Source of the DNA: Gemmatimonadaceae bacterium
GTDB lineage: Bacteria > Gemmatimonadota > Gemmatimonadetes > Gemmatimonadales > Gemmatimonadaceae
Length of the DNA stretch: 64,000 nucleotides
Direction: 5' to 3'
NCBI GenBank assembly: GCA_031414435.1
Contig: JANNVN010000123.1
Span: 1,158-65,157, forward strand
Made by a program: the position numbers and the translations under genes. Each line of letters begins with the position of its first letter. Positions within the stretch are counted from its first letter, which is position 1. Below are positions 1 to 64,000 of the stretch, one piece after another. The notes beneath the pieces are model-generated. The model made no database searches. It was not told where the DNA came from and worked only from the letters and a program-made list of their open reading frames with translations.

Positions 1-476
1 GGGAGCTGAATGCGGGATTCACCGAGACACTGTCGCGCTATCTCGGTGGTCTCGCCATCTCACTGGCTGCGCAGGGCGCAATGTCAGCGATCGCCCTGTT
101 TTTTCTGGGCGTGCCGTACGCCGCATTGCTCGGCGTGTGGGTGGCAATTACAGCTCTCATTCCGTTCATGGGCGCCTTTCTTGGCGCAATCCCGGCGGTC
201 CTCCTCGCACTCACCATCTCGCCGACCACGGCGGTGCTGACGGCGGTGCTGTTCCTCTTGATACAGCAACTCGAAGGAAACGTGCTGACGCCACGGTTGC
301 AAAGTCAGGCGGTGCGCGTGCATCCGATCCTGGTGTTCCTCGCCGCGATCGCGGGAGGGGAATTGGCTGGTGTCGTCGGCATCGTGTTCGCCGTTCCGCT
401 GCTGGCAGTGTGTCGGGTGCTCTACGACTTCTTCAGCGCGCGCCTGCACGTCGTGGGTCGGCAACATTCCGTATAA
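1..476 (+). CDS. AI-2E family transporter (PerM/UPF0118-like), C-terminal part; the gene starts upstream of the window
   Basis: Frame 3 is open from base 3. The tail ...LGVWVAITALIPFMGAFLGAIPAVLLAL...LIQQLEGNVLTPRLQSQAVRVHPILVFLAAIAGGELAGVVGIVFAVPLLAV is the conserved C-terminal TM block of AI-2E/PerM permeases. Stop TAA at 474-476. Confidence 0.75.
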   Translation, partial: ELNAGFTETLSRYLGGLAISLAAQGAMSAIALFFLGVPYAALLGVWVAITALIPFMGAFLGAIPAVLLALTISPTTAVLTAVLFLLIQQLEGNVLTPRLQSQAVRVHPILVFLAAIAGGELAGVVGIVFAVPLLAVCRVLYDFFSARLHVVGRQHSV

Positions 477-1019
477 TGTCGGGGATCGGAGCTAGGCAAT
501 CTGCGAACTCTGTCGCGCCGCGGGTTCCTGGCAGCGAGCGTTTGGCAGGAGCAGCGCGAACGTGCTTGCGCCGCTGGCTCCGGTCGACACGGTCATCACC
601 AGCGTCGCGCGTCGCTCTTGCAACCACGCATGGGGCTCCGGCGGCGCCATCGCCGACCGCGCATGGGGCCTCGTGGTACAGAATGTCATGACGCTTCGTA
701 CTGACCAGTCATCCCCGCTCGCGCGTCAGCGACGGGAATAGGCCATCGATGCGGGCGCCGTGGTACGGGGGTGAGAAACGCGTCCGTTGTGGCCGGACCT
801 CGCCCCGGGCGCCCCCAGTGGTCGGGGGCTGCCCAGCCCGGACGCCGAGCAGGGGCTGGCGGACTCTGCTGCACGATGCGATCATTGAGCGTCGAGCGCG
901 GGCGCTTCTTCCAGCAGCACGGCACAGATCGTCCACGCCGCGATAGTGAATTCCGATGCTGGCAGCGTTGGCCCGCCGGGCAACCTCAGCGCCGCGCTCG
1001 ACGCGCTGGGCGACGACGC

Positions 1020-1463
1020 ATGGTGACGGAAGAGACCTCCCGTCTCGCGGGTCCAGCGATCCTGGCCTTCTTGCACATCACTGCTGCGTGGGGACTGACC
1101 GATCACCAGCCGGTCGTCCTCTTGGGCGGGGCGGTCGACCCCACAACCCTGGCGATCTGGGAGACTCTATCCGCGTCGGTCTTGAGCGTGGATCAGCTCG
1201 AGCGCTGCAGCTACGTCCTCGGCATTTATGAAGCACTCGAGCGGTTTTTCCGCCACGCCCCCGACGACGGTCCGCAGTGGCTGCTGCGTCCACGTCGCGA
1301 GCAGCCATTCGGTGGACGGTCGGCTCTCAAGTGGATGCTGCTCGGTGACATAGAACAGCTGGCGGACGTACGGGAATTTCTCGACCACTCGAACGGCGGT
1401 CCGCCGCGCCGTGACGCGGCATCGCCACCGATCAGCGAAAGCGACGGCAGGAGAGTCCTGTGA
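1020..1463 (+). CDS. Xre/MbcA/ParS-type antitoxin, toxin-binding domain (DUF2384) protein
   Basis: 147-aa reading from ATG 1020. The longer 771 start only adds an Arg/Pro/Gly-rich junk N-terminus. ...AAWGLTDHQPVVLLGG...LSVDQLERCSYVLGIYEALERFF...WLLRPRREQPFGGRSALKWMLLGDIEQLADVREFLD follows the DUF2384 pattern (W-L..P...lgG.sP...l..g....v...L). Confidence 0.6.
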   Translation: MVTEETSRLAGPAILAFLHITAAWGLTDHQPVVLLGGAVDPTTLAIWETLSASVLSVDQLERCSYVLGIYEALERFFRHAPDDGPQWLLRPRREQPFGGRSALKWMLLGDIEQLADVREFLDHSNGGPPRRDAASPPISESDGRRVL

Positions 1464-1668
1464 GCACGGCATCCAACGACGAGCGCGCACACTCGGGCCC
1501 TGATCCCGACGCCCTGCTGCGATTGCCGCCCATCGCGCTCACCAGGGACGACTGGATCCGGCTCTACGACGCGGAGACGGTGGCGTGCTGGCCGCTGACC
1601 CCTGCGGAGCGGATGGAGACGCCCACGACCGCGATCGCCACCGCGCCGACCACTGCGGGCAGCCCCGC

Positions 1669-2394
1669 TCACGCCACGCTGGCCGCCTCGTGCACCCGCC
1701 CGTCGAACAGCTGCACCTCACGATCCGCATGCTGCGCATACCGCGTGTCGTGCGTCACCATGCAGATCGTCGCACCGTTGCGGTTGAGCTCGCGCAACAA
1801 CTCCATTACCGCCTCGCCATTCTTCGAGTCGAGATTTCCCGTGGGCTCGTCGGCCAGCAGGATCGCCGGATCACCCGCCACGGCGCGCGCCACCGCCACT
1901 CGCTGCTGCTGCCCACCGGACAACTGTGCAGGAAAGTGTCCCGACCGATGCGACATCCCCACCCGTTCCAGCGCGGCCTCGACGCGACCCTTGCGCTCAC
2001 TCGCCGACATCTCCCGATACGTCAACGGCAGCTCGACGTTCTCGAACACCGTCAGGTCCCCGATCAGGTTGAATGCCTGAAAGATGAATCCGATCTGCCG
2101 GTTCCGCACGCGCGCGCGATCCACCGGCGAGAGCCGCGACACGTTCTGGCCGGCCAGCATGTAGTCGCCACTGCTCGGCGTATCGAGCAATCCGAGGATC
2201 GACAACAGCGTCGTCTTGCCGCAGCCTGAAGGACCACTGATCGCCACGTACTCGCCCTTCTGAATGGCAAAGTGCACATCCGTCAGCGCATGGGTCTCCA
2301 CTTCATCGGTGAGAAACACCTTGCCGATGCTGGTCAGGTCAATGATCGCGCTGCTTTCCGTATTCGCTGACATCGTCAATGCTCCGGGATTCAT
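1669..2394 (-). CDS. ABC transporter ATP-binding protein (MacB/LolD/FtsE-like clade)
   Basis: Walker A GPSGCGKTT, signature LSGGQQQRVAVARA, Walker B ILLADEPTGNLD, H-loop MVTHD. It is the last gene of a minus-strand permease/adaptor/ATPase operon. Confidence 0.9.
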   Translation of the reverse strand: MNPGALTMSANTESSAIIDLTSIGKVFLTDEVETHALTDVHFAIQKGEYVAISGPSGCGKTTLLSILGLLDTPSSGDYMLAGQNVSRLSPVDRARVRNRQIGFIFQAFNLIGDLTVFENVELPLTYREMSASERKGRVEAALERVGMSHRSGHFPAQLSGGQQQRVAVARAVAGDPAILLADEPTGNLDSKNGEAVMELLRELNRNGATICMVTHDTRYAQHADREVQLFDGRVHEAASVA

Positions 2395-2397
2395 TGG

Positions 2398-3642
2398 TTA
2401 CTTGATGCGGACGCGGGCCACGTTGGCGTACGTCGACATATCCGACACGATGATCTTCTCACCCACCTCGAGCCCGCGAACGATCTCGATCACATTCACT
2501 GAGCTGCGGCCCAGCTCCACCGGGACGCGATCCGCATACTTCCCGCCCTCGACCAACCGGAAGAGCGAGACGGCACCAGACCCGGCGCTGAACGCGGGAC
2601 GTCCGGTATAGCGCACGTTGTTCAGCGTCTCGATCACGATCGTGCCATCGATACTCAGGTCTGGCACGGCGCCGCTCGGCAATGGACCATCGATCGTCAC
2701 GTCCACCGTGACACTGCCGCCAAGCGCCGAGGGGTCCTTCCGGCTGACGTGACCTGCAACCAGCCCGTTGCGCGTATCGATGCTCGCCTTCTGGCCGACA
2801 CTCACGTCCTTGGCCTGACTTTCCGGAATGCGCAGCACGGCCTTCAGGCTGCCCGGTTGCACCACCTTCGCCAGCGTCGTGCCTTCGGGCACCCACTGCC
2901 CGAGTTGCAGCGTCAGCTCCTGCAGCACGCCGGCATCTGGTGCACGCACCTGCAGCGCCTGCAGCCGGTTGCGCTGATTGGCCGCAATCGCCTTCAGCTG
3001 CTCCACCTGACTGGCCTGCGTCGAAATCTGCGATTCGATCGCCTCCTCCATCAGCTTCAAGCGATCGCGCTCAACGCCGAGCCGCGTGGTGAATTCCTCG
3101 GCCTGCGCTTTCTTCGTATTGACTTCGAATGCCGACATCAGGTTGCGCTTGCCGAGCGAGTCGGCGGCTGTCGCCTCCTGCAGCGCGCCCATGTGCTGCG
3201 TGCGCGTCGTGGCCACCACGCCCCGCTGTGTGAGCAGCTGGCTGCGCAAATTTGTGCGGATGTTCAGCAGTTCGATCTGCGCCTGCCGCACCTGTTGCTC
3301 GGCCTGCATGGTCTGGATCTGCAGGTCCGGGTTGCTCAGTTCGAGCAGCACATCACCAGCGGCAACTTTCTTGCCCGACTCGGACGCCAGCCGCTCCACT
3401 CGCGCGCTCGCCTGCGCGGTGATGAACCGGATGTGCTCCGGCACCAGCGTGCCAGGACCGCGCACCTCGCGAACGACGTTGCCCTGTCGCACGCTGTCGA
3501 TCAGCACGGCCGATCGTTCAATCGTCTGCGCGGCCGGCTCGAGGCGCAGCAACCAGACCATGATCGCAGCGACTGCAACCACGCCGCCACCGATCATCAG
3601 GTTGCGACGCGTCTTCTTGGGGGGAGTTCGAACGATATCCAC
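2398..3642 (-). CDS. HlyD-family periplasmic adaptor (membrane fusion protein)
   Basis: Single N-terminal TM (MIGGGVVAVAAIMVWLL). Long Gln/Leu/Arg-rich coiled-coil segment (LQIQTMQAEQQVRQAQIELLNIRTNLRSQ...IESQISTQASQVEQLKAIAANQRNRLQALQ). Beta-rich C-terminus. It lies 4 nt from the ATPase and 13 nt from the permease. Confidence 0.8.
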   Translation of the reverse strand: MDIVRTPPKKTRRNLMIGGGVVAVAAIMVWLLRLEPAAQTIERSAVLIDSVRQGNVVREVRGPGTLVPEHIRFITAQASARVERLASESGKKVAAGDVLLELSNPDLQIQTMQAEQQVRQAQIELLNIRTNLRSQLLTQRGVVATTRTQHMGALQEATAADSLGKRNLMSAFEVNTKKAQAEEFTTRLGVERDRLKLMEEAIESQISTQASQVEQLKAIAANQRNRLQALQVRAPDAGVLQELTLQLGQWVPEGTTLAKVVQPGSLKAVLRIPESQAKDVSVGQKASIDTRNGLVAGHVSRKDPSALGGSVTVDVTIDGPLPSGAVPDLSIDGTIVIETLNNVRYTGRPAFSAGSGAVSLFRLVEGGKYADRVPVELGRSSVNVIEIVRGLEVGEKIIVSDMSTYANVARVRIK

Positions 3643-3654
3643 GTGGCAGGGAGG

Positions 3655-6150
3655 TCAGTCGTAACGAAGGGCAAGCATCGGATCGACACGCGCGGCGCGC
3701 TGCGCCGGAACCAGAGTGGCGGCGAAGGCCACCAGTGTCAGCAACACGACGGCACTCAGCAGCGCGACAGGATCGTGCCCCTGCAGCTCGTAGAGTTGTG
3801 ACTGCGCCAGTCGGCCGAGGCCGAGCGCCGCAGCGATACCGACGGATCCGCCAATCAGCATCATGACGCCGACCTGTCGCAAGACCATCGCTCGGATGTT
3901 GCCGCCATCGGCACCAAGTGCCATCCGGACCCCGATTTCACGCGTGCGCTGCTGCACCGAGAACGACAGGACACCATACAGCCCCACGCCGGCCAGCAGG
4001 GTCGCAAGCATCGCGAAGGCCGATGAGAGGATCGAGATCATGCGCTCGAGAAAGATGTTTTCCCGCACCTGCTGCGGCATCGTCTTGAGACTCTCGATCG
4101 GGAGTGTGGGGTCGAGACGCTTCATCGTGGCTCGCAATGTTCCAAGCAGCTGCTCCGGCGGGAGCGACGTTTTCACATAGAAGTAGAGCGCCCCGGTGCC
4201 AGCGTCCTGCCGCCAGGGCAGATAGTACACCGGGGGGACGGAGTCCTTCACGTCGCTGTACTTCACATCCGGCACCAGCCCGATGATCTGCACATTGAGT
4301 GTGTCATCACTTTCGGTACCCATGAACTTTCCGACCGCGTCATTCCCGAGTCGAAACTTCTTGGCGAACGCCTGATTGACCACCGCCACCCGCTGCGCCC
4401 CGAGTTGATCCGCTGCCGTGAACTCGCGGCCGGCCTTCAGTTGCACGCCCAGCGTCTTGAAGTAGTCAGTGCCCACGGCATTGAAGCGCGATCCACAGTC
4501 GACGTCAGGGCCACACGGATAGCCTTGCACATGGGCGTCGTTACCCCAGTTGTCGCCGCTGAGCAGCGGCACCAGGCCGCTGGTGACGCCAGTCACACCG
4601 GGAATCGCCGCCAGCTCCTGCTCGACGCGGGTGAACAGCACTGCGCTGCGGGCACTGTCATAGCCGACTCGCTGCGGCACGATCTGGAACGTGGCGATGT
4701 CGTTCACCTTCACACCAAGGTCAACGCGACTGACGTTGACGAGGCTCTTCAGAAAGAGTGCGCTCATGATCAGCAATCCCATCGACAACGCGATCTGGAC
4801 TGTCACCAGCGCCGAACGGAATCGTGTCGATGCCCGACCGCCAGCGATCTGACCCGCGCCGGCACGGATCGTACTGATCAGGTCTCCCCGCGTGCTGTGC
4901 AGTGCGGGGAACAGCCCGAAGAAGAAGCCGGTGCCGACGCTCAGCAGGGCCGCAAAGCCGATCACCGCCGGGCTGATGCCGAAGGTCATGGTTTCAGCGG
5001 CCTCCGGCGGCAGGATCGACATGATGACGTTCAGCGTCCACTGCGCCACCAGCAGCGATGTCAGCCCGCCCGCCACGGCCAGCATCAGACTTTCGGTCAG
5101 CAGCTGGGCCAGCAGATGACGACGCGTCGCACCCAGCGCGAGGCGTACACCCATTTCGGTCGCGCGCCGCGCGCCCCGTGCCAGCAGCAGATTGGCGATG
5201 TTCGCGCACGCAATCAGCAGCACCACGAACGTCACCGAGAAGAGCAGCATGATCGGCGTCTTCGCTTCGCGATCGATGCTGCTTTGGCCGCGCGCTCCCG
5301 CCGCGAGCTCGATCCGCTTCTTCCGGAAGCTTGCCATGGTCTTCTCGCTCATGCCCTGCTGTAACGGCGCCTCGATGTCGTTGATGATGGGCGAGTAGAC
5401 CGCATTGATCGACGTTGCCGCCGTGGCGAGGGTGGCGTCGGGCTTCAGGCGTCCGAAGAGGTAAATCCAGTAGTTGCGACGGTTGGGCAGTCGATCGAAC
5501 CCATCGATCACGGCCTGCATCGAAATGGGGAGGTACACCAACGGGCGCGAACCTGCCGTGGTCCCTTCGAACCCTTCCGGTGCGACGCCGAGGATGGCGT
5601 AGGACTTTCCGTTGACCACGATCGACTGCCCGACCGCCGCCGGATCGCTGCCGAAGACGTTTTTCCAGAAGGCGTAGCTGATCACCGCGACGAAATTGGC
5701 GCCGATCACCCTGTCGTCCTCTGGTGTCAGCAGGCGGCCCTGTGCCGCGGTGAGGCCGAGGACGGGGAAGTAGCCACCGCTGACCATGATCGCCTCGCCG
5801 CTGCGCGGTTCATTGCGCACGCTGAGCGAGACCCCGGTGAGTCGATGCGCGGCTATCCCTGAGAACGCCGAGGGCGCCTTCTCGAGATCGCGGAACATGG
5901 TGTAGCTGAAGACTTCGTCACAGCCGCCAGCCTGGTTACACGAATTCGACCCGGGCGTCGGCCCCGGATTCTTGAAGTTGGCGAGGCGTTCTGGCGCGCT
6001 CACGGGCAGACTGCGCCACAGCAGCTGCTCGAAGAGCGAGAAGATGGCGGCGTTTGCGCCGATGCCGAGGGCGAGCGAGAGGACGGCGATCGCGGTGACG
6101 ACCGGGGTCTTCAGCAGCATGCGGGCGGCGAGCGTGATGTTGCGCATCAT
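3655..6150 (-). CDS. ADOP-family ABC permease (duplicated MacB/FtsX-type permease, 831 aa)
   Basis: The N-terminus MMRNITLAARMLLKTPVVTAIAVLSLALGIGANAAIFSLFEQLL... is the hallmark start of 'acidobacterial duplicated orphan permease' proteins. There are two MacB-like periplasmic domains, each followed by an FtsX 3-TM block (...VRMALGA... occurs twice: GVRLALGATRRHL and GVRMALGADGGNI). Confidence 0.85.
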   Translation of the reverse strand: MMRNITLAARMLLKTPVVTAIAVLSLALGIGANAAIFSLFEQLLWRSLPVSAPERLANFKNPGPTPGSNSCNQAGGCDEVFSYTMFRDLEKAPSAFSGIAAHRLTGVSLSVRNEPRSGEAIMVSGGYFPVLGLTAAQGRLLTPEDDRVIGANFVAVISYAFWKNVFGSDPAAVGQSIVVNGKSYAILGVAPEGFEGTTAGSRPLVYLPISMQAVIDGFDRLPNRRNYWIYLFGRLKPDATLATAATSINAVYSPIINDIEAPLQQGMSEKTMASFRKKRIELAAGARGQSSIDREAKTPIMLLFSVTFVVLLIACANIANLLLARGARRATEMGVRLALGATRRHLLAQLLTESLMLAVAGGLTSLLVAQWTLNVIMSILPPEAAETMTFGISPAVIGFAALLSVGTGFFFGLFPALHSTRGDLISTIRAGAGQIAGGRASTRFRSALVTVQIALSMGLLIMSALFLKSLVNVSRVDLGVKVNDIATFQIVPQRVGYDSARSAVLFTRVEQELAAIPGVTGVTSGLVPLLSGDNWGNDAHVQGYPCGPDVDCGSRFNAVGTDYFKTLGVQLKAGREFTAADQLGAQRVAVVNQAFAKKFRLGNDAVGKFMGTESDDTLNVQIIGLVPDVKYSDVKDSVPPVYYLPWRQDAGTGALYFYVKTSLPPEQLLGTLRATMKRLDPTLPIESLKTMPQQVRENIFLERMISILSSAFAMLATLLAGVGLYGVLSFSVQQRTREIGVRMALGADGGNIRAMVLRQVGVMMLIGGSVGIAAALGLGRLAQSQLYELQGHDPVALLSAVVLLTLVAFAATLVPAQRAARVDPMLALRYD

Positions 6151-6466
6151 GGTGGCGGGTTTCAGGATGCGAGAGCGAGAGCGAGTCGCTTTCAGAGTCA
6201 GGCGACCACGAGAGGGTTGTCGCCATGAGCCGGGTACGGGGTGGTGCGAAGCGTTGTTTCAGCGGGATCGAGGGCCGGCATGGGGTTCGCCGGGCCGACC
6301 AGCGACTCCCCCAGACTCTTCGAGAGCCGTCTGGCGCCGGATGCGGGCTCCGTGCGCCGGGCACTCCGACTTCCGCGGCGGAAGCCGGCACGGTGCGACA
6401 GGCGACCTGTTACCGGACGTGCCCGGGCATCGTTACTCGGGAGTACTCACTCCGTCCCCTCTGGTG

Positions 6467-7195
6467 ATGAAGCCTTCCCGGCCATTCGTGTTCGCGCTCT
6501 CAGCACTCGTCGTGGCGGCCGGGGCGTTGGCCCTCGCCACCCCCCGGGCCACTGCCGCCGCCGCCGCGGATACGCTCCCGCTTTCGACGGCACTGACGCC
6601 GGTGATGATCGACTACTTCGGCCTCGACGATGCGTTCACGCGTCCGTCGATCGCGGCATTGCTCCAGTGCAACGCCAAGCAAGCGTGTGGCGCCAGCGAC
6701 AGCTCGCAGGTCCAGTTCTACGATGCCAACGGTGAGGTGCGTGCGGCCTACGATGGCGCGCCGACGTCAGTGATCGAGGAGGTGCGCCGGATGCATTCCA
6801 CACCCTCGGCCGGCGTGACCGAGTTGCGCACGCGCGTCCGTCGCTATTTGAAGGACGAACAGGGCCGCATCGTGATGAATGGCACCGACTCGATCGTCAA
6901 GGTCGACTCCGGGTCCGCCGATCGCGAATCGTCAACGCTGACGCGGGTTCATCGTTACAGCGACGTGCGCTATCTCGTGAACGACCTGAACTTCGTCTGG
7001 CCGCTGACCGGGCTCGTCGTGCTTGAGCTCTCGAATGCCATTGGGCCTGCGCAGCGTGCGCCGATTCGTGTGGCGGCCCACGGCGCCGTGAGCTTCGATG
7101 GAACGCAGTACGCACAGATCCTCACCGCGGGCGCGCTGACGCATCGTGTCGATCTCGTTGCAAAGCGCCTCGAAACGACGATGCCGGAGCGGTAG
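6467..7195 (+). CDS. hypothetical secreted protein
   Basis: ATG 6467 is in frame inside the longer 5972 ORF. It gives a classic signal peptide, MKPSRPFVFALSALVVAAGALALATPRATAAAAA. The part upstream of 6467 overlaps the permease gene and reads as Arg/Gly junk. I recognise no family. Confidence 0.5.
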   Translation: MKPSRPFVFALSALVVAAGALALATPRATAAAAADTLPLSTALTPVMIDYFGLDDAFTRPSIAALLQCNAKQACGASDSSQVQFYDANGEVRAAYDGAPTSVIEEVRRMHSTPSAGVTELRTRVRRYLKDEQGRIVMNGTDSIVKVDSGSADRESSTLTRVHRYSDVRYLVNDLNFVWPLTGLVVLELSNAIGPAQRAPIRVAAHGAVSFDGTQYAQILTAGALTHRVDLVAKRLETTMPER

Positions 7196-7207
7196 GAGCG
7201 TTCGCGG

Positions 7208-7468
7208 TCAGCGCGGGGCATATGGTGTTCCGGCGCGCGGCGGCACAATCCAGATGCACCACGCGTCGGTCTTCAGCGTGGTCTTCCGGAACTTGCCCGA
7301 TGTCGGCGTACAGCGCGTGCCATCGAACGCCACGAGCGTGTCAGGCATGATCTTCTGTGTGACAGTCTTCCGTCCCAACGCGGGCGGATTCTCACCGCCA
7401 CGCAGCGGGATCGCGCAACCTCCCAGAACGGCCAGAGCCAGCAACGCGAGCGCCTTGGGTGCCATCAT
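7208..7468 (-). CDS. small putative lipoprotein
   Basis: 86 aa. MMAPKALALLALAVLGGC has a lipobox (L-G-G-C). It is convergent with the preceding gene. Confidence 0.45.
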   Translation of the reverse strand: MMAPKALALLALAVLGGCAIPLRGGENPPALGRKTVTQKIMPDTLVAFDGTRCTPTSGKFRKTTLKTDAWCIWIVPPRAGTPYAPR

Positions 7469-7675
7469 CCGTGAGAGTCAGGGTGGTCTGCTGTGGTGCG
7501 GCGGCGCTTCTGAAGACACGGTACCGAGGGGACGGGCCAGAGGCTCGAATCGGCTGAGCGGCGGCGCCGACGGGTGTCGTGATTCCAGGTGCTGGCAGCG
7601 TGGCCAAGCTGTTGCTTGCCCCTACCCAAGCCGGGGCGGTAAGGTCCTGCTCTCCCCTCTCCGCCAAAGGCTCCC

Positions 7676-10408
7676 GTGCTCGCTCTCCTCGCCGCGCTTC
7701 TGCAGGCCCAGCCGCCCGTTCCGGCACCCCAGCGCTCGGTACCCGATCCCGGCGTGATGGCGGTCGGGCAGCGCGTCACGCCAGCCGGGGTGCAGTCGAT
7801 CTTCGACGGACGCGTCGCGGGCGTCCGCTTCGGAGGAACGTCGGGTGATGTGTGGGTTGCCGTACCGGGAAGCGCCTGGCACCTCAACTGGCGTGACAAC
7901 CGCGTCCTGTCGCGGGCCGAGTTTGTGGGACGGCCGGGTGTGCACGGGCTGGCGATCGATCCGGTCACGAAGCGCGTCACCGTCTCGTCGGTCAGCAAGC
8001 TCCCGGCCGACGTGGCGGCCAGCCGGACACCCGGCGGACCACCGCTGGCCCGGGCCAAGGCGGTGGCACAACTGGTGTCCTACAGCAGCGATTCCGCGGC
8101 CGCGATCGTGACCGCGTCGGGAACCCTCGGTGATTTCATCGCAGGTGGGCCGGCCATCGCATCGAGAAAGGGCGCCGACGGACGCCGCGTCGCTGTGCTG
8201 CCGCTCCCCGCGGACGACAAACTGGCGATCCTCGATGCCGACTCAGGCGAACGCCTGCGCAGCGTGGCACTCGGCGTGCTGCCGATTGCCGCCGTCATCT
8301 CTCCGGACGGTGCCACGGCGTGGGTGACGGTGTTCGGTGGCGCCAAGCCACGCCCCGGACAACGCCGGGCGTCACAGTGTTGCGATCCGGCGGCGGAACC
8401 GGTGCGCATCAATGCGCGAGGCATCGCGCTGCCTGGCACCGTCGACCGGATCGACATTGCGACCGGTACGATCACACATCACGTCACGGTCGGCACGCAC
8501 CCCACGGGACTGGTCTGGGATCAGCTGCGCCAGCGGTTGTATGTGGCCAATGGCAACAGCGACGGCGTCAGTGTAATCGATACGCGCACCAACACGCTCG
8601 CCGGTACCATCGCAATCGCTCCGTTCCGCGAACGCAAGATCGGACTCACGCCGACTGCCGTCGCGCTCTCGCCGGACGGACAGACCCTGTTCGTCACGCT
8701 CGGTGGTGCCAACGCCGTTGCGCTCTACGACGTGCGCGGCGCAGTGGTGGGTGAGGCAGCCTTTCGTGGACTGATCCCGACCGGATGGTATCCCAGCAGC
8801 ATCGACGTCAGCGCCGATGGCGCCACGATCGCCGTGGGCACTTTGTTCGGTGTCGGCGCTGGTACCGGTCGCACCGCTGGCAAGGAAGGGCGCTACGTGT
8901 TCGCGGAGCGCGGCAGTGTGAACGTGATCGCGATGCCCAGCGCGTCCGAACTCGCCGCCTACACCACCGGCGTGGCCGAGAACAATCGCTTCCATCTGGC
9001 CGCCGGCCCCGCTGCCCCGTCGATCGCCCCGCGCGCCGGTGCCGTCGCGCAGGCCGTACCGGAGCGGCCCGGTGAGCCGAGTGTGATTCAGCACGTCGTC
9101 TACATCATTCGCGAGAACCGGACCTACGACCAGATTCTGGGCGACATCGGCAAGGGTGCCAGCGATCCGAGCCTCACGATGTACGGTCGTGACGTCACGC
9201 CGAATGCCCACGCGTTGAGTCAGCAGTTCGTGCTGCTCGATCACTTCTTTGCGTCCGGCGGCAACTCGGCCGATGGTCACAACTGGCTGACGCAGGGTGG
9301 CGAGACGGCGTATCCGATGTGGCCACTGTACTCAGGCCGCAGCTATCCCAGTGAAGGCAATGATCCGCTCACCTACTCCTCCGGTGGCTTCCTCTGGGAA
9401 GCGGCGAGGCAGAAAGGGAAGCGCGTGGTCAGCTTCGGCGAGTACGCGCCGGCGCCGAGTGATTCCATGCCCAGTATGCGGGCGCGTCTGATGGCGATGT
9501 ACCGGGATCCGTCATACACCACAGCGCGCAGTCGTCAGGAACTGAAGCGGTTGTACAACACGCGCAGTGAGATTCCGAGCCTCGACCGGATTCTGGTGCG
9601 TGAGTATCCGGGCTGGACGCAGGAAGTGCCCGACGTGATGAAGGCTGGTGTGGTGCTCGAGCACCTGAAGCAGTGGGAAGCGGCGAAGGCGATGCCGCAT
9701 CTCACGATGATCATCCTGCCGAACGATCACACGCAGGGGACCAGTGCCGGCTGGTGTACACCCGCCGCCTGCGTGGCGGACAACGATCTGGCACTCGGCC
9801 AGCTGGTGGAGTCACTCAGTCGATCGTCGGTCTGGAAATCGATGGCGATTCTGGTGGTGGAGGACGACGCGCAGAATGGCGTCGATCACATCGACGGGCA
9901 TCGCACCGTGGCGCTGGTAGCCAGCCCGTACGCGCGGCGTGGTGTGATCGACAGCACGTTCTACAGCCAGCCGAGCATGGTGAAGACGATCGAACTGATG
10001 CTCGGCCTGCCGGCGCTGACGATGTTCGATCTGGTGGCGACGGACATGCGCGCGAGTTTCATCGGGCCTACGGAGCAACCCGACTTCGCGCCGTACACGG
10101 CGTTGACGCCGAGGCAGTCGCTCTTCGAGACGAACCTGCGCGTTGGCGAGATCACTGGGCCCGATGCCGTGGCGCGAAAACGGGCAGCCGTCGCCAGTGC
10201 GCGGATGAACTTCCATGATCCCGATGCGGCGCCGACCGAGCGGCTGAATCGCATCCTGTGGGGAGCGGCGAAGGGCTGGCGTGTGCCGTATCCCGAGGTG
10301 AAGCGGTCGCTGTTCTTTCCGCTGGCGGTGGATGTGGACGATGATGACCGGGAAGAGCGTGAGGAGCAGGTGGAGCGGAAGCCGCGGCGTGTCGTACCGA
10401 AGAAGTAG
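7676..10408 (+). CDS. bifunctional YncE-like beta-propeller / phosphoesterase-family (phospholipase C/AcpA-type) protein
   Basis: The N-terminal half has YVTN-type repeats (RLYVANGNSDGVSVIDTRTNTLAGTI, GQTLFVTLGGANAVALYDV, DGATAWVTVFGG). The C-terminal half has the phosphoesterase signature VVYIIRENRTYDQILGD...GGNSADGHNW...ILPNDHTQG...VEDDAQNGVDHIDGHRT. Confidence 0.8.
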   Translation: MLALLAALLQAQPPVPAPQRSVPDPGVMAVGQRVTPAGVQSIFDGRVAGVRFGGTSGDVWVAVPGSAWHLNWRDNRVLSRAEFVGRPGVHGLAIDPVTKRVTVSSVSKLPADVAASRTPGGPPLARAKAVAQLVSYSSDSAAAIVTASGTLGDFIAGGPAIASRKGADGRRVAVLPLPADDKLAILDADSGERLRSVALGVLPIAAVISPDGATAWVTVFGGAKPRPGQRRASQCCDPAAEPVRINARGIALPGTVDRIDIATGTITHHVTVGTHPTGLVWDQLRQRLYVANGNSDGVSVIDTRTNTLAGTIAIAPFRERKIGLTPTAVALSPDGQTLFVTLGGANAVALYDVRGAVVGEAAFRGLIPTGWYPSSIDVSADGATIAVGTLFGVGAGTGRTAGKEGRYVFAERGSVNVIAMPSASELAAYTTGVAENNRFHLAAGPAAPSIAPRAGAVAQAVPERPGEPSVIQHVVYIIRENRTYDQILGDIGKGASDPSLTMYGRDVTPNAHALSQQFVLLDHFFASGGNSADGHNWLTQGGETAYPMWPLYSGRSYPSEGNDPLTYSSGGFLWEAARQKGKRVVSFGEYAPAPSDSMPSMRARLMAMYRDPSYTTARSRQELKRLYNTRSEIPSLDRILVREYPGWTQEVPDVMKAGVVLEHLKQWEAAKAMPHLTMIILPNDHTQGTSAGWCTPAACVADNDLALGQLVESLSRSSVWKSMAILVVEDDAQNGVDHIDGHRTVALVASPYARRGVIDSTFYSQPSMVKTIELMLGLPALTMFDLVATDMRASFIGPTEQPDFAPYTALTPRQSLFETNLRVGEITGPDAVARKRAAVASARMNFHDPDAAPTERLNRILWGAAKGWRVPYPEVKRSLFFPLAVDVDDDDREEREEQVERKPRRVVPKK

Positions 10409-10872
10409 GTAGCTAACATCGTGGCACGTGGCGCACGATTTGTGTTGTTGCGCCCGCCAGCGTGGCGATGCGGCGGCCATGCTGGCGAATGATGGCCCTG
10501 TCGGCCTAAAGAGAACAGAAGCACGCCTGATCTCGGTCAGCGACAATATCGATGAATTACTGTCGCTGGTCGGTTGGGACAATGGCGTGATAATGACTGA
10601 ACCGGATGCGGCGGTCTCGGCCGTCGTTCCTGCCCATGGCGCGCGCGGATGCGATCCCCACGATTCGGTCCGGCTGCGGGCCGCACCTCGATCGCCACCA
10701 GCCCGGATGCGCACGACCGATTGCGCTTGATCGCCATCCTCTCGGAGGGTCACGCGACGACGCTGCGTGCCAGAACGGCGGCTTGGCGTCCGCCGCCCCA
10801 TGGCGGAAGGGCCAGACGCTCGAGGCGCCACTGCTGTGCTGTGGTGACGAACTCCTCCGCGATATCGCGCGA

Positions 10873-10907
10873 GAATTTGTCGTTCCTAGTAACGTTATAA
10901 GGTTATG
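10873..10907. promoter_or_regulatory. isolated AT-rich patch with 8-bp palindrome TAACGTTA, about 310 nt upstream of the PKS operon; candidate operator or promoter element
   Basis: The sequence gaatttgtcgttcctagTAACGTTAtaaGGTTATg is a sharp AT island in otherwise high-GC non-coding DNA. TAACGTTA (10890-10897) is self-complementary and GTTAT is repeated 3 nt apart. No convincing sigma70 -35/-10 spacing is present. Confidence 0.2.
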
Positions 10908-11215
10908 TGCGGCACAACGGAAACCACGATCTGGTCGATGATGCATGGCGTGACCGATTTCTGCCAGAAGTCTCCAGTCGGCCGTTCGATCGGGAACACC
11001 ACGGATGTCCTGCGGCCCGTCGCTGTAGACCGCAAGGATGTGTCAGGCAATCAGCGCCGTGTGGCCTGTGTCGCCCGGTCGAGGGGCGTGACTGTGGTCC
11101 CAGACGCTCTGCGGGTCGGGAGCCTCGGGCGCCATCGTGGCATCTCGCGCGGGATGGCGCTCCGCGGAAGGGCCATGTCTGAGACGTCTCGTGTGCGTCC
11201 GCGTGAGTTTGCGCC

Positions 11216-14200
11216 ATGAGCACGACGCCCTCGGCGTCGCCGCGCGCGATCGCCATCGTTGGGATGAGCGGGCGATTTCCGGGGGCCCGGTCACTGGAGC
11301 AGTTCTGGCAGAATCTGCGCGACGGTGTGGAGTCCCTCGACACCTTCACCGAGGCTGAACTCGACGCTGCCGGCGTTGACGCGACGACTCGAGCACTCCC
11401 CGGCTGGGTGCCGCGCGGGACGGTGCTTCAGGACGCCGACCACTTCGACGCGGCGTTCTTCGGCTATTCGCCGCGTGAAGCACAGATCATCGATCCGCAG
11501 CAGCGCGTCTTTCTGGAATGCGCGTGGGAAGCGATGGAGCACGCCGGCTACGCGCGCGAGCCGGACGGGGCGATGGTGGCGGTCTACGCCGGCTCGAGCA
11601 TCAACAGCTACGTCTACAGCCAGCTGCTCCCGAACCGGGAGCTGCTGGCGTCCGTCGGCGGCTATCAGGTCATGCTCGGGAACGACAAGGATTTCCTCAC
11701 CACTCGTGCGTCATACAAACTCGATCTGCATGGACCGAGCATGGCCATCCAGACGGCATGCTCGACCTCCCTGGTGGCCGTGTACGTGGCGTGTCAGGCG
11801 CTGGTGCGTCGCGAGTGCGACATGGCGCTGGCCGGTGGTGTGTCAATCACGTTCCCGCAGCGCACCGGGTACCAGTATCAGGAGGGGATGATCTTCTCTC
11901 CGGACGGGAGCTGCCGGCCGTTCGACGCGGATTCGAAAGGAACACGCGCCGGCGCCGGGGCAGGCATCGTTGTCCTGAAGCGCCTCGAGGATGCACTCGC
12001 CGACCGGGATACGATTCACGCAGTGATTCTCGGCTCGGCCATCAACAACGATGGCGCCGGTAAGGCAGGGTACACAGCCCCGAGCATCGATGGCCAGATG
12101 GAAGTGATCGCGACCGCCCAGGCGCTGGCGGGCGTGTCGGCTGAGAGCATCTCGTACGTCGAGGCACATGGCACGGCAACACCACTTGGTGATCCGATTG
12201 AGATTGCGGCCCTGACGCGCGTGTTCCGCGAATCGACCGACGCGCGCGGATTCTGCACGATCGGTTCGCTGAAGGCCAATCTCGGGCATCTCGATGCCGC
12301 CGCCGGCGTGGCGGGGCTAATCAAGACCGTTCTGGCGCTCCAACACCGCGAACTGCCGCGTCAATTGAACTTCCGCGCGCCAAATCCGCAGTTGCAGCTG
12401 GACACGTCGCCATTCCGTGTTGCAACAACGTGCGAGCCGTGGGCTGCCGGTGCAACGCCGCGCCGCGCGGGCGTGAGCTCGTTCGGGATTGGCGGGACCA
12501 ATGCGCACGTGGTGCTCGAAGAAGCGCCGGCTGCGGCGCCGAGCGCCATCGCCCGGTCGCATCACCTCGTGGTCCTCTCGGCCAAGACCGCCGAGGCCCT
12601 CGACGCCGCGACGACGAATCTGGTCGGGTATCTGCGGCAGGATGCCGCGGCATCGCTGGCGGATGTCGCGTACACGTTGCAGGTCGGGCGCCGTCCGTTC
12701 CCGCATCGGCGCAGCGTCGTCGTCTGTGATGCCGCCGAAGCGATCACGGCCCTCAGCGCACCCGATCGCGCACCGGTGACGAGCAACGTGCACGAAGGAG
12801 CGTCGCGACCGGTGGCCTTCCTGTTCAGCGGACAGGGCAGTCAGCACGCGGGGATGTGTGCGGAGCTGTATGCACATGAACCGGCGTTTCGTGCCGCGGT
12901 CGACCGCTGCGCGGACATCCTGCACCCGCACTTCGGTCGCGACATTCGCGAACTGCTGCGCGATGGCACTGATCAGGAACTGAGCGAGACCGCGGTCGCG
13001 CAGCCGCTGCTGTTTGTGACGGGGTACGCGTTGGCCGTTCTCTGGATGTCGTGGGGCGTCCAGCCGAGCGCCATGCTGGGCCACAGCATCGGCGAGTACG
13101 TCGCGGCCCATCTGGCGGGCGTCTTCTCGCTCGAGGATGCCCTGATGCTGGTGTCCGCGCGCGGCCGCCTCATGCAGGAGATGCCTCCAGGCGAAATGCT
13201 CGCCGTGCGCCTCGCAGCAGATGCACTGACGCCTCGCCTGGGCCCCGGCGTTGAAATCGCTGCGATCAACGCTCCTGCGATGTGCAGTGTGTCAGGCACG
13301 AGGGAGGCGATCGCGGCGCTGGCGGCGCAGTTGGAGCAGAGCGGCATCGAGCATCGACCACTGCATACGTCACACGCATTTCACTCGGCGATGATGGAAC
13401 CGGTGCTCGCGCCGTTTCGCGCGCAGGTGGCGCGTGTGTCCCTGTCGGCGCCGCGGATTCCGTACGTGTCGAATGTGACTGGGACCTGGATCCGTCCAGA
13501 GCAGGCGACGTCGCCCGACTACTGGGCGTCACATCTGCGCGGCACAGTGCGATTCGCAGAGGGCGTTGCGACGCTGATCGCTCATCAGTCAGTGCAGCTC
13601 CTCGAGGTCGGTGCGGGGAATGCGCTGGCCTCGCTGACGCGGCTGACGCTCGGCCGCGACGGAGCGTCGCGCGTGACCGCATCGTTGCCGCATCCCCGTG
13701 AAGCGCGACGTGAGCTCGAGACGATGTTGGATGCGGTGGGTCGACTGTGGGTCAGCGGCGTTGCGGTTGATTGGGCGGGTATCAATGCAATGGCGTCGCT
13801 ACGGCGTGTACCACTGCCGACCTACCCGTTCGAGCGCAAGCGTCATTGGGTCGACGCCCCGAAGCCTGCGCCAGACGCCGTCGCGCGCTTGTACCGGCGC
13901 GAGGCGCTGGATGACTGGTTCTACACGCCCACATGGACGCGCGCACCGCTGGCTCGGAATCGACTGCTGCCGCTGGACGGCACGTGGCTCGTATTCGGCC
14001 GGGCGGATGCACTCGAGGCGGCCGTTCTCGAGCGGCTGCGCGCGCGCGGTGCGTCAGTCATCGCCGTCGGCGCAGGGGAGCAATTCACGTCGGGTGACGA
14101 GCGATTCGTGGTGCGCGGTGCGGACCCGCGCGACTACGAATCACTCATCCGCACACTTCGGGACAAGGGGGCTGATCTTCGCGGTGTCATTCATCTCTGG

Positions 14201-15778
14201 AATGTGGGGCCGATCGGGAATGCGAATGCTGCCCGGGATACCTCGCTTCACGCGATCGCCGCACTCGGGCGGGCGCTGCTGATCGAATCACCGGCGGCGT
14301 CGTTGCGACTGGTGGTTGGGACGACCGGCGCGCAGAGCGTGCATGGTGAGCCTGTGCAATACGCGGATCGTGCGCTGTCGACCGGCCCGGTGCTGGTACT
14401 GCCGATGGAGCACGCCGGCGTAGGTGCGAGTACGATCGACCTCGATGGCGCCACGGCCCGCGTTGGCTGGCGTGACGAGGCGGCACGACAGCTCGTCGAA
14501 GAGGCGTCAATTGACGACGCGGACGCGCTGGTTGCGGTCCGGTCCGGCGAACGCTGGGTCCGTCGATTCGTCGGTGGGGCACTCCCGAGAACCGAGACCC
14601 TGGCAGCGACGTTGACGCACCGCGGTGTCTGTCTGGTGACCGGAGGACTTGGCGGTATCGGCGTGACTCTGGCCGAGTGGCTGGCTCGCAATGTGTCGGC
14701 ACGGTTGGTTCTGACCTCTCGGACGGCACTGCCGAACCGTGGCGAGTGGGATGCGTGGCTGGCGGCGCACGACGGGTCGGATCCGACGTCGCAGCGCATC
14801 CGGGACATCGAGCGAATCGAGGCGGCTGGTGGCGAGGTTGTCGTGATCGGTGCGGACATTGCAAGCGTGACGGAAATGCGGAGTGCACTGGCCGCTGTCG
14901 AGGCTGGTTGGGGGCCTGTCACGAGTGTGATTCACGCCGCTGGCATTGCTGGTGACGGGTTGCTGGCGCTTTCGAGTCGCGATCATGCAGAAGAGGTGAT
15001 CAGTGCCAAGGTCGCGGGGTTGGACTGCCTCGTGGCTGTGCTCGGCGATCACGCCATGGAATTTGTGGTGCTGTGCAGCTCGATCAACGTGGTCGGCGGG
15101 GTCGCGGGGACTTACGCATACACGGCTGCCAACGCGTACCTCGACGCCTTCGCGGTGTCGGCGCAGCGGCCGGTGGGATGGCGGACGGTCTCGATTGCGT
15201 GGGATGCCTGGCGGGATGTCGGGATGGCGTCGAAGGTTGTGGTCCCGGATGCCATGCGCGCGGCTCGAGCGGCGTACGTCGCGGCCGGTATTTCACCGGC
15301 CGCTGGTGCGGACGCCTTCGCGCGCTGCCTCGAAAGCGGGTTCGCTCAGCAGGTCGTGTCGCCGTATGACATCGAGACGGCGCTGATCGATCGTCGGCGA
15401 TTACGCTCGGCCGCGCCCACAATCGTCGAGACCCGTCGCGCCGAAGCCCATGCGGCAGAAGTGTCGTCGGAGGGCAGGCCATCGTCTGCACACGTCGCCC
15501 CGGCAGGGGAAGTGGAGGAACGGCTGGCGTCAATCTGGGAGGAGCTCTTGGGCGTTACGCCGGTCGGAGTGCACGACAATTTCTTTGATCTGGGTGGTCA
15601 TTCGCTGCTGGCCACCCGTGTACTGGCGCGGATCGACAGCACCCTGGGCGTGCGCCTGCCGCTGCGAGACGTGTTCAGCGCGCCGACGATCCGGCTGCTT
15701 GGCGGCCTGATCGAGGCGCAGCTGCAGTCGGCGGCTGTTGCTGCGCATGGCGGTGAACGCGAAGAGTTTGAGTTGTGA
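11216..15778 (+). CDS. type I PKS, KS-AT(malonyl-type)-KR-T, with an NRPS-type carrier domain
   Basis: KS motifs: QTACSTS (Cys codon 11759-11761), EAHGTATPLGDPIE, KANLGHLDAAAG. AT motifs: GHSIGE (Ser codon 13085-13087) and HAFHS. Linker PLPTYPFERKRHW. KR motifs: VTGGLGGIG (about 14638-14661), YAYTAANAY, HAAGIAGDG. Carrier: DNFFDLGGHSLLATR (Ser codon 15602-15604). The KS begins at about residue 10, so there is no loading or docking region. C-terminal tail ...GGEREEFEL. Confidence 0.93.
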   Translation: MSTTPSASPRAIAIVGMSGRFPGARSLEQFWQNLRDGVESLDTFTEAELDAAGVDATTRALPGWVPRGTVLQDADHFDAAFFGYSPREAQIIDPQQRVFLECAWEAMEHAGYAREPDGAMVAVYAGSSINSYVYSQLLPNRELLASVGGYQVMLGNDKDFLTTRASYKLDLHGPSMAIQTACSTSLVAVYVACQALVRRECDMALAGGVSITFPQRTGYQYQEGMIFSPDGSCRPFDADSKGTRAGAGAGIVVLKRLEDALADRDTIHAVILGSAINNDGAGKAGYTAPSIDGQMEVIATAQALAGVSAESISYVEAHGTATPLGDPIEIAALTRVFRESTDARGFCTIGSLKANLGHLDAAAGVAGLIKTVLALQHRELPRQLNFRAPNPQLQLDTSPFRVATTCEPWAAGATPRRAGVSSFGIGGTNAHVVLEEAPAAAPSAIARSHHLVVLSAKTAEALDAATTNLVGYLRQDAAASLADVAYTLQVGRRPFPHRRSVVVCDAAEAITALSAPDRAPVTSNVHEGASRPVAFLFSGQGSQHAGMCAELYAHEPAFRAAVDRCADILHPHFGRDIRELLRDGTDQELSETAVAQPLLFVTGYALAVLWMSWGVQPSAMLGHSIGEYVAAHLAGVFSLEDALMLVSARGRLMQEMPPGEMLAVRLAADALTPRLGPGVEIAAINAPAMCSVSGTREAIAALAAQLEQSGIEHRPLHTSHAFHSAMMEPVLAPFRAQVARVSLSAPRIPYVSNVTGTWIRPEQATSPDYWASHLRGTVRFAEGVATLIAHQSVQLLEVGAGNALASLTRLTLGRDGASRVTASLPHPREARRELETMLDAVGRLWVSGVAVDWAGINAMASLRRVPLPTYPFERKRHWVDAPKPAPDAVARLYRREALDDWFYTPTWTRAPLARNRLLPLDGTWLVFGRADALEAAVLERLRARGASVIAVGAGEQFTSGDERFVVRGADPRDYESLIRTLRDKGADLRGVIHLWNVGPIGNANAARDTSLHAIAALGRALLIESPAASLRLVVGTTGAQSVHGEPVQYADRALSTGPVLVLPMEHAGVGASTIDLDGATARVGWRDEAARQLVEEASIDDADALVAVRSGERWVRRFVGGALPRTETLAATLTHRGVCLVTGGLGGIGVTLAEWLARNVSARLVLTSRTALPNRGEWDAWLAAHDGSDPTSQRIRDIERIEAAGGEVVVIGADIASVTEMRSALAAVEAGWGPVTSVIHAAGIAGDGLLALSSRDHAEEVISAKVAGLDCLVAVLGDHAMEFVVLCSSINVVGGVAGTYAYTAANAYLDAFAVSAQRPVGWRTVSIAWDAWRDVGMASKVVVPDAMRAARAAYVAAGISPAAGADAFARCLESGFAQQVVSPYDIETALIDRRRLRSAAPTIVETRRAEAHAAEVSSEGRPSSAHVAPAGEVEERLASIWEELLGVTPVGVHDNFFDLGGHSLLATRVLARIDSTLGVRLPLRDVFSAPTIRLLGGLIEAQLQSAAVAAHGGEREEFEL

Positions 15779-15945
15779 CACAGCAGACCACAGGCGAACT
15801 CCTCGACCAATTGCGCGCACTCGATGTCCGAGTGCGCGTGGAAGACGGACGGCTCCGCATCAACGCGCCCAAGGGGAGTCTGACGCCGGCGCTCGAAGCC
15901 GCGCTGGTCGCGCACCGGGAAGCTCTGGTCGCGGCGCTCGAAGAC
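15775..15945 (+). other. TubC-type N-terminal (beta-hairpin) docking domain of the NRPS
   Basis: GELLDQLRALDVRVRVEDGRLRINAPKGSLTPALEAALVAHREALVAALE fits the pattern L..L...GV.LW.EG..LR..AP.G.LT.EL...L..HK.E....L that I recall for TubC_N-type docking domains. Confidence 0.7.
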
Positions 15946-18900
15946 CAGGGAATCGGCGCCGGTCGTCCCGCGCTGGCGCCCGTGCTGCGGTCCGGTCCCC
16001 TGCGGCTGTCGTTTCTGCAGGAGCGCTTGTGGGTGATCCAGCAGCTGCAGCCGGATTCCACGGCATATAACCTCGTGATGTTGGCGCAGGAACAGGACGG
16101 CGTCGAACTGCCGCTCCTGCAGGCGGCGATCCGCGGTGTCGTCGAGCGTCACGAGATCCTTCGTGCTCGGTTTGCATCCGAGGGCGGCGCGCCGCACGTG
16201 CGCATCACGGTGGCAGAAGAGACGCGGGTCGTGTTCCGTGATCTGCGGGCGCTGGCACGCGACGAACAGCAGGCGATCATCAGCCAGGCTGTTCCCGTCG
16301 CGACACGCGAACCGTTCGATCTGGCCGCGGAGGCGGCGGTCCGGTTCACGATTCTGCAGACCGGTGACCGGCGATGCGCGTTGCTGATCGCTGCGCACCA
16401 TATCGCCCTCGACTCGTGGTCGCTCCCGGTGCTGCTCCGCGATCTGCTGATCGAGTATGAGACGCAGCAACGCGGCGCTGGCGACGCGCGGCCACCCTTG
16501 ACGCTGCAGTACGTGGACTATGCCCACTGGCAGCGTGAGACCATGGTGGCGGCCGGCGCGCAAGCGCGCCTCAAGTACTGGACAGACCGCCTTGCCGCCT
16601 TGCCGCAGCTGAGCACTTTCCCCACCGACCGGCCGCGTGCCATCGACGCGGTCGGCACGGGAGCGGTGTACGATTTCGCGTGGTCGCCGACGCTGTATGC
16701 CGGGGTTCGTGCATTGGCGCGTGAGCTCGACGCCACCGTGTACATGGTGCTATTGGCGGCGGTGGCCGTTCTGCTGACGAGATGCACGGCGCAGTCGGAT
16801 GTGGCGATCGGCAGTCCACTCGGGACACGGGACCTGTCGGAGCTGGAAGGGATGCTCGGGCCAATCCTGAATCCGCTCGTGACGCGCTTCGACGTGAGTG
16901 ACGATCCGACCTTTGCCGGAGTGGTTCAACGCGCCCGGGATGGCTTGCTGGATGGGCACTCACATCAGGACGTCCCATTTGAAGCGCTGGTGCAAGCGCT
17001 CAACCCCGCACGTTCGCTCGGGCATTCACCACTGTTCCAGGTCGCGGTCGTACTGCACAATGCTCCTGGCACGGGCGAAACACCGTCGATCCACAGCGGT
17101 GGTGCGATCTATGATCTGACCGTCTTCGCCGTGGAGCGCGCAGGCGCGCTGTACTGTTCGTTCGAGTATCGCTCAGATCTGTATGACGAGGCAACCATCG
17201 CGCGCCTCAGCACGCAACTTCAAACCGTGCTGAGTGCTGCAGTGCGCGACCCACAGCTAACGGTCTCGGGCATTCCGCTGCTCCCGGAGTCCGACGCAGC
17301 GCTGCTGATCGAGGCGACGAATCCCGCACCGATTGCCCTCGACCGGACGACGGTCGTGGAGCAGTTCACCCGGACCGTCGCCGCCAACGCTGCTCGCGTT
17401 GCTGTAGTGGCGTCGGACGGCACGTTCACCTACGCGGAAATCGACCGGCGCGCCTCGATCGTTGCTGAGGTCTTGCGCGCGGCAGGTGCCGGTCGCGGTT
17501 CGTTCGTCGCCCTCGCCACAGATCGTTCCAGCGCGACGGTGGTCGGTGCGCTCGGCATCCTCAAGTCGGGCGCCGCGTACGTGCCGGTCGACGTCTCGTA
17601 TCCGGCGGATCGTGTGGCGTTCATGCTCAGCGACAGTGGCGCGCGACATGTCGTGGCGACGCGGGAGAGTCTGCGGTCACTGCCCGGCCTCGGGTCGGGC
17701 GCGACACTGGTCCTGGTGGACGAAGTGGTCGATGCACCACCGTCCGCGGCGGCGGCACCGATGCCCCCCGTGCGCGAGGACGACATCGCCTACCTGATGT
17801 ACACCTCCGGTTCAACCGGAACGCCGAAGGGTGTGCTCGTCCCGCATGGGGCCGTCAGCAGCTTTCTGGGTGCGATGCGCTTACGCCCGGGGATATCGGT
17901 CGATGACGCGGTGCTGTGCGTCACATCGATGTCGTTTGATATCTCGGTCTTCGAAGTGTTCCTGCCACTGGTGACCGGTGCACGGACGATCATCGCATCG
18001 CGCGAGGAGGCCAGCGATGGACACCGAATGGCGCACCTGATTGGATCCGCCAGAGCCACAATTGTCCAGTCCACGCCGTCCGGCTGGCGACTGCTGATGC
18101 AGGCGAACTGGTCTGGCGGGCCGGAGATCTCGGCGATCGCCGGCGGCGAGCCGATGCCACAGGATCTGACCAACTGGCTCGGGGAGCGGGTCCGGTGGGT
18201 CTGGAACGGGTATGGTCCCACGGAAGCGACGGTGTACTCGTCGATGGCGCTCCTTACCGGCGCTGACATGATCACCATCGGCACGCCCGCCGCGAACACG
18301 CGAATTTATGTCCTCGATACGTCCAACCACGTCTTGCCGATCGGAGTGCCAGGCGAAATTTGCATCGGCGGCGATGGGGTCACACGCGGATACCACAACC
18401 GACCGGAACTGACGGCTGACCGATTCGTTGCCGACCCGTTCGTTTCCGGCGCCAGGATGTATCGCACCGGCGACGTCGGGCGTTGGCGTGCCGATGGCCG
18501 CCTCGAGCACCTCGGCCGGATCGATGGGCAGGTGAAGGTGCGCGGCTATCGGATCGAGACCGGTGAGATCGAGACGGCGCTTTCACAGCACCCGGGTGTG
18601 CGAACCGCAGTCGTCGGTGTCCGCAATGCCTCAGCGGACGATCCGCGACTGGTGGCCTGGGTGCAGCTCGAGCCGGAGGGCGATTGCACCACGAGCGAAT
18701 TGCGGCGGTACCTCCGCCAGACGTTGCCGGAGTTCATGATTCCATCGATGCTTATCATGGTCGAGTCGTTTCCATTGACGCCGAACGCCAAGATTGACAA
18801 GCGGGCACTACCTGATCCGTTTCTCAACGGGAGCGCCGCATCGCCGGAGTACATGGCGCCGACGACCCCGACCGAACGACTGATCGCGGCCGTCTGGTCG

Positions 18901-19104
18901 CGCCTGCTTGGCGTGGAGCGTATCGGCACCACGGACGCCTTCTTCGAACTGGGTGGGCATTCGTTGCTGGCCATGCGCGCGGCACTGGAGATTTCTGAGG
19001 CGACTGGTGTGCGGCTCGAGCCGCGCCTTCTCTTTTTCCGCACTCTGGATCAATTGGCCGTGGCCTGTGACACGCAGCTATCCGCCGGTTCGCGTCGCGC
19101 ATGA
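15775..19104 (+). CDS. NRPS module, Ndock(TubC-type)-C-A-PCP
   Basis: C domain: LSFLQERLWV and HHIALDS (16396-16416). A-domain cores: FTYAEIDRR, LKSGAAYVPVD, YTSGSTGTPKG, FDIS, NGYGPTEA, GEICIGGDGVTRGY, YRTGD, GRIDGQVKVRGYRIE, LPEFMIPS, NAKIDK. PCP: FFELGGHSLLA (Ser codon 18961-18963). The protein ends about 46 aa after that Ser, so no TE, R or E domain fits. Its GTG start overlaps the upstream stop (GTGA). Confidence 0.93.
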   Translation: MTQQTTGELLDQLRALDVRVRVEDGRLRINAPKGSLTPALEAALVAHREALVAALEDQGIGAGRPALAPVLRSGPLRLSFLQERLWVIQQLQPDSTAYNLVMLAQEQDGVELPLLQAAIRGVVERHEILRARFASEGGAPHVRITVAEETRVVFRDLRALARDEQQAIISQAVPVATREPFDLAAEAAVRFTILQTGDRRCALLIAAHHIALDSWSLPVLLRDLLIEYETQQRGAGDARPPLTLQYVDYAHWQRETMVAAGAQARLKYWTDRLAALPQLSTFPTDRPRAIDAVGTGAVYDFAWSPTLYAGVRALARELDATVYMVLLAAVAVLLTRCTAQSDVAIGSPLGTRDLSELEGMLGPILNPLVTRFDVSDDPTFAGVVQRARDGLLDGHSHQDVPFEALVQALNPARSLGHSPLFQVAVVLHNAPGTGETPSIHSGGAIYDLTVFAVERAGALYCSFEYRSDLYDEATIARLSTQLQTVLSAAVRDPQLTVSGIPLLPESDAALLIEATNPAPIALDRTTVVEQFTRTVAANAARVAVVASDGTFTYAEIDRRASIVAEVLRAAGAGRGSFVALATDRSSATVVGALGILKSGAAYVPVDVSYPADRVAFMLSDSGARHVVATRESLRSLPGLGSGATLVLVDEVVDAPPSAAAAPMPPVREDDIAYLMYTSGSTGTPKGVLVPHGAVSSFLGAMRLRPGISVDDAVLCVTSMSFDISVFEVFLPLVTGARTIIASREEASDGHRMAHLIGSARATIVQSTPSGWRLLMQANWSGGPEISAIAGGEPMPQDLTNWLGERVRWVWNGYGPTEATVYSSMALLTGADMITIGTPAANTRIYVLDTSNHVLPIGVPGEICIGGDGVTRGYHNRPELTADRFVADPFVSGARMYRTGDVGRWRADGRLEHLGRIDGQVKVRGYRIETGEIETALSQHPGVRTAVVGVRNASADDPRLVAWVQLEPEGDCTTSELRRYLRQTLPEFMIPSMLIMVESFPLTPNAKIDKRALPDPFLNGSAASPEYMAPTTPTERLIAAVWSRLLGVERIGTTDAFFELGGHSLLAMRAALEISEATGVRLEPRLLFFRTLDQLAVACDTQLSAGSRRA

Positions 19105-19886
19105 ATCTCCAGTTCTTCGGTTCCTCCAGCCGACAGTTGTTCGGCGCGTATCGCCCCCCCGCCAATGGCCTGCCATCGCGTGGTGCGGCGTTGCTCTGTC
19201 CTCCCTGGGGACAGGAGTACCTCGTCTCGCACCGGATCTTCCGCCGACTGGCCGTACGGCTGAGCGAGAGTGGATATCACGTCCTGCGCTTTGACTACTA
19301 CGGCACGGGGGATTCGGCCGGCGAGCGCGAGGAAGGCGACCTTCAGTCGTGGCTGGGTGACGCGCTGGTGGCGCTCGAGGAGCTCCGCGACATCTCGGGG
19401 TGTCAGACGGTGGCCACCTTTGGCATTCGGCTCGGGGCGATCGTCGCCTGGCAGCTCGCTTGTACGCGGAGCGACGTGCACAGCACGGTGTTGTGGGATC
19501 CAGTCGTGGATGGCTCGGAGTACGTGAGAGAGCTGGTCAAGGCGCAGGCTGAGGTGGATCGCTGGCTGCTGACCCCCGTGCGACATGAGTCGTCTCCTGA
19601 CCGGGCGCAGGACCTGCTTGGATTTCCGCTGACGGTGGCCATGCGCCGAAGCATTGAAGCCGTCACGCCGGACATCTTCCTGCACCGCACGGCAGCGCAT
19701 GTGAAACTGTTCTACTCAGACGCCCTGCCCGGTCAGGAGAAGAGTCACGACGCATTTCACGCAGCTGGGACGCCGTTTCATGCGGAGACAATCCGTGGTC
19801 AGACGCCGTGGCGCGAGGATGAGTCGATTGGCGCCGGCGGACTGCCGGTGCTGGTGCTCGAACGCATGGTCGAGATCCTTCGATGA
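19101..19886 (+). CDS. alpha/beta-hydrolase-fold protein with Arg at the nucleophile position (probable pseudoenzyme); resembles 'exosortase A system-associated hydrolase 2'
   Basis: PPWGQEYLVSHRIFRRLAVRLSESGYHVLRFDYYGTGDSAG is an oxyanion/beta3-type region. The nucleophile elbow reads TVATFGIRLGAIVA, i.e. G-I-R-L-G, with Arg110 at codon 19428-19430. There is no obvious C-terminal catalytic His motif. ATGA overlaps at both ends. Confidence 0.65.
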   Translation: MNLQFFGSSSRQLFGAYRPPANGLPSRGAALLCPPWGQEYLVSHRIFRRLAVRLSESGYHVLRFDYYGTGDSAGEREEGDLQSWLGDALVALEELRDISGCQTVATFGIRLGAIVAWQLACTRSDVHSTVLWDPVVDGSEYVRELVKAQAEVDRWLLTPVRHESSPDRAQDLLGFPLTVAMRRSIEAVTPDIFLHRTAAHVKLFYSDALPGQEKSHDAFHAAGTPFHAETIRGQTPWREDESIGAGGLPVLVLERMVEILR

Positions 19887-20833
19887 ACTCAGGCATCCGC
19901 GAGCGGGTGGTGCGATTCGGTGCGGGAAACGGTCTGGCTGGCATTCTGTCGACCAGCCGTGACGCTCCCCCCGGTTTGCCGTTCGTGGTAATCGTGAATG
20001 CGGGCATCATCCATCGGGTCGGTCCCAATCGGCTCTATGTCGATGTCGCGCGCGCGGTCGCGGCGCTCGGGTATCCGGTCCTGCGATTCGACCTCGCGGG
20101 CCTCGGTGACTCCGAAGCGACCCGTACCGAAGCATCGTTACTTGAATCGGCGTTGCTCGACGTGAACACCGCGTTCGACTACCTGGCCAGCACGCATGGC
20201 GCGACTGCGTTCCTCGCATTTGGCCTGTGCTCCGGTGCGAACTACGCCCTGCTGACCGCGTTCAGGGAGCCGAGGGTCATCGGCGTTCTGGTCATCGACC
20301 CGACGGTGACACGTACGCGGCGGAGCGTGATGGTGCATTACGCACGTCGATTGAGAAACCTGTCGACGCTGCGCTCGATGCTGACGCTGAGCCACCCCAA
20401 GTTTCTGCAGCGAATCGAACGCCTGCGCAGTCTGGCGGTCGCGCGCGCGGCGCAGGGACAGAGTGGGCAAAACGCCGAGCCACCTCGCGAGAAAGTCACG
20501 GCCGAGGACAGCCGCCGTTCGCTCGAACAGCTGATCGCGCGGGGTACGCAGCTGATGTTCGTGTTCACGGGTGGCGTCAACCACGTGTACAACTACCGGA
20601 ACCAGCTGTACGACCTGCTGCCGGGGTTCGACTTTCGCGGCCGGCTGCGTCTGGACTACATGCCCGACACAGATCACACCGTGAGCGATGGGCGCGGACG
20701 CCGTCAGTTGATCGATTCGGTGAGCGAGTGGCTGGCGCAGTCGTTTCCCCGCACGGGTGCAACAGACACAGCGGTGTCCGCGATCGTCGAACCACCGCGA
20801 GCGGTGGTGGGTCGTGTGGGAGACTCGCCGTGA
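19883..20833 (+). CDS. alpha/beta-hydrolase-fold protein with Cys nucleophile (GLCSG); resembles 'exosortase A system-associated hydrolase 1'
   Basis: VVIVNAGIIHRVGPNRLYVDVARAVAALGYPVLRFDLAGLGDSE. The elbow AFLAFGLCSGANYAL is G-L-C-S-G, with Cys116 at codon 20228-20230. A candidate catalytic His lies in LDYMPDTDHTVSD near the C-terminus. Confidence 0.65.
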   Translation: MNSGIRERVVRFGAGNGLAGILSTSRDAPPGLPFVVIVNAGIIHRVGPNRLYVDVARAVAALGYPVLRFDLAGLGDSEATRTEASLLESALLDVNTAFDYLASTHGATAFLAFGLCSGANYALLTAFREPRVIGVLVIDPTVTRTRRSVMVHYARRLRNLSTLRSMLTLSHPKFLQRIERLRSLAVARAAQGQSGQNAEPPREKVTAEDSRRSLEQLIARGTQLMFVFTGGVNHVYNYRNQLYDLLPGFDFRGRLRLDYMPDTDHTVSDGRGRRQLIDSVSEWLAQSFPRTGATDTAVSAIVEPPRAVVGRVGDSP

Positions 20834-21606
20834 GGGCCGCTGGTGCGGTGCCGACATTGCTGCGTCTGGGCGACAGGAAGGCGCCGCGTCGGCGCCTGTT
20901 CTGCATGCCGTATGCGGGTGGCGGCGTTGCGCCGTTTCGCCTCTGGCATCGCACGCTGCCGGCCGACATCGAGGTGCTGGCGGCGCAGTTGCCGGGGCGT
21001 GAGTCGCGGCTGCGCGAGGCTCCGCTGCCATCGATTGCCGCGATGGTCGATGCGGTCCTCCCGGCGGTGGAGGCCTCGTCTGACCTGCCCTACGCCATTT
21101 TCGGGCACAGCATGGGTGCGCTGATCGCGTTCGAGCTCGCGGCGGCACTCGAGCTGCGCGACATCCGTCCGCCATCGCACCTCTTCGTTTCTGCGCGTCG
21201 GTCGCCCGAAGAACTGGACACGCGGACACCGATTCACGCGCTGCCGGAGCGCGAATTCCTGGATGAGATGCAGGCCCGCTATGGCGCCGTGCCGGATGCC
21301 ATCAGGAGCGAGCGCGAGCTGCTCGATCTGCTGCTACCGGTGGTACGCGCTGACATCTGCGCTGTGGAGACGTACGCGATGTCACCGGAGACCAGAGTCT
21401 GCTGTCCCGTCGACGTGTATGGTGGTGTCGATGACACACATCCCACACCGGCACAGTTGCCCCGCTGGGAGCGTGTGGCCGCGCAACCGGTTCGGGTGCG
21501 CATGTTCCCAGGGGACCACTTCTTCGTGAACACACAGCGTGATGCTGTGACAGCCGACATCGCGGCGCGATGGACCTGCGATGTTGCCGAGGAAGCACGC
21601 GCATGA
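20830..21606 (+). CDS. type II thioesterase (GrsT/RifR-like editing TE)
   Basis: GTG 20830 overlaps the upstream stop (GTGA). Motifs: RRLFCMPYAGGG, the GHSMG elbow (Ser codon 21109-21111), and C-terminal PGDHFF. The 20227 start of the long ORF lies inside the previous gene in another frame. Confidence 0.88.
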   Translation: MRAAGAVPTLLRLGDRKAPRRRLFCMPYAGGGVAPFRLWHRTLPADIEVLAAQLPGRESRLREAPLPSIAAMVDAVLPAVEASSDLPYAIFGHSMGALIAFELAAALELRDIRPPSHLFVSARRSPEELDTRTPIHALPEREFLDEMQARYGAVPDAIRSERELLDLLLPVVRADICAVETYAMSPETRVCCPVDVYGGVDDTHPTPAQLPRWERVAAQPVRVRMFPGDHFFVNTQRDAVTADIAARWTCDVAEEARA

Positions 21607-24600
21607 TCGGTGGTGGGTCGTCTCCGGAACGTCCGATGCCGATTGCGATCGTCGGCATCGGCTGCCGCTTTCCGGGGGGGATCGTCGACACGGAGACGTT
21701 CTGGCGGGTGCTGGCCGACGGTGTCGATGCGATCTCGGAGATCCCGGCGGACCGCTTTGACGTGGCGAAGTACTACGACGAGCGGCCCGGCACGCGCGGC
21801 CGCATCATGACGAAGTGGGGCGGCTTCGTGAATCAGCGTCTCGAGGAATTCGATGCCGCATTCTTCGGCATTTCTCGCTCGTACGCCGAACGGCTCGATC
21901 CGCAACAGCGCCTGCTGCTGGAGACGAGCTGGGAGGCGATGGAAGATGCGGGCATTGATATCGTCGGACTGCGCGGCACCCCGACGGGCGTCTTCGTGGG
22001 GCAGTGGGTGAGCGACTTCGAGCATCGGCTGTTTGCCGACCCCAGTGGCATCGACTTCCAGATGGCGATGGGCAGCGGCCGCTACGCCGCGGCCGGACGG
22101 CTGTCGTATGCCTTCGGGTTTCGGGGGCCGAGTCTGTCCATCGACGCCGCGTGTTCATCCGGGCTGGCATCAGTGCATCTCGCCGTGCGCAGCCTGCGCA
22201 GCGGTGACAGCGAGATCGCGCTGGCTGGTGGGGTGAACATGATTCTGCAGCCGCACATCCATCTGGCATACTCGTACAGCCGGATGATGGCGGCGGATGG
22301 CCGGTGTCGATTTGGTGATGCGCGCGGCAGTGGCTACGTGCGTTCGGAAGGTGCGGGGATCGTGGTGCTCAAGCCACTCGCGGCGGCCGTCGCGGCGGGC
22401 GATCGCATCTACGCGGTGATCCGCGGGAGTGCGGTCAACAGCGACGGCGACAGCAGCGGCTCGATGGGTCGACCGAGTCGCCTGGGCCAGGAAGAGCTGC
22501 TGCGCAGCGCGTTGCGTGATGGCAACGTGCTCGCATCACAACTCGACTACGTCGAGGCACATGGGACAGGTACGCGTGCAGGTGATCCGGTGGAGCTGGC
22601 TGCGCTGGGAGCGGTGCTATCAGAGGGGCGCGCGGCGAACGCACCACGGGTGTGGGTTGGTTCGGTGAAGACCAACATCGGCCACACGGAAGCGGCGGCA
22701 GGAGTCGCCGGTCTGATCAAGACGGCATTGATGCTCGAGCGCGGCCAGATTCCGGCCAGTCTGCACTTCGACGAACCGAATCGCGAGGTGGCGTGGCAGG
22801 ACATTCCTCTCGCGATCCCAACCGGCATGATGGTGTGGCCGCGGCGGGACGGCATGCGCGTTGCGGGGGTGAGCTCGTATGGCATCGGCGGAACCAACGC
22901 GCATGTGGTACTCGAGTCGGCACCCGCAGTTGTCGGGAATTCCGCTGCCCACCATCGGGTGGCGAACCCCATCGCGCTGCTGCCACTGTCGGCGCGCGGG
23001 GTGCCCGCGCTGCGCGCGATGGCCGCGCGTTATGCGGACCTGCTGTCGAACACCGACGGGCCATTACTCCACGACGTCTGCTGGAGTGCGGCGACGCGAC
23101 GGTCAGCGCTGACCCATCGTGCGGCGTTCGTCGCGACGGACCGTGAATCGATGGTGAGCGCCCTGCGTGCGTTCGCCGCCGGCGATGCCGCCACTGCCGA
23201 TGGTGTGGTGCACGAGCCGCGTCGTCGTCGGATTGCATTCGTGGTGCCGGGGCAAGGCGCGCAGTGGGTCGGGATGGCGCGGGAGCTTGCCGCAGCCGCT
23301 CCGGTGTTCCGTGATACGTTGGCTGCCTGTGATGCGGCCGCGCGTACGCATACCGGATGGTCGATTGTCGAGCAGCTGCATCTGGATGTCGAGGCGGCGG
23401 GCTACCGCGGTGATCGGATCGACGTCATCCAACCGACGCTGGTTGCGATCGCCATCGCCTATGCGGCCTGGCTCAGGTCACTCGGCATCGAACCGGATGC
23501 CGTCGTCGGGCACAGCCTCGGCGAGGTCGGTGCCGCGGCCATTTCGGGCGCACTGGATGTTCAGACGGCTATGCGCATCATCGTCCAGCGCAGCGCACTG
23601 ATGCAGCGGACGAGCGGCCATGGTGCAATGGCGGTCGTGGAGCTCCCGAGCCAGGATGTGACTCAGCGACTGCGCGGCCGCGAAGCCGAGCTGTGTCTGG
23701 CCGTGAGCAACAGCCCGCGCTCGAGTGTGATATCGGGTACACCCGCAGCGGTCGGCGCGATGCTCGCCGAACTGCAAGTTGAGGGCGTCTTCTGCAGACT
23801 GGTGAAGGTCGACGTTGCGTCGCACAGCCCGCAGATGAATCCGCTCGCGACGGAGCTGGTCGACGCGCTCGCGGACATCCGGCCTTCGGTGGGCAGCGTG
23901 CCGATCTACTCCACCGTACAGGCTGCACCGCTTGAAGGGACGTCGTTCGATGCCGCGTACTGGGGCCGGAACCTCACGCACCCGGTGCTGTTCGGTGACA
24001 CCGTTGAGCGAATGCTGTCCGACGGGATCGACGCGTTCATTGAATTGGGTCCGCATCGGGTGCTGTCGCAGGCGGTGGAGCAGGTGGCAGCGTCCTCCGC
24101 TCACCACGCGCTTGCGGTGGCGTGTGGCCGGCGCGAGTCGCCTGAGCTGGCGGCGGCGTTTGGTGTGATTGCGGCGCTCTGGACGCACGGCGTCGCCATC
24201 GGGTGGGCGCGCGTGCTGGGGTGGCGCGGCTGTTCCGTGGCGCTGCCGCTGTATCCGTGGCAACGGGAGCGGTTCTGGGCCGAGGCCGCAGAGCTCACGG
24301 AGACCGGCACCGTCGGGGCGCGCCGGACGCGCTTGTCCCCGCAGGCGCAGCGCGCGCTGCATGTCCTGGAGTGGCACCCCCTGCCGGCTGCCGTTGCGCC
24401 TGTCGGCGACCGGAGCGCGCGCTGGCTGGTGGTCGCGAGTACGCAGGCCGATGGGGAGCCTGTCGCGGCTGCCCTGCGCGCGCGAGGTCAGAGTGCCACG
24501 GTCGTGCACTCCATGCAGGCGGCCGGGGAACTGGTCCGCGAGTGGCCGGTCTCGAATGTGCCGACTGGTGTCGTCGTCTTGCCACCGGACGAAGTGCCCG

Positions 24601-26207
24601 CAGCGTATTCGCCAGTGGCGGCTTTGAATGCCCTGCGTGCTTCACTGGGTACGCCGGCGTCGGCAGCGGTGCCGCGCGTCTGGTGGACTACGGTGGGTGC
24701 TCATGTCGTGGCAGGCCATGCGTCGTCACTCCACTGCGAACAGGGTGGCGCACTCTGGGGCGCGGCACGGGTGTTGGCGGAGGAGTATCCGCAGTCGTGG
24801 GGAGGACTGATCGATCTCGATCCGGCGTCCGACCCGGAGGGTCGGGCCGCGCAGATCGCCATGCACCTCGTCCTTGGCGGAGACGAAGATCAGGTCGCGT
24901 TCCGTGGCGAGTTGCGCTATGCGCTTCGTCTGGTTCCAGCGTCGGCGCACGTGTCGGCGCCATTCCCTTGGCGTGCCGATGCGGCCTACCTCCTCACGGG
25001 CGCCTTCGGCGGCGTCTCGCTGCAGCTGGCGCACGGCATGGTGCGGGACGGCGTCCGACGCCTGGTGCTGCTCGGCCGCACCGCGATGCCACCGCGTCAC
25101 ACGTGGGCGGCCCTCGATCCGGAATCACGTGATGGCCGGCGCGCGGCGGCAGTCCGAGCACTGGAGCACGCGGGCGCCGCGGTGCATCTCCTTCACGCAG
25201 ACGTTGCGGACGAACGGGCCGTACGTGCGGCGATCGATGCGTACAACGCCGAAGGGTGGCCCTCGATCGATGGTGTCATTCACAATGCGGCGGTACTCGC
25301 CAACCGCCTGTCGCATGAAATGACGCCCGGGGAATTCGAGGAAGTTCTGGCGCCGAAGCTGACCGGGGCGGTGGTGCTCGATCGGGTGTTTCCGAGTCTG
25401 AGCCTGTTCGTGCTCTCGTCGTCGATGAGTGCCTACTGGGCCCCTCCGGGCATGGCGAACTACGCAGCTGCCAACGCCGGCGTCGATGCCCTGGCGGCGG
25501 CGCGACGTGCGCGCGGCCAGCACGCGATCAGTGTGCAGTGGTGTCCGTGGGCCGATGTCGGAATGCACGATGCCGCGAACATGGAGCACAACTTCGGTGA
25601 GATGGCGAAGCTGGGTGTGCGTTCGATCACCGGTGACGAAGGGGTTGGGTTCTTCAATAACCTGATCTCGCGTCCCGACAGCGTCATCAGTGTCTTGCCG
25701 ATCACCTGGTCGACCTACCGGAGTGCGAGGCGCGGGCGTGACCTTCCGCTCTTTCGCGCCATCGCCGACGCCGCACCGCAACCGGATGATGCCGCAACCG
25801 GCAGCGGCGCGCTGCGTCAGCTCCTCGAGGCGAGTACGGTCGATCGCAAGCCGCTGCTCGACTCGCTGGTGCGGAGTGTCGTGGCGGGGGTGTTGCGTCG
25901 GCCTGCAGCACAGCTGGATGAGCGGCAGCCCTTCGGTGCGATGGGCGTCGACTCACTGCTCGCTCTCGAGATCCGGAACCGGCTGGAGAGCGCACTCGAG
26001 CGACCGTTGACTGCGACGCTGGCGTGGAACTTCCCGACGGTACAGTCGCTCGTCGCACACCTCGATGCGCTGCTGGTACCACGAGTCGTTGCAAATGCGA
26101 TCACGCCACCGGTCGAACCGTCGGGCGACCTCGCGCCGTCCGATTTCGCCGGGATTCTGGCGCTGACGGATTCGGATGCGCTGCTCGCGCTGCGGCGCAG
26201 GCGGTAG
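21603..26207 (+). CDS. type I PKS, KS-AT(branched-extender signature)-KR-ACP; no N-terminal docking region
   Basis: ATG 21603 overlaps the TE stop (ATGA). KS: DAACSSG (Cys codon 22152-22154), EAHGTGTRAGDPVE, KTNIGHTEAAAG. AT: RIDVIQP...GHSLGE (Ser codon 23514-23516)...VDVASHS. Linker LPLYPWQRERFW. No HxxxGxxxxP motif, so no DH. KR: LLTGAFGGVS, ANYAAANA, and no LDD motif (HNAAVLANR). ACP: GAMGVDSLLA (Ser codon 25953-25955). Tail ...LTDSDALLALRRRR. Confidence 0.92.
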   Translation: MIGGGSSPERPMPIAIVGIGCRFPGGIVDTETFWRVLADGVDAISEIPADRFDVAKYYDERPGTRGRIMTKWGGFVNQRLEEFDAAFFGISRSYAERLDPQQRLLLETSWEAMEDAGIDIVGLRGTPTGVFVGQWVSDFEHRLFADPSGIDFQMAMGSGRYAAAGRLSYAFGFRGPSLSIDAACSSGLASVHLAVRSLRSGDSEIALAGGVNMILQPHIHLAYSYSRMMAADGRCRFGDARGSGYVRSEGAGIVVLKPLAAAVAAGDRIYAVIRGSAVNSDGDSSGSMGRPSRLGQEELLRSALRDGNVLASQLDYVEAHGTGTRAGDPVELAALGAVLSEGRAANAPRVWVGSVKTNIGHTEAAAGVAGLIKTALMLERGQIPASLHFDEPNREVAWQDIPLAIPTGMMVWPRRDGMRVAGVSSYGIGGTNAHVVLESAPAVVGNSAAHHRVANPIALLPLSARGVPALRAMAARYADLLSNTDGPLLHDVCWSAATRRSALTHRAAFVATDRESMVSALRAFAAGDAATADGVVHEPRRRRIAFVVPGQGAQWVGMARELAAAAPVFRDTLAACDAAARTHTGWSIVEQLHLDVEAAGYRGDRIDVIQPTLVAIAIAYAAWLRSLGIEPDAVVGHSLGEVGAAAISGALDVQTAMRIIVQRSALMQRTSGHGAMAVVELPSQDVTQRLRGREAELCLAVSNSPRSSVISGTPAAVGAMLAELQVEGVFCRLVKVDVASHSPQMNPLATELVDALADIRPSVGSVPIYSTVQAAPLEGTSFDAAYWGRNLTHPVLFGDTVERMLSDGIDAFIELGPHRVLSQAVEQVAASSAHHALAVACGRRESPELAAAFGVIAALWTHGVAIGWARVLGWRGCSVALPLYPWQRERFWAEAAELTETGTVGARRTRLSPQAQRALHVLEWHPLPAAVAPVGDRSARWLVVASTQADGEPVAAALRARGQSATVVHSMQAAGELVREWPVSNVPTGVVVLPPDEVPAAYSPVAALNALRASLGTPASAAVPRVWWTTVGAHVVAGHASSLHCEQGGALWGAARVLAEEYPQSWGGLIDLDPASDPEGRAAQIAMHLVLGGDEDQVAFRGELRYALRLVPASAHVSAPFPWRADAAYLLTGAFGGVSLQLAHGMVRDGVRRLVLLGRTAMPPRHTWAALDPESRDGRRAAAVRALEHAGAAVHLLHADVADERAVRAAIDAYNAEGWPSIDGVIHNAAVLANRLSHEMTPGEFEEVLAPKLTGAVVLDRVFPSLSLFVLSSSMSAYWAPPGMANYAAANAGVDALAAARRARGQHAISVQWCPWADVGMHDAANMEHNFGEMAKLGVRSITGDEGVGFFNNLISRPDSVISVLPITWSTYRSARRGRDLPLFRAIADAAPQPDDAATGSGALRQLLEASTVDRKPLLDSLVRSVVAGVLRRPAAQLDERQPFGAMGVDSLLALEIRNRLESALERPLTATLAWNFPTVQSLVAHLDALLVPRVVANAITPPVEPSGDLAPSDFAGILALTDSDALLALRRRR

Positions 26208-26213
26208 CGCGCA

Positions 26214-29200
26214 ATGACCGTGCCGACTGGAGCGCTGACAGGCGTGTCTGCAGTGAAGCTCGCGCTGATGGCCAAGCAGGCGCGCGAGCAGCTGGGTGCA
26301 ATCGCGCGTGCGGAACCGATTGCGGTCATCGGCATGGGCTGCCGGTTCCCGGGTGGAGCGGATTCACCGGAGGCGTTCTGGGCCCTGCTGCGCGCTGGGG
26401 TCGATGCGGTCGGTCCGATCCCGCGGTCGCGCTGGAGCGTGGAGGACTTTCACGACCCCGATATTGCGGCACCGGGCAAGATCGCCGTCGACTCGGGAGG
26501 CTTCATCGAGGGTGTGGATCAGTTCGACGCGCAGTTCTTTGGCATTATCCGCCGCGAGGCGGAGCGGATGGATCCGCAGCATCGAGTGTTTCTGGAGGTC
26601 GCGGTCGATGCACTCGACCGGGCCGGACTTTCGCGCGAGCACCTTGCCGGGTCGGACACTGGTGTCTTCATCGCCAGCTATCACAGCGACTACTCATTGC
26701 TGCAGTTCGCTGATCGTGACGCGATCGACGCGCGGACGCTGACTGGAACGCAGCACAGCGTGCTGGCCAACCGACTGTCGTATCTGCTGGACCTGCGCGG
26801 GCCGAGTATTTCGATTGACACGGCGTGTTCCTCGTCGCTGGTGGCGATCCATCTGGCGTGCCAAAGCCTGCGCAGCGGCGAGAGCAGCGTCACGCTTGCC
26901 GGCGGCGTGTCATTGATGCTGTCGCCCGAGATGATGATCACGTTGTCGAAAGTCGGCTTCATGTCGCCCAGTGGTCGTTGCCGCACCTTCGATGCGCTGG
27001 CAGACGGCTTCATTCGAGGCGAAGGGTGCGGTGTGGTGGTCCTGAAGCGGCTCAGCGACGCGATTGCGGACGGCGATCGCGTGTTGTCGGTGATCCGGGG
27101 GACCGCAGTGAACCAGGATGGCCATTCCACGGTGCTCGCAGCTCCGAATGGCCTCGCGCAGCAGGCGCTGTTGCGCGAGGCGCTGTCGAACGCGCAGCTG
27201 ACATCCGATCGCGTCGGTTTCGTCGAGACGCATGGCACTGCGACGCCGCTCGGTGATCCGATCGAAGTCGAAGCGCTGGCCGCAACGATTGGCGCGCCGC
27301 GCGCTGATGGCAGTCTCTGCTACCTGGGATCGGCGAAGGCCAACCTCGGGCACATGGAAGCGGCGTCCGGCGTGGCCGGATTGATCAAGGCAACGCTGGT
27401 TCTCCAGCATGGCGAGATTCCGAAGCAGGTGCACTTCACCAAGCTGAATCCGCACCTCTCGCTGGCCGGGACCTGTCTGGCTGTGGCGGATCAGCACCGG
27501 GTCTGGCCGGCCGGCGCACTGCCGCGCGTTGCCGGCGTGAGCGGGTTCGGTGTCGGGGGCACCAATGCGCACGTGCTGTTGGAAGAGGCACCGCAGCAAC
27601 AGGATTCGGCCGTACCGGCACTGCCTGATGTGCAGCTGCTTCCGCTTTCCGCGCAGAGCCACGCGGCTTTGCACGCGCTGGTTGAAAAGTGGATTCCATT
27701 TCTCGAGGTGGAACACGCATCGCTGCCCGATATCTGCGCCACCGCTGGTGAGCGCCGGTCACACTATGACTTTCGTCTTGCGGTCACCGGTGGCACGGCG
27801 GGTGAGCTGGCCGCACAGTTGCGTGCATTCCAGTCTGCAGACGCGTCGTCGACCGTCGAGGGGCATCGTGCCAAGGGAGGCGCGCCCAAGATAGCGTTCG
27901 TGTTCAGCGGTCAGGGGCCGCAGTGGCCCGGAATGGGTCGCGAGTTGATGAATCGCGAGCCGGTATTTCGTGATGCACTGACCGACCTCGATGCGCGCTT
28001 TCGCGCGCTGGCAGGTTGGTCGCTGCTGGCGGCGCTGGATGAAGCGCCGGAGACGTCGCGCCTGATGGAGACCGAACTGGCACAGCCCGCGATCTTCGCG
28101 ATTCAGGTGGCGCTGGCGGCACTGTGGCACGCCTGGGGTGTGCAGCCGGACGTCGTCGTCGGGCACAGCATTGGCGAACTGGCCGCCATGCACGTTGCGG
28201 GCGTGCTGCCGCTGGATGAAGCGGTGCGGATCGTGTTCCATCGCGGACGCATCATGCAGCGCGCCACGGGACATGGGCGGATGGCGGCGGTCAGCCTGAA
28301 CGCCACCGATGCCGCGGCGCTGGTCGCCGAAATCGGTCCGGCGCTGTCTCTGGCGGCGGTGAATGGTCCACACAGTACCGTCATCGCTGGCGCGCCCGAG
28401 GCGCTGCAGCGCGCGGTTGACGTGCTCGCAGGACGCCAGGTGCAGCACCGTGAGCTGCCAGTCTCGTATGCCTTCCACTCGGCGCAGATGGCGCCGTTCG
28501 AAGCTGAGCTGGCGGCGGCCATCGGATCGGTACGGACGCAGCCTGCCCGGGTCGCCCTCTATTCCACTGTGACGGGTGGACGCATTGACCATGGGCAGAT
28601 CGACGCGGCGTATTTCGGGCGGAACGTGCGCACGACGGTGCGTTTTGCGCAGGCGGTTGACGCGATGATCGGTCAGCGGGTGGACGCGTTCGTCGAACTG
28701 TCGCCGCATCCGGTACTGGCGGCGCCGCTGGCGGAGTGTGCCGTTGCGCGCGGGCTCGAGCTGCCGGTTCTGGCGTCGATGCGCCGCGGCCGGAGTGAGC
28801 GCGAGACGATGCTGCAGACGTGCGGTGCGTTGTACATGCTGGGTATCACTCCGCGCTGGGATGTTGTGTCGCCGCTTCGCGACCTGCCGGTGGACCTGCC
28901 ATCGTACCCGTGGCAGCGGCAACGGTACTGGGTCCGCGATTTCGATCGCTACGCCAGTGGCGCGGCGCGTAGCGCTGACGCGTCGCCACTGCTCGGGACA
29001 CGCACAGCGATCGGGGATGATGGCACGCGGGCTTTCGACGCCGTCTGGCCGGCGCTCGCGCTGCGCTGGCTGGCGGATCACCGGATCGCGCAGCAGATCG
29101 TGATGCCTGGCGCTGCGATGGTCGAGATGCTGCGAGCCGCTGCTGTGGCTGCGAGCGACGGACAACGCGTGACAGTGACGGATTTCGTCGTGCACGACCG

Positions 29201-32200
29201 ACTGCTGCTGAGCGAGGGCGTCGAACCGCGGAACGCCTGGCGAAGCGTGGTCCTGCGCGAGGCCGCCGGCCTGCGGCTTGAACTGCACGCCACGGGCGAC
29301 CTGTCGGCAGGGGACGATGCGCCGTCACGATACCTGGCGTCGGCCCGGGCATTTGTCTCAGGCGACGCAGCAGCGCCAGAGCCGATGTCGTCTGCGGTCG
29401 GCGGCCACTGGCACCCCGACACGGATTCGCTCTATGAGCGGTTCGCTGCGATCGGTGTGCCGTTCGGACCGGCGTTTCGGACCATCGATCTGTGGCGCGT
29501 TGGCGATGACGGGGCCGAGGGGTGGCTCGTTCGACGCGTATCGGCGACCGGTGGCGCGTCGACGGATGGGATGCACGCGACGGTGCTCGACGGCGTGTTG
29601 CAGCTGTGCGTCATTGCGATCACGAGTACTGACGGGCGAACACCCGGCGCACTGATGGTCCCGTTGGGAATCGAGTCGTTCACGGTGCTGCAGCCGGTTC
29701 CGGAGCGCGTCCGGGCGGTGGTGCGAATCATCCGGGACGCGGATGCGGACGCCGCCACGGCGCAGGCGCAGGTGTATGGCGCCGATGGACAGCTGGTGGC
29801 GATCGTCACCGGCGTGCGCTTCGCTCCAGTCAGTGCCGACGCGCTGCAGTCATTCATCCGGACCGATGACGACATGTACTCGATCGGCTGGCGCCGCGTG
29901 GCGCCGGCTGCTGCCGCGGATGGGGCGGGGGCGGCCGGACGCTGGATCGTGCTCACGAACGGTGCCGACGTGGGTGTCGAGATTCTGCGGGCAATCCGCG
30001 CCGCCGGTGGGCAGTGTGCAACCGTGCGCACAGGACCGCTGACGGCGGCGGATGGCGACGGCTGGACGGTGCGTGAAGATGACGCCGCGGGATTGCAGCT
30101 GGCGATGCGGGCGCTGACCGCCGCTGGCCTGCCGCCGGTGCGCGGGATCGTTCACCTGTGGAGCTCTGATGCGGCGCCGTCCCAGGGTACCAGTGTCGTC
30201 GACCCCGACTGGTACATCACCGGGTCCGCGCTGAGCATCGTCCAACTGCTCGCGAAGGAGTCCGGTGAGGCGCCGCTCTGGCTGGTGACTGTTGGGGCGC
30301 AGGGCATCGAAGGGGCGGTGTTGCACGCGCGACAGGCCGGGCTCTGGGGCCTCGCAAACGTGATCGCCGTCGAACACGCCGAATTGACGTGCCGCGTTGT
30401 GGATCTCGAACCAGGCGACGCGACAGCGCAGGCAACGTCATTGGTGGGCGAACTGGTACGGACGGACGACTCGCAGGCTCGGATCGCGCTCCGACGTGAC
30501 GAGCGATACGCGCCGGTGTTGACGCGGTATCGCAGTTCCCATCCTCGAGAACGAGCCATCCCGTATGACGCGCGCCTCGTGCCGCCGGAGACGGGAGCGC
30601 TGGATGAGCTTCGCTGGGCTGCAGCGCCGATACAGGCGCCGGGCCCGGGCGAGGTCCGTGTTCGCGTTCACTTCGTCGGCGTGAATTTCCGTGACGTGCT
30701 GCTCTCGCTGGGCGTGTATGCGGGCACCGACGGTGTACTTGGCGCGGAATGTTGTGGTGTCGTCGAGGCGATCGGCGCCGATGTACACGACCTGCGTCTG
30801 GGTGATCGCGTGTTCGGCCTCGCACAGGGTAGTATGGCGTCGAGTGTCGTCGTCCCCGCGGCGTTCGTTGTGCCGCTGCCAGACGGCATACGTCCCGAGC
30901 AGGCGGCGGCGCTGCCAGTGGCATTCCTGACCGGGATGCTCGGGTTGTATCGCATCGCACGGATCGGAAGCGGAACGCGGGTGTTGATTCATGCGGCTGC
31001 CGGGGGCGTCGGTCTGGCCGCGGTGCAACTCGCTCAGCGGTGCGGCGCCGAGGTGCATGCGACGGCCGGGTCGGCGGCGAAACGCGAGTATCTCCGCTCA
31101 TTCGGCGTGCAGCATGTATACGACTCGCGGTCTCTTGCATTCGCGGACGAGGTGCTGGCGGCCACCGATGGTCGTGGTGTGGATGTGGTGCTCAACTCGC
31201 TCGCGGGTGATTTCATTGCTGCGAGTGTGCGTGCACTGGCAACGGATGGATGGCTCCTCGAACTGGGCAAACGGGACGTCTGGTCACCTCAGCAGATGGC
31301 CAGTGCCCGTCCGGATGTCCGGTACCGCGTGTATGATCTCGGTTCGGAGGCGAATGCCGATCAGGCGCTGGTGCGTCCGATGCTCGCTGAGCTGCTTGCC
31401 TGGCTGGCGGACGGATCGCTGCGCCCGCTGCCGACGCGTACATTCGATTTCATCGAGGTGTCGGATGCCTTCCGCTTCATGGCACAGGCACGGCACATCG
31501 GCAAGCTTGTGCTGCGTGCACCGCGGGATACTTCACGCGAGCGTGAGGCCGTGGTCCGAGCCGATGGCACGTACCTCATCACGGGCGGTACCGGCGCTCT
31601 GGGCGTCCGTACGGCCCGCTGGCTTGCGGAGTCTGGCGCGCGATGCGTTGTGCTGACGGGTCGACGTGCGCCGGCCGCCGACGCGGCGGTGGCGATCGGG
31701 GCGATTCGCGCTATCGGTGTCGAGGTGCACGTGCGTGCCGTCGATGCCGGCGATATCGACGCGATGACGGCGCTGCTGCACGAGATCGCCGCCGACATGC
31801 CACCGCTGCGCGGTGTGGTGCACGCCGCTGGCACGACGGATGACGGCGTCTTGCTGCAGTACACTCCGGAACGCGCGCGCGGCGTACTTCGCGGGAAGGC
31901 GCACGGTGCACGGGTGCTCGATCAGCTGACGCAATTCGTTCCGCTCGACTTCTTTGTGATGTACTCCTCCGTTGGCCTGCACCTGGGGCCGATCGGTCAG
32001 GGCCTGTATGCCGCAGCGAATGCCGAACTGGACGCGTTGGCGTCGTCGCGCAGGGGCCGTGGACTGCCGGCGCTGAGCGTTGCCTGGGGGCAGTGGCCCG
32101 ATGCCGGCATGGCCGCGGCGCTGACCTCGCGCGGCACGGACGTGTGGAGCACACGTGGGCTGGGCTGGATCGAGCCGTCGCGTGCATTCGTCCAGCTCGA

Positions 32201-32789
32201 GCGTCTCCTGCGCGACGGCGCGACGTACGCCGCGATCGCGCCGATGGACTGGCGAAAGTTCCTCGCGCGACTCCCCTCAGGCCTCGATCGCGACTTCTTT
32301 CGCGCTGTGGCTTCAGTCTCGCCGCAATCGGGCCCGACGATGGTCGGCAGCGCGACGGCTGCGACTGCGGTGTCGCTGGTCGAGCGATGGCGTGCCGCGC
32401 CGTCATCGGCGTGGAACGATCTCGTGCTCACGCACGTCGCGCAGAGTGCACGGCATGTGCTGGGAGTTGATGACATATTTCCGATCGCGACGAACGTGGC
32501 GCTGAAGGATGTCGGCCTCGATTCACTGATGGCGGTCGAGTTGCGCAACGTGCTGACCCGTTCACTGCAAACGTCGCTGCCGGCGACGCTGCTCTTCGAC
32601 TACCCGTCGCTCACTGCCGTGGCTGGCTACCTGCAGCGCACGTTCAACCTGCGGTCCGAAGGCGCGTCGTCTGCGCCTGCGGCCTGGGCAACGGTTGCTG
32701 ACGCCGCCATCGCAGCACTCTCCGATGACGAGGCTGAAGCGTTGCTGATGGAAGAGCTCAACGCGTTGGACGCCGAGGGCCGTCGATGA
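26214..32789 (+). CDS. type I PKS, Ndock-KS-AT(malonyl-type)-DH-ER-KR-ACP (fully reducing)
   Basis: N-terminal helix SAVKLALMAKQAREQL. KS: DTACSSS (Cys 26826-26828). AT: GHSIGE (Ser 28167-28169), YAFHS. DH: LLGTR...HRIAQQIVMPGA (His 29079-29081), FGPAF, LDGVLQ. ER: VGVNFRDVL, LIHAAAGGVGLAAVQLAQ. KR: ITGGTGALG, HAAGTTDDG. ACP: VGLDSLMA (Ser 32523-32525). Tail LSDDEAEALLMEELNALD. Confidence 0.93.
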   Translation: MTVPTGALTGVSAVKLALMAKQAREQLGAIARAEPIAVIGMGCRFPGGADSPEAFWALLRAGVDAVGPIPRSRWSVEDFHDPDIAAPGKIAVDSGGFIEGVDQFDAQFFGIIRREAERMDPQHRVFLEVAVDALDRAGLSREHLAGSDTGVFIASYHSDYSLLQFADRDAIDARTLTGTQHSVLANRLSYLLDLRGPSISIDTACSSSLVAIHLACQSLRSGESSVTLAGGVSLMLSPEMMITLSKVGFMSPSGRCRTFDALADGFIRGEGCGVVVLKRLSDAIADGDRVLSVIRGTAVNQDGHSTVLAAPNGLAQQALLREALSNAQLTSDRVGFVETHGTATPLGDPIEVEALAATIGAPRADGSLCYLGSAKANLGHMEAASGVAGLIKATLVLQHGEIPKQVHFTKLNPHLSLAGTCLAVADQHRVWPAGALPRVAGVSGFGVGGTNAHVLLEEAPQQQDSAVPALPDVQLLPLSAQSHAALHALVEKWIPFLEVEHASLPDICATAGERRSHYDFRLAVTGGTAGELAAQLRAFQSADASSTVEGHRAKGGAPKIAFVFSGQGPQWPGMGRELMNREPVFRDALTDLDARFRALAGWSLLAALDEAPETSRLMETELAQPAIFAIQVALAALWHAWGVQPDVVVGHSIGELAAMHVAGVLPLDEAVRIVFHRGRIMQRATGHGRMAAVSLNATDAAALVAEIGPALSLAAVNGPHSTVIAGAPEALQRAVDVLAGRQVQHRELPVSYAFHSAQMAPFEAELAAAIGSVRTQPARVALYSTVTGGRIDHGQIDAAYFGRNVRTTVRFAQAVDAMIGQRVDAFVELSPHPVLAAPLAECAVARGLELPVLASMRRGRSERETMLQTCGALYMLGITPRWDVVSPLRDLPVDLPSYPWQRQRYWVRDFDRYASGAARSADASPLLGTRTAIGDDGTRAFDAVWPALALRWLADHRIAQQIVMPGAAMVEMLRAAAVAASDGQRVTVTDFVVHDRLLLSEGVEPRNAWRSVVLREAAGLRLELHATGDLSAGDDAPSRYLASARAFVSGDAAAPEPMSSAVGGHWHPDTDSLYERFAAIGVPFGPAFRTIDLWRVGDDGAEGWLVRRVSATGGASTDGMHATVLDGVLQLCVIAITSTDGRTPGALMVPLGIESFTVLQPVPERVRAVVRIIRDADADAATAQAQVYGADGQLVAIVTGVRFAPVSADALQSFIRTDDDMYSIGWRRVAPAAAADGAGAAGRWIVLTNGADVGVEILRAIRAAGGQCATVRTGPLTAADGDGWTVREDDAAGLQLAMRALTAAGLPPVRGIVHLWSSDAAPSQGTSVVDPDWYITGSALSIVQLLAKESGEAPLWLVTVGAQGIEGAVLHARQAGLWGLANVIAVEHAELTCRVVDLEPGDATAQATSLVGELVRTDDSQARIALRRDERYAPVLTRYRSSHPRERAIPYDARLVPPETGALDELRWAAAPIQAPGPGEVRVRVHFVGVNFRDVLLSLGVYAGTDGVLGAECCGVVEAIGADVHDLRLGDRVFGLAQGSMASSVVVPAAFVVPLPDGIRPEQAAALPVAFLTGMLGLYRIARIGSGTRVLIHAAAGGVGLAAVQLAQRCGAEVHATAGSAAKREYLRSFGVQHVYDSRSLAFADEVLAATDGRGVDVVLNSLAGDFIAASVRALATDGWLLELGKRDVWSPQQMASARPDVRYRVYDLGSEANADQALVRPMLAELLAWLADGSLRPLPTRTFDFIEVSDAFRFMAQARHIGKLVLRAPRDTSREREAVVRADGTYLITGGTGALGVRTARWLAESGARCVVLTGRRAPAADAAVAIGAIRAIGVEVHVRAVDAGDIDAMTALLHEIAADMPPLRGVVHAAGTTDDGVLLQYTPERARGVLRGKAHGARVLDQLTQFVPLDFFVMYSSVGLHLGPIGQGLYAAANAELDALASSRRGRGLPALSVAWGQWPDAGMAAALTSRGTDVWSTRGLGWIEPSRAFVQLERLLRDGATYAAIAPMDWRKFLARLPSGLDRDFFRAVASVSPQSGPTMVGSATAATAVSLVERWRAAPSSAWNDLVLTHVAQSARHVLGVDDIFPIATNVALKDVGLDSLMAVELRNVLTRSLQTSLPATLLFDYPSLTAVAGYLQRTFNLRSEGASSAPAAWATVADAAIAALSDDEAEALLMEELNALDAEGRR

Positions 32790-35700
32790 GTGCCGATGTG
32801 ACCGCTGGCACCGGGCTTTCACCCGTGAAGCGGGCGCTGCTCGAGATCCGCGAACTGCGCGGCCGTGTGGCCGAACTCGAGGCGCAGCGCGCTGAGCCGA
32901 TCGCGATCGTTGGCCTGAGCATCCGCGCGCCGGGCGGGGTCCGTGACGCGGAGAGCTATGCCCGGCTGCTGTGGTCGGGCACCGATGCGATCACGGCCAT
33001 TCCACCGTCGCGCTGGTCACTCGAACAGTGGTATGCCGAGCCGCAGGATGCGCCGGGCAAGATGTATACGAAGTTCGGCGGGTTCGTCGACGACGTCGAC
33101 CAGTTCGACGCCGAGTTTTTCGGTATCGCGCCGGTTGAAGCCGCGAGCATGGATCCGCAACAGCGGATGGTCCTCGAACTGGCGTGGCATGCCCTCGAAG
33201 ACGCTGGCCACGCACCGTCCTCGCTGGCGGGTACGCCGGCCGGCGTCTATCTCGGTATCTCGAACAGCGACTACGGGCGCGCGCTCTTCGCCCATCCGGA
33301 CCTCATCGATCCGTACTTCAGCCCTGGCACGGCATCGAGCGTTGCGGCTGGTCGCGTGTCGTACGTGCTCGGTTTGCAGGGACCGGCGATCAGTGTCGAT
33401 ACCGCCTGTTCATCGTCGCTGGTGGCGCTGCACCTGGCCTGTCAGGGGTTGCGTCAGGGCGAGTGTGATCTGGCGCTGGCCGGCGGGGTGAATCTGATCC
33501 TGACGCCCGAGTTGAACATCAACTTTTCGAAAGCGGGCATGATGTCGCGTGACGGTCGCTGCCACACGTTCGATGCGGCGGCCAGCGGCTACGTGCGAGG
33601 GGAGGGCGGCGGCATGGTGGTGCTGCGTCGCCTGCGAGACGCGATCGCTGCGGGTGATCGCATTCTGGCGGTGGTTCGTGGCAGCGCCGTCAACCAGGAC
33701 GGCCGCAGCAATGGACTCACCGCGCCGAACGGACCGTCGCAGGAGGCGGTCATCCGCGCCGCACTGGCACAGGCGGGCGTCGCGGGCGCGCAGGTCGGCT
33801 ACGTCGAGGCGCACGGGACCGGAACATCACTTGGCGATCCGATCGAGGTGAACGCGCTCAGCGCCGTCCTCGGAGATGGTCGTGAACCCTCAGCGCCGCT
33901 GGTCCTCGGCTCGGTGAAGACCAATATCGGTCATCTCGAAGCGGCGGCCGGCATCGCTGGCGTGATCAAGACGGTGATTGCCCTCCAGCAGCGCGAAATT
34001 CCGCCGAATCTCCACTTTTCGACGCCGAACCCGTTCATCGACTGGGACCGAATGGCGCTGCAGGTGCCGCTGTCGGTCACACCGTGGACACCGATTGACG
34101 GACGATTCATCGCGGGAGTGAGTTCGTTCGGGTTCAGCGGCACAAATGCACACGTCGTGCTCGAACGAGGGCCGGACGCGGAGGCGGCCGCGGGCACCGC
34201 GGCCGTGGCACCGACAGCGCATGTGCTGGCGATCTCGGCGCGTGATGCGAACGCGTTGCGGACGCTTGGTGAAGGCTATCTGCGCCAGCTGCAGACGATG
34301 GATGCGGGCGATTCGTCGGCCCTGGCTGACTTCTGTTTCACGGCGACCGTTGGACGCGCGCACTTCGCACATCGCGTCAGCGTATCGGGCGAGAGTGCGG
34401 CGCTGCTCGCGGCGGGTCTCGACTGCTGGCTGAGTCAGGTGCCACATCCCCGCGTGATTGCCGGTGTCGCGGCCGCTGACGCGCCCCGCGTGGCGTTTCT
34501 GTTTCCCGGGCAGGGGCCACAGTACACCGGCATGGGCAAAGCGTTGTATGACAGGGCGCCTGAGTTCCGTCGGGCGTTCGACGCCTGTGCCGATGCGCTC
34601 GACCCGCTGCTGCCACAGCCGATCCGACCGATCGTGTTTCCTGATGACGGTGACGCGACGCTCCTCAATCAGACGGTGTATGCGCAGCCGGCGATGTTCG
34701 CGATCGAGTATGCGCTGGCGTCGCTCTGGAAGTCCTGGGGGGTGCACCCCGCCGCAGTGATGGGGCACAGCTTTGGTGAGTACGCGGCGGCGTGTGTGGC
34801 CGGCGTGGTATCGCTTGCTGATGCCGCCACAATGGTCGTGGCACGAGGGCGCCTTGTCGCCGCGCTGCCGGGTGACGGCGTAATGACGGTGGTCGAGGCG
34901 TCGGAGAGCGAGTTGCTGGAGGCGATCGGCCCCCGCGCAGGCACGGTGGCGATTGCGGCGATCAATGGACCGGCAAACTGTGTCATCAGCGGCGAGCGGC
35001 GTGATGTGACAGCCATCGCCGACCAATTTGCCGCGATGGGACGCCGGGTGAAGGCACTCCGCGTGTCGCACGCATTCCACTCGCCGCTGATGGATCCGGT
35101 GCTGGACGATTTCGAGCGCGCACTCGCCGCCGTGACGTATGCCGCGCCCACGACGAGCCTGATCTCGAATCTGACCGGCGCCGTCGCAGATCTCGCGACC
35201 ATCGGGCATGCGCGCTATTGGCGTGACCATCTGCGAAACTCCGTTCGCTTCTCGCGGTCAGTGCAGGTGCTCGCGTCGGAGCGTATCTCACACTTCATCG
35301 AGGTGAGCCCGCACCCGGTGCTGCTCGGCATGGCCGCAGAGAGCGTGACGCGCGGCGCGTGGCTCCCATCGTTGCGCGAGGATCAGAGCGCGTGGTCCGA
35401 AATGCTGCTGACTCTGCAGCGACTCTACGCTGATGGCGCATCGATCAACTGGGATGCGGTGGCGGGCGAGGGGAGCCGACAGCGCTTGGTGCTGCCGACC
35501 TATCCGTTCCAGCGAAAGCGCCACTGGATCGATGCCGTCGGTGCACCATCGGCGTCGGTCACGGCCAGCGTCGCCGTCGCGGATTTCTGGGCGGTCGCCG
35601 GGCCCACGCTGGATGCGCAGGCGGCGCGCGGGCCGCTCGATCTCGACGCGGCATCGTATCCCGCAAAGTGGGAGTGCCTCGCACGGCTGACGCACGGGCA

Positions 35701-37210
35701 GATCATGCAGACCCTGCGAGAGCTTGGTGCATTCGCACGGAAAGGAGAGTCGCACACTCTCGACACGATTCTCGATGCCACCGGTATCCTGGCGTCGCAC
35801 CGCCAGCTCGTCTCACGCTGGCTGCAGCATCTGGTGAATGACGGCGCACTGCGACGGGACGGCGATGTGTTCTTTGCGCGCGAGGCGCGTGCGCGCACGC
35901 CGATGGCGGACCTGTGGGCCGAAGCGGAGCAGCGGTTTCACGACAATCGCGAGATGCTCGCGTACGTGAAGAACTGTGCCTCGCGCCTGCCTGCGATCGT
36001 CACCGGGCGCGAAAGTGCGCTCGAATCGTTGTTCCCGGAGGGATCGTTCGAGCTGGCGACCGCCCTGTACGAGCAGTCGGCCACGATGCGATACATCAAC
36101 GGCCTCGCGGCGGCCGGTCTCGAGGCCGTCGCGCGCACCCTTCCCGCCGGCCGGTCGCTGCGCGTCCTGGAAATCGGTGCCGGGACTGGGGGAACGACTT
36201 CTTCGCTGCTCCGCGTCCTGCCCGTCGACCGCTCGGACTATCTGTTCACCGACGTGAGTGACGCGTTTCTCGATCGCGCGCGAACCCGATTCGCCGAGTA
36301 TTCCAACGTCCGCTACGGCCGATTCGATCTGGATGTCGACGTCGAGTCTCAGGGGTATGTCGCCGGCCAGTTTGATGTGATCGTGTCGGCCAACTGCGTT
36401 CACGCCTCTCGTGACCTACGCTCGGTGCTCGCGCGTCTGCGAGACTTGCTGGCTCCGGGCGGCCTGCTGATGCTGATCGAATCGACGGAGCACTTCGACT
36501 TCTTCGAAATCACGACCGGACTGATCGAGGGATGGCAGGCATTCGCCGATGACCTGCGCACCGACAATCCACTCTTGCCACCGGACACGTGGACCGCCGC
36601 CATGCGGGTGGCCGGTTTTGACTGCGCCGAGGCTTGGCCCGCCCGCGGCTCGACAGCCGAGGCGTTGGGGCAGCATGTCATCGTCGCACGTGCGCCTGGC
36701 GCAGTGAGCGTCGCCGTCCGGCCGCCGCAGTCATCGATTGCGGGACATGCCGCGCGTGAAGCACCGGCACTGCCGCCCGTCACGCACGACTGGACGACCA
36801 GGCTGATAGCCGAGTTGCCGGCTGAGCGACACGGTCTGCTTTGCGAGGGAGTGCGTGGCGAAGTCATGCGGATTCTGCGCCTTGATCCGGCGTCGCCCCC
36901 GGCGCGGCACGACCGGCTGATGGAGCTCGGAATGGACTCGCTGATGTCCGTGCAGCTGCGAAACGCTCTGGCGACGATGCTCGAACTGGACCGCCCACTT
37001 CCAGCGACGCTGATCTTCGACTATCCGACGATAGATGCGATCTCGGCATTCCTGCTCGAGCGGAGCGATCTGCCGACGGTGACGACGGCCGAGGTGGCTG
37101 AGCCCCGTGCTCGCAGCGAGGAGCCTGCGCCGATCACCGCCAGTACCATCGCCGCGATGAGTGATGAGGAAATCACCGCCGCGCTGCTGGCCCGGGAGGG
37201 TGGCGCGTGA
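32786..37210 (+). CDS. type I PKS, Ndock-KS-AT(malonyl-type)-cMT-ACP (no KR, DH or ER)
   Basis: N-terminal [20 protein letters not shown]: DTACSSS (Cys 33407-33409). AT: GHSFGE (Ser 34769-34771), HAFHS. SAM motif I: [14 protein letters not shown] (about 36166-36195), plus [12 protein letters not shown]...[15 protein letters not shown]: LGMDSLMS (Ser 36938-36940). There is no Rossmann TGGxGxxG between the AT and the ACP. Tail [17 protein letters not shown]. Confidence 0.92.
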
Positions 37211-40200
37211 CCGATGTGACGCCAGAGGGTCCGTCACTCTCGCCCTTGCAGCGCGCATTCATCGCACTCGAGGAGACGCGCGCACGCCTGAAACTGGCCG
37301 AGGCTGCCATCCGTGAACCGATTGCGATCATTGGGCTGGGCTGCCGCATTCCGGGGCAGGCCAACGATCCGGCCAGTTTCTGGCGGTTGCTCAGAAATGG
37401 CATCGATGCAACGGGGCCGGTGCCAACGGATCGCTGGGACGTTGATGCGTACTACCATCCCGATGCGGAACACGCCGGAACCATCGCCGCGCGACGCGGC
37501 GGTTTCCTCGGCGCAGTTGACAGTTTCGATCCCGCATTTTTCGGTATCGCACGACGCGAAGCACAAGGGATGGACCCGCAACAGCGGCTGCTGCTCGAGG
37601 TTGTGTGGGAAGCGCTTGAGCATGCGGGGCAGGCGCCAGATCGGCTCGAACGTTCGTCCACCGGCGTGTACGTCGGCTGCGCCGGCAGCGACTACGCGTA
37701 CATGCAGCTGGAGACGCGTGATCGCGAGCTGCTCGATCCCCACTTCGCCTCGGGCATCGGGCACAGCGTGATCTCGGGGCGGATCTCCTACCTGCTTGGA
37801 TTGCAGGGGCCAAGCCTGACGATCGACACCGCGTGCTCCTCGTCGCTCGTGGCAGTGCACCAGGCGTCGCAGGCGTTGCGTGCCGGGGAATGCCGCATGG
37901 CGCTGGCCGGCGGCGTGAACCTGATCCTGTCGCCCGACATCTTCATTGCGTTGTCACGTTCCCGCATGCTGTCGCCCGATGGCCGCTGCCGGACCTTCGA
38001 TGCCGCGGCGGACGGTTTTGCGCGTGGTGAAGGATGCGGCGTCGTGGTGCTGAAGCGACTGCGCGATGCTGAAGCCGATGGTGATCGCATTCTGGCCGTG
38101 ATCCGAGGCAGTGCCGTGAATCAGGACGGCGCGAGCAGCGGTTTGACGGCGCCGAACGGCCCACAGCAGGAAGCGGTGATTCGCGAGGCGCTTGGTCGCG
38201 CCGGTATCGCGCCGCGTCTGGTGAGCTACATCGAGGCGCACGGCACTGGCACGCAGCTCGGTGATCCGCTGGAGATGCAGGCGCTCGGCGCCGTCTTCGG
38301 CGCAGACCGGAGCGGGGTAGCGCCGCTCTATGTCGGCTCGGTGAAGACGAACGTCGGGCATCTGGAGGCAGCTGCCGGCGTGACCGGGTTGATAAAGCTC
38401 GTGCTGGCGTTGCAGCACCGTGAGATTCCGGCGCACCTGCACTTCAGGACGCCGAGCCCGCACATCCCGTGGGCGGAAATCCCGTTACAGATCCCGACCA
38501 AACACACCGCATGGCCCGCGATCGATGGCCGCCTGATCGCTGGTGTGAGCTCGTTTGGATTCAGCGGGACGAACGTGCACATCGTTGTCGAAGCGGCAGA
38601 ACCGCCGGCCGCGACGTCCGTGGGAAACATCGTTCGTCGGCTTGCGTTCGTGTTCTCCGCCGAGAACGAGGCGGCCCTGCTGGCGCTGGCTGAGGTCTAT
38701 GCATCGAGTTTCGTCGACACCGCAGAGGGCGACTTCGCCAATGTCTGCCATACCGCTGCGGTGTCGCGCGCGGTCCATCCGCACCGTGCCGTGGTGCTGG
38801 CGGCGTCGATGGCGGAACTGCGCGGGGCGCTGCGCGCATTCGCCAACGGTGCGGACGACGATCGGGTCCGCACGTCGACTGTGACCGGTCGTGATCCGAC
38901 GCGCCTCGCCTTCCTCTTTACGGGCCAGGGCGCGCAGTACGCAGGCATGACGCAGCAGTTGATCGCACACGAGCCGGTGTTCCGTGACGCCATCGATCGG
39001 TGCGCCGCGATCCTAACGCCGCTGCTCGGACTTCCGCTGCGTTCGTTGCTCGACGGCGCGTCGCCGGATGCAGCGCGGCTGGACGAGACGCAGTACGCGC
39101 AGCCGGCACTGTTCGCGGTCGAGTATGCGATGACATGCCTCTGGAAATCGTGGGGCATCGTGCCCGACGTCGTCATCGGGCATTCAGTCGGTGAGTATGT
39201 GGCCGCGTGTGTGGCCGGCGTCTTCCCACTCGATGATGCGCTGCGGCTGATCACCGAGCGAGGCCGCCTGATGCAGGCATTGCCTGGTGGCGGCGCGATG
39301 GCGGCGATCTTTGCTCCCGAGAATGACGTGACGCCGTTTGTCGATGCGCGTCGCGATGCGGTGTCGATCGCGGCGGTGAACGGCCAGGCGCAGACCGTCA
39401 TTTCGGGAAGGGCGGGCGCGGTCGAAGAGATCGAAACGGCATTCACGGCGCGCGGCGTGCGGGTGCAGCGCCTGACGGTGTCGCATGCCTTTCATTCGCC
39501 GCTGATGGAGCCGATGCTCGACGCGTTCGAGCAGTTTGCCGCAACAGCCGGCTACAGCGCGCCCCGCCTCCGGATGATTTCGAACGTCACCGGCGCGGTG
39601 GCGGATGCTGGAGCGGTCACGACGGCATCGTACTGGCGCAAACATGTGCGCGCCGCAGTGCGGTTCGCCGATGGCATGCGGACGCTGGCAGCGCTCAAGC
39701 CGGATGTCTGTCTCGAAGTCGGGCCGCATCCGACATTGCTGCCGTTCGCACAGGAAGCGTTCGCCGATGGCGAGGCGACTTTCGCTGCCAGCGTGCGGAA
39801 GACGACACCGCCCTACGATCAGCTCGCCGAGGCGTTGGGCACCCTGTTTCTTGCCGGCGCGCCGATTGACTGGCGGGCGGTGTGGTCATCACACGCCGTG
39901 CAGCTGGTGGATCTGCCGACATACCCGTTCCAGCGTGAGCGGTGCTGGTTCAAGCCGAAGTACGTGCCACTGCCGACAGGGCGCGAGACGGGGCATCCGC
40001 TGCTTGGCGTCCGATTGCGGACGTCGTTACGGGACATTGTCCAGTTCGAGACGCTGTTGCAGTCTGCCGCCGTGCCCTGTCTGCGCGACCATCGCGTGAG
40101 CGGCCGCACGATCCTGCCAGGTGCGGCGTACGTCGACATGGCGCTGAGCGCGGCGCGCCAGGTCGTCGATGACCCACGGGGCATTCAGGATCTCGTGATC

Positions 40201-43200
40201 GCCCAGCCACTGGTGGTGGGCGACGATGACGCGCGCCGTGTGCAGACCGTGATCCGCTTGCGGGATGATGCGCACCCGACATTCGAAGTGCTTTCCCTTG
40301 CCGCTGATGCTGACGACGATGAGTGGCAGGTCCACGCGAGCGGCTCACTCGTTCCCCTGGCGCTGCCGGCGCCGCCGATTCCTGTCGTGCCCGCGGCACA
40401 TCGCGATCACATCGATGCCGCTGCGCACCAGGCACAACTGGCAGCACGCGGACTCGTCTTCGGGCCGAGCCTGCATGGCGTGCGGCAGATCGAACGCTCG
40501 GACGGTGCGGCCGTCGGTGTGATCACGCAGCCGGTCGAGCCGGGGCACGACGAGTCGCGGTATCTGTTGGCGCCTGGCCTGTTGGATGCGTGCCTGCAGG
40601 TGCTTGCGTCGGCGATTCCGGCGGGCGCCACGCGCAATGTGCCATATCTGCCGTTGCTCATCGAGCGGGTGCGGGTGTTCCGCACACCTGGTGCGTCGGT
40701 ACGGAGCTTTGCATTCGTCGACGAGCCAACACGTCGTCCGGCAGACACGATCGTTGGACGCTGTGTGATCGTGGACGACGACGGGGTGGTGGCGGAACTG
40801 GACGGGATCACGCTGCGCGCAGCCGCGGATGCAGCGTCGGCGGAGACGAAGGATCTGTACACGGTCGAGTGGGATCGCCTTGCCGACGAGGAAGCCTGGA
40901 CACCGACCGTCGACGTCCTCGCGACGACTGTGGGGCCAGCGCTCGACGCGCTTGCGGTCGAGCATGACTTTGCATCGTACTTTCGTGCCTTTACGGCACT
41001 TGAGTCGCTTTCGACAAAGTGGATTGTGAGTGCGCTCCGGGAACTGGGTTGGGCGCCGCGGAGCGGCGAGACGGTGCGGGCACCCGAACTCGGCGTCTCC
41101 CTCGGCGTACAGGCGCGGTATCACCGGCTGCTTCACCGATTGCTCGAAATTCTTCACGAAGACGGCATCGTCCGACGTGTGGGTGACTCGTTCGTCGTCC
41201 ACGAACTGCCGCAGACGGATGTGTCATCGACCATTCCGGGTGAGGCGGCAATCTTCGAGCCGTCGTCGGCGCGCCTCGAGATGACGCAGCGATGCGGTGA
41301 TGTCTTCGCAGAGATTCTGCGCGGGACCATCGACCCCTTGCAGCAGTTGTTCCCCGATGGCTCGACTGCATTGGCCGAATCGCTGTACCGCGATTCCCCG
41401 GAGGCAAAGGGATTCAATCAGCTGGTCCGGGAAACGGTCCGTGAAATGGCGTCGCATCTGCCGGCGCAACGCACGTTGCGGATCCTCGAAGTCGGCGGCG
41501 GGACAGGTGGCACGACCGCCTGGGTTGCGCCAATTCTTGACGCCGGGCGCACGGAGTACCTGTTCACCGATGTCGGGCCGCTACTGGTGGAGCGCGCACG
41601 CGAACGATTCAGCGCGGCCAATCCCTTCATGCAGTTCGCCCCATTCGATCTCGAGCGCGATCCTGCAACACAGCCGCCGGGCGGACGGCGCTTCGATGTG
41701 ATTCTGGCATCGAACGTCATTCACGCCACGGCCGATCTGCGCCAGACGCTGGGGCATCTGCGCAGCCTGCTGGCGCCGGGCGGCGTGCTGCTGATACTGG
41801 AGGTGGCGGGACGCGAACGTTGGATCGACCTGACCTTTGGTCTCACCGATGGATGGTGGCGTTTCATCGACACCGACTTGCGCCCCGAGTATCCTCTCCT
41901 GGCGCGTGATGAGTGGATCTCGCTGCTGGCAGCGGCAGGGTTCGAGGTGGCGGCCGTCGGCGCGCGGCACCCACATTCGCGCGAGGTCCTGCTCGCCGCG
42001 CGGAAGCCGGTGCACGATGCGCTGCGTTCAGGACAGGAGTGGCTGATTCTGGCTGATTCCGGAGGCGTCGGTGATGCACTGGCCGCGCGGCTGCGTGCGG
42101 AGCGGCAACGTGTGCACGTTGTGCCGCAGGGCGCGAGGCACCAGGACAGTACGCAACGCGAGATCGCGGCGCACGCCGCAACGGCCACGGCGATCGTGCA
42201 TCTCTGGAGTCTCGATGTCCCGCCGGCGGTGGAACACGATCCCAGTGCACTGGTGCCGAACCAGGAGAGCAGCCTCGGGTCAATCGTGTCGGTCGTCCAG
42301 TTGCTGGGCGGCATGTCGTTTGGCGTTGATGCGGCACCGCGCCTGTTCATCGCGACGCGTGGCGCGACGGCTGTTGACGGCGGCGCACCCGTCACGCTCA
42401 CGCAATCCGCGGTCTGGGGCCTCGGCATGGTGGTGGCGCGCGAGCATCCCGAACTTCGTGCAACACGTATCGATCTCGATCCAGCTGCGAGCATCGAGTC
42501 ACAGATCGATGCGCTCCTTGCGTGTTTCAGTCTTGGAGTGGAGGAGGATCAGTGTGCCGTACGCGGCGCCTCGCGCCTTGTGCCTCGGATCACGCCGTTC
42601 GTGGCCGTGCCGGCTGAGGCACAGGGTACGCTGCAGCGCCTGGAGCGATCCGTCACCGGCGTATTCGATGATCTCGCACTGGTCACGCTACCAAGGCAGT
42701 CTCCCGGACCGCACCGGGTCGAGATCGAGATTCACGCGGCGGGGCTCAACTTCCGCGATGTCATGAACGCCGTCGCAATGCGCGACGACGACGAGCCGCT
42801 CGGCGGTGAGTGTTCCGGGCGCGTGGTGGCGATTGGTGAAGGTGTCACGGAGTTCGCTGTTGGCGACGCGGTAGTGGCGATTGCCGAGGCCGCACTCGGC
42901 AGCTTTGCCGTCGCCGACGCGGGGCATGTGGCCGCGCTGCCGCCTGCGATGAGTTTCGCGGAGGCGGCCACGCTGCCCTTTGCCTTCATGACGGCGCGAT
43001 ATGCGCTCCAGCATTGCGCCGGACTGCGATCGGGAGAGACCATCCTGATTCACGCTGCCGCCGGCGGTGTGGGGCTGGCTGCCGTCCAATTGGCGCAGCG
43101 CGCCGGATGCACGATCATCGCCACGGCGGGTAGTGAGATCAAGCGCGCGTTCCTGCGTCAGCTTGGTGTGCAGCACATCTTCGACTCCAGATCCACTTCT

Positions 43201-44841
43201 TTCGCCGCGGATGTGATGCGCGTGACGGAGAATCGGGGCGTGGGCGTGGTGCTGAACTCGCTGGCTGGGCCGTTCATTCCCGCCAGCGCGCATTGCCTGA
43301 CCCCGACGGGCCGTTTCCTCGAGATCGGCAAACGCGATATCTGGACCGATGCAGAGTTTGCGACGGTCCGACCGGCGGGCGCCTACTTCGCGATCGACCT
43401 GGCGCGCGTCCGAGCGGAAGCGCCGCTACAGTCACACGCGCTCTTCCGGGAGACGATCGCGGCGGCGGTCGCTGGCGCGATCCGGCCGCTGGCGTTGCGT
43501 GCGTTCCCGCTGCAGAGCGCGGCGGCGGCCTTCAAGTTCATGGCGCAGGCGAAGCACATCGGCAAGGTCGTGCTGCTGCCAGAACAGGCGACGAGAGGGA
43601 GTCTGGACGCGCTGGCGCCGGATGCCACGTACCTGATCACTGGCGGCCTGACCGGCCTCGGCCTGCTGACCGCCGGGCGACTGGTGGAGCGCGGGGCGCG
43701 CCATCTGATGCTGGTGGGCCGTCGTGCACCGTCCGATGCGGCGGCGGCGACGATTGCCGCGATGCGCGATGCCGGTATCAATGTACGAGTGACCGCGGCG
43801 GATGTCGGGGTCGCCGCTGATGTGCAGCGCGTGCTGACTGAGATCGCGGCGACGATGCCGCCGCTGCGTGGTGTGATTCACTCGGCCGGCGCATTGGATG
43901 ATGGCGCATTGCTGCAGTTGTCCTGGTCACGTTTCACGACGCCGTTGCGCGCAAAGATGGACGGCACATGGGCACTCCACGTGCTCACGCGTGATCAGCT
44001 GCTCGACTTCTTCATCATGTTTTCGTCGGTGGCGTCGGTACTCGGCTCGTCGGGTCAGAGCAGTCACAGCGCCGCCAACGCATTCATGGATGCGCTGGCA
44101 TTCCATCGTCGTGCGCAGGGCTTGCCGGCGACGAGCATCAGCTGGGGTGCCTGGAGCGAAATCGGTGCCGCAGCGGATCGCAGGGTCGATCAGAGTGTTG
44201 GTGCGATGGGGATCGGTGTCATCACGCCGACAGCAGGATTGGACATGCTCGACACGATCACACGAAGCGATGCACCGCATGTGACGGCATTGCCCGTAAA
44301 CTGGACACAGCTGCGCGCGCACCGTCACCCGCGCAATGGCCGATGCTATCTCGATCGTGTCGCACGGATGCCCGTGAGCACTGGAGCGTCATCCCGCACC
44401 GCGGCGCCGCCGGCGTCACGCGCGCCATCAGCGGTCGATCTCGATGCGCTGCGCGATGCCCCGCCGGCCCGCCGGCACGCCGTGATGCTGGCGTTCGCCG
44501 GCGAACATGTCGCGCGCGTGCTCAGTGCCCCCTCCGCGCAGGCGATCGATGTCGCCCAGCCGCTGAACGAACTCGGTCTCGACTCGCTGATGGCCGTCGA
44601 ACTGCGAAACCGGCTCAGCCGGGGACTGCAGCTCGATCGAAGCCTGCCGGCGACGTTGGTGTTCGATCACCCGACACTGGATGCGATTGCGCGGTTCCTG
44701 GTCGAGACAGTGCTCCCTGCCGCAGACGTACAGGCTGCGGCGAGCGTCCCGGCCGTATCGAGTGATGCCGTGGGCGCCATCGATGATCTCACGGACGAGC
44801 AGATAGACGCGCTCTTCGCCAACCGGATGCGGAACGAATAG
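37207..44841 (+). CDS. type I PKS, Ndock-KS-AT(malonyl-type)-DH-cMT-ER-KR-ACP
   Basis: N-terminal LSPLQRAFIALEETRARL. KS: DTACSSS (Cys 37834-37836). AT: GHSVGE (Ser 39184-39186), HAFHS. DH: HPLLG...HRVSGRTILPGA (His 40090-40092), FGPSL, LDACLQ. cMT: LRILEVGGGTGGTT (about 41484-41515). ER: LNFRDVM, LIHAAAGGVGLAAVQLAQ. KR: ITGGLTGLG, HSAGALDDG. ACP: LGLDSLMA (Ser 44584-44586). Tail LTDEQIDALFANRMRNE. Confidence 0.93.
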   Translation: MTDVTPEGPSLSPLQRAFIALEETRARLKLAEAAIREPIAIIGLGCRIPGQANDPASFWRLLRNGIDATGPVPTDRWDVDAYYHPDAEHAGTIAARRGGFLGAVDSFDPAFFGIARREAQGMDPQQRLLLEVVWEALEHAGQAPDRLERSSTGVYVGCAGSDYAYMQLETRDRELLDPHFASGIGHSVISGRISYLLGLQGPSLTIDTACSSSLVAVHQASQALRAGECRMALAGGVNLILSPDIFIALSRSRMLSPDGRCRTFDAAADGFARGEGCGVVVLKRLRDAEADGDRILAVIRGSAVNQDGASSGLTAPNGPQQEAVIREALGRAGIAPRLVSYIEAHGTGTQLGDPLEMQALGAVFGADRSGVAPLYVGSVKTNVGHLEAAAGVTGLIKLVLALQHREIPAHLHFRTPSPHIPWAEIPLQIPTKHTAWPAIDGRLIAGVSSFGFSGTNVHIVVEAAEPPAATSVGNIVRRLAFVFSAENEAALLALAEVYASSFVDTAEGDFANVCHTAAVSRAVHPHRAVVLAASMAELRGALRAFANGADDDRVRTSTVTGRDPTRLAFLFTGQGAQYAGMTQQLIAHEPVFRDAIDRCAAILTPLLGLPLRSLLDGASPDAARLDETQYAQPALFAVEYAMTCLWKSWGIVPDVVIGHSVGEYVAACVAGVFPLDDALRLITERGRLMQALPGGGAMAAIFAPENDVTPFVDARRDAVSIAAVNGQAQTVISGRAGAVEEIETAFTARGVRVQRLTVSHAFHSPLMEPMLDAFEQFAATAGYSAPRLRMISNVTGAVADAGAVTTASYWRKHVRAAVRFADGMRTLAALKPDVCLEVGPHPTLLPFAQEAFADGEATFAASVRKTTPPYDQLAEALGTLFLAGAPIDWRAVWSSHAVQLVDLPTYPFQRERCWFKPKYVPLPTGRETGHPLLGVRLRTSLRDIVQFETLLQSAAVPCLRDHRVSGRTILPGAAYVDMALSAARQVVDDPRGIQDLVIAQPLVVGDDDARRVQTVIRLRDDAHPTFEVLSLAADADDDEWQVHASGSLVPLALPAPPIPVVPAAHRDHIDAAAHQAQLAARGLVFGPSLHGVRQIERSDGAAVGVITQPVEPGHDESRYLLAPGLLDACLQVLASAIPAGATRNVPYLPLLIERVRVFRTPGASVRSFAFVDEPTRRPADTIVGRCVIVDDDGVVAELDGITLRAAADAASAETKDLYTVEWDRLADEEAWTPTVDVLATTVGPALDALAVEHDFASYFRAFTALESLSTKWIVSALRELGWAPRSGETVRAPELGVSLGVQARYHRLLHRLLEILHEDGIVRRVGDSFVVHELPQTDVSSTIPGEAAIFEPSSARLEMTQRCGDVFAEILRGTIDPLQQLFPDGSTALAESLYRDSPEAKGFNQLVRETVREMASHLPAQRTLRILEVGGGTGGTTAWVAPILDAGRTEYLFTDVGPLLVERARERFSAANPFMQFAPFDLERDPATQPPGGRRFDVILASNVIHATADLRQTLGHLRSLLAPGGVLLILEVAGRERWIDLTFGLTDGWWRFIDTDLRPEYPLLARDEWISLLAAAGFEVAAVGARHPHSREVLLAARKPVHDALRSGQEWLILADSGGVGDALAARLRAERQRVHVVPQGARHQDSTQREIAAHAATATAIVHLWSLDVPPAVEHDPSALVPNQESSLGSIVSVVQLLGGMSFGVDAAPRLFIATRGATAVDGGAPVTLTQSAVWGLGMVVAREHPELRATRIDLDPAASIESQIDALLACFSLGVEEDQCAVRGASRLVPRITPFVAVPAEAQGTLQRLERSVTGVFDDLALVTLPRQSPGPHRVEIEIHAAGLNFRDVMNAVAMRDDDEPLGGECSGRVVAIGEGVTEFAVGDAVVAIAEAALGSFAVADAGHVAALPPAMSFAEAATLPFAFMTARYALQHCAGLRSGETILIHAAAGGVGLAAVQLAQRAGCTIIATAGSEIKRAFLRQLGVQHIFDSRSTSFAADVMRVTENRGVGVVLNSLAGPFIPASAHCLTPTGRFLEIGKRDIWTDAEFATVRPAGAYFAIDLARVRAEAPLQSHALFRETIAAAVAGAIRPLALRAFPLQSAAAAFKFMAQAKHIGKVVLLPEQATRGSLDALAPDATYLITGGLTGLGLLTAGRLVERGARHLMLVGRRAPSDAAAATIAAMRDAGINVRVTAADVGVAADVQRVLTEIAATMPPLRGVIHSAGALDDGALLQLSWSRFTTPLRAKMDGTWALHVLTRDQLLDFFIMFSSVASVLGSSGQSSHSAANAFMDALAFHRRAQGLPATSISWGAWSEIGAAADRRVDQSVGAMGIGVITPTAGLDMLDTITRSDAPHVTALPVNWTQLRAHRHPRNGRCYLDRVARMPVSTGASSRTAAPPASRAPSAVDLDALRDAPPARRHAVMLAFAGEHVARVLSAPSAQAIDVAQPLNELGLDSLMAVELRNRLSRGLQLDRSLPATLVFDHPTLDAIARFLVETVLPAADVQAAASVPAVSSDAVGAIDDLTDEQIDALFANRMRNE

Positions 44842-47800
44842 ATGCAGGACTTTCTCAGTCGGATCAGCCATTTCTCGCCAAAGCGCCTCGCCCTGCTGGC
44901 CGACGAGCTGCAGCGTCGCGTACAGACCCTCGAACAGGCGCAGCGCGCACCGATCGCCATCGTCGGCATCGGCTGCCGTTTTCCCGGAGGCGCCGACACA
45001 CCCGAGCAGTACTGGGAGCTGCTGAGCCGTGGTGTCGACGCGATCTCCGAGGTGCCAGCCAGTCGCTGGGATATCAACGCATACTACGATCCAGACCCCG
45101 ATGCGCCAGGCAAGATGTCCACGCGCTTCGGCGGATTCCTCGCCGGTGTCGATCAGTTCGATCCATACTTCTTCGGGATCTCGCCGCGTGAGGCGCAGCG
45201 GATGGATCCGCAGCAGCGCCTGCTGCTCGAGGTGACGTGGGAGGCATTGGAGCACGCCGGTCTCAGTCCGGACGGATTGTCGGAGACCAAGACGTCGGTC
45301 TTCGTGGGCATGTCGGCATCAGACTACTTCCAGGTGATGCACGATGGCGGCCTGGCGTCCTTTGACGCGTATACCGCGTCGGGTACTGCGCACAGCATCG
45401 CATCCGGGCGTCTTTCGTATCTGTTGGGAACCCGTGGTCCGAGTGTCTCCATCGATACGGCCTGTTCATCGTCGCTGGTGGCCATTCACGAGGCGGTACA
45501 GAGCCTCCGTCGTGGTGAGTCTGACATCGCGCTCGCTGGCGGTGTGAACCTGATACTCCGTCCGGAGATCACGGTCGCGCTGACGAAATCGCACATGATG
45601 GCGCCGGATGGACGCTGCAAGGCGTTTGATGCCCGGGCCGACGGCTTCGTGCGCGGCGAAGGGTGCGGCATGCTGGTGCTGAAGCGGCTCGCCGATGCTG
45701 AGGCGGCTGGCGATACCGTGATCGCTCTCATCCGTGGATCGGCCGCCAATCAGGACGGCCGAAGCAACGGACTGACGGCACCGAACGGACCCGCGCAGGA
45801 GGCAGTGCTCCGTGATGCGCTGCTGGATGCGCAGCTGGAGGGCCGTCAGGTTCAGGTGGTGGAAGCGCACGGGACGGGAACGTCGCTCGGCGACCCGATC
45901 GAGGTGCGCGCGCTCGCAAAGGTCCTGGGCGTGGACCGCGTGCGCAGCCTGCCGATCGTGGTCGCGTCGGTGAAGGCGAACATCGGCCATCTCGAGGCAT
46001 GTGCCGGTGTCGCCGGCGTGATCAAAATGGCGCTTTCACTGCAGCACGGCATGGTGCCGGCGCAGCAGCACTTCGTGGAACCGAATCCGTTCATTCCCTG
46101 GGACGAGTTGCCGGTGCGCGTGCCGACGAATCTCGAATCGTGGCCCACCACGCACGACGGACCTCGTATCGGTGGCGTGAGCTCATTCGGCTTCAGCGGG
46201 ACCAACGTTCATATGTTGCTCGAAGCGGCGCCGGTGCGAGCCGTTCACGACGCTGAGCTCGAACGGCCGCGGCACCTGATCGCGATTTCGGCGCGGACCG
46301 ATCGCGCCCGCGCCGTGCTTGCCGCAGAGTATCGTGCGGTGCTCGCAAGCGGGCGCATGTCGCTGGCAGACTTTGCGCATACGGCCAACGTCGGTCGTGC
46401 AGCCATGCCCCAACGGATGGCTGTGATTGCCGGGTCAGCCGACGAGGCGGTCGCGTTGCTCGACGGCTTTGCGTCAGGCGAAAGCTCGCCGGGTGCGGTC
46501 ACTGGCACCGCGGCCGTCCGCGCTCCCGAGGTGGCATTTCTGTTCACCGGGCAGGGGTCGCAGTACCCTGGAATGACACGATCGTTGTACGGGACACAGC
46601 CCGCATTCCGTGACGCACTCGATGCATGCGCCGAGCTTCTGCGGCCACTGCTCCCGGTGCCGCTCCTGCCACTGCTCTTCCCTGACGATGTTGCAGGGTC
46701 GCTGCTCGACGATACCGTGTACACACAGCCGGCGCTCTTTGCGGTGGAGTATGCGCTGGCCGCGATGTGGCAGAGCTGGGGGGTGCGACCAACGGCAGTG
46801 ATGGGCCACAGTCTCGGCGAATTCGTGGCGGCCTGCGTCGCCGGTGTGATCACGCTCCCCGATGCGCTTCGACTGGTCACCGAGCGCGGGCGGTTGATGG
46901 GGGCACTGCCACGCGACGGAGCGATGGTTGCCGTGATGGCGGACGAGGCACGCGTACGTTCCCTGGCTGACGCGCATCAAGGCGAGGTGTCAATCGCGGC
47001 CGTGAACGGCCCGCAGAACATCGTGGTGTCCGGGCGCGCTACGGCAATCGAGTCGATCATCAGCAGCGCAGCGTCGCACGGCATCAGCACCACGCGCCTG
47101 CACGTCTCGCATGCGTTCCATTCGCGGTTGATGGCGCCGATGATCGAAGCATTCCGGCAGGTCGCTGAATCGATCACCTACCACCCGCCGGCGATCGATG
47201 TGATCTCGAACGTCACCGGCGAGCGGTTCGGAATCATGACGGCGTCGGCGGAGTACTGGTGTCGACACGTCCGCGCGCCCGTGTTGTTCGCGCGTGGCGT
47301 GCAGACGCTGGCAGGAATGGGGTGTACCGCCTTCATCGAGGTGGGTCCGCATCCGACGCTGCTCAGTCTCGCCCGTCAGGCCGTACCCGACGACGGGCGG
47401 CTGTGGCTGCCCAGCGTGCGCCGCGGTGGAGATGACTGGAGCCAGGTACTGGAGAGCCTCGCGCTCCTCTACGTGCACGGAGCGGCGATCGACTGGAGTG
47501 GATTCGATGCCAGCTATCCACGCCAGCGCCAGATCCTGCCGCGTTACCCGTTTCAGCGTGAACGCTTCTGGGTCGATACTGCACCGCGTGAACGTCCGGA
47601 GCTGGCGTCAGCAGAGCGCCTGCATCCGCTGGTCGACCGCGAAGTACTGCAGGCGGCCACACCGGAACGTGTGTTCGAGGCCCGCCTCTCGACTGCCCGG
47701 TTCGCGTATCTCTCGGACCATCGCATCTTCGGACGCCTGCTCGTGCCGTCACCGGCGCTGATGGCGATGGTGCACGCGGTCAGTGCCGAGGCATTTCGTT

Positions 47801-50800
47801 CGCCAGCGATCACTGTGTCGGATTTTTCGATGCGGAGCCCGATCCCGCTTGATGATGGTCAAGTGGTGACCACACAGTTGCTGCTCGGCGAATCCGTCAA
47901 CGGCAGCATGCCGTTTCGCGTTGCCAGCCTGCCCGCTGGGCGCGAGAGCTGGACGACTTGTGCGACCGGCTCCATCGAACGCGCGGGATCGCCTCCGCCA
48001 GACCTCGACCTGCGCCAGTTGCAGCAGCAGAATCCGACTTCGATCGACATTGCAGGCTACTACGCGTGGCTCGCATCGCTCGAGCTCGAGTTCGGCCCAC
48101 GCTTTCGCGGTATCGCGGCGCTGACACACGGCGTCAATTCCGCTCTGGCCCTGATCACCACTCCGGCGGATCTTGACGTGAGGGAGTATGCACTGCACCC
48201 GGCAGTGCTCGAGGCATGTTTTCACGTCGTCGGCGCCGCACTCCGCACCCAGGATCGTGTGGTTGACAAGCCGTTTCTGCTCTCATATGTGGAGCGGATG
48301 ACGATTCACCGGCCGTTGCCCACGTCATTCTGGACACACGTTGCGCTCGACGGTGACGCGGAGCACGCGATGCAGGCGGGGATGGCACGCGCCGTGATCA
48401 CGTTGCTTGATGAAACCGGGGCTGTGCTTGCCCTGTTCGAAGGTGTGCAGCTCCAGCGGATGCTGGTCCGTCCGATGTTCGAGACCTCACTGCTGCCCGC
48501 TGTACAGCAGATGCTCCACGAGATCTCGTGGATCCCGGGGCCGCCGGCCGACCTGCCGTTTCCAACGCCGCGGGCGCTTGCGACGGTGGTCGCGCCGCGG
48601 ATCCGGATCGTCGCAGCGGACAACGGACTGACGGAGTACGCGGATTTCAGCCGCTCGCTGGATCGCCTTTGCACCAGCTACATCCTCGACGCATTCGTCG
48701 CGCTCGGTGCCGAGTGGCATGCGGGTTCACGATTCGACACGCTTGGGCTGCAAGCACGGCTCGGTGTCCTGTCACGTCATGAGCGCCTCTTTGCACGACT
48801 GCTTGGCATTCTTGCGGAGGACGGCATCCTTCGGCGTGATAGTGACCAGTGGGAGGTGATCGCTCCTCCGGAGTTCAACGATCCGGAGCTCGCCTACGGC
48901 AAAGTGCATGCGGCGTACCCGTCCGGCCACTCGACCCTGGTACTGACGCGCAGATGTGCGCGCGAACTGGCGGCGGTGTTGCGTGGTTCCACCGATCCGA
49001 TTGCGCTGCTGTTTCCGGGCGGCTCGCTGACCGAGATGGAACAGCTGTACCAGACGTCCCCGCCGGCGCGATGCTACAACCAGCTGCTGGCCGACTCGCT
49101 GCGCCCGATCCGCGATACGTGGCCCGGTCATCGACCACTGCGCATCCTCGAAGTGGGGGCCGGCACCGGCAGTACCTCGGCATTCGTGCTGCCGATGTTC
49201 GCGGGAAAGGAGATCGAGTACACCTTCACAGACGTGTCGCCACTGTTCCTGAACCGCGCCAGGGAGAAGTTCGCCGACGTACCGGGCATGCAGTACGCCC
49301 TGCTCGACATCGGCAGCGATCCCGTGACGCAGGGCTTCACGTCGGGCCACTATGATGTGGTCATCGGCGCCAACGTCATGCACGCGACGCCGGATCTGCG
49401 GCGCACCATGAGCCACGTCCGCTCGCTGCTGGTACCTGGCGGCGTCACGGTCTTGCTCGAAGGCACATCGCCACAGCGCTTCGGCGACCTGACAGTGGGT
49501 CTGCTCGACGGGTGGTGGGCGTTCACTGACACTGATCGCCGTCACTATGCGCTGATGCCACGACCGGCATGGGCCACACTGCTGCGCGACGCCGGCTTTG
49601 CGTCGTCGTCCACGATCGTCGAAGCAGATGCGGGGCCGGTTCTGGAGGAACAAGCGATCTTCGTGGCGCAGGCACCGGGTGAGCCAGTTCCGGCGACGAA
49701 GCGACACTGGCTGATGCTGCCCGACAGCAGTGGAATCGCGGCGCAGCTGGCCACGCGTCTCGAGGATGCGGGCGACGACGTCACCACGATTGCCGGCGAT
49801 GACCTGAGTCCGATCAGCGCAGCGCTGTCGGCGACCAACCGTCGCGGCGCTCCGATCACCGGTGTGCTGCATCTCGGCGCACTCGACGTGCAGCTGACGG
49901 ACGACACATCCGCCGACACCCTCTGGCGCGGTCAGCAGCGGCTGCTCTCACAGGCGCTGCAGACGGTACAGACGCTCGCCGCGGATGCGTCACCCGTGCC
50001 ACTCTGGTTCGTGACACGAGGCGCGCAGTCCGCGGCCCTCGGTGACGCCGCAAACGCGGCGCAGGCCACGCTGTGGGGGTTCAGTCACGTGGTTGCGATC
50101 GAGCATCCGGAACTGCGCTGCCGTCGTCTCGACCTCGATGCGAATGCCCCGATCGACACGATGCTGGATGGCATCGTGAGTGAGCTTCGGTCGCTGTCCA
50201 CTGAAGATCAGGTTGCGCTGCGCGGCGATGAACGGCTGCTCCGGCGTCTCGCCGCCTACGCGCCGGCCAGCGCGCCACGGATCGGCTTCGCGGCGGATCG
50301 CACGTATCTCATCACCGGCGGACTGCGCGGTCTGGGGCTGCGTGTTGCGGAGTGGCTGGTGGAGCAGGGAGTACGGTCGCTGGCGCTGGTCGGGCGTCGG
50401 GCGCCCGATGCGTCGGCGGAGCAGGTGATGACGCGGCTGCGCGGGCGCGGTGCGACGGTGGTGCCGATGCGCGGTGATGTGTCGCTGGAAGCGGACGTGA
50501 TCGGCGTGCTCGATCAGATTCGTGAGACGATGCTGCCGCTGTCGGGTGTTGTGCATGCCGCCGGCCTGCTGGATGACGGCGTGATCGCGGCGCAGAACTG
50601 GTCCCGGTTCGAACGGGTGATGGGTGCCAAGGTGCTCGGCAGCTGGCACCTCCATCGGCTGGCCGGTCCGCTCGACTTCCTGGTCCTCTTCTCGTCCGGC
50701 GCTTCGGTGGCGGGTTCGGCCGGACAGTCGAATCATGCCGCCGCAAACGCGTTCGAGGATGGGCTGGCGTGGTACCGGCAGGCGCGTGGTCAGCCGACGG

Positions 50801-51549
50801 TCAGCATCAACTGGGGGCCGTGGGCAGAGATCGGCGCGGCGGCGGAGCGTCACGTCACCGGTGGCAGCTTCCTGAAGCAGATCGCGCCGAAGGAAGGGCT
50901 GCAGGCCCTGGAGGTGGCGTTGCGTCTGACGCCCGATGGCCGTGCATTCGCGCGCTCGCAGGTCGCCGTGCTCGCTGCGGACTGGTCGCAGATCACCACC
51001 GGTGAGAACGCGCTGCTGCAGTCGCCGCTGTTCAGGCTCCTCGCAACGCTCACGGTCGGATCCACGATGAGGGTACGTCGTGCGGCGGGGCAGCGGCCAG
51101 CTACGCTTTCCCTGCGCGAGCGACTGCAGGCCACGGCCGCGAACCGCCGTCGGGCCGCGTTGGTCGATGAAGTGCGACAACTGACGGTGCGCGTACTTGG
51201 CATTCAGCAGGTGGGAGCACTCGATGTGCACGAACCATTGCGACAGCTCGGGCTGGATTCGCTGATGGCGGTCGAGCTCCGGAATCTTCTCGGCAAGACG
51301 GTTGGTCGGACACTGCCAGCAACGATCACGTTCGACCATCCGTCGGTGCACGCGCTGGTGGAATACCTTGGGATCGAAGTCTTCGGCGAGGAGTTGTCGC
51401 TGCAGCGCGCTCCGGCGCTTGTATCCGAGGTACCGTCTTCACGTGCCCCCGTGCCGGCCACCGCGAACTTCGATGACATGACGGATGATGAACTCGCCGT
51501 GCGCCTTGCGCAGCGGCTGGATGGCCTACGAACCGAGGACGATTCATGA
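44842..51549 (+). CDS. type I PKS, Ndock-KS-AT(malonyl-type)-DH-cMT-KR-ACP
   Basis: N-terminal FSPKRLALLADELQRRV. KS: DTACSSS (Cys 45463-45465). AT: GHSLGE (Ser 46810-46812), HAFHS. DH: HPLVD...HRIFGRLLVPSPA (His 47719-47721), FGPRF, LEACFH. cMT: LRILEVGAGTGSTS (about 49147-49178). KR: ITGGLRGLG, HAAGLLDDG. ACP: LGLDSLMA (Ser 51259-51261). No ER motifs. Tail MTDDELAVRLAQRLDGL. Confidence 0.93.
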   Translation: MQDFLSRISHFSPKRLALLADELQRRVQTLEQAQRAPIAIVGIGCRFPGGADTPEQYWELLSRGVDAISEVPASRWDINAYYDPDPDAPGKMSTRFGGFLAGVDQFDPYFFGISPREAQRMDPQQRLLLEVTWEALEHAGLSPDGLSETKTSVFVGMSASDYFQVMHDGGLASFDAYTASGTAHSIASGRLSYLLGTRGPSVSIDTACSSSLVAIHEAVQSLRRGESDIALAGGVNLILRPEITVALTKSHMMAPDGRCKAFDARADGFVRGEGCGMLVLKRLADAEAAGDTVIALIRGSAANQDGRSNGLTAPNGPAQEAVLRDALLDAQLEGRQVQVVEAHGTGTSLGDPIEVRALAKVLGVDRVRSLPIVVASVKANIGHLEACAGVAGVIKMALSLQHGMVPAQQHFVEPNPFIPWDELPVRVPTNLESWPTTHDGPRIGGVSSFGFSGTNVHMLLEAAPVRAVHDAELERPRHLIAISARTDRARAVLAAEYRAVLASGRMSLADFAHTANVGRAAMPQRMAVIAGSADEAVALLDGFASGESSPGAVTGTAAVRAPEVAFLFTGQGSQYPGMTRSLYGTQPAFRDALDACAELLRPLLPVPLLPLLFPDDVAGSLLDDTVYTQPALFAVEYALAAMWQSWGVRPTAVMGHSLGEFVAACVAGVITLPDALRLVTERGRLMGALPRDGAMVAVMADEARVRSLADAHQGEVSIAAVNGPQNIVVSGRATAIESIISSAASHGISTTRLHVSHAFHSRLMAPMIEAFRQVAESITYHPPAIDVISNVTGERFGIMTASAEYWCRHVRAPVLFARGVQTLAGMGCTAFIEVGPHPTLLSLARQAVPDDGRLWLPSVRRGGDDWSQVLESLALLYVHGAAIDWSGFDASYPRQRQILPRYPFQRERFWVDTAPRERPELASAERLHPLVDREVLQAATPERVFEARLSTARFAYLSDHRIFGRLLVPSPALMAMVHAVSAEAFRSPAITVSDFSMRSPIPLDDGQVVTTQLLLGESVNGSMPFRVASLPAGRESWTTCATGSIERAGSPPPDLDLRQLQQQNPTSIDIAGYYAWLASLELEFGPRFRGIAALTHGVNSALALITTPADLDVREYALHPAVLEACFHVVGAALRTQDRVVDKPFLLSYVERMTIHRPLPTSFWTHVALDGDAEHAMQAGMARAVITLLDETGAVLALFEGVQLQRMLVRPMFETSLLPAVQQMLHEISWIPGPPADLPFPTPRALATVVAPRIRIVAADNGLTEYADFSRSLDRLCTSYILDAFVALGAEWHAGSRFDTLGLQARLGVLSRHERLFARLLGILAEDGILRRDSDQWEVIAPPEFNDPELAYGKVHAAYPSGHSTLVLTRRCARELAAVLRGSTDPIALLFPGGSLTEMEQLYQTSPPARCYNQLLADSLRPIRDTWPGHRPLRILEVGAGTGSTSAFVLPMFAGKEIEYTFTDVSPLFLNRAREKFADVPGMQYALLDIGSDPVTQGFTSGHYDVVIGANVMHATPDLRRTMSHVRSLLVPGGVTVLLEGTSPQRFGDLTVGLLDGWWAFTDTDRRHYALMPRPAWATLLRDAGFASSSTIVEADAGPVLEEQAIFVAQAPGEPVPATKRHWLMLPDSSGIAAQLATRLEDAGDDVTTIAGDDLSPISAALSATNRRGAPITGVLHLGALDVQLTDDTSADTLWRGQQRLLSQALQTVQTLAADASPVPLWFVTRGAQSAALGDAANAAQATLWGFSHVVAIEHPELRCRRLDLDANAPIDTMLDGIVSELRSLSTEDQVALRGDERLLRRLAAYAPASAPRIGFAADRTYLITGGLRGLGLRVAEWLVEQGVRSLALVGRRAPDASAEQVMTRLRGRGATVVPMRGDVSLEADVIGVLDQIRETMLPLSGVVHAAGLLDDGVIAAQNWSRFERVMGAKVLGSWHLHRLAGPLDFLVLFSSGASVAGSAGQSNHAAANAFEDGLAWYRQARGQPTVSINWGPWAEIGAAAERHVTGGSFLKQIAPKEGLQALEVALRLTPDGRAFARSQVAVLAADWSQITTGENALLQSPLFRLLATLTVGSTMRVRRAAGQRPATLSLRERLQATAANRRRAALVDEVRQLTVRVLGIQQVGALDVHEPLRQLGLDSLMAVELRNLLGKTVGRTLPATITFDHPSVHALVEYLGIEVFGEELSLQRAPALVSEVPSSRAPVPATANFDDMTDDELAVRLAQRLDGLRTEDDS

Positions 51550-54500
51550 CCGAACCACAACAACCCGACTACCGCGCGCTTCTCACGCGATCGCTGGTAG
51601 CTATCGAAAAGCTGGAAGCGAAACTCGCGGCCGCAGAACATGCCAGGTCCGAGCCGATTGCGGTTGTCGGCATGGCGTGCCGCTTTCCCGGTCATGCGAA
51701 CGACCTCGAAGGCTATTGGTCGCTGCTCTCGCGCGGCGGGGACGCCGTCACGGTGGTGCCGTCGCATCGATGGGACGCCGAGGCGTCGTTTGATCCGGAT
51801 CCTGACGCCCTCACGAAGAGCTATACCAAGTGGGGCGCGTTCATCGATGACGTCGAGACGTTCGACGCAGCGTTCTTCGGCATTTCTCCGCGCGAGGCGG
51901 TGTCGCTGGATCCTCAGCACCGGCTCCTGCTCGAGGTCACATGGGAAGCACTCGAGCACGCCGCGATCGCACCGTCATCGCTGGCAGGGACACGAGCGTC
52001 GGTCTTCATTGGCATCTCGACGATCGACTACGCCAACATGATCGGGGACATTGTCGGATCGCGGAACGGCGATGCATATGCTGCGTCAGGATCGGCGCAC
52101 AGCATCGCCTCCGGCCGCCTGTCGTACTTCCTTGGCGCGCACGGACCGAACTACGCAGTCGACACGGCATGCTCATCATCGGTGGTTGCGATTCACGGTG
52201 CCATTCAATCGTTGCGGAACGGTGAAACCGGGCTTGCAATCGCAGGCGGTGTGAGCTTGACGCTGTCCAACCTCGGTTCGATCCTGACGTCGCGCGCACG
52301 CATGATGTCATTCGATGGACACTGTAAGACCTTTGACGAGTCGGCCGACGGATACGTGCGCGGTGAGGGCTGCGGGATGGTGGTTCTCAAGCGACTGTCC
52401 GATGCTGAACGTGACGGCGACCGGATTCTCGCCCTGTTGCGAGGCTCGGCCATCAACCAGGATGGTCGCAGCAGCGGCCTGACCGCGCCGAATGGGACGG
52501 CGCAGGAGGCCGTGATCCGCGATGCGCTCGCCAACGCGCGTCTGACACCGCAGGACATCAGCGTGATCGAGGCGCATGGCACTGGAACACCGCTTGGCGA
52601 CCCCATCGAGATGAAGGCGCTCGGTGCGGTCTTCGGTGCGCGATCGAAGGACGAACCGCTGCTGGTCGGTTCGGTGAAGACGAATATCGGGCATCTCGAA
52701 GCGGCGTCCGGCATTGCGGGCATCATCAAGGTGATCCTCGCAATGCAGCACCGCGAGGTGCCACCGCACCTGCACTTCAGCACGCCCAATCACCTGATTC
52801 CCTGGGACACGATCCCGGTCCGGGTGCCCACGGCGTCGATGCCGTGGAGTACGCCGCCAGGAGTGCCGCGTCGGGCTGGCGTCAGCTCTTTCGGCTTCAG
52901 CGGGACGAACTCGCATGTGATCCTCGAAGAGGCGCCGGCGCCGCTCACGACGATGGAGGTCGGGCGTGTTGCGCGGGCGCAAGTTCTCGTGCTCTCTGCG
53001 CAGACCAGCGGCGCGCTGCGCAGTCAAGTCGCGAACTACGCCGGGTTCCTCGAGCGTGAAGAGGTGCCGCCCGTTGGGGATGTGGCATTCACGGCGGCGG
53101 TCGGCCGTTCGCACCTGCCGGAGCGCCTCGCGCTGGTTGCCGAGAGCGCATCGGCCGCTGCTGCGCAGCTGCGGCAGTTTCTCGACGACGAAACGACACC
53201 TGGTGTCACTGCGCGCCGGTTTACCTCCGGCACCGCACCGGAGATCGGATTTCTGTTCTCGGGTCAGGGCGCCCAGTATCCCGGTATGTCGCGCGAATTG
53301 TACGAGACGGAGCCGGTGTTCAGGAGCGCGCTGGATGCCTGTGCGGCCATCGTTGACCCGCTGCTGCCATCGCCGCTGCTCCCGGTCATCATGGGCACGG
53401 CGGAGTTCAGCGAGCAGCTGGATGACACCGCGTTCACGCAGCCGGCGCTCTTCGCGGTCGAGTACGCGCTCGCGCAGCTCTGGCGATCATGGGGCGTCAC
53501 GCCTGCGGTGGTGATGGGGCACAGCGTTGGAGAGTACGTCGCAGCCTGTCTGGCCGGCGTGTTCTCGCTGGTCGACGGACTGCGATTGATCGCTGCCCGC
53601 GGTCGGCTGATGAGCGCGCTGCCGCGCGACGGTACAATGGTCGCCGTGTTTGCACCGCGCGCGCGCGTCGCGGCGGCGCTGGCGGGATTCGAAGCCGACG
53701 TCGACATCGGCGCCGTGAATGGTCCGACGAATACCGTGATCTCCGGGCGGGCATCAGCGATCGATGTGATTCTCCGCGCGCTGGCATCCGACGGAATCGA
53801 GTTCGCCCGGCTGAATGTGTCCCATGCGTTCCATTCACCGATGATGGCGCCCATACTCGACGAGTTTGAACGCATCGCCGGAACGGTGGCCTTCTCGCTG
53901 CCGGACATCGGACTCGTGTCAAACGTCACGGGTCGCCTGGCGGGCAGTGAGATCACGACGGCCGCATACTGGCGTCGGCATGTGCGCGATGCCGTCCTCT
54001 TCACTGACTCGATTGCCACGTTGCACGCGGAGGGCATCCACACCTTCCTCGAGATTGGCCCGGCACCGATTCTGAGCGGGATGGGACAACGATGCGAGCG
54101 CGGCAACGACGCCGTCTGGCTGTCCTCGATGAAAAAGGGTCGAAGCGATCGTGAGTCGATGCTCGAAAGTGTCGGGCGTCTGCACCTCGAAGGGCAGCCG
54201 ATCGAATGGAAGGCCGTCTGCGACGCCGGCGCGCGTCGCGTCGAACTGCCGTCGTACCCGTTCCAGCGTGAGCGGTACTGGTTCGACAGCACGCCACGCC
54301 AGACCCTGACGCCGGGCGTCGCGGGACGCAGCACCGGTCACCCGCTTCTCGGCGATCGCGTTTCGAGCCCGGTGCTCCTCTTCCAGACGTCGCTCTCGAT
54401 CGCCAACACGCCATGGCTCTCCGATCACCGGATCTACGATGCTGCGCTGCTTCCGGGTGCGGGGTTCATCGAACTTGCCCTCGCGGCTGCCAGGGAAGTG

Positions 54501-57500
54501 ATCGGGACGGAGGACGTTGCACTGTCAGATGTCTCATTGCGCGAAGGACTGACCGTTCCGGAAGCCGGAACCGTCACGGCGCAAGTCGTCGCGACACCAC
54601 GTGACGATGGGACCTTCCTGATTCAGGTGTTCAGCGAGGTGCTGGCAGATGCGGAGAGCGATACGGCTGCAACCTGGCGTACGCATCTCGAAGCAACCGC
54701 GTCGCCATCGTCCACCGCAGCACCGGTGAGCGGCGTTCCGTCGCTGGCGGCCGAGGGCCGGGTCGACAAGGATGTGAACGCGTACTACGACCACCTCACC
54801 GCTCAGGGTGCCCTCTACGGTCCCGGGTTTCGCTGTATCACGTCCATCGGGCGTTCAAACGGAGAAGTGGTGGGCCGTATGGAGCTGCCCGAGGCCCTCG
54901 GTGACGATCGACTCCTGTTCATGGTGCACCCCGCGATGCTCGATGCCGCCATTCAAATGGTCGGCGTCGGGCTGCCGTGGGCCGATGACCCGCAACAGAC
55001 TGACGATGTGTTCCTCCCCGTCAGTGTCGCGAGCTATCGCGTGTTCCAATCCGCGCCAACCGTCGCCTGGTGCCACATCCACGCGTTGCGGGTCAATCCG
55101 ACCCGGAGCAGTATCTCGACAGACTTTCTGCTCATCGATCCTTCGGGTGCAACGATCGCCGCAGTCGAAGGGCTCGAGTTGCACCGTGTGTCACGTGCGG
55201 CGATGCAGAGGGCTGCGGACAAACCCGTGCGACCCGATTGGATGCTGGAAGTTGACTGGCAGGCCGCACCGCTCGACGGCGCGGCGCAGCCGGTTACCGG
55301 TAACTGGTTGCTCGTGAGCGATGGTGCACCGTTGGCGGCAGAGCTGGCCGCGCAGTTGACCGAACGAGGAGCATCGGTCTTCGTCGCCGAGCACAGCGCG
55401 CAATTCACGGACACTGCGCAGGGCTGGACTCTCGACGTCACTGACGCGTCGCACTTCCAGCGTCTCTTCGCCGAGGCGCCGCCGCGCGTCGGTACACCGT
55501 GGACCGGTGTCGTCTCGATGGTGGGCACGCCGACGGATCCAGAGGACCTCGACGGCGCAGCGCTGTCCCGGTTGCATGCGCATCGTGTCGGGGCGCTGCT
55601 GGCACTGGTTCCCGTGATGGCCGACAGCGGTGCAAAGCTCTGGATCATCACACGCGGGACGCAAGCCGTCGGCGATGTCGTCCCTGACCTCGTCGACGCG
55701 CCGATCTGGGGGCTCGCGAACGTGATCGCCAGCGAGTACCCGGCGTTGCGCGTGGTCCGCATCGACCTCGATACGACGGTGCGCCGCGACACCGCGGCGC
55801 TGCTGGCCGCCGCCGTGACCGTCGCCGACAACGAGGATCGCGTGGCGCTGCGTGGCACCCAGCGTTACGTGGCTCGGTTGGCACCGGGGGTGTTGCGCAA
55901 CGTCGAGGGACTTCCGCCACGACGCCTCGAGATCATGGAGCGTGGGATTCTCGAAAACCTCGCGCTGAATGTCGTGCCGCGTGAGGCCCCCGGCCCCAAT
56001 CAAGTCGAGATCCGTGTGTACGCCACCGGGCTCAACTTCCGCGATGTGCTCAATGCCCTGGGGATGTATCCCGGCGACCCGGGCCCACTGGGCAACGAGT
56101 GCTCGGGTGTCATCACCGCCGTTGGTGAAGGGGTCGATGATCTCTTCGTGGGTGACGAGGTGGTCACGATGATCGATCGCAGTTTCGCAACCTACGTCAT
56201 CGCGCTCGCGATCCAGACGGTACGCAAGCCGGCGAACCTGAGCTTCGTCGAAGCCGCGACGATTCCTGTCACGTTTCTCACCGCAGAGTATGCACTCAGC
56301 ACGCTGGGCGGCATGAAGCGCGGCGACAAAGTGCTGATCCATGCGTCGACCGGTGGAGTTGGCATGGCAGCGATTCAACTCGCTCGCCGCGCCGGTGCCG
56401 AGATCTTCGGAACCGCCGGCACGCCGGCCAAGCGCGCGATGGCGCTGGCGCTCGGCGTGGACCATATCTCCGACTCGCGCTCGCTGGTGTTCGCCGAGGA
56501 CTTCGACCGCGTCACCAACGGCTCAGGTGTCGACATCGTCCTGAACTCCCTTGCCGGCGACTTCATTCCCACCAGCCTGCGACTGCTCAAGCGCGGCGGC
56601 CACTTCATCGAAATCGGCAAGACCGGTATCTGGGACAAGGAAACGGTCGCCGAGTCGTTTCCCGGCATACACTATCATCCCCTCTATCTGGGCGAGATCG
56701 CCCTCGCCGAGCCACAGTTCACGCACGACATGCTGCAGCGGCTGATGGATGATTTCGCGACTGGTGCCCTCACGCCGCTGCCGCAGAAGGTGTACCCGCT
56801 GGAGCGCGCGGAGGAAGCCTTCCGTTTCATGGGCCAGGGGTTGCACACCGGGAAGATCGTCATCACGCAACACCGGACACCGGAGGTCCGTCCGGATGCG
56901 AGCTACCTGATAACCGGTGGCCTCGGCGGACTTGGCGTCGCCTGTGCTGAGTGGCTGGTCGGCCTTGGTGCACGAAACGTGGTGCTGCTCGGTCGGCGTG
57001 CGCCGTCTGCGAGCGTGGAGGTACAGCTCGACGCGTTGCGCGCCACTGGCGTCACGGTGCTGGTGGCGTCATGCGATATCGCGGTTGAGAGCGATGTGGC
57101 GGCGGTGCTGGCGCAGATTGCCGCGTCGTTGCCACCACTTCGGGGCATCCTGCATGCCGCGGGTGTGGTGGACGACGGCATGCTGCCCGAGCAGACGCTT
57201 GACCGATTTGCACGGGTCATGGCTCCCAAGGTGCTTGGCACCTGGAACCTCCACCGGCTCACGCGCCAGCTGCCGATCGACTTCTTCGTGCTCTTCTCCT
57301 CCGGCGCGGCGCTGCTCGGATCGCCGGGACAGAGCAACTATGCAGCAGCAAACAGCTTCATGGACTCGATGGCCTTCGTGCGTCGGGCCGAGGGACGGCA
57401 TGCGCTGAGCATCAACTGGGGGAGCTGGTCCGAGGTCGGCATGGCTGCTGAAGTCGGCGACGCACATCGTCGACGCTGGGCGGCACAGGGACTCGGCATG

Positions 57501-58016
57501 ATCACACCGGACAAGGGTGTGCGAATGCTGCAGGATCTGCTGCAGCGTTCCGAGTCGCCGAATGTGGCGGCACTCCCGATCGACCGGGCGAAGATGCCAC
57601 GCAGCCTCGGACCGCTGTACGAGCGCCTGGTTGCGCCCGTGGCGAAGCAGACGGCGCAGGCGATCGGTGGTGGCGATGTGCTGAAGCGGATCACTGATGC
57701 AGGACCCGAGGATCGCGCACCAATTCTGACCGCATTCCTGACCGAGCAGATCGTCCGCGTGCTTGCGCTCTCGTCGGCGAGTCGCGCCCGGCCCGATCTG
57801 TCACTGATGGATATCGGGATGGATTCACTCACGGCGATGGAGCTGAGGAATCGCGTGCAAGGTGCGGTCAAGGTTCGACTGTCGGTCGCCGACCTGCTGC
57901 AGGGCCCAACCATCAACGAACTCACGGTCAGTATCCTGAGTGAGCTTGCACTGGGCGATGGCGGCGCGCTCGCCGCGGTCGAGTCGGGGCCGGTATGGGA
58001 GGAAGGTTCGTTGTGA
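51546..58016 (+). CDS. type I PKS, Ndock-KS-AT(malonyl-type)-DH-ER-KR-ACP; ends at the ACP with no release domain
   Basis: N-terminal YRALLTRSLVAIEKLEAKL. KS: DTACSSS (Cys 52170-52172). AT: GHSVGE (Ser 53523-53525), HAFHS. DH: HPLLGDR...HRIYDAALLPGA (His 54426-54428), YGPGF, LDAAIQ. ER: LNFRDVL, LIHASTGGVGMAAIQLAR. KR: ITGGLGGLG, HAAGVVDDG. ACP: IGMDSLTA (Ser 57825-57827). Only about 62 aa follow the ACP Ser. Tail ...ESGPVWEEGSL. Confidence 0.93.
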   Translation: MTEPQQPDYRALLTRSLVAIEKLEAKLAAAEHARSEPIAVVGMACRFPGHANDLEGYWSLLSRGGDAVTVVPSHRWDAEASFDPDPDALTKSYTKWGAFIDDVETFDAAFFGISPREAVSLDPQHRLLLEVTWEALEHAAIAPSSLAGTRASVFIGISTIDYANMIGDIVGSRNGDAYAASGSAHSIASGRLSYFLGAHGPNYAVDTACSSSVVAIHGAIQSLRNGETGLAIAGGVSLTLSNLGSILTSRARMMSFDGHCKTFDESADGYVRGEGCGMVVLKRLSDAERDGDRILALLRGSAINQDGRSSGLTAPNGTAQEAVIRDALANARLTPQDISVIEAHGTGTPLGDPIEMKALGAVFGARSKDEPLLVGSVKTNIGHLEAASGIAGIIKVILAMQHREVPPHLHFSTPNHLIPWDTIPVRVPTASMPWSTPPGVPRRAGVSSFGFSGTNSHVILEEAPAPLTTMEVGRVARAQVLVLSAQTSGALRSQVANYAGFLEREEVPPVGDVAFTAAVGRSHLPERLALVAESASAAAAQLRQFLDDETTPGVTARRFTSGTAPEIGFLFSGQGAQYPGMSRELYETEPVFRSALDACAAIVDPLLPSPLLPVIMGTAEFSEQLDDTAFTQPALFAVEYALAQLWRSWGVTPAVVMGHSVGEYVAACLAGVFSLVDGLRLIAARGRLMSALPRDGTMVAVFAPRARVAAALAGFEADVDIGAVNGPTNTVISGRASAIDVILRALASDGIEFARLNVSHAFHSPMMAPILDEFERIAGTVAFSLPDIGLVSNVTGRLAGSEITTAAYWRRHVRDAVLFTDSIATLHAEGIHTFLEIGPAPILSGMGQRCERGNDAVWLSSMKKGRSDRESMLESVGRLHLEGQPIEWKAVCDAGARRVELPSYPFQRERYWFDSTPRQTLTPGVAGRSTGHPLLGDRVSSPVLLFQTSLSIANTPWLSDHRIYDAALLPGAGFIELALAAAREVIGTEDVALSDVSLREGLTVPEAGTVTAQVVATPRDDGTFLIQVFSEVLADAESDTAATWRTHLEATASPSSTAAPVSGVPSLAAEGRVDKDVNAYYDHLTAQGALYGPGFRCITSIGRSNGEVVGRMELPEALGDDRLLFMVHPAMLDAAIQMVGVGLPWADDPQQTDDVFLPVSVASYRVFQSAPTVAWCHIHALRVNPTRSSISTDFLLIDPSGATIAAVEGLELHRVSRAAMQRAADKPVRPDWMLEVDWQAAPLDGAAQPVTGNWLLVSDGAPLAAELAAQLTERGASVFVAEHSAQFTDTAQGWTLDVTDASHFQRLFAEAPPRVGTPWTGVVSMVGTPTDPEDLDGAALSRLHAHRVGALLALVPVMADSGAKLWIITRGTQAVGDVVPDLVDAPIWGLANVIASEYPALRVVRIDLDTTVRRDTAALLAAAVTVADNEDRVALRGTQRYVARLAPGVLRNVEGLPPRRLEIMERGILENLALNVVPREAPGPNQVEIRVYATGLNFRDVLNALGMYPGDPGPLGNECSGVITAVGEGVDDLFVGDEVVTMIDRSFATYVIALAIQTVRKPANLSFVEAATIPVTFLTAEYALSTLGGMKRGDKVLIHASTGGVGMAAIQLARRAGAEIFGTAGTPAKRAMALALGVDHISDSRSLVFAEDFDRVTNGSGVDIVLNSLAGDFIPTSLRLLKRGGHFIEIGKTGIWDKETVAESFPGIHYHPLYLGEIALAEPQFTHDMLQRLMDDFATGALTPLPQKVYPLERAEEAFRFMGQGLHTGKIVITQHRTPEVRPDASYLITGGLGGLGVACAEWLVGLGARNVVLLGRRAPSASVEVQLDALRATGVTVLVASCDIAVESDVAAVLAQIAASLPPLRGILHAAGVVDDGMLPEQTLDRFARVMAPKVLGTWNLHRLTRQLPIDFFVLFSSGAALLGSPGQSNYAAANSFMDSMAFVRRAEGRHALSINWGSWSEVGMAAEVGDAHRRRWAAQGLGMITPDKGVRMLQDLLQRSESPNVAALPIDRAKMPRSLGPLYERLVAPVAKQTAQAIGGGDVLKRITDAGPEDRAPILTAFLTEQIVRVLALSSASRARPDLSLMDIGMDSLTAMELRNRVQGAVKVRLSVADLLQGPTINELTVSILSELALGDGGALAAVESGPVWEEGSL

Positions 58017-58930
58017 CCACGCGAGTCGAATCGTCGGCGCACGACGCGATATCGTCGGCGCCCGATCGGCGTCAGGCGATGGTGTTGATGACGGCGTTCG
58101 CGGTACTCTGGGCCGTGCTCGAAAATGAAGTCGGTGTGCGACTCCGTCGGCCGTATGACCTGACGCAGATCGTATGGTGTCGGTACGCCAGTCACCTGCT
58201 GATCGCTGCCATGGTCTGGGGGCTGCGCCGACCGTCGCGATTGTGGGTCACGTCGCGGCCGCGACTGCAAGTCGGGCGATCATTCCTGATGCTGGTGATG
58301 CCACTCAGCTTCGCTTTTGCGATCGCGAGTGGACTGGGAGTTGTCACCGCGTGGGCGGTGTTCTGGTGCGCGCCGCTGCTGATCCTCGCGTTCGCACATT
58401 TCTTGTTTGGCGAGAGAGTGCCGGCCTGGGCCTGGCTGCTGACATTGCTCGCATCTGTTGGCGCGATAGCCATGATCGGACCACCGGGATTACCAGCGAT
58501 GCGTTCGCTGGTATGGCCGCTGGTGATGGCAGGATCGTTCGCGCTCTACGTCGTCCTGACGCGGCAACTGCGGAGCGAACCGCTCTCTGCAAACATGTTC
58601 TACACGGCGGTGGGCGTGATCATCCCGCTCAGCGTCTACGTCCCACGCGTCTGGGTGACACCAACACCGCACGATGCCATCATCCTCTTCGGTATCGGTG
58701 CCGTAGGCTTTCTCGCACTGGCCGCGCTCGATCGCGCCGCGGAGCGTGCCCCGGTTTCGATGACTGCCGCCTTCCTCGCGATGCAGGTCGCCGCGACAGT
58801 GCTGATCGGGTGGGCCCGACAGACCGTGAGCATGACTGGATTGACGTTGGTCTGGCTCGCGGTGACAGTGATCAGTCTCGCGGCCTTATGGCGGTTCCTC
58901 CCTGGAATCCCCGGAACCGATTCGCGCTGA
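58013..58930 (+). CDS. EamA/DMT-superfamily permease (putative exporter)
   Basis: GTG 58013 overlaps the PKS stop (GTGA); an alternative ATG (MVLMTAF...) lies about 66 nt downstream. The protein is polytopic and hydrophobic with about 10 predicted TM segments. It shows the two-fold EamA-like repeat (…FGERVPAWAWLLTLLASVGAIAMIGP… and …LTLVWLAVTVISLAALW…). Confidence 0.7.
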   Translation: MTTRVESSAHDAISSAPDRRQAMVLMTAFAVLWAVLENEVGVRLRRPYDLTQIVWCRYASHLLIAAMVWGLRRPSRLWVTSRPRLQVGRSFLMLVMPLSFAFAIASGLGVVTAWAVFWCAPLLILAFAHFLFGERVPAWAWLLTLLASVGAIAMIGPPGLPAMRSLVWPLVMAGSFALYVVLTRQLRSEPLSANMFYTAVGVIIPLSVYVPRVWVTPTPHDAIILFGIGAVGFLALAALDRAAERAPVSMTAAFLAMQVAATVLIGWARQTVSMTGLTLVWLAVTVISLAALWRFLPGIPGTDSR

Positions 58931-59096
58931 GGTACGTCGGCCACAGGCACCGTCGCCATTCGACCGTCGGATACGGCGCTGCTACTGGCGATTGACGTTC
59001 CGCGATTTCGATGCCTAACCCTGACGCATGCCCGGACCGGGAACCTGTCTGGCACTCCGTTGACCGGAAGTCTGCCGTCTCTCTGCCCAGACACCC

Positions 59097-59609
59097 ATGT
59101 TCGCACTGCTCGTAGCGTCCCTGATCCTCCCCTCTGACACACTGCACTGGGAGATTTTCAACCACGGCCGACTGGTGGGTGCGATGACCGAGGTCGACAC
59201 GGGCGACACGAACACCGTGCGCTGGCGTCACCAGGATCGGCAGCGCGGGCCGCGACAGGAAACGAAGTAGCACCGCAATGCCCAAGGCGCCGTCGTCGGG
59301 TTTGCGACACGAACTCTGGGTGTGATCGACAACGTGCCAGGCGACGTGACTGAATCTGCCGAGTGGCGCAATGGTCGATGGCAGTGGAAGGTCGGCCGCG
59401 ATGCCGGGAGCGCGCTGGCGGGATCATTCGTCGCCGGACGCTCCAGCGACACGCCAACCGAGTCCGCGGTGGGCGGCTTCTACGTCCCTGCGAATGAGTC
59501 GCCTTGGGAGCGCATCACCGATCTGCGTCGGACGCACTCGGTGATCCGTGGCGGGCGAGTCTACGATGTTGACGCGCTGTTTCGCGCGATGGGCGTGACG
59601 CGGAGGTGA
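59097..59609 (+). pseudogene. decayed amidohydrolase-family gene (N-terminal accessory domain fragment + extreme C-terminus; catalytic barrel missing)
   Basis: A 57-aa ORF (59097-59270) reads MFALLVASL...WEIFNHGRLVGAMTEVDTGDTNTVRWRHQDRQRGPRQ and then stops. The next frame (59322-59609) ends ...GGFYVPANESPWERITDLRRTHSVIRGGRVYDVDALFRAMG. That ending matches the typical ...NPLEDI..LR.V..V.K.G.VYD tail of metal-dependent amidohydrolases. The two pieces sum to only about 150 aa, and no HxH metal motif is present. Confidence 0.35.
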
Positions 59610-59727
59610 GCTGCGGGCTGTCACCTGCGGGCTGTCAGGAGCGTGATGATCCGTGCCCGACCGACTACGGCCGACATGAGCCGAGTGACCGGACGACGAC
59701 GCGTCTCAGGATACGAACCCTGCAACC

Positions 59728-60969
59728 GTGAGACTCCGCATGCGCATCCCATCCGTTTTCCAGCTGACCCTCACTCCGTTCACCGTCCTCATCATTGCCG
59801 CGTGCGGAGCGAATTCTGCGGAAGACGCATCACGGAACGGTTCGTCTGCAGCGTCCTCCGGCTCCGCAGCGGGCACGTTGCCCGCCCCCCGCGGACCAAC
59901 CCGACCGTTGCCCGATGGGGCGGTGATGCTGCAGCGCGTCAACATCATTGATCCCGGTGTGATCGCCGCGGGCACCGCCATGACGGCGCTTGTGCCGCAC
60001 GGGTGGTCAACCCACGGCGGGGTGGTTCCGGGGGTCGGTCTGTGCAGCGATCCGTATGGGGTCGACTGGACCGCCACATCCGCCGACGGGCTGTCGTCGA
60101 TCTCGATCTTCCCCACCGAGGTGTGGCAGACGAGCAGCACAGGGCTGCGCAGCGACTGTCGTGAGGCCTCGTTTGCCTCAGCAAGGGAGTACCTCGAGGC
60201 GCGTGTGGCTCAGGCGTTCCCCGACGCCCAGGTGCAGGAGTACCGCGATCGCCCCGACTTCGCGCAGTCAGCGCGCGAGATGGCGCGACAGACCCAGGCG
60301 ATGGCGCAGCAGATGGGGCTGTCCATGTCCGTCAAGGCGGAAGGTGGTGAAGTGCTGTTCACCTATCGGCAAGGTGGCACCGCAATGCGCGGGGTGTTGG
60401 GCGTGAGCGCCGTGTTCTACATGAGCAGTCTGATGAATCCGATGGGCGGCCCACCGCTGACGTCACTCAACGCGTCAACCCAGGGGACGTTCGCCGCGAC
60501 AGCGCCGGATGGCCAGCTCGACATCGAGCTCGTCGAGGCATCGCGACGCTCAATCCTTCCCAACGCAGAGTGGCTCGCGCAGCTGTTCGCCCTGCAGAAC
60601 AAGCTTGGCGGTATCGCGGTGCAGGGAACGCGTGAACGCGCGGCGATCATCGTGGCTGGGGGCGCGGCCGCGACGAAAGCGAACATCGAGAGCTTCCAGA
60701 TCGCCAGCGGCGCTAACCGCACCGGTGCGTCGGGCGAACTCTATCCCGGCGAAGCCAGCAGCGACCGGATGCAGCGCGCGTCGATCGAGGCAGTCCGCGG
60801 CGTGGATACCTATCTCGATCCGGTCAACAATTCGCCCGTGCAGCTGGATCATAGCTACGGCAACGCGTGGCGCGTAAGCAATCAGGACGCGTACATCCTG
60901 ACCAAGGACCCCAACTTCAATCCTGGTCAGTACGGGATCGAGGCGACCAGAATGCAGGTGGTCAAATAG
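59728..60969 (+). CDS. hypothetical lipoprotein
   Basis: 413 aa. MRLRMRIPSVFQLTLTPFTVLIIAACGANS has a lipobox (I-A-A-C). I recognise no family. Confidence 0.55.
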   Translation: MRLRMRIPSVFQLTLTPFTVLIIAACGANSAEDASRNGSSAASSGSAAGTLPAPRGPTRPLPDGAVMLQRVNIIDPGVIAAGTAMTALVPHGWSTHGGVVPGVGLCSDPYGVDWTATSADGLSSISIFPTEVWQTSSTGLRSDCREASFASAREYLEARVAQAFPDAQVQEYRDRPDFAQSAREMARQTQAMAQQMGLSMSVKAEGGEVLFTYRQGGTAMRGVLGVSAVFYMSSLMNPMGGPPLTSLNASTQGTFAATAPDGQLDIELVEASRRSILPNAEWLAQLFALQNKLGGIAVQGTRERAAIIVAGGAAATKANIESFQIASGANRTGASGELYPGEASSDRMQRASIEAVRGVDTYLDPVNNSPVQLDHSYGNAWRVSNQDAYILTKDPNFNPGQYGIEATRMQVVK

Positions 60970-61009
60970 CGTTCGTCGGGGGGCGCGCGGCCAGCCGGAA
61001 TGCTCCGAC

Positions 61010-61038
61010 CGGCGACTGCGTCGCCGCATTTCGTTTCC
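61010..61038 (+). terminator. candidate intrinsic terminator after the lipoprotein gene
   Basis: cGGCGAC-tgc-GTCGCCg forms a 7-bp GC-rich stem with a 3-nt loop, followed by cATTTCGTTTCC. It lies 41 nt after the stop at 60969. Confidence 0.3.
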
Positions 61039-61192
61039 ACGCCACCGCTCAGGCGACAGCACTGCGATTCGCGCCTCCCTGGGCTACCGGACTCCGGGCA
61101 ATTGACGCGAAGGCGTGCAGCGTTGCAGTATCTTCGAGCAGTTGGTGCCGCTGCACTGCTGCGCGCGCACTGCGACTCCAGCCGCCCCCGCG

Positions 61193-62188
61193 ATGTCGCT
61201 CATGCAGACTCGGTCTCTTCTCACGCCGCCGTTGCGCGGTAGCGTCGCTCTGATCCCACCGCTGGCGCGCCGCACGCGCATCGCCCTCGGCTGCGCTGTG
61301 GGCGTTCTCGTTGGCGGAGTGTTCGCGGCGTCCGCCGAATCGCCCGTGCGCAATCGTGTTGTCTCGCCAAGCGTGCTGGCGCTGGCGCAGGCTCAGGCGA
61401 TGGCGTGGGTGCCGTTGTTCAATGGCAGGGACCTGAAAGACTGGGACATCAAGTTCGCCGGCTACCCGCTTGGTACCAACTTTCGCAACACGTTTCGTGT
61501 CGATTCCGGCATGCTGCGTGTGAATTACGACGAGTGGACCGACTTCAATGATCAATTCGGACACATCGTCTATAAAAAGCCGTTTTCTTACTATATCGTC
61601 GCTGTCGAGTATCGGTTCCGGGGGCAGCAGGTCACCGGTGCCGGGGAGGGCGTCAGCTGGGCGATCCGGAACAACGGCATCATGGTGCATTCCCAGTCTG
61701 CCGCCAGCATGGGGCTGACGCAGGATTTCCCCATCTCACTCGAAGTGCAACTGCTCGGCGGCCTTGGACGCAGCACCCGCACGAACGGCAATCTGTGCAC
61801 GCCTGGCACGCACGTGGTCATGAACGACAAACTGGTCACGTCGCACTGCATCAACTCGGGCTCCGCAACCTACGACGGCGACCAATGGGTCCGCGTGGAA
61901 GCGATGGTGCTTGGCGACTCGGTGATCAAGCACATCGTGAATGGTGATACCGTCCTGACCTACTTCAAGCCACAGATGGGCGGCGGTGCCGCGAACAACA
62001 CCAAACCCGGAGTGTTGATCGACGGCAAGATGCTCTCCGAGGGATACATCGCGCTGCAGGCGGAAACAGCGCCGATTGATTTTCGGAAGGTGGAGATCGT
62101 GAATCTGAAGGGCTGCATGAACCCCCGGAGCGCGAGTTACCGGCGCTACTTCGTGAAGTCCGATCCTGCGGCGTGCAAGTCGCGGTAG
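61193..62188 (+). CDS. DUF1080 / 3-keto-disaccharide hydrolase-family (LamG-like) secreted protein
   Basis: From ATG 61193 there is a signal/TM segment, RTRIALGCAVGVLVGGVFAASA. Then come WVPLFNGRDLKDWDIKF..., NNGIMVHSQ, LEVQLLGG and GYIALQAETAPIDFRKVEIVNL, the characteristic DUF1080 start and end motifs. Confidence 0.7.
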   Translation: MSLMQTRSLLTPPLRGSVALIPPLARRTRIALGCAVGVLVGGVFAASAESPVRNRVVSPSVLALAQAQAMAWVPLFNGRDLKDWDIKFAGYPLGTNFRNTFRVDSGMLRVNYDEWTDFNDQFGHIVYKKPFSYYIVAVEYRFRGQQVTGAGEGVSWAIRNNGIMVHSQSAASMGLTQDFPISLEVQLLGGLGRSTRTNGNLCTPGTHVVMNDKLVTSHCINSGSATYDGDQWVRVEAMVLGDSVIKHIVNGDTVLTYFKPQMGGGAANNTKPGVLIDGKMLSEGYIALQAETAPIDFRKVEIVNLKGCMNPRSASYRRYFVKSDPAACKSR

Positions 62189-62278
62189 TCAAGGCCGGTC
62201 GCAGTAACTGTGCATTGCTGGCCTTGGCGCCGGCTGTTGCGCCGGTTGTTTGGACGTTGTAGGGGGTGGCTAACATCG

Positions 62279-62525
62279 TCAGTCAGCGAGAGCGGCGGCT
62301 TCATCGTTTGTCGCGAGACCAGGAAACACTGTGGCTGAGATTCGCATAGCAGGTACAAGCGGTCGCACGCTCGTCGCGTCGCCACGCTTCGATGATCGTC
62401 TTGGCGTGTTCGAGCGCCTGGTGGTAGAACTGCGTACGTCGCCTTTCGAACCGCTGCGCAGACCAGACGCACCCAGAAGACGCATTGCTGCAATGATTCG
62501 CACGCTCGACGCGCTCCATGCGCAC
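62279..62525 (-). pseudogene. IS3-family (rve-type) transposase C-terminal remnant, frameshifted and truncated
   Basis: The minus-strand frame reads ...RFERRRTQFYHQALEHAKTIIEAWRRD. This matches the conserved ...RFRDE.LN...F.SL.HAR..I.AWR.DYN..RPHS.LG tail of IS3-type OrfB. The expected YN..RPH... continues only after a -1 shift (TSVRPLVPAMRISATVF). No catalytic core lies upstream, because the GGDEF gene ends at 62535. Confidence 0.45.
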
Positions 62526-62534
62526 GGCCTGCCG

Positions 62535-64000
62535 TCACGCTGACAGGCTTGACACACCGACCATGGCGCGGCCACCGCGCTGCATCCGATGACGCCCCTG
62601 CTCTTTGCCCGCGTACATCGCGGCATCGGCGCGCTTGAGCAATTCATCCGCGGTGTGGCCGTCCAGCGGCGCCAGCGCGTATCCGATCGTGACCCCGACC
62701 TCACAGCGCTGGCCATCTAGGTCGAACGGCGGGTCGAAGACCGCCAGCAGCGCCTGGCCAAGTGCCTGCGCAGCCGTCTCATCCGGCAACCCGCCTGCCA
62801 GCACCACGAACTCGTCGCCCCCCAGGCGCGCCACCACATCCTGGCCCCGCAACTGCGTCTGCAGGCGCTTGCCCACCGCGACCAGCAGGGCGTCGCCTAC
62901 ATCGTGGCCGAAGCGGTCATTCACCGGCTTGAAGCCGTCCAGGTCCATCAGGTAGACCGCCAGCATTCGCTGCGGACCGACGATGTGCAGCGCGGCCGCC
63001 AGGTGCTCGTGCAGGCCGCGGCGATTCGGCAGACCAGTGAGCACATCGGTGTGTGCCAACGTACGCAGGGTTTCGCTTTCGAGGCGGGTACGCTCGGCGT
63101 TCCGGTGGATGTTCTTGACGCGCAGCCCCAGCACCGCCATCCACGCCGACATCTCGACCGTCGTCGAAAACGGATACAGATGTTGTGACCAGAAGGTGGG
63201 TTCCACCATGCCGCGCAGAATGCCGGCCATGGTCAGCGCACCCGCGGAATAGAACGCCCATCCGAACAGCACGTAGCTGGCGACGCGTTCGCCACGCAGC
63301 ACACGAATGGCCGCCGCCGGGACCACCGCGACTGTCACCGCGATACCCAGCACGGTCACCAACGTCTGAGCGCTGCGATAGCCCACCAGCCCCGCCAGTG
63401 TTCCGGCCAGCCCCAGCAGTGCCGCGAAACCGGCACCGCGCAGGATCCAGTCGATGGGTCGGCTGATCTCGACTACAGCCAGTGTCGCGCGGGTGAACCG
63501 TGTTCCGGCAGCGACGGCAACCATGACTCCCATTGGTGCGATCTGCATCGATGCGCGCGGCCAGTCCGGCCAGAGGTACTGGGCCCCGATGCCGAAGTAC
63601 GACAGGGTGAACACCATGTTGCCCGCCAGCAGCAGGGCGTAGTCCAGAAAGACCGCGTCTCGCAGGTTCACCCAGTGCGCCAGGCTGTAGAGCAGCATGC
63701 ACAGCGCGAGGCCGAAGACGATGCCTTGCACCATTTGCACCTGGGACTCGTAGCGCGTGAAACCCTCGGACGTACGCAGGGTGATCGGCAGTAGCACCGA
63801 ACTGAGGGTCTGCACACGCAGCAGCAACTCGTAGTCGCCCGGGGCGAGCAGCAGGGGCGCGGCGTGCGTGCGCGTGGGTAGCGCGCGTTCTGCTTGCACG
63901 AGATGATTGCCCATGGCGTACTGCGACCGCACCACGCCGTTCTGCACTACGTACAGGTCGACCTGATTGAGAGCGGGATAGTCGATCTCCAGCACACGGC
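62535..64000 (-). CDS. 7TMR-DISM sensor diguanylate cyclase (GGDEF); the N-terminus lies beyond the window end
   Basis: The C-terminus reads LTGLPNRRGLHEHL...VYLMDLDGFKPVNDRFGHDVGDALL...ARLGGDEFVVL, a GGDEF active site. It is preceded by 7 hydrophobic helices. The extracytoplasmic LEIDYPALNQVDLYVV...LRVQT segment is typical of 7TMR-DISMED2. The frame is still open at base 64000. Confidence 0.85.
   Translation of the reverse strand, partial: RVLEIDYPALNQVDLYVVQNGVVRSQYAMGNHLVQAERALPTRTHAAPLLLAPGDYELLLRVQTLSSVLLPITLRTSEGFTRYESQVQMVQGIVFGLALCMLLYSLAHWVNLRDAVFLDYALLLAGNMVFTLSYFGIGAQYLWPDWPRASMQIAPMGVMVAVAAGTRFTRATLAVVEISRPIDWILRGAGFAALLGLAGTLAGLVGYRSAQTLVTVLGIAVTVAVVPAAAIRVLRGERVASYVLFGWAFYSAGALTMAGILRGMVEPTFWSQHLYPFSTTVEMSAWMAVLGLRVKNIHRNAERTRLESETLRTLAHTDVLTGLPNRRGLHEHLAAALHIVGPQRMLAVYLMDLDGFKPVNDRFGHDVGDALLVAVGKRLQTQLRGQDVVARLGGDEFVVLAGGLPDETAAQALGQALLAVFDPPFDLDGQRCEVGVTIGYALAPLDGHTADELLKRADAAMYAGKEQGRHRMQRGGRAMVGVSSLSA

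Follow-up and report, generated by a model that had tools for sequence, protein, structure and literature searches.

The 64,000-nucleotide stretch of Gemmatimonadaceae DNA analyzed here ("the window") carries a 47.7-kb polyketide synthase/nonribosomal peptide synthetase (PKS/NRPS) cluster whose gene order differs from the order in which its proteins are predicted to act. As read from the docking elements, the biosynthetic order would be g6, g7, g8, g9, g10, g11, (NRPS1), g1, g2 and finally the hydrolase pair g3/g4, and the operon would be a circular permutation of that order. Our model, to which we give a probability of about 0.6, combines this permuted order with a glycine terminus, release through g3/g4, and loss of the NRPS1 gene from this copy, leaving a line that is either broken or makes a shortened product. 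The cluster is a member of a large, widespread, horizontally spread and uncharacterized family.

ORF calling and Pfam searches found twelve tightly coupled, co-directional genes on the + strand between positions 11216 and 58930 (Table 1). With revised starts for g5 (GTG at 20830, giving 258 residues), g6 (ATG at 21603) and g12 (GTG at 58013, with a GGAGGA ribosome-binding site ahead of it), adjacent genes always overlap by 4 bp or lie 0-6 bp apart. The domain strings of all twelve genes and the ORF coordinates of an initial annotation were reproduced, and its description of the locus as a genuine cis-AT PKS/NRPS operon with seven PKS modules and one NRPS module holds; overlooked at that stage was an NRPS gene upstream, a thirteenth gene present as a frameshifted relic at about 10673-11018. 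The cluster is flanked in the window by MacB efflux genes and by phosphoesterase, DUF1080 and GGDEF genes. The host had been guessed to be of Gemmatimonadota or Acidobacteriota type, and the nearest homologues of g3, g4 and g12 are indeed from Gemmatimonadaceae and Gemmatimonadales metagenome-assembled genomes (MAGs). Searches for tRNAs and Rfam families across the window returned nothing, nor did promoter and terminator scans at both cluster ends. A 413-residue ORF (59728-60969) was compared with the 413-residue PepSY_TM gene which follows the DMT gene of an orthologous contig; BLASTP gave an E-value of 20 and Pfam found nothing, and with no similarity between the two the idea of a siderophore reductase was dropped.

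Table 1. Genes of the cluster and the upstream relic; positions are those of the window.
Feature	Description	Coordinates	Strand	Basis
g1	KS-AT(malonyl, HAFH)-KR(B-type)-T(GGHS); tail ...EREEFEL	11216..15778	+	Pfam, motifs
g2	TubC_N beta-hairpin dock-C(HHIALDS)-A(DIFQIGGVYK)-PCP; no TE	15775..19104	+	Pfam, sequence, specificity code
g3 (hyd2-like)	alpha/beta-hydrolase fold, Arg110 at nucleophile elbow (G-I-R-L-G)	19101..19886	+	weak Hydrolase_4; TIGR03101
g4 (hyd1-like)	alpha/beta hydrolase, Cys116 nucleophile (G-L-C-S-G), invariant D264-H265	19883..20833	+	weak Hydrolase_4; TIGR03100
g5	type II thioesterase (GHSMG, GDHFF)	20830..21606	+	PF00975, 151.6 bits
g6	KS-AT(methylmalonyl-type, RIDVIQ/VASH)-KR(A-type, W motif)-ACP	21603..26207	+	Pfam, motifs
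g7	KS-AT(YAFH, malonyl-type)-DH-ER-KR-ACP, N- and C-terminal docks	26214..32789	+	Pfam, motifs
g8	KS-AT-cMT-ACP (2-methyl-3-keto unit)	32786..37210	+	Pfam
g9	KS-AT-DH-cMT-ER-KR-ACP	37207..44841	+	Pfam, motifs
g10	KS-AT-DH-cMT-KR-ACP; DH catalytic Asp replaced by Glu	44842..51549	+	Pfam, alignment with orthologue
g11	KS-AT-DH-ER-KR-ACP, tail ...GPVWEEGSL	51546..58016	+	Pfam; 75.7% identity to L090 orthologue
g12	probable DMT/EamA-family transporter, 305 aa	58013..58930	+	PF00892 below cut-off; homologues
NRPS1 relic	A domain (Gly module), A4-A6 core region, frameshifted	10673..11018	+	tblastn, blastn

The seven PKS modules show the features of modular type I cis-AT enzymes: the Cys-His-His triad is kept in all seven KS domains, GHSxG is found in all of the in-module AT domains, and the phosphopantetheine Ser in all carrier domains. 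Unlike what the earlier statement of intact catalytic Cys, Ser and His codons would suggest, g3 has Arg at the nucleophile position. The DH of g10 reads HPAVLEACFH, with Glu replacing the catalytic Asp found in its orthologue. g2 has the elements of an NRPS elongation module (HHIALDS, YGPTE, GQVKVRG, Lys517 and the PCP motif GGHS), the C-domain motif departing from HHxxxDG by a Gly to Ser change with His, His and Asp kept; its A domain scores 412 bits against TIGR01733 (cut-off 317) and its TubC_N dock 49.4 bits against PF18563 (cut-off 26). g5 is a type II thioesterase by sequence (PF00975, cut-off 26.4 bits, with Ser in GHSMG and His in GDHFF). g12 scores 26.4-26.5 bits against PF00892, slightly below the 28.2 cut-off, and its homologues (46-99% identity), which are located within Gemmatimonadaceae and Hydrogenophaga clusters, carry PF00892 or the name of a DMT transporter. 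From the family, g5 would be an editing thioesterase and g12 an exporter. The line has no dedicated loading module, and no TE or R domain closes it: g6 and g1 begin with KS, and g11 and g2 end with a carrier domain and a short tail.

The initial annotation took gene order for assembly order, and this is contradicted by the docking tails and by a colinear homologue in Hydrogenophaga, which place g1 and g2 as the last two modules. N-terminal coiled coils are present on g7-g11 and matching C-terminal tails on g6-g10. The tail of g11 (...GPVWEEGSL) is a motif that in relatives precedes the dock of NRPS1, while PF18563 on g2 and the acidic tail EREEFEL on g1, conserved as REE[FI][ED][LF] among relatives, make up a TubC-type docking pair by sequence. 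On the Hydrogenophaga contig, the order is PKS...PKS (tail GEWEEGTL), DMT, DMT, NRPS1, KS-AT-KR-T (tail DDREEIEF), dock-C-A-PCP, hyd2 and hyd1, with identities to the window genes of 56% for g11, 53% for g1 and 46% for g12; the same colinear order is found in many metagenome loci. If the line instead worked as its genes are arranged, g1 and g2 would first make a 3-hydroxyacyl-amino acid starter, g6-g11 would extend it, and the type II thioesterase or the hydrolases would release the chain from g11. Gene order itself and the missing N-terminal dock of g1, as in a first module, fit such a scheme, but g6 is likewise dockless and is offered no partner by the bare PCP tail of g2, the g11 tail is of the kind that feeds a TubC_N dock rather than a terminus, and the Hydrogenophaga and metagenome loci encode their g1 and g2 homologues after the PKS genes, just before the hydrolase pair; we regard this scheme as highly improbable.

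In the permuted order, g6 would begin the chain despite having no loading domain, and g7-g11 would continue it through matched coiled-coil docks to give a reduced, tetramethyl-branched chain. In family members the tail of the last PKS (...WEEG[ST]L) would hand the chain to the beta-hairpin dock of the Gly-NRPS, NRPS1, after which g1 would append a 3-hydroxy C2 unit; the g1 tail (...REEFEL) would then deliver the chain to the dock of g2, which would append glycine.

The literal chemistry proposed at first is borne out by the domains and motifs: four methyl branches, from one methylmalonyl AT (g6, RIDVIQ...VASH) and three cMT domains, together with one hydroxyl, one retained keto group and one trisubstituted olefin. 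One amino acid had also been predicted, and from the A-domain code it would be of glycine type. The g2 code, DIFQIGGVYK, matches the Gly code DILQLG[LM][IV]WK at 5 of 10 positions, the rest being conservative changes, and the codes of gemmatimonad g2 orthologues (DILQIGGVYK or DILQIGAVWK) grade into the canonical Gly code; among related lines, 51 of 61 terminal A domains have the glycine-type pattern DILQxGxxxK. Should the line be shortened rather than broken, it would make an N-(3-hydroxyacyl)glycine, with a composition of about C23H41NO6 (427 Da) for a propionate starter and hydrolytic release; direct cross-docking of g11 to g2 would give an N-acylglycine.

By its sequence, the line in the window is a deletion derivative lacking the NRPS1 glycine module. 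Searches (tblastn) with NRPS1 from 12 relatives gave matches at 10682-10789 in frame 1, 10795-10899 in frame 3 and 10905-11003 in frame 2, with E-values down to 6e-15; blastn gave 71-72% identity, and the core motifs of the relic are damaged (YGPTE to CGTTE, GGE to CGD). An exact 24-mer from the relic found no match in JGI metagenomes. Upstream of g1, every close relative examined has NRPS1 where the window has only the relic: such is the case for L096, whose g1 is 85% identical to that of the window over the N-terminal 400 residues, and in L094 the NRPS1 code is DILQLGMIWK. This pseudogene touches on pseudogenization, which the initial annotation had itself named as grounds for rejecting its reading. 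The g11 tail and g2 dock retain their ancestral, non-matching types with no compensating docking change, so the present line may transfer inefficiently, and the g1 KS evolved for an N-acyl-glycyl rather than an alkyl chain, which we count against our model. This copy may be broken at the hand-over from g11 to g1 or may make the shortened product; a copy of NRPS1 may also lie elsewhere in the genome, given that the source contig covers only 66 kb.

It is possible, if distinctly less probable than our model, that the whole cluster is a recently inactivated remnant, having lost NRPS1 and perhaps the 5' promoter and transporter genes as well, in which the intact ORFs have not yet decayed. The frameshifts and ruined core motifs of the relic, the uncompensated docking elements and the Asp to Glu change in the g10 DH would all agree with this, as would the failure of our scan to detect a promoter-like site upstream of the cluster and the ABC-2 exporter gene which precedes NRPS1 in L096 and has no counterpart at that place in the window. 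Against it, the twelve genes span 47.7 kb with zero frameshifts and zero premature stops, and the PKS/NRPS motifs checked are kept except for that g10 residue; the strong divergence of the relic, next to an intact remainder, suggests that the deletion is not very recent. Values of dN/dS for g1-g5 are 0.10-0.32, with dS saturated and hence uninformative on the period since NRPS1 was deleted, and neither dN/dS nor branch lengths, subject to the same saturation, indicate an acceleration of dN specific to g1. The cluster could also be transcribed by read-through from the phosphoesterase gene, which is on the same strand.

The two genes first described as odd alpha/beta-hydrolase-fold proteins do have that fold; what had been missed is that they are a conserved Arg/Cys unit, most likely an off-loading device standing in for the missing TE, as judged from gene context and active-site residues. 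Neither has the Gly-x-Ser-x-Gly elbow of a serine alpha/beta hydrolase, the sequence being G-I-R-L-G in g3 and G-L-C-S-G in g4. The nucleophile Cys of g4 is present in 121/121 homologues; Arg occupies the corresponding position of g3 in 82 of 88 sequences and is invariant in other alignments of the g3 family, which also show that g3 has no conserved C-terminal His. Across the family, hyd2 is directly upstream of hyd1 in 78 of 90 hyd1 copies, the distance from the end of a carrier domain to hyd2 is under 400 bp (median 50 bp) in 70 of the 90, and a TE-like match of any kind is found in only 10 of 86 loci. The pair is also present in NRPS-only lines, and in some loci directly follows KS-AT-KR-T modules, so glycine is not obligatory. 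AlphaFold2 models of g3 (pLDDT 84) and g4 (pLDDT 78), searched with Foldseek against the PDB, matched only generic alpha/beta hydrolases such as lipases and esterases (TM 0.5-0.74), with no specific functional relative, and PDB sequence searches likewise gave generic matches only.

In our model the pair would move the glycyl thioester from the last PCP to Cys116 of g4, with hydrolysis or transfer to follow, and g3, having Arg instead of a nucleophile, would presumably be the non-catalytic partner of g4. Rather unlikely is the more specific proposal of a new class of carrier-protein off-loading enzymes, which would not hydrolyze Gly-terminated lipopeptidyl thioesters and would pass them to an acceptor, perhaps an amine or hydroxyl group of an envelope polymer, lipid or protein. 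A role other than release, either LuxD-type fatty-acyl priming of g6 or editing by an extra hydrolase, is very unlikely: g6, without a loading domain of its own, directly follows the pair and g5, and the fold matches of g3 include LuxD (1tht), but in colinear clusters the pair lies a long way from the first PKS gene and always after the last carrier domain, NRPS-only lines have it too, and neither kind of line has another release function.

The pair is likely to be distantly related to exosortase-A hydrolases 1 and 2 (TIGR03100 and TIGR03101). These too are adjacent paralogs, and g4 and g3 find their best NCBIfam matches in the corresponding pairing, TIGR03100 for g4 (87.0 bits, E 1e-24) and TIGR03101 for g3 (89.7 bits, E 2e-25); in both systems the pair is beside an adenylating enzyme and a carrier protein. 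The scores are, however, far below the cut-offs of 168.45 and 202.75, respectively, as are those of other NRPS-linked pairs (hyd1 72-89 bits, hyd2 86-116 bits), and the window contains no exosortase or PEP-CTERM genes. EPS- and PEP-CTERM-type genes adjoin relatives of the pair only in the distant loci L004 and L008. To our knowledge, the function of the exosortase-linked pair has itself long gone unexplained.

Among characterized release enzymes, the fungal reducing-PKS proteins DcsB and GrgF are stand-alone alpha/beta hydrolases which free the finished chain from a carrier domain lacking a TE, and LovG is likewise a trans-acting release enzyme of this type. DcsB and GrgF are among the fold matches of g4 (TM only about 0.5, identity 12-15%), but all three are Ser enzymes acting alone, in contrast to a Cys enzyme paired with an Arg-bearing dead paralog. 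ObiF and the SulM TE are NRPS cysteine thioesterases, cis PF00975 domains that close strained rings (beta-lactone or beta-lactam); g4 shares with them a hydrolase-fold catalyst using Cys for Ser as the acyl-accepting nucleophile, but is a free-standing Hydrolase_4-like protein, and a glycine terminus has no beta-nucleophile. TubC-type beta-hairpin docking is also used by cis-AT PKS-NRPS hybrids of myxobacteria and cyanobacteria, the tubulysin line being one. Like them, the window has cMT domains embedded in cis-AT modules, coiled-coil docks of a Class-2-like kind on its PKS proteins, and an NRPS PF18563 dock receiving the acidic C-terminal tail of the upstream PKS; unlike them, it lacks a loading module and any release domain in cis (TE, R or terminal C), has a permuted operon, and has only uncharacterized MAG genes as sequence relatives. 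Commendamide-type N-(3-hydroxyacyl)glycine lipids arise from fatty acyl-ACP through the action of one N-acyltransferase. The predicted product of the truncated line (g11 to g1 to g2) would share their head group, a 3-hydroxy fatty acyl amide-linked to glycine, but would differ in its assembly-line origin and in an acyl chain that is branched, keto-bearing and unsaturated.

That the cluster had no counterpart that could be named holds for characterized systems as far as the literature searches reach, but orthologous clusters, themselves uncharacterized, are present in Gemmatimonadaceae MAGs. One such contig has 63-81% identity per gene and nearly the same spacing between matched points (19,481 versus 19,486 bp); g1 is 74% identical to its L010 orthologue, and Burkholderiales and other phyla also have relatives. 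No study of the hydrolase pair, of any PKS product from Gemmatimonadota or of a lipopeptide that matches emerged from full-text searches; TIGR03100 appeared once, as a mere annotation in an EPS cluster of B. cenocepacia.

Orphan PKS/NRPS clusters are commonplace in MAGs, and the value of this one comes from comparison. TE-less lines end with a glycine module and an Arg/Cys hydrolase pair in over 400 species, which belong to Gemmatimonadota, Burkholderiales, Myxococcota, Planctomycetota and further groups, and according to the literature searches no member of this family has been studied so far. The window and its NRPS1-bearing orthologue form a natural module-deletion pair, bearing on how far the loss of a module is tolerated without re-tuning of docking. 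In the hydrolase pair there is a concrete candidate for a new mechanism of chain release, and it also provides a functional handle on the exosortase-associated hydrolases: if transfer rather than hydrolysis is the outcome, the pair would be the assembly-line counterpart of the unexplained exosortase-A hydrolase 1/2 genes, and the products of the family would be covalently anchored lipids instead of free secondary metabolites.

Twelve co-directional open reading frames (g1-g12 in gene order) occupy positions 11216-58930 of the window, the whole of which has a GC content of 64-69% in 2-kb windows. Pfam reproduced exactly the domain strings of the initial annotation (table), and once the starts of g5, g6 and g12 had been corrected, all junctions were 4-bp overlaps or gaps of 0-6 bp, making a single operon plausible. 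Downstream, the open reading frame at 59728-60969 had no family match; it was considered as the counterpart of a PepSY_TM gene found at the same position on the orthologous contig described below, and proved unrelated.

Genes of the cluster and its surroundings in the window, with identity to the orthologous cluster on CAVUDW010000002.1
Feature	Position	Strand	Content	Identity
MacB-type tripartite efflux set	1669-6150	-	opposite strand to cluster	
ABC ATPase of this set	1669-2394	-		
HlyD-family adaptor of this set	2398-3642	-		
MacB_PCD/FtsX permease of this set	3655-6150	-		
Phosphoesterase-family protein	7676-10408	+	910 aa, with beta-propeller region	
NRPS1 relic, three pieces	10682-10789; 10795-10899; 10905-11003		three frames, colinear	
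g1		+	KS-AT-KR-T	74%
g2		+	TubC_N dock-C-A-PCP	65%
g3		+	weak Hydrolase_4 alpha/beta hydrolase	74%
g4		+	weak Hydrolase_4 alpha/beta hydrolase	63%
g5	start corrected to GTG 20830	+	thioesterase	66%
g6	start corrected to ATG 21603	+	KS-AT-KR-ACP	68%
g7		+	KS-AT-DH-ER-KR-ACP	81%
g8		+	KS-AT-cMT-ACP	
g9		+	KS-AT-DH-cMT-ER-KR-ACP	
g10		+	KS-AT-DH-cMT-KR-ACP	70%
g11		+	KS-AT-DH-ER-KR-ACP	76%
g12	start corrected to GTG 58013	+	EamA-like membrane protein; GGAGGA ribosome-binding site upstream	63%
DUF1080 / 3-keto-disaccharide hydrolase	61115-62188	+	downstream of cluster	
7TMR-DISM GGDEF diguanylate cyclase	62535-63995	-	downstream of cluster	

Relatives of g4 were found in at least 411 places in a scan of species-representative genomes. 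The closest (63%) are in Gemmatimonadaceae MAGs, and others occur in Hydrogenophaga, Piscinibacter, Rhizobacter, Labilithrix, Corallococcus, Planctomycetota, Acidobacteriota and Polaribacter. On contig CAVUDW010000002.1 of a Gemmatimonadaceae MAG (loci L010 and L090), the cluster is orthologous gene for gene, and the span between matched points in g7 and g10 measures 19,486 bp there and 19,481 bp in the window; it comprises the modules of the window plus NRPS1, an extra Gly-NRPS gene. The orthologue with NRPS1 is placed at about 255-304 kb of contig_4617 in Gemmatimonadaceae MAG MFD02832.bin.1.4. In other relatives the PKS part varies and the head genes are retained. Uncharacterised counterparts of the cluster thus exist, and literature searches found no characterised cluster or compound that matches it.

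These relatives, together with the docking elements, bear on the order in which the modules act. A Hydrogenophaga contig carries a colinear arrangement of PKS genes, two DMT genes, NRPS1 (dock-C-A-PCP), KS-AT-KR-T, dock-C-A-PCP, and then the g3-like and g4-like hydrolases (hyd2 and hyd1), and this gene order is common to many metagenome loci. The last PKS ends in ...WEEGSL in the window and in its Gemmatimonad orthologue and in ...WEEGTL in Hydrogenophaga, the tail of the KS-AT-KR-T protein is ...REEFEL, ...REEFDL or ...REEIEF, and each of the two tail types precedes a TubC_N dock. Among the proteins of the window, g7-g11 bear N-terminal coiled coils with matching C-terminal tails on g6-g10, and g1 and g6 have no such coiled coil. 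Tails, docks and colinear homologues taken together point to a biosynthetic order of g6 to g11, followed by g1, g2 and the hydrolase pair, of which the Gemmatimonad operon would be a permuted version. A literal reading of gene order as assembly order is at odds with both the docking data and the homologues, and we regard it as very improbable.

Every Gemmatimonad relative has NRPS1, of about 1660 aa, right upstream of its g1 homologue, including L096, in which the N-terminal 400 residues of g1 are 85% identical to those of the window; of the 63 metagenome loci whose sequence extends 1.5 kb or more upstream, 54-59 have an A-PCP directly ahead of this KS. The window has 800 bp between the phosphoesterase gene and g1 at this place. 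With NRPS1 of 12 relatives as queries, tblastn detected a relic there in three colinear pieces, with E values down to 6e-15 and damaged core motifs (for example, MCGTTETTIWSMMHGVTD...VGRSIGNTT against MYGPTETTIWSTTHRVTD...IGHPIGNTT), and the loss amounts to about 4.4 of 5.0 kb. The phosphoesterase gene ends 265 bp ahead of the relic on the strand of the operon, so that read-through transcription into the operon is possible. ABC-2-type (Wzm/Wzt-like) exporter genes lie right upstream of NRPS1 in L096, the closest relative (116-1015), and in L009 (2448-4555); none are present at the corresponding place in the window, and the deletion may therefore have extended beyond NRPS1. The tail of g11 and the dock of g2 are still of their ancestral, non-matching types. 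The relic and these unadapted docks support a reading of the whole cluster as a dead remnant, which we hold to be possible but unlikely; 47.7 kb of intact reading frames speak against it. For g1-g5, dN/dS is 0.10-0.32 at saturated dS, with no acceleration specific to g1.

The catalytic motifs are intact in the KS domains (Cys-His-His in 7/7) and in the ER, cMT and carrier domains. Three departures were seen: in the g2 C domain, whose motif is HHIALDS, in g3, where the nucleophile is absent altogether, and in the g10 DH (48196-48225), which has Glu at the catalytic Asp (HPAVLEACFH, as against HPAVLDACFH in the orthologue L090). The g6 AT is of methylmalonyl type (RIDVIQ...VASH), those of g1 and g8-g11 have HAFH, and that of g7 has YAFH preceded by a malonyl-type first motif. 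Among the KR domains, g7, g9, g10 and g11 carry an LDD-type motif, g1 is B-type and retains the diagnostic second Asp, and g6 lacks this Asp and has the A-type Trp. Given these AT and KR readings and the ER, cMT and carrier motifs, the chemistry proposed earlier, with four methyl branches and one each of a hydroxyl, a keto group and a trisubstituted olefin, stands as a literal prediction; the olefin depends on the g10 DH still being functional.

An alignment anchored on the FDxS, GGE, YGPTE and Lys motifs gave the ten-residue codes of the A domains. Of the 61 terminal A domains from all phyla, 51 carry DILQxGxxxK, the canonical code for glycine. The g2 code is DIFQIGGVYK in the window and DILQIGGVYK or DILQIGAVWK in its Gemmatimonad orthologues, and NRPS1 of L094 has DILQLGMIWK. 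Glycine-type codes in both positions suggest acyl-Gly-(3-hydroxy C2)-Gly as the head group of the family, and the line in the window, having no NRPS1, would be predicted to make acyl-(3-hydroxy C2)-Gly. In other phyla (e.g., L030 and L033) the A domain ahead of KS-AT-KR-T often has the Val-type code DALW[LFY]GGTFK, which implies that those lines incorporate a statine-like unit and then Gly.

The nucleophile elbows of the hydrolase pair read G-I-R-L-G in g3 and G-L-C-S-G in g4. The g4-type Cys is found in 121/121 homologues, with D264-H265 likewise invariant; the g3-type Arg is invariant in an alignment of 26 sequences with identities down to 41%, and occurs in 82 of 88 sequences taken from the loci. 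In NCBIfam, g3 best matches TIGR03101 (hydrolase 2, exosortase A-associated) and g4 best matches TIGR03100 (hydrolase 1), each with a score well under the curated cut-off, and four pair members from other phyla likewise score well under the cut-offs; such scores suggest a sister family of both models and a member of neither. EPS and PEP-CTERM-type genes follow the pair in two distant relatives, L004 (10861-13896) and L008 (11016-20296), and include polysaccharide deacetylase with DUF3473, acyltransferase_3, GT2, Poly_export, GNVR and an AAA_16 ATPase; these neighbours echo the exosortase-A link. AlphaFold2 models of the two proteins (pLDDT 84 for g3 and 78 for g4) matched generic lipases and esterases in the PDB, with DcsB and GrgF for g4 and LuxD for g3 among the lower-ranked fold matches.

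When 89 loci were scanned with the domains of the window, 78 of 90 hyd1 copies had hyd2 immediately upstream, and in 70 of the 90 a carrier domain ended before hyd2 (median 50 bp); a TE-like match was present in only 10/86 loci. Five loci, L019, L022 (Hydrogenophaga), L017, L029 and L039, have two convergent assembly lines tail to tail, each with its own hyd2-hyd1 pair. The pair stands right behind KS-AT-KR-T, with no terminal glycine module, in L123, L124, L129, L131, L175 and L027, which argues that it is not restricted to glycyl thioesters. A role of the pair in priming is hard to reconcile with where it stands in colinear lines and in NRPS-only lines, and appears improbable. We propose instead that the pair would take the chain off as a thioester on Cys116 of g4, with g3 as a putative non-catalytic partner, while g5 would edit and g12 would export.

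The cluster is real, and its initial annotation was correct at the level of domains but misread its logic. It belongs to a widespread and uncharacterised family that terminates with a glycine module followed by the Arg/Cys pair of hydrolases, and it is a permuted version from which one module has been deleted.

Follow-up and report, generated by a model that had tools for sequence, protein, structure and literature searches.

Statine-type γ-amino-β-hydroxy acid units are built at junctions where a nonribosomal peptide synthetase (NRPS) is followed by a polyketide synthase (PKS) module of the type KS-AT-KR-carrier and then again by an NRPS, as for the 4-amino-3-hydroxybutyrate of the microsclerodermins, the isostatine of the didemnins and the hapalosin unit. 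Hydrolases of the TIGR03100 and TIGR03101 families occur as a tandem α/β-fold pair adjoining a carrier protein, and acyl-shuttling α/β-hydrolases use a Cys nucleophile. A further class of elements consists of short linear docking motifs (SLiMs) and their β-hairpin partners; the tails of this class are known to be promiscuous, and in the rhabdopeptide synthetases one tail recruits several heads, with iterative use documented (PMC9113145).

Here we compare these systems with a locus in a 64,000-nucleotide stretch of DNA (the window) from a Gemmatimonadaceae metagenome-assembled genome (MAG). The locus shares the layout of the statine-type junctions, i.e. amino-acid module, NRPS-accepting KS, malonyl AT, KR and carrier, then a C domain. 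Unlike in those systems, its PKS module (G1) would end a variable, reduced and C-methylated polyketide and is followed by one glycine-like module (G2) and an unusual release set, and a sequence tie to a characterised cluster is not established. Based on domain content, motifs, synteny in relatives, KS and C phylogeny, a gene relic and the conservation of tails and heads, we propose that G1 and G2 probably form the final two modules of a single linear hybrid line with nine modules, in which a glycine NRPS, N0, is placed between the PKS line and G1. Every transfer step, the substrates and the presence of both loci in one genome belong to the model rather than to these observations. The cluster represents an uncharacterised family, and a literature search for Gemmatimonadota PKS/NRPS products of such kind returned nothing.

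Domain content of the G1-G2 unit and of the polyketide line

G1 (11216-15778; all features of the window given here are located on the + strand) lacks an N-terminal docking head and comprises, as determined by Pfam and motifs, a KS (residues 10-386, E = 3e-72; nt 11243-12373), an AT (535-850, 1e-57; 12818-13765), a KR (1137-1334, 3e-41; 14624-15217) and a PCP-like carrier (PP-binding, 1435-1497, 9e-16; 15518-15706). The features of a modular cis-AT type I PKS module are all present, with the Cys/His/His triad of the KS intact (TACSTS, HGTAT, NLGH), malonyl-type AT motifs (GHSIG...HAFH), the catalytic Tyr of the KR in YTAAN and the carrier Ser in GGHSL. Since the open reading frame begins at the first start codon past a stop, no upstream extension is possible, and the KS is therefore truly 'headless', as stated in the initial annotation. 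The G1 stop and the G2 start overlap by 4 nt (GTGA), and a 4-nt overlap recurs at every junction from G1 through the 21603 PKS.

For G2 (15775-19104), the C-A-PCP assigned earlier is likewise confirmed, and Pfam places a TubC-type dock in front of it: dock (TubC_N, residues 8-55, E = 5e-13; nt 15796-15939), C (Condensation, 77-511, 2e-85; 16003-17307), A (AMP-binding, 531-1006; 17365-18792) and PCP (PP-binding, 1036-1095; 18880-19059). The C domain carries HHIALD and the A domain the code DIFQIGGVY and the Lys of NAKIDK, so that HHxxxD, the core motifs with the A10 Lys, and GGHSL of an NRPS elongation module C-A-PCP are present; a C-terminal docking tail and a TE or R domain are absent. In the PDB the C domain best matches elongation C domains (5u89, 240 bits; Txo2, 233 bits), and the CDA PS1 starter C, the lipoinitiating type, scores only 29 bits, among the weakest in this ranking by sequence, which marks the G2 C domain, at the sequence level, as an ordinary elongation type. 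The literature search found no published match to the A-domain code, and we infer a small, glycine-like amino acid as substrate.

Six PKS modules follow at 21603-58016, with coiled-coil heads and acidic tails as linkers; the six-module line, a Cys-elbow hydrolase and a type II thioesterase are present as the initial annotation had described. The 21603 PKS is a headless KS-AT-KR-ACP with a methylmalonyl-type AT (RIDVIQ/VASH), and the next five modules are, in order, KS-AT-DH-ER-KR-ACP, KS-AT-cMT-ACP, KS-AT-DH-cMT-ER-KR-ACP, KS-AT-DH-cMT-KR-ACP and KS-AT-DH-ER-KR-ACP, the last PKS being the 51546 protein.

The probable upstream partner of the G1 ketosynthase

In the KS tree, G1 belongs to a clade of 20 members with a support of 0.80-0.99, and 16 of the other 19 KSs directly follow an NRPS A-T, the remaining three having unresolved context. 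Among 79 KS relatives, 40 follow A-T and none is a headless KS-AT-KR-T with nothing upstream and a C domain downstream; the nearest are arranged ...A-T-KS-AT-KR-T-C-A.... In Alphaproteobacteria there is a sister clade whose KS-AT-KR-T proteins are genuinely headless. Hybrid NRPS/PKS and AT-less KSs top the PDB ranking of the G1 KS (4wky, 582 bits; ClbC, 442; ClbK, 425), above CurL (377) and DEBS (337 bits), whereas the 21603 KS ranks CurL and DEBS first. Clade membership and orthologs located behind an NRPS thus mark the G1 KS as a predicted NRPS-accepting ('hybrid') type. Hallmarks of a chain-initiating module are missing, as the KS keeps its Cys, Pfam detects no AT-ACP, FAAL or GNAT, and all orthologs are internal; KSQ-type decarboxylative loading was rejected because the Cys is retained.

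N0 directly precedes the PKS module in all five Gemmatimonadaceae and three Rhodobacterales clusters. The block N0-G1-G2-H3-H4-TE, where H3 and H4 are two hydrolases, is conserved in 5/5 complete same-genus clusters (G003, G007, G012, G017 and G005), unlike the PKS line, which varies among them. Three Rhodobacterales genomes hold N0 (single C)-G1-G2-H3-H4, and the N0-G1 pair is also found in Acidobacteriaceae. A docking head is absent from all G1 orthologs, yet all are located behind N0, i.e. headlessness is the norm in this family, and a KS that lacks a head on a contig from a MAG need not be a starter, which corrects a tempting mis-annotation.

In the window, N0 persists as a relic. At 10673-11003, tblastn recovers a piece of its A domain (residues ~1263-1373) as three colinear segments in three different reading frames (46%, 43% and 64% identity, E = 2e-16), separated by two frameshifts, and a control with the G2 A domain gives no match to this region. 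Positions 11157-11215 show homology with the 3' end of N0 and the intergenic region of G003 (71-72% identity by blastn). The relic falls within the stretch taken as the "non-coding leader" of G1, and a promoter/terminator scan of this leader found nothing.

An intact N0 is present in the same MAG on contigs C33/C411, along with a PPTase and a further complete copy, G1', of the PKS module. The ends of C33 and C411 overlap, contig-end overlaps join C300-C33-C411, and the N0-PPTase-G1' locus stops exactly where the window cluster begins. No end overlap links C411 to the window contig C123; what is found past C411 is limited to a 464-nt match at 93% identity and a repeat of ~130 nt to C87/C527. 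The nearest relatives of the two copies differ (G003 for G1, G012/G017 for G1'), and the history is therefore not a simple duplication. Given the fragmentation of the MAG (558 contigs; completeness 89%, contamination 3%), C33/C411 could stem from another population; we infer that both loci reside in one genome.

This N0 is arranged as dock-C-dock-C-A-PCP, with two TubC_N and two Condensation domains, both of the latter intact (HHxxxD), for a single A-PCP. Its code, DILQLGMIW, is invariant in nine orthologs from two phyla and equals a signature published for glycine (PMC12283262). Over residues 528-1600, N0 shares 39% identity with G2, and its C2 is orthologous to the one C domain of the Rhodobacterales N0. 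The extra N-terminal dock-C1 resembles the enacyloxin release protein Bamb_5915 (PDB 6cgo), a TubC-type head and C without own A-PCP, but it is fused to a complete module and the 6cgo match is weak (67 bits).

Proposed assembly order and alternatives

Two tails are candidate short linear motifs for TubC-type (β-hairpin) heads, EREEFEL of G1 (15755-15775) and VWEEGSL of the last PKS (57993-58013), the latter for the head of N0. The C-terminus G[DE]REEFEL is common to all five same-genus G1 orthologs and G1', with EE[FI]EEFVL in the Rhodobacterales homologs. A W-E-x-G-x-L tail is found on the last PKS of each line, elsewhere as SWEEGSL (G003), DDWESGVL (G007, gene on the opposite strand), and EEWEESLI and EAWDETVI (Rhodobacterales). 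Judged from conservation only, both tails fit TubC-type heads, where the acceptor starts with a TubC_N and the donor carrier ends in a short acidic tail, as in TubB-TubC, EpoA-EpoB, enacyloxin Bamb_5917-5915 and rhabdopeptide Kj12; PDB matches include TubC 2jug, EpoB 5t7z and 6cgo. Unlike in these systems, an additional, internal TubC_N separates the two C domains of the Gemmatimonadaceae N0. Because its last tail suits a TubC-type head, the six-module line does not appear to be independent, contrary to what had been assumed. The window contig offers one head for two EExxL-type tails, a puzzle for which N0 in the second locus would account; with the Gemmatimonadaceae N0 there are three candidate heads for two tails.

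We propose that the chain starts on the headless 21603 PKS and would be extended by five more PKS modules, with handover by coiled-coil docking pairs. The WEEGSL tail of the 51546 PKS would then dock on the TubC-type head of N0, with N0 and the PPTase encoded on C33/C411, together with G1', acting in trans in this MAG, and yield a polyketide-acyl-Gly-S-PCP. The G1 KS would take this acyl-Gly intermediate, and addition of one malonyl unit and ketoreduction by the KR would give a 4-(acylamino)-3-hydroxybutyryl thioester on the PCP-like carrier. Next, the EEFEL tail of G1 would dock on the G2 head, and the G2 C domain would couple the chain with a small amino acid resembling glycine, so that the predicted product of the two-gene unit is a 4-(acylamino)-3-hydroxybutyryl-amino acid. 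Malonyl extension, ketoreduction to a 3-hydroxyacyl-S-carrier and joining to one small amino acid by the coupled C-A-PCP remain from the chemistry of the initial annotation, whereas the premises of a lipoamino-acid generator do not; its linear fallback (six PKS, G1, NRPS) is closer to the evidence and missed the glycine module in between. A colinear order G1-G2-21603 PKS was rejected, because G2 is tailless, the 21603 KS is of canonical cis-AT type and G007 and Rhodobacterales do not retain the order of the genes.

Several observations may be read differently. That only a relic of N0 stands in front of G1, and that one head on the contig faces two tails of a promiscuous class (PMC9113145), would suit a route in which N0 is lost and the last PKS docks through WEEGSL directly on the G2 head to give an N-(polyketide-acyl) amino acid, with G1 idle, redundant or decaying; at columns that are otherwise invariant, G1 also has 45 changes of its own, versus 17 in its sister from G003. 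Nevertheless, G1 appears to be intact and under constraint, with an open frame of 1520 codons, all catalytic motifs and a dN/dS of 0.15 against the G003 ortholog (KS, 0.07), next to a relic that contains two frameshifts and has dropped to 43-64% identity, and the intact N0 and PPTase of the same MAG end exactly at the start of the window cluster, making this loss of N0 from the line unlikely. The two heads and two intact C domains for one A-PCP, combined with the multi-head recruitment and iteration documented for rhabdopeptide synthetases (PMC9113145), would instead allow N0 to take both the last PKS and the G1 carrier as donors onto the same Gly-S-PCP. The G1 tail would then serve N0 as well as G2, and the Gly-C2(OH) unit might enter the chain repeatedly before its termination by G2. 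We regard this as rather improbable, since C2 is orthologous to the single Rhodobacterales C, which must accept the PKS line there, and for the same reason the likeness of the inner N0 head to the G2 head may reflect descent, as for the whole 528-1600 segment.

The reading of the initial annotation, i.e. a fatty acyl thioester priming the G1 KS to give an N-(3-hydroxyacyl)-amino acid, with H4, the hydrolase with the Cys elbow, esterifying the six-module chain to its 3-OH or attaching it in another way to yield an acyloxyacyl amino-acid lipid, is favoured by the missing upstream partner and docking head of G1 on the contig, by the headless alphaproteobacterial sister clade and by the Cys nucleophile that H4 shares with acyl-shuttling hydrolases. 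It nonetheless seems very improbable. The KS clade is NRPS-fed, the orthologs are equally headless yet follow the glycine NRPS, a stand-alone bimodule occurs in 0/79 relatives, and N0 is present as a relic in front of G1 and intact elsewhere in the MAG; the tail of the six-module line suits a C-domain head and not a hydrolase. Furthermore, Pfam detects no OlsB/GlsB- or OlsA/GlsA-type acyltransferase in any window ORF scanned, in disagreement with a locus of ornithine- or glycine-lipid type (OlsBA/GlsBA). The predicted product of the nine-module line resembles ornithine, glycine and serine-glycine lipids in being an amphiphile of acyl-glycine type with an amide link and a 3-hydroxyl; unlike in those lipids, this hydroxyl would be located in a Gly-derived C4 spacer and not in a fatty acid, with no evidence of a piggy-back ester.

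Proposed chain release and the conserved cassette

As G2 has no release domain, off-loading in the nine-module line would be achieved by the pair of H3 and H4 together with the free-standing type II-like thioesterase (20830-21606, GHSMG). H3 (19101-19886) has an α/β-hydrolase fold with Arg at the nucleophile elbow (FGIRLGA), and H4 (19883-20833) the same fold with a Cys elbow (FGLCSGA) and a C-terminal DTDH. Their best NCBIfam matches, TIGR03101 (hydr2_PEP) for H3 and TIGR03100 (hydr1_PEP) for H4, remain below the cut-offs of these exosortase A-associated hydrolases 2 and 1 (89.7 versus 202.75 bits and 87 versus 168.45 bits, respectively), suggesting distant relatives at most; unlike the exosortase A system hydrolases, H3 and H4 are found in an NRPS/PKS context. 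PDB searches with both sequences returned generic esterases only, protein names in a large database are likewise generic, and a literature search on exosortase-associated hydrolases found nothing. Any likeness of H4 to SyrC/CmaE-type Cys acyl shuttles would lie in the elbow Cys and the C-terminal DTDH. The conserved pair is also located behind a two-module system made up of NRPS modules only, where the ~41 kb examined yielded no PKS domain, and transfer of the chain to the 3-OH by H4, the piggy-back ester suggested earlier, is therefore unlikely. Tetramate release was rejected in view of the active KR and the reduced upstream modules.

We also considered a combination of three features: a split chimeric cluster (a G012-like PPTase-N0-G1' part and a G003-like part with N0 relic, G1, G2, hydrolases, TE and six PKS modules, both PKS-module copies kept), a two-donor N0 repeating Gly-C2(OH), and release by a hitherto undescribed pair of Arg/Cys-elbow hydrolases related to exosortase A-associated ones. 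Taken as a whole, this combination is doubtful.

The glycine NRPS, KS-AT-KR-T, glycine-like NRPS and the Arg/Cys hydrolase pair make up a conserved cassette for the predicted head group, and in Gemmatimonadaceae, Rhodobacterales and Acidobacteriaceae this cassette is combined with polyketide tails that vary. The structure to seek is a branched polyketide acyl amide-linked to 4-amino-3-hydroxybutyryl-Gly(-like), and the second locus would be needed in any heterologous expression. The left flank of the window (1682-10363) is an ordinary chromosomal block by synteny, from which the cluster is absent in G005:C36, and on the right an EamA-type transporter (57995-58930) follows the last PKS, at a position conserved in G003.

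Architecture and priming of the bimodule

In agreement with the KS-AT-KR-T and C-A-PCP domain calls of the initial annotation, Pfam assigns KS-AT-KR-carrier to the PKS protein G1 (11216-15778, + strand) and TubC_N dock-C-A-PCP to the NRPS protein G2 (15775-19104, + strand). They are followed, in order, by two Hydrolase_4-type alpha/beta-hydrolase-fold proteins, H3 (19101-19886) and H4 (19883-20833), a type II-like thioesterase (TE, 20830-21606), the six-module PKS line and an EamA transporter. The window, G000:C123:1158-65157, comes from a fragmented metagenome-assembled genome, G000 (5.6 Mb in 558 contigs; completeness 89%, contamination 3%). Each gene junction from G1 through the PKS at 21603 overlaps by 4 nt, and the frame of G1 cannot be extended upstream. 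The G1 KS retains Cys-His-His, with TACSTS in place of DTACSSS, the AT carries the malonyl-type HAFH, the KR has its Tyr, and the carrier motif, GGHSL, is PCP-like. Purifying selection acts on G1 (dN/dS 0.15 overall and 0.07 for its KS), whose private changes are moderately more numerous than those of its sister ortholog in genome G003 (45 vs 17). The C domain of G2 is of the ordinary elongation type, and its A-domain code, DIFQIGGVY, fits a conserved glycine-like variant, DI[LFV][QT]IG[GA][VI][YW], with no match found among published codes.

The pair had been read as an acyl-primed maker of an N-(3-hydroxyacyl)-amino acid, to which the six-module chain might be attached, for example as a 'piggy-back' ester. 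The two-module chemistry stands, with a polyketide-acyl-glycine as the most likely primer, and the lipoamino-acid reading with its piggy-back ester is unlikely. A phylogeny was built for 148 KS domains, drawn from Gemmatimonadaceae clusters and from the 79 closest loci to G1; it places the G1 KS in a supported clade of 20, where 16 of the 19 others are directly preceded by A-T and the context of three is unresolved. The focal KS follows A-T in 40 of the 79 loci; nothing lies upstream of it in 22, which form a separate, mostly alphaproteobacterial clade, and none of the 79 combines an empty upstream side with a downstream C domain. Ranking against solved structures places hybrid NRPS/PKS and AT-less KSs on top for G1, and CurL and DEBS for the 21603 KS. 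Since no G1 ortholog has a docking head, headlessness is the family norm and no sign of a starter module. Loci L088-L113 (Rhizobiales, Rhodobacterales and other Alphaproteobacteria) encode truly headless KS-AT-KR-(DH)-T proteins of ~1840 aa in a clade of their own; many, mainly of Rhizobiales, have an A-T gene ~4.5 kb upstream in opposite orientation, others none, or one downstream.

A predicted glycine NRPS in front of G1 in relatives

With H4 as search query, the H3-H4 pair proved recurrent within the genus. The entire cluster is syntenic in G003 (59-86% identity), and synteny in G007 reaches the third PKS. Directly in front of G1, each of the five complete same-genus clusters (G003, G007, G012, G017 and G005) carries an NRPS of ~1655 aa, N0, with genes for an ABC transporter and an Sfp-type PPTase upstream of N0. 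All N0 orthologs share the specificity code DILQLGMIW, extracted through motif anchors and known from the literature as a glycine signature (PMC12283262). N0-G1-G2-H3-H4-TE forms an invariant block, behind which the PKS line differs in module number and type; three Rhodobacterales genomes hold the block with a single-C N0, and Acidobacteriaceae hold N0-G1 with a G2-like module. The Gemmatimonadaceae N0 (L119:1395-6359:-; G003 C2) is TubC_N-C-TubC_N-C-A-PCP, its second TubC_N being internal and HHxxxD intact in the additional N-terminal dock-C1 unit. This unit is restricted to the family: Rhodobacterales and Acidobacteriaceae homologs have one head and one C domain, and the C-domain tree makes the second C domain, C2, the ortholog of the Rhodobacterales C. 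The cluster represents a hybrid PKS-NRPS line, an ordinary kind of system whose family is uncharacterised and whose phylum has been little studied.

N0 relic, second locus and cluster history

The 807-nt 'non-coding leader' before G1 is not empty. Within positions 10673-11003, three colinear pieces in as many frames align with N0 residues 1263-1373 (46%, 43% and 64% identity, E 2e-16), and the G2 A domain, as control, gives no match to the same stretch; positions 11157-11215 are homologous to the 3' end of N0 and the intergenic region of G003. The decayed, twice-frameshifted A-domain fragment still reads ...TETTIWS...

An intact N0, 69% identical to that of G003, is found on contig C33 of the same assembly, with PPTase and ABC genes in front and a second G1-like gene, G1', behind. 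With 1519 aa, the full set of motifs and the tail GEREEFEL, G1' is complete; the gene behind it is a convergent lipoprotein gene and not a G2. The ends of C300, C33 and C411 overlap by about 130 nt, and the joined locus (L119, L120) comprises RND and ABC transporter genes, the Sfp-type PPTase, intact N0 and the complete second KS-AT-KR-T gene. That this locus stops where the window cluster starts argues that both share one genome; a second population is possible. G1 is nearest to the G003 ortholog (KS 89%, elsewhere 69%) and G1' to those of G012 and G017 (87% and 68-70%), a split repeated in the C-domain tree. As the nearest relatives differ, the cluster looks like a chimera rather than a fresh duplication. 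The left flank (1682-10363; ABC-HlyD-MacB, an unknown ORF and a phosphoesterase) shares 79-85% DNA identity with G005:C36:3378-13545, a block with no adjoining PKS cluster. Similarity ends ~45 nt short of the phosphoesterase stop, marking the left border of the cluster as a rearrangement point. A ~130-nt repeat is common to several contig ends of G000 (C411 4500-4641; C87 322-450 and 3308-3449; C527 5229-5356) and occurs in G005 (C36 15229-15308).

Docking, proposed assembly order and putative off-loading

Five PKSs, 26214 through 51546, have coiled-coil N-terminal heads, and the five preceding proteins end in matching acidic helices; G1 and the 21603 PKS are headless. The C-terminal tails of G1 and of the last PKS read EREEFEL and VWEEGSL, respectively, and the sole TubC-type head on the contig is that of G2. 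Heads of this type bind a short motif (<15 residues) at the C-terminus of the upstream carrier, and one motif can serve several heads (PMC9113145). G1 orthologs all end in G[DE]REEFEL, the tail being EE[FI]EEFVL in Rhodobacterales homologs and REEVEI in those of Acidobacteriaceae; last-PKS tails of the individual lines are WEEGSL, DDWESGVL, EEWEESLI or EAWDETVI, including where the gene is on the opposite strand, and the N0 tail, M-x-R-A-R-x-R-A, is conserved in both phyla. We propose that the chain would pass from the six PKS modules to N0 (Gly), G1 and G2 before release. The six polyketide units would be, in turn, a methylmalonyl-derived hydroxy unit, a saturated unit, an alpha-methyl (or gem-dimethyl) beta-keto unit, a methyl-branched saturated unit, a methyl-branched enoyl unit and a saturated unit. 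G1 would then convert acyl-Gly-S-PCP to 4-(acylamino)-3-hydroxybutyryl-S-T, to which G2 would join a small amino acid.

The initial annotation had also named the Cys-type protein a transferase candidate, beside a speculative model with chain transfer to the 3-OH or to the amino acid. H3-H4 also stand behind a two-module NRPS in G006 (C183, region 12345-19989; L026/L027), where the ~41 kb examined yielded no PKS domain and no TE. The absence of PKS domains there suits a general off-loading pair and speaks against a transferase of the chain to the 3-OH. This minimal NRPS is dock-C-A-PCP twice, the first copy ending ...RRELEL. The elbow Arg of H3 (GxRLG) and elbow Cys of H4 (GLCSG) are invariant in Gemmatimonadaceae, Rhodobacterales and a Chromatiales MAG (33-38% identity), three higher taxa whose loci include L046, L049, L065, L073 and same-genus loci. 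The best family matches, both far under cut-offs, are exosortase-A-associated hydrolase 2 for H3 and hydrolase 1 for H4. In protein P0079 (517 aa), an H4-like hydrolase is naturally fused to a PF00975 thioesterase domain, a hint that H4 and TE act together. The first PKS is headless in every line and directly follows the TE gene in Gemmatimonadaceae and one Acidobacteriaceae genome, a link that might bear on priming of the line. Where the two genes adjoin (window 20830-26207; L045 5869-6663 / 680-5857), the KSs of these first PKSs form their own clade.

Follow-up and report, generated by a model that had tools for sequence, protein, structure and literature searches.

How a growing chain passes through the megasynthases of this locus cannot be read directly from the order of their genes. 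The window (the whole stretch of DNA analysed, 64,000 nucleotides from a Gemmatimonadaceae bacterium) holds a hybrid polyketide/peptide gene cluster of 47 kb. A preliminary description of the sequence had noted that its docking elements contradict its gene order, and this contradiction is real: five Cur-type head and tail pairs stand beside two KS-first proteins without a head, one TubC-type head and two tails of the EExxL type. The proposed explanation, two lines converging or competing by design on one C-A-PCP module, is not supported by comparison, since every relative examined has a further NRPS subunit, here called NRPS-A, with a head of its own. We consider it likely that the locus represents a single hybrid cis-AT PKS/NRPS line with a rotated gene order from which one subunit, NRPS-A, has been lost. 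The mismatch between tails and heads would then be the scar of a gene loss.

Genes and docking elements of the window

All features described here lie on the forward strand. G1 (11216–15778) has the Pfam architecture KS-AT-KR-PCP, with a malonyl AT (HAFH) and a GGHSL carrier motif, and its TACSTS, HGTAT, NLGH, GHSIG, HAFH, YxxxN and GGHS motifs are every one intact. The NRPS G2 (15775–19104) consists, also by Pfam, of a beta-hairpin docking domain (bHD, TubC_N), a C domain (HHIALDS), an A domain and a PCP; its A-domain code, DIFSAAGVYK, is glycine-like, and orthologues have DILQISLIWK and others. Two alpha/beta hydrolases come next, H1 (19101–19886) and H2 (19883–20833), both assigned to Pfam Hydrolase_4 and showing distant NCBIfam matches, under the cut-off, to hydr2_PEP and hydr1_PEP. 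They always lie 3′ of G2 across the family (synteny, 15 loci) and, because a TE domain is absent from every megasynthase, they are candidate chain-release enzymes. A free-standing type II thioesterase, TEII (20830–21606; Pfam PF00975, 5e-44), begins with a GTG that overlaps the stop codon of H2, and the start of G6 at 21603 overlaps the stop codon of TEII.

G6 (21603–26207; KS-AT-KR-ACP) has no head and ends in the tail LTDSDALLALRRRR. The following four PKSs, with domains assigned by Pfam, are G7 (26214–32789; KS-AT-DH-ER-KR-ACP), G8 (32786–37210; KS-AT-cMT-ACP), G9 (37207–44841; KS-AT-DH-cMT-ER-KR-ACP) and G10 (44842–51549; KS-AT-DH-cMT-KR-ACP), each with a Cur-type head and an acidic helical tail. 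G11 (51546–58016; KS-AT-DH-ER-KR-ACP) joins a Cur-type head to an EExxL tail and is translationally coupled to the final gene of the operon, which encodes an EamA-type membrane transporter (58013–58930; weak Pfam EamA match, gene call in L085 and L086). The Cur-type heads of G7 to G11 are 34–37 aa long, and that of G8 resembles the CurL head, with which it aligns in sequence (4MZ0, E = 3e-8). The chain G6>G7>G8>G9>G10>G11 proposed earlier holds; for the helical acidic tails a PDB sequence search gave no confirmation, and their support is one of pattern only.

The head of G2 (15775–15945; PF18563) is a beta-hairpin docking domain of the TubC_N type, 'class B'. Pfam TubC_N spans aa 8–55 of G2 (E = 4.8e-13), and PDB sequence matches liken the head to the solved beta-hairpin docking domains of Bamb_5915 (6CGO, 1.6e-6), TubC (2JUG, 3.4e-6), AerJ (8AQQ, 4.4e-5) and EpoB (5T7Z). 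An AlphaFold2 model gave the order helix-strand-strand-helix-helix at a pLDDT of 63–70. It is, as first described, the sole head of this type in the window: a six-frame search with a profile of 209 heads found no second one, the next match having E = 0.11.

The C-terminal short linear motif of G1, GGEREEFEL (15749–15775), is conserved as REEFEL, REEIEF, REEILL or EEFVL across all orthologues, each of which directly precedes a TubC_N-first NRPS, and by this conservation it is the predicted cognate partner of the G2 head. G11 ends in GPVWEEGSL, with the motif WEEGSL, defined from orthologues and head classes, at 57996–58013; the interval 57990–58013, given before as nine residues, encodes eight (PVWEEGSL). 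Among 38 G11 orthologues of 55–76% identity, 36 carry [WFYL]EEG[STIE]L or the variant WEEVEL and 35 the strict form [WFY]EEG[ST]L, the ending coming after a hypervariable linker, and the remaining two have a helical tail of the Cur type. Across 161 fetched loci, ORFs ending in a carrier had a C-terminal EE..[LIVF] in 14/16 cases when a TubC_N-first ORF followed and in 0/104 when a KS-first ORF followed. These counts bear out the earlier association of both EExxL tails with TubC-type heads, the individual assignments of partners being predictions from synteny and conservation.

The two headless proteins had been taken as two possible start points, and this is right for one of them. G6 has 12 residues ahead of its KS, and in L001 and L006, too, the PKS that comes first behind the TE is headless. 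G1, with 9 residues ahead of its KS, is not a start: an NRPS module lies upstream of the G1-type KS in 80 of the 98 homologous loci where an upstream carrier can be seen, and the KS is, judged by this context, of the kind to which an NRPS carrier delivers an aminoacyl or peptidyl chain. At the C-terminus of G2 no conserved tail is present. A tailless G2 and a headless G6 are as expected for the final and first subunits.

NRPS-A in related clusters and its relic

In each of the 15–16 related clusters (L001–L006, L015, L018, L034, L087–L092 and, in part, L095) the gene for NRPS-A immediately precedes the G1 orthologue. These clusters belong to Gemmatimonadaceae, Hydrogenophaga, Rhodopila and Rhodobacterales, and the closest relatives (74–80% G1 identity) carry it too. 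The protein of ~1655 aa has the architecture TubC_N-C-TubC_N-C-A-PCP, in its canonical form with a pair of beta-hairpin heads and two C domains that both look active. Its N-terminal head is of 'class A1', with a TubC-like ELWxEGxRLRF; its A-domain codes (DILAVCMIWK, DILALGMIWK, DILQLGMIWK) are glycine-like; and it ends in a conserved basic tail, RARARAARQVHV. PPTase and ABC genes precede it in relatives, and a G11-type PKS is directly upstream where gene order shows it (L002, L004 and L095). The ancestral system thus had three heads against two tails, a point that weighs against the reading given below.

In the window, pseudogene fragments of the NRPS-A A domain, detected by tblastn and profile, lie at 10679–11114, just upstream of G1 (~440 bp in three reading frames). 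This position is outside the interval treated in the preliminary description. Searching the window by tblastn with NRPS-A of L005 and L001 gave colinear matches (summed E = 3e-15), among them the A5 core, MCGTTETTIWS.., at 64% identity, and a profile of 66 NRPS-A proteins matched 10905–11003 (E = 3.6e-9) together with three weaker colinear pieces. The relic corresponds to NRPS-A residues ~1259–1372 and ~1468–1508 and lacks residues ~1373–1467 and all past ~1508. It is syntenic, in the same orientation and colinear with NRPS-A, with frameshifts and deletions. The 5′ 3.8 kb of the gene, coding for the two docking heads and the two C domains, is missing from the window, and the PPTase and ABC genes are gone along with it. 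Identity to L005 at codon positions 1+2 is 0.69 for the relic and 0.95 between functional orthologues over the same segments, and the 1.2-kb NRPS-A remnant shows at least three frameshifts, two large deletions and ~0.3 extra substitutions per site; by these measures the relic is old, on a rough timescale, with synonymous sites close to saturation and alignment limited to the best-preserved pieces.

Synteny and the docking motifs of relatives suggest the ancestral order G6>G7>G8>G9>G10>G11>NRPS-A>G1>G2>release by two hydrolases. The chain would have started on the headless G6 and been carried by five Cur-type helical junctions to G7, G8, G9, G10 and then G11, where WEEGSL on the G11 carrier would have docked onto the TubC-like beta-hairpin head of NRPS-A. 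NRPS-A (bHD-C-bHD-C-A-PCP) would have added a small amino acid, as its glycine-like code indicates, and its PCP, with the conserved basic tail, would have passed the chain on to G1, whose hybrid-type KS has no head. Extension with malonate and reduction to a beta-hydroxy group by G1 would have been followed by docking of its REEFEL tail on the G2 beta-hairpin head, by addition of a second glycine-like residue on G2, the last module, and by release of the product through H1 and H2. In the lineage of the window the NRPS-A, PPTase and ABC genes would later have been lost, leaving the A-domain fragment. Two tails for a single head, and a second KS protein lacking a head, would then reflect the loss of NRPS-A as the orphaned halves of its two junctions; WEEGSL is, as far as sequence can tell, the orphaned partner of the lost N-terminal head.

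Function of the cluster after the loss

A simple colinear path, G1>G2>G6>...>G11, with release from G11, would fit the order of the genes and their translational coupling between G1 and G11; WEEGSL would then be a chance ending or a tail recognised by a release enzyme. This path is already disfavoured by the sequence, and we regard it as very improbable: G2 is tailless, G6 is headless and three unrelated genes separate them; the KS of G1 belongs to the NRPS-fed type and is no starter; and WEEGSL recurs in the G11 orthologues, beside the NRPS-A head where the genes are adjacent, with no such ending on any of the KS-feeding carrier tails. We also find it improbable, if less so, that loss of NRPS-A broke the pathway and left non-functional remains whose docking pattern is now meaningless. 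An essential bridging subunit and the PPTase and ABC genes are indeed absent, and G1 has changed somewhat more than in the sister lineage (46 vs 25 sites), with the excess concentrated in the AT domain (19 vs 5). However, neither a stop codon nor a frameshift interrupts the eleven translationally coupled genes, with their ~14,800 megasynthase codons, in contrast to the decayed NRPS-A remnant. Position 1+2 identity of G1 and G2 is 0.87–0.88 with their catalytic motifs all kept, every catalytic motif checked in the cluster is intact, no excess change was seen in G2, and conserved sites show just 1.3–1.8 times as many lineage-specific changes as in the sister lineage. An intact, constrained cluster beside an old relic indicates that the truncated cluster probably still works, and we suggest that it is most likely still in use.

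As to how, our leading guess is that G2 is used twice, with an NRPS-A encoded elsewhere close behind. The G11 tail may pair with a head whose gene lies outside the window, and an intact NRPS-A with an A1-type head could complement the cluster in trans, from a second same-family cluster or a relocated copy, for example; the line would then run just as it does in the relatives, the relic being a dead local copy. The perfect conservation of WEEGSL and of the N-terminus and KS of G1 is simplest if the partner persists; inspection covered the 64-kb window. We nevertheless hold this to be doubtful. Among the best 120 matches from 5.8 billion proteins none was an NRPS-A at least 75% identical to the sister-lineage protein, the best non-self matches being 72–73% identical and two of the three lying on other organisms' contigs, though the source genome may be incomplete; the PPTase and ABC genes linked to the cluster disappeared along with NRPS-A; and an earlier duplication would be needed, of which there is no sign. 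If G2 is used twice, WEEGSL and REEFEL would both dock on its head (G11>G2>G1>G2), so that G2 would N-acylate glycine with the polyketide, pass acyl-Gly to the G1 KS and take the extended chain back to add a second glycine; alternatively, the two tails might compete at the head and give a product mixture. Competition or iteration at this head after the loss is a live possibility, though we put it forward tentatively. The double-C subfamily keeps its classes apart (A1 vs B heads, WEEGSL vs REEFEL tails), no compensatory or other lineage-specific rewiring change was seen in the G2 head, G2 PCP and tail, G1 N-terminus, G1 KS or G11 tail, G2 lacks the basic tail that is normal on carriers feeding a G1-type KS, and AlphaFold2 models of head and tail fusions docked neither tail onto the G2 head. 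In its favour, the window has a single head, and both tails share E-E-x-x-L in their last five residues, the part of such short linear motifs (SLiMs) that contacts the hairpin (PMC9113145). The G2 head retains two Arg of the RLR strand, like class A1, both A domains are glycine-like, such that G2 could chemically stand in for NRPS-A, and G1, G2 and WEEGSL persist beside an old relic. The two tails are near-identical in members of the single-C subfamily (DREEMTL/DREEIEF in L002, REEISL/REEIEL in L095). SLiM/beta-hairpin pairs are promiscuous and support iterative use, and crosstalk between systems is documented (PMC9113145); the rhabdopeptide synthetase, which has two SLiMs and three heads (PMC9113145), offers a precedent for such sharing in this window.

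Gene layout and docking elements of the cluster

The cluster forms one run of translationally coupled genes on the plus strand (11216-58930), described here by Pfam architecture. Its front comprises the megasynthase genes G1 (11216-15778, KS-AT-KR-PCP) and G2 (15775-19104, TubC_N-C-A-PCP), the alpha/beta hydrolase genes H1 (19101-19886) and H2 (19883-20833), and a free-standing type II thioesterase gene, TEII (20830-21606). These are followed by G6 (21603-26207, KS-AT-KR-ACP), G7 (26214-32789, KS-AT-DH-ER-KR-ACP), G8 (32786-37210, KS-AT-cMT-ACP), G9 (37207-44841, KS-AT-DH-cMT-ER-KR-ACP), G10 (44842-51549, KS-AT-DH-cMT-KR-ACP), G11 (51546-58016, KS-AT-DH-ER-KR-ACP) and an EamA-type transporter gene (58013-58930). 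Pfam detected neither a TE domain nor a loading module in any megasynthase of the cluster, and the Cys-His-His triad is intact in 7/7 KS domains of the window. The closest named relatives are Gemmatimonadaceae MAGs.

Because G8 is a KS-AT-cMT-ACP module without a KR, it is predicted to leave an alpha-methylated beta-keto group within an otherwise reduced chain. The AT domain of G6 (22506-23471, aa 302-623 counted from the start at 21603) reads VASH and the other six AT domains read HAFH or YAFH, which suggests that the first module uses another extender or starter unit. H1 and H2 (19101-20833), which always stand 3′ of the G2 orthologue, are remote relatives of two exosortase-A-associated families, 'hydrolase 2' and 'hydrolase 1' (2e-25 and 1e-24, respectively, far under the curated cut-offs); apart from the type II TE, they are the sole candidates for chain release.

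The N-terminal docking domain, or head, of G2 lies directly 5′ of the C domain, matches Pfam TubC_N (PF18563) at 4.8e-13, above the cut-off, and aligns with the solved beta-hairpin docking domains of Bamb_5915 (6CGO), TubC (2JUG), AerJ (8AQQ) and EpoB (5T7Z). AlphaFold2 gave it the secondary structure H-E-E-H-H (alpha-beta-beta-alpha-alpha). The preliminary description had claimed a single TubC-type head, on the NRPS, and a profile scan agrees, since a profile of 209 such heads found no second one in the six frames of the window. Its other head assignments were borne out as well. Cur-type coiled-coil heads of 34-37 residues precede the KS of G7-G11; the best PDB match of the G8 head is that of CurL (4MZ0, 3e-8), aligned over the head itself, and the G11 head is kept in orthologues. 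The KS domains of G1 and G6 are preceded by 9 and 12 residues, respectively, and are headless.

G1 ends in REEFEL and G11 in WEEGSL, tails that the preliminary description had assigned to TubC-type heads. The G1 tail is of the REEFEL type in all orthologues. Among G11 orthologues (55-76% identity), 36/38 finish in [WFYL]EEG[STIE]L or the variant WEEVEL behind an unconserved linker, and the remaining 2/38 have a helical Cur-type tail instead. Across 161 loci, an EE..[LIVF] ending was present on 14/16 carrier-ending ORFs that stand before a TubC_N-first ORF, against 0/104 before a KS-first ORF, where the tails are basic. By these comparisons the assignment holds, and the acidic tails of G1 and G11 are more than chance resemblances. 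The C-termini of G6-G10 carry the pattern (L/M)(T/S)D(D/E)E..., by which pattern only they are classed as putative helical tails; a PDB sequence search with them matched ACP parts only, and gene order suggests that each would pair with the next Cur-type head. Single-sequence AlphaFold2 models joined G2(1-75) to the C-terminal 30-35 aa of G1, as a positive control, or of G11. Neither tail docked; the head folded at modest confidence and tail pLDDT was <50, the cognate G1 control included, so that the models do not discriminate between the tails.

A bridging NRPS gene in related loci and its relic in the window

Proteins of the G2 family (TubC_N-C-A-PCP, ~1100 aa) are widespread, and all readable relatives share a block in which a bridging NRPS subunit, NRPS-A, is followed by the G1 orthologue, the G2 orthologue, H1 and H2. 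The block was seen in at least six Gemmatimonadaceae (including the closest ones, L005, with a G1 80% identical, and L006, with 75%), in Hydrogenophaga, Rhodopila and three Rhodobacterales, and on several metagenome contigs. In this family (GCA_014379355, GCA_034522895, MFD02832.bin.1.4, Hydrogenophaga, Rhodopila, Roseovarius/Allosediminivita), the window's G1, G2, H1, H2, TEII and downstream PKS genes have orthologues that keep their order; G2 is 44-77% and G1 about 50-80% identical, and tails, heads and glycine-like A-domain codes are alike. The window has the translationally coupled G1-G2-H1-H2(-TEII) block, with tails of the REEFEL and [WFY]EEG[ST]L types. Alone among the members seen, it lacks an intact NRPS-A, a gene that stands directly 5′ of the KS-AT-KR-PCP gene in all other 15-16 family loci. 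A literature search on Gemmatimonadota found no published product for the cluster family, which appears to be uncharacterised.

In place of NRPS-A, an 800-bp gap lies 5′ of G1, behind the phosphoesterase gene (7676-10408). A tblastn search with the NRPS-A proteins of L005 and of a further related locus, L001, located four colinear A-domain pieces at 10679-11114, corresponding to NRPS-A residues ~1265-1300, 1305-1337, 1340-1372 and 1473-1508 and spread over three different frames. The third piece, at 64% identity, is the A5 core (MCGTTETTIWS vs MYGPTETTIWS). A profile of 66 NRPS-A proteins confirmed the relic, with E = 3.6e-9 for the best piece. About 100 residues between pieces three and four and the last 146 residues are deleted, and everything 5′ of residue ~1260 is lost, namely both heads, both C domains and most of the A domain. 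Also lost are the PPTase and ABC genes that stand 5′ of NRPS-A in relatives (L005, L087, L001, L089). Scans of 10300-11400 for promoters, terminators and repeats found nothing that marks a deletion boundary or a new promoter.

Relatives have a PPTase and an ABC2 transporter on the left side of the cluster; the window has genes for a MacB/DarD-like ABC ATPase, a membrane-fusion protein and an ADOP-family duplicated permease (1669-6150, minus strand), and for a 910-aa beta-propeller/phosphoesterase protein unrelated to the cluster (7676-10408, plus strand). Since these genes differ between the window and its relatives, the left border would have been replaced together with NRPS-A.

Where PKS genes stand before the block (L002, L004, L095), a G11-type PKS lies directly 5′ of NRPS-A and ends in ...DREEMTL, ...VVWELGTL and ...VEREEISL, respectively. 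In L001, L006, L089 and L090, whose PKS genes come after the block like those of the window, the first PKS behind TEII lacks a head, as G6 does. The C-terminus of NRPS-A is a conserved basic tail (RARARAARQVHV and variants), and the N-termini of G1 orthologues are short. An NRPS A-PCP feeds the nearest homologues of the G1 KS in 80/98 loci with a visible upstream carrier, and the G1 KS itself carries TACSTS and GNDKDFLTTRASYKL, which we take to be signatures of hybrid NRPS-fed KS domains. From the synteny, the tails and heads in relatives and the NRPS-fed G1 KS, we infer an ancestral path G6>G7>G8>G9>G10>G11>NRPS-A>G1>G2 followed by release, which is a single linear line with rotated gene order.

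The loss of NRPS-A leaves the G1 KS, which has no head, and the WEEGSL tail as orphaned partners of that subunit; this very probably accounts, without convergence, for the two tails with one head and for the two headless KS domains. The preliminary description had stated that docking contradicts gene order, and had read this as two lines that seem to converge on one C-A-PCP module or as competition or iteration there. The conflict with gene order stands; convergence or competition as the design is not supported, as the NRPS-A relic at 10679-11114 explains the pattern. G1 as a second start point was likewise abandoned: a starter function (KSQ or self-priming) was rejected on account of its Cys-His-His KS and of homologues that are overwhelmingly NRPS-fed. 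The observation is thus confirmed and its interpretation partly supported, and the docking pattern is best read as a scar that gene loss left on a linear hybrid line which is rotated but otherwise ordinary.

NRPS-A occurs as TubC_N-C-A-PCP (~1137 aa) or as TubC_N-C-TubC_N-C-A-PCP (~1655 aa), the latter in the window's subfamily; genes of relatives lie at L005:435-5399, L001:420-5402, L006:5246-10273 and L087:10001-14980. The canonical protein has an N-terminal head (A1), an internal head (A2, ~residues 515-585), two C domains both with HHxxxD, and one A-PCP, so the ancestral system has three heads for two short acidic tails (SLiMs). The double-C subfamily keeps its two tail types distinct, and also its head classes, A1 (GVELWfEGsRLRFRAP, TubC-like), A2 (DVRLxLDGdKLKVNAP) and the G2 class, B (DVhLrvEgGRLRVNAP); of the two NRPS-A heads, A2 is the more similar to that of G2. 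Possible roles of the extra head and C domain are a second acylation or acceptance of a second donor. In one Gemmatimonadaceae locus (L088:426-5387, GCA_034522895.1), two frameshifts that compensate each other, ~130 nt apart and accompanied by in-frame stops, interrupt NRPS-A, so that gene calling gave 875 + 594 aa; the cause is an assembly error or, alternatively, an early case of another NRPS-A inactivation in the family.

The Stachelhaus codes of NRPS-A are DILAVCMIWK, DILALGMIWK or DILQLGMIWK, and that of G2 is DIFSAAGVYK, with DILQISLIWK and DILAACLIWK in proteobacterial orthologues; the glycine code we take to be DILQLGLIWK. As a control, the GrsA reference gave the expected DAWTIAAICK. 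The codes of both A domains are close to that of glycine, and G2 could therefore chemically replace NRPS-A. With KS-AT-KR between two glycine-like A domains, the predicted family core is acyl-Gly-(C2, beta-OH)-Gly, that is, N-acyl-(4-amino-3-hydroxybutyryl)-glycine, with a partly reduced, C-methylated polyketide chain.

Constraint on the remaining genes and possible routes of the shortened line

At codon positions 1+2 the relic is 0.69 identical to L005, compared with 0.95 between the functional genes of L006 and L005 in these segments; both comparisons give an identity of ~0.5 at third positions, and four-fold sites of the window and L005 are ~0.52 identical, near saturation. The relic is old: by the comparison at positions 1+2 it has accumulated several indels and about 0.3 additional substitutions per site. 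In the window's other genes ~14,800 megasynthase codons are still open, and the KS, AT, KR and carrier motifs are intact, as are HHxxxD and the A-domain cores of G2. The DH motif HxxxGxxxxP was matched in G9 and G10, with no match in G7 and G11 by the pattern used. G1 and G2 are 0.87-0.88 identical to L005 at positions 1+2.

Lineage-specific change was counted at sites where three to five outgroups agree. G1 has 46 such changes in the window vs 25 in the sister lineage, and its AT domain (~12816-13765, aa 535-850) has 19 substitutions vs 5, with GHSIG and HAFH intact; outside the AT, the KS has 6 vs 4, and the KR and PCP have no excess. Weaker constraint may lie behind the AT excess, or a change in how extender units are handled once NRPS-A was lost. 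G2 has 30 changes vs 23 (three outgroups), and its head, PCP and tail are unchanged in the window lineage (five outgroups). Relaxation is thus mild at most, with no free decay. A rough estimate from the relic's divergence puts the probability that WEEGSL would stay unchanged under neutrality at only ~0.01-0.03. Given an old relic beside genes that are open, motif-intact and little changed, we conclude that the remaining genes are probably still under selection, and we regard a dead cluster as quite improbable.

Two routes of about equal probability, neither more than tentatively proposed, could keep the shortened line working. The single head of G2 may take both WEEGSL of G11 and REEFEL of G1, in which case G2 would act twice per product (G11>G2>G1>G2) and the tails would compete, as the preliminary description had suspected. 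The window has only one head for its two tails, the glycine-like codes of both NRPSs suggest that G2 could stand in chemically, and the two tails are nearly the same in the single-C subfamily (DREEMTL and DREEIEF in L002). A review (PMC9113145) documents that a SLiM touches the hairpin with its last five residues only, that SLiM/head pairs from unrelated systems cross-react, and that the rhabdopeptide synthetase, with 2 SLiMs and 3 heads, is used iteratively. However, the double-C subfamily keeps two tail types and three head classes apart, and the window shows no compensating changes.

It is equally possible that an NRPS-A encoded elsewhere in the genome bridges G11 and G1, which would fit the perfect conservation of all partner elements of NRPS-A in the window. 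However, the best 120 NRPS-A homologues include no candidate: each is further from the sister lineage than a copy from this organism should be, and none matches the relic better than L005 does. The NRPS-A protein P0256 on L087 (ENA ERZ27315111 k141_7221534) was rejected as the window's own copy because L087 DNA is only ~70% identical and belongs to another organism.

Relation to known docking systems

Class 2 Cur-type helical pairs and SLiM/beta-hairpin pairs are textbook docking classes, and non-colinear gene order resolved via docking is familiar. Like the class 2 systems (CurG/H, CurK/L, Bamb_5925/5924), the window has a ~35-aa coiled-coil head (LSPxxRALxxL...) before the KS and, by pattern, putative acidic helical tails after the ACP, at five consecutive junctions in gene order and with no notable difference. 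Like other gene-order-rotated lines, it starts mid-operon and ends at the front; unlike them, the rotation in this family is conserved across phyla, and the window has also lost the loop-closing subunit.

The window shares with SLiM/beta-hairpin systems (TubB-TubC, EpoA-EpoB, Bamb_5917-Bamb_5915, Kj12A/B/C rhabdopeptide synthetase) an N-terminal alpha-beta-beta-alpha-alpha domain before a C domain, an upstream carrier ending in a short acidic/hydrophobic motif, and PKS-ACP>C and PCP>C junctions. Unlike in those systems, the locus offers no head to the G11 tail, since the partner gene decayed, and the partner protein of relatives has two heads, one internal between two C domains, a layout without mention in the available sections of the review PMC9113145. 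Systems of the rhabdopeptide Kj12ABC type use several SLiMs on one head with module reuse; of this, the window shows the numerical precondition, two tails for one head.

Docking motifs can be used to check a line for consistency: here, a strongly conserved tail without a partner indicated that a subunit was missing, and relatives revealed its relic outside the flagged region. Mining pipelines that assume gene-order colinearity would mis-order the window's line and miss its incompleteness. Points of interest are the loss of a bridging subunit with both docking partners left and conserved, and the unusual double head-plus-C NRPS and two-hydrolase release block of a family widespread in Gemmatimonadota and several Proteobacteria. 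Should the truncated cluster still be productive, which its conservation suggests, it would show how far assembly lines tolerate SLiM/beta-hairpin crosstalk, a property that engineers seek to exploit in module deletion and swaps. If G2 does accept both tails, the window would be a natural module-deletion experiment in which docking crosstalk rescued an assembly line from gene loss.

Among the tails in L001-L169, carriers that feed hybrid KS domains of the G1 type have R/K/Q-rich basic endings, such as RARARAARQVHV and RRQRALERRR, with 0/104 acidic (EE..L), and the receiving KS domains are nearly without an N-terminal extension (11216-11242 in the window's G1). A basic tail leading to a headless KS may represent a distinct, little-described mode of carrier-to-KS docking.

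Follow-up and report, generated by a model that had tools for sequence, protein, structure and literature searches.

Chain release fixes the product of a polyketide or nonribosomal peptide assembly line, and the known means to it are cis thioesterases (TEs), R domains, terminal C domains, type II TEs and PBP-type trans-acting cyclases. How, then, is the chain released from a line that seems to end without any of these? The question is raised by the window, a stretch of 64,000 nucleotides of Gemmatimonadaceae DNA. Its terminal nonribosomal peptide synthetase (NRPS) module (15775..19104, + strand; TubC_N docking-C-A-PCP, from Pfam, code extraction and motifs) contains no TE, R or terminal C domain by Pfam and runs directly into two small genes, ORF1 (19101..19886, +) and ORF2 (19883..20833, +). 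We propose that these most likely encode a two-subunit off-loading module that would replace a TE on a line ending in a glycine-loaded PCP.

Both genes lie at the positions given by the first-pass annotation, and the alpha/beta-hydrolase layout proposed there was confirmed by profile matches and by confident AF2 models of that fold (pLDDT 86.8 for ORF1 and 84.2 for ORF2). The ORF1 product has 261 amino acids and a pI of 5.7, the ORF2 product 316 amino acids and a pI of 10.2; we counted this opposite charge in favour of a two-subunit off-loading unit. Of the ATGA overlaps claimed for the whole gene string, those at the NRPS/ORF1 and ORF1/ORF2 junctions are real, and we counted this translational coupling in the same direction, but ORF2 meets the following gene in a GTGA overlap (GTG start at 20830). 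That gene (20830..21606, +) encodes a classical type II TE (TEII; PF00975, E 1e-44, with GHSMG and GDH motifs).

The NRPS adenylation domain carries the glycine-like code DIFQIGGVYK, and the PCP (residues ~1030-1109) has its serine, Ser1063, within GGHS at residue 1060. The preceding polyketide synthase (PKS) gene, KS-AT-KR-ACP by Pfam (11216..15778, +), is where the conserved cassette begins, with a layout shared by Hydrogenophaga L016 and by the commonest form of the cassette. Upstream of it, at 10673..11018 (+), tblastn recovered remnants of an A-PCP loading gene (fragments of ~33 amino acids at 51% identity and of ~39-56 amino acids at E 1e-5), which is intact directly upstream of the KS-AT-KR-ACP gene in the related loci L001, L003-L005, L007 and L009. 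Because this gene is degraded, the cluster may not function as drawn, a point that counts against our explanation. Downstream of the TEII gene, Pfam identified six more cis-AT PKS modules without a TE (21570..58016, +), namely KS-AT-KR-ACP, KS-AT-DH-ER-KR-ACP and KS-AT-cMT-ACP, followed by KS-AT-DH-cMT-ER-KR-ACP, KS-AT-DH-cMT-KR-ACP and KS-AT-DH-ER-KR-ACP. With a TEII and six modules still to come, the pair in the window may be neither the sole nor the last release step, which we also held against the proposal. After the last PKS gene stands an EamA-like transporter gene (57995..58930, +), a possible exporter recognized by a weak, below-cutoff Pfam match; an EamA gene also lies 3' of the pair in L016.

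To which family do the two proteins belong? TIGR03101 and TIGR03100, the exosortase A system-associated hydrolases 2 and 1, are diverged alpha/beta-hydrolases of unknown function that always co-occur, with an adenylate-forming ligase and a carrier protein as neighbours. The suggested likeness to these families stood in that they are the best NCBIfam matches, in the same gene order, but it did not extend to membership. ORF1 matched TIGR03101 (hydr2_PEP) at 89.7 bits (E 2.1e-25), over N-terminal residues 5-149 only, and ORF2 matched TIGR03100 (hydr1_PEP) over its full length at 87.0 bits (E 1.3e-24), both far below the curated whole-protein cutoffs of 202.75 and 168.45 bits. The relatives scored against these models (99-114 bits for ORF1 and 77-134 bits for ORF2) likewise all reach about half of these cutoffs. 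On profile scores, the two proteins are a sister family of TIGR03101/TIGR03100, and we refer to them as H2-like (ORF1) and H1-like (ORF2). The adjacency of two hydrolases is retained here, as are an adenylate-forming enzyme and a carrier neighbour, but these are parts of a PKS/NRPS C-A(Gly)-PCP module in place of a stand-alone ligase and ACP. One relative locus (L082) does lie in a genuine XrtA/PEP-CTERM locus; XrtA-locus proteins had no match in the 64-kb window, and the pepcterm ATPase occurred in only 1 of 80 loci.

Beyond these families, the closest solved structures and sequences are alpha/beta-hydrolases of the PET46, MHETase MHT043-5 and feruloyl esterase type (8b4u, 9pjb and 7qjm). With the pair they have the HR...VLRFD.RG.GDS block and the place of the elbow in common, but they are ordinary esterases that use Ser-Asp-His, are only 15-22% identical and differ in the cap and C-terminal half. 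Fold searches returned generic esterases and lipases only, with LuxD and DcsB low in the lists. Neither protein matched PF00975 at E <= 0.1, nor did ORF2 match the DLH model PF01738 (Cys-His-Asp); some relatives gave sub-threshold or faint PF01738 matches, and JGI labels several 'dienelactone hydrolase'. The H1-like profile matched 3,380 cluster representatives at E <= 1e-30.

The active-site residues set the two proteins apart from each other and from ordinary serine hydrolases. As first read, the ORF1 elbow is F-G-I-R-L-G-A, with Arg110 encoded by CGG (19428..19430, +), and the ORF2 elbow is F-G-L-C-S-G-A, with Cys116 encoded by TGC (20228..20230, +). Profile-to-PDB alignment places both residues on the nucleophile serine (G-L-S-M-G) of the PET46/MHETase-type esterases, so positioned that Cys116 is the predicted nucleophile of ORF2. 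The same alignment places His265 (20675..20677, +), the end of the D-T-D-H motif at residues 262-265, on the catalytic 'DH' histidine of these templates. The C-terminal part of ORF1 is left unmatched, in agreement with its reported lack of a catalytic histidine, and Cys-Pro stands where an oxyanion His-Gly would be expected. Searched for G-x-S-x-G with an acid and a histidine, ORF1 offered G-I-R-L-G without the histidine and ORF2 offered G-L-C-S-G with His265; no other conserved Ser-His set was found.

Conservation of these residues is nearly complete. Arg110 and Cys116 are each present in 121/121 homologues, which puts the elbow pattern far above chance. In a wider census of ~90 divergent pairs, the cysteine and His265 were both kept in 93/93 ORF2-like proteins, and the Asp139 position (20297..20299, +), which follows strand beta-6, held Asp in 88/93, Asn in 4 and Glu in 1, so that it is the preferred triad-acid candidate. 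Asp244 was a poorer candidate, with Asp kept in 60/93 only. Alignment of the H2 profile with the H1 profile pairs R110 with C116 and D133 with D139. The elbow arginine was found in 81/86 H2-like proteins; the 5/86 without it count against our explanation. The ORF1 pocket is strongly conserved despite the loss of catalytic residues. Conservation and profile alignment thus agree in suggesting an Arg-elbow pseudoenzyme (ORF1) beside a Cys-His enzyme (ORF2).

We then asked where such pairs occur, using 80 species-level loci from several phyla. The two genes were adjacent and co-directional in 66/80 loci, and divergent yet still adjacent in others. In 60/79 loci, fewer than 400 nt separated the end of an upstream carrier-protein domain from the pair, a space too short for a TE. 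Across the architecture census the pair terminates varied NRPS or PKS-NRPS lines, none with a cis TE, and the commonest arrangement is A-CP, KS-AT-KR-CP, C-A-CP, H2 and H1 in that order. This context fits the first-pass suggestion that the pair may off-load a line without a cis TE. The last A domain before the pair had a glycine-type code in 47/50 loci, and in L091 too. Nothing carrier-bearing lies 3' of the pair in ~70 of 80 loci, where the pair is terminal. Neighbour clustering, on crude gene calls in high-GC DNA, recovered no conserved neighbours beyond A-CP, PKS, NRPS, H2 and H1. TEII is present only in L001-L009, which are close relatives, and in L025, and is absent from ~70 of 80 loci; apart from L025, it is specific to close Gemmatimonadota relatives. 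That distribution, and the separate PF00975 TEII gene after the pair in the window, bear out the claim that the pair is not the editing TE. The pair shares the superfold and the place directly after the last carrier protein with PF00975 type I and II TEs, but differs in its lack of a PF00975 match, its cysteine or missing nucleophile, its two subunits and the separately encoded true TEII.

Natural fusions join the same parts. Locus L059 encodes a C-A-PCP-H2 fusion, which puts H2 in the TE's position, and P0249 is an H2-H1 fusion found on three contigs, in a KS-AT-KR-ACP and C-A-PCP context as in the window. Further H2-H1 fusions occur in P0264, P0297 and P0323, in B. gladioli, C. metallidurans, Rhizobium and Shinella, and in Azospirillum, where an ACP gene and one for an amino acid-[ACP] ligase adjoin the fusion. 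The single-chain H2-H1 proteins and the one PCP-H2 fusion support the earlier idea that the two products may form a heterodimer. Apparent H2-H1 fusions in L036 and L066 proved to be artefacts of joined tblastn matches, the genes being in different frames, and an H1-TEII fusion (P0079) was discounted because the synthetase genes on its contig are split by frameshifts. Some fused homologues lie in polysaccharide clusters with no carrier gene adjoining, so the ancestral substrate may not have been carrier-bound; this we counted against our explanation.

In favour of an off-loading module we counted the elbow and histidine alignments, the conservation, the adjacency, the lack of a cis TE, the fusions, the glycine codes and the absence of TEII. 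From the fold, the residues, the synteny, the fusions and the codes, all observed here, we infer how such a module might work. The two proteins would form a complex in which ORF2 is the catalyst, through Cys116-His265 and probably with Asp139. The (acyl/peptidyl)-glycyl chain, bound as a thioester to the phosphopantetheine of the terminal PCP, would move to ORF2 to give an acyl-S-Cys intermediate. From there ORF2 would pass it on to an acceptor, which may be water or else some other nucleophile, as is plausible given a thioester intermediate. ORF1, a paralogue without nucleophile, oxyanion His-Gly and catalytic histidine that has kept its conserved pocket, could be an adaptor bridging the PCP and ORF2, a ligand binder, or both, and Arg110 may have a part in this.

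Other readings account for some of the same observations. SyrC and CmaE are single Cys-nucleophile alpha/beta-hydrolase proteins that shuttle an aminoacyl group between two carriers, and the first-pass annotation had likened the pair to them. The likeness drawn covers the fold, the Cys elbow and the histidine, with action on a carrier thioester presumed here; ORF2 differs in its obligate dead partner and the usual lack of a second carrier. In a corresponding role ORF2 would hand the X-Gly chain on the NRPS PCP over to the downstream six-module PKS, at a carrier or a KS, or else would link what the two lines make. The predicted Cys nucleophile would suit it, as would the gene order in the window's subclade, where the pair is flanked by the NRPS on one side and a further PKS line on the other, with that line's first KS almost devoid of an N-terminal docking region and no TE after its last ACP. 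The strong association is with the upstream Gly-PCP, however, and with the pair terminal and no carrier 3' of it in ~70 of 80 loci we do not favour the analogy and regard a shuttle as improbable. The Cys nucleophile could instead serve a cyclase or oligomerase, in which an amine or hydroxyl of the chain attacks intramolecularly or iteratively, as with PhaC or an oligomerising TE, for example on Gly-C2(OH)-Gly: in the commonest cassette Gly-coded loading and terminal A domains flank KS-AT-KR, which would give a free amine and a beta-hydroxyl, and one fusion has a very weak PhaC-type match. A cyclase would be expected to track the upstream chemistry, yet this differs widely among loci, and neither PHA synthases nor cyclising TEs show significant similarity; we consider this reading very improbable. 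We give least credence to accessory, editing or tailoring hydrolases, with release left to the TEII or an unlinked enzyme. The TEII does adjoin the pair in the window and the nearest solved relatives are ordinary esterases, but most pair-bearing loci have neither a TEII nor any other release domain, the PCP-H2 and H2-H1 fusions place the pair in the TE position, and a long-conserved dead subunit is hard to square with an editing esterase.

A further reading is compatible with off-loading and concerns the acceptor. The pair might put the carrier-bound acyl-glycyl group on an acceptor in the envelope, such as a polysaccharide or a lipid-linked sugar, as a PKS/NRPS-fed counterpart of the XrtA/PEP-CTERM ligase-ACP-hydrolase 1-hydrolase 2 cassette. 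In L082 the cassette adjoins an EPS locus of genuine XrtA/PEP-CTERM type, where five families score above curated cutoffs; Variovorax has the order NRPS-PPTase-H2-H1-Wza-Wzc; in L090, C-A-PCP-H2-H1 lies within a GT4/Wzx/deacetylase/sulfotransferase cluster; H1 is fused to a Wzx/MurJ-like flippase in P0367; and a Wzx-like gene stands directly 3' of H1 in six loci. Burkholderia, Cupriavidus and Shinella also have fused H2-H1 proteins within EPS clusters (PMC3584217). Against this, a polysaccharide-type gene lies within 10 kb in only 13/80 loci and nowhere in the 64-kb window, and both proteins, on inspection, are without signal peptides or membrane segments. A search of the 80 loci and the window with the EPS and XrtA proteins of Variovorax and L082 gave almost no matches, so the polysaccharide linkage is not general, and we judge surface acylation unlikely. 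A tentative and somewhat less doubtful form of the idea is that H2/H1 is a glycyl-thioester-specific transferase to a non-water envelope acceptor, for which the inactive Arg subunit would keep either PCP or acceptor in place.

Our literature search, which included TIGR03100/03101, trans-acting Cys release enzymes and Gemmatimonadota biosynthetic gene clusters, found no published study of these paired hydrolases. If the off-loading module is real, it would be a widespread two-protein release unit, a Cys enzyme with a conserved pseudoenzyme, and thus a new termination logic. A parallel in function is offered by the SurE-family PBP-type enzymes, stand-alone proteins that release chains in trans from NRPS lines without a cis TE (PMC11735501), as we propose for the pair, but they have an unrelated fold, a single protein and a Ser nucleophile. 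It would be relevant to genome mining, where clusters with the pair now appear TE-less, and to pathway engineering. The simple five-gene cassette is present in cultured strains, among them Hydrogenophaga borbori LA-38, H. intermedia S1, Rhizobacter sp. Root1238, Piscinibacter aquaticus KACC 15278, Chelatococcus reniformis and Labilithrix luteola, which makes experiments feasible. The tie to glycine-ending lines and the settings beside XrtA/PEP-CTERM genes or an amino acid-[ACP] ligase offer a testable route to the function of hydrolase 1 and hydrolase 2. Should the envelope transferase form prove true, it would define a new class of NRPS/PKS chain termination and would give a function both to the XrtA/PEP-CTERM ligase-ACP-hydrolase 1-hydrolase 2 cassettes and to the loci with an amino acid-[ACP] ligase.

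Two genes on the plus strand follow the glycine-type NRPS: ORF1 (19101-19886, 261 aa) and ORF2 (19883-20833, 316 aa). Reading of codons and translation bore out the residues proposed in the first-pass annotation, namely Arg110 of ORF1 (CGG, 19428-19430) within F-G-I-R-L-G-A, Cys116 of ORF2 (TGC, 20228-20230) within F-G-L-C-S-G-A, and D-T-D-H at ORF2 residues 262-265. The ATGA overlaps claimed for this gene string exist between the NRPS stop and ORF1 start and between the ORF1 stop and ORF2 start, but not after ORF2, whose stop shares GTGA with the GTG start of the next gene. That gene encodes, as proposed, a separate classical type II thioesterase (TEII; PF00975, E 1e-44; motifs GHSMG and GDH).

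The proposed resemblance to the exosortase A system-associated hydrolases also held up: the top NCBIfam matches were TIGR03101 hydr2_PEP for ORF1 (89.7 bits, E 2e-25) and TIGR03100 hydr1_PEP for ORF2 (87.0 bits, E 1e-24), after which we call the proteins H2-like and H1-like. These scores are about half of the curated cutoffs (202.75 and 168.45 bits, respectively), and all relatives scored, including distant ones and single-chain fusions, also fell below them. Because both ORFs and every tested relative score below the cutoffs, they are a family that is sister to the exosortase-A-associated hydrolases and do not belong among them. Pfam gave only the generic models Hydrolase_4 and Abhydrolase, and its Thioesterase model matched neither ORF.

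AlphaFold models of both proteins are confident alpha/beta-hydrolase folds (pLDDT 86.8 for ORF1 and 84.2 for ORF2). In profile searches against PDB sequences, ORF2 'GLCsGA' and ORF1 'GiRLGa' aligned on the same 'GLSMGG' nucleophile elbow of PET46/MHETase-type esterases, whose catalytic 'DH' aligned with ORF2 'tDHt'; the C-terminal part of ORF1 had no match in this search, and the oxyanion His-Gly of the templates is Cys-Pro in the ORF1 alignment. Profile-profile alignment showed H2 and H1 to be paralogues over their first ~150 residues, pairing R110 with C116 and D133 with D139. Arg110 and Cys116 are invariant among homologues (121/121 each). A wider census of ~90 more divergent pairs found H1-like Cys116 and His265 in 93/93, Asp139 in 88/93 and Asp244 in 60/93, and H2-like Arg110 in 81/86; where Arg was missing, a second Hydrogenophaga pair (four loci) had Gly in its stead and the Shinella fusion had Ser. 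An ordinary Ser/His/Asp triad hidden elsewhere could be dismissed, since neither protein has an alternative Ser-His set conserved among homologues.

The second Hydrogenophaga pair (loci L011, L016, L019 and L037; minus strand, ~11-16 kb) is divergent, lies beside a second NRPS (A-CP-C-CP) and has the H2 elbow G-M-G-L-G, with Gly replacing Arg. H2 halves of the fusions in Shinella zoogloeoides (L086, 8131-9903) and Rhizobium sp. T136 (L089, ~8125-9900) read either G-H-S-I-G, which is a canonical Ser elbow, or G-Q-G-I-G. Arg is thus not found throughout the wider superfamily, and some lineages may have an active H2 half.

ORF2 relatives occur at 484 or more loci in the species-representative genomes scanned, and an H1 profile matched 3,380 representatives (50% identity) at E <= 1e-30 in a library of 1.84 billion proteins. 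The 80 loci kept for analysis span Gemmatimonadota, Beta-, Alpha- and Gammaproteobacteria, Myxococcota, Planctomycetota and others, the closest (55-65% identity) being nearly all Gemmatimonadaceae or Gemmatimonadales MAGs. A same-strand H2-like gene immediately precedes the H1-like gene at 66/80 loci; at several others the two are adjacent but divergent. In 60 of 79 loci a carrier-protein domain ends <400 nt upstream of H2, so that neither a cis TE nor an R or terminal C domain would fit between. By domain census, the lines closed by the pair include C-A-CP-C-A-CP, A-CP-C-A-CP and PKS-NRPS hybrids; the commonest layout (~20 loci), confirmed by Pfam in Hydrogenophaga borbori, is A-CP / KS-AT-KR-CP / C-A-CP / H2 / H1. 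TEII is restricted to nine close Gemmatimonadota-type loci plus L025. A Wzx/MOP-family transporter gene lies immediately beside H1 in L026, L035, L061, L062, L065 and L066 (~10.3-12.8 kb); L016 and the window encode one of EamA type instead.

The textbook glycine code of A domains is DILQLGLIWK. Reading ten hand-mapped specificity positions (from core motifs) off the alignment, we found this code, or a variant differing at one to three positions, in the A domain immediately upstream of H2 at 47/50 loci. This A domain reads DIFQIGGVYK in the window and DILQIGGVYK or DILQIGAVWK in loci closely related to it. Gly codes also occur in the loading A domains that can be seen in L026 and L036.

Gene fusions tie the components together. 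At L059, H2 is fused to the NRPS after the PCP (C-A-PCP-H2; elbow S-M-R-L-G), and four proteins (P0249, P0264, P0297 and P0323) are single-chain H2-H1, whose first half carries G-L-R-L/V-G and whose second carries G-x-C-S/T-G and a His. Three contigs from different runs carry P0249, immediately 3' of KS-AT-KR-ACP / TubC_N-C-A-PCP as in the window, and the terminal A domain before it is Gly-coded. Combined, the fusions yield PCP-H2-H1 as the physical order; that ORF1 and ORF2 are oppositely charged (pI 5.7 versus 10.2) fits a complex. At L072 (2818-10005), H2 is fused behind a condensation domain with no A-PCP between, an odd terminal architecture (A-CP-KS-AT-...-C-H2). Further H2-H1 fusions occur in Rhizobium sp. 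T136 and in Azospirillum lipoferum 4B, the latter beside an ACP and an amino acid-[ACP] ligase. The SerRS-like amino acid-[carrier protein] ligases of Mocibob et al. 2010 reportedly favour glycine or alanine; on that condition, the neighbourhood in Azospirillum would agree with the glycine link.

Taken together, sequences and models best support the pair as a heterodimeric off-loading unit, one of the two roles first proposed for it. H1 would take the chain from the Gly-PCP thioester via Cys116-His265, probably with Asp139, and then discharge it to an acceptor. H2 would be a dead paralogue, kept to bind a ligand or to serve as an adaptor, its Arg110 sitting in a conserved pocket. Foldseek matched generic esterases and lipases only (7qjm, PET46 8b4u, TTL lipase, feruloyl esterases, monoglyceride lipase), yet we consider accessory esterases less likely, and likewise a cyclase or oligomerase.

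A shuttle passing the chain to a downstream PKS is also less likely. The window does offer such a PKS: besides the KS-AT-KR-ACP gene (start 11216, plus strand) and the TubC_N-C-A(Gly-like)-PCP NRPS gene (start 15775, plus strand), Pfam places six cis-AT modules after TEII (21570-58016, plus strand), the last closing with an ACP and lacking a TE, followed by an EamA-like transporter gene. This PKS could feed the 11216 module, continue from the Gly-PCP or make a second chain, without preference among the three. It is highly reducing, with three C-methyltransferase domains, no loading module and a first KS with almost no N-terminal docking region. Upstream of the 11216 gene, an A-PCP loading gene that is intact at this position in L001, L003-L005, L007 and L009 survives as short fragments only (10673-11018), one a YGTTETT-like adenylation piece; the loading module seems deleted or decayed in this genome. 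Where relatives carry it, the window has a 910-aa protein (7676-10408) with a C-terminal phospholipase C-like phosphoesterase domain (PF04185). Minus-strand genes flank the cluster: a MacB-type ABC permease and HlyD-family adaptor upstream (2398-6150) and a 7TMR-DISM GGDEF diguanylate cyclase at the far end (62535-63995).

Glycan or envelope acylation draws on a polysaccharide link. At L082 the PKS-NRPS-H2-H1 cassette adjoins a genuine XrtA/PEP-CTERM EPS locus ~2.7 kb downstream, two sugar-nucleotide genes between, with TIGR03027, 03007, 03018, 03016 and 03015 all above their cutoffs and a complete set of export protein, chain-length determinant, tyrosine kinase, outer-membrane protein and ATPase (13533-19325). 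Variovorax paradoxus has the order NRPS-PPTase-H2-H1-Wza-Wzc, and the L090 cassette lies inside a GT4/Wzx/deacetylase/sulfotransferase cluster. H2-H1 fusions lie within EPS clusters in B. gladioli BSR3 and S. zoogloeoides (the latter also encoding an ACP and an adenylate-forming enzyme) and immediately downstream of a Wzc-like kinase gene in C. metallidurans CH34; B. cenocepacia Bcam1334, annotated TIGR03100, is in an EPS cluster (PMC3584217). H1 is itself fused to a Wzx/MurJ-like flippase and an unassigned C-terminal region in P0367 (1046 aa), and to ~350 aa matching no family in P0296 (659 aa; L090, 4319-6298). Polysaccharide-type genes nevertheless lie <=10 kb from the pair at a minority of loci (13/80) and are absent from the 64-kb window, and we rate this role less likely than off-loading. 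Since synthases of N-acyl amino acids have a genetic link to PEP-CTERM/exosortase systems (Craig et al. 2011, cited in PMC4897644), an acyl-glycine product for such systems is at most a reasonable thought.

Our literature search turned up no work on these proteins or on the TIGR03100/03101 families, and a review from 2024 on NRPS release enzymes treats only cis TEs and PBP-type trans TEs (PMC11735501). On sequence and model evidence, we rate the pair as probably belonging with known trans-acting, hydrolase-fold chain release, of which it would be a variant not described before.
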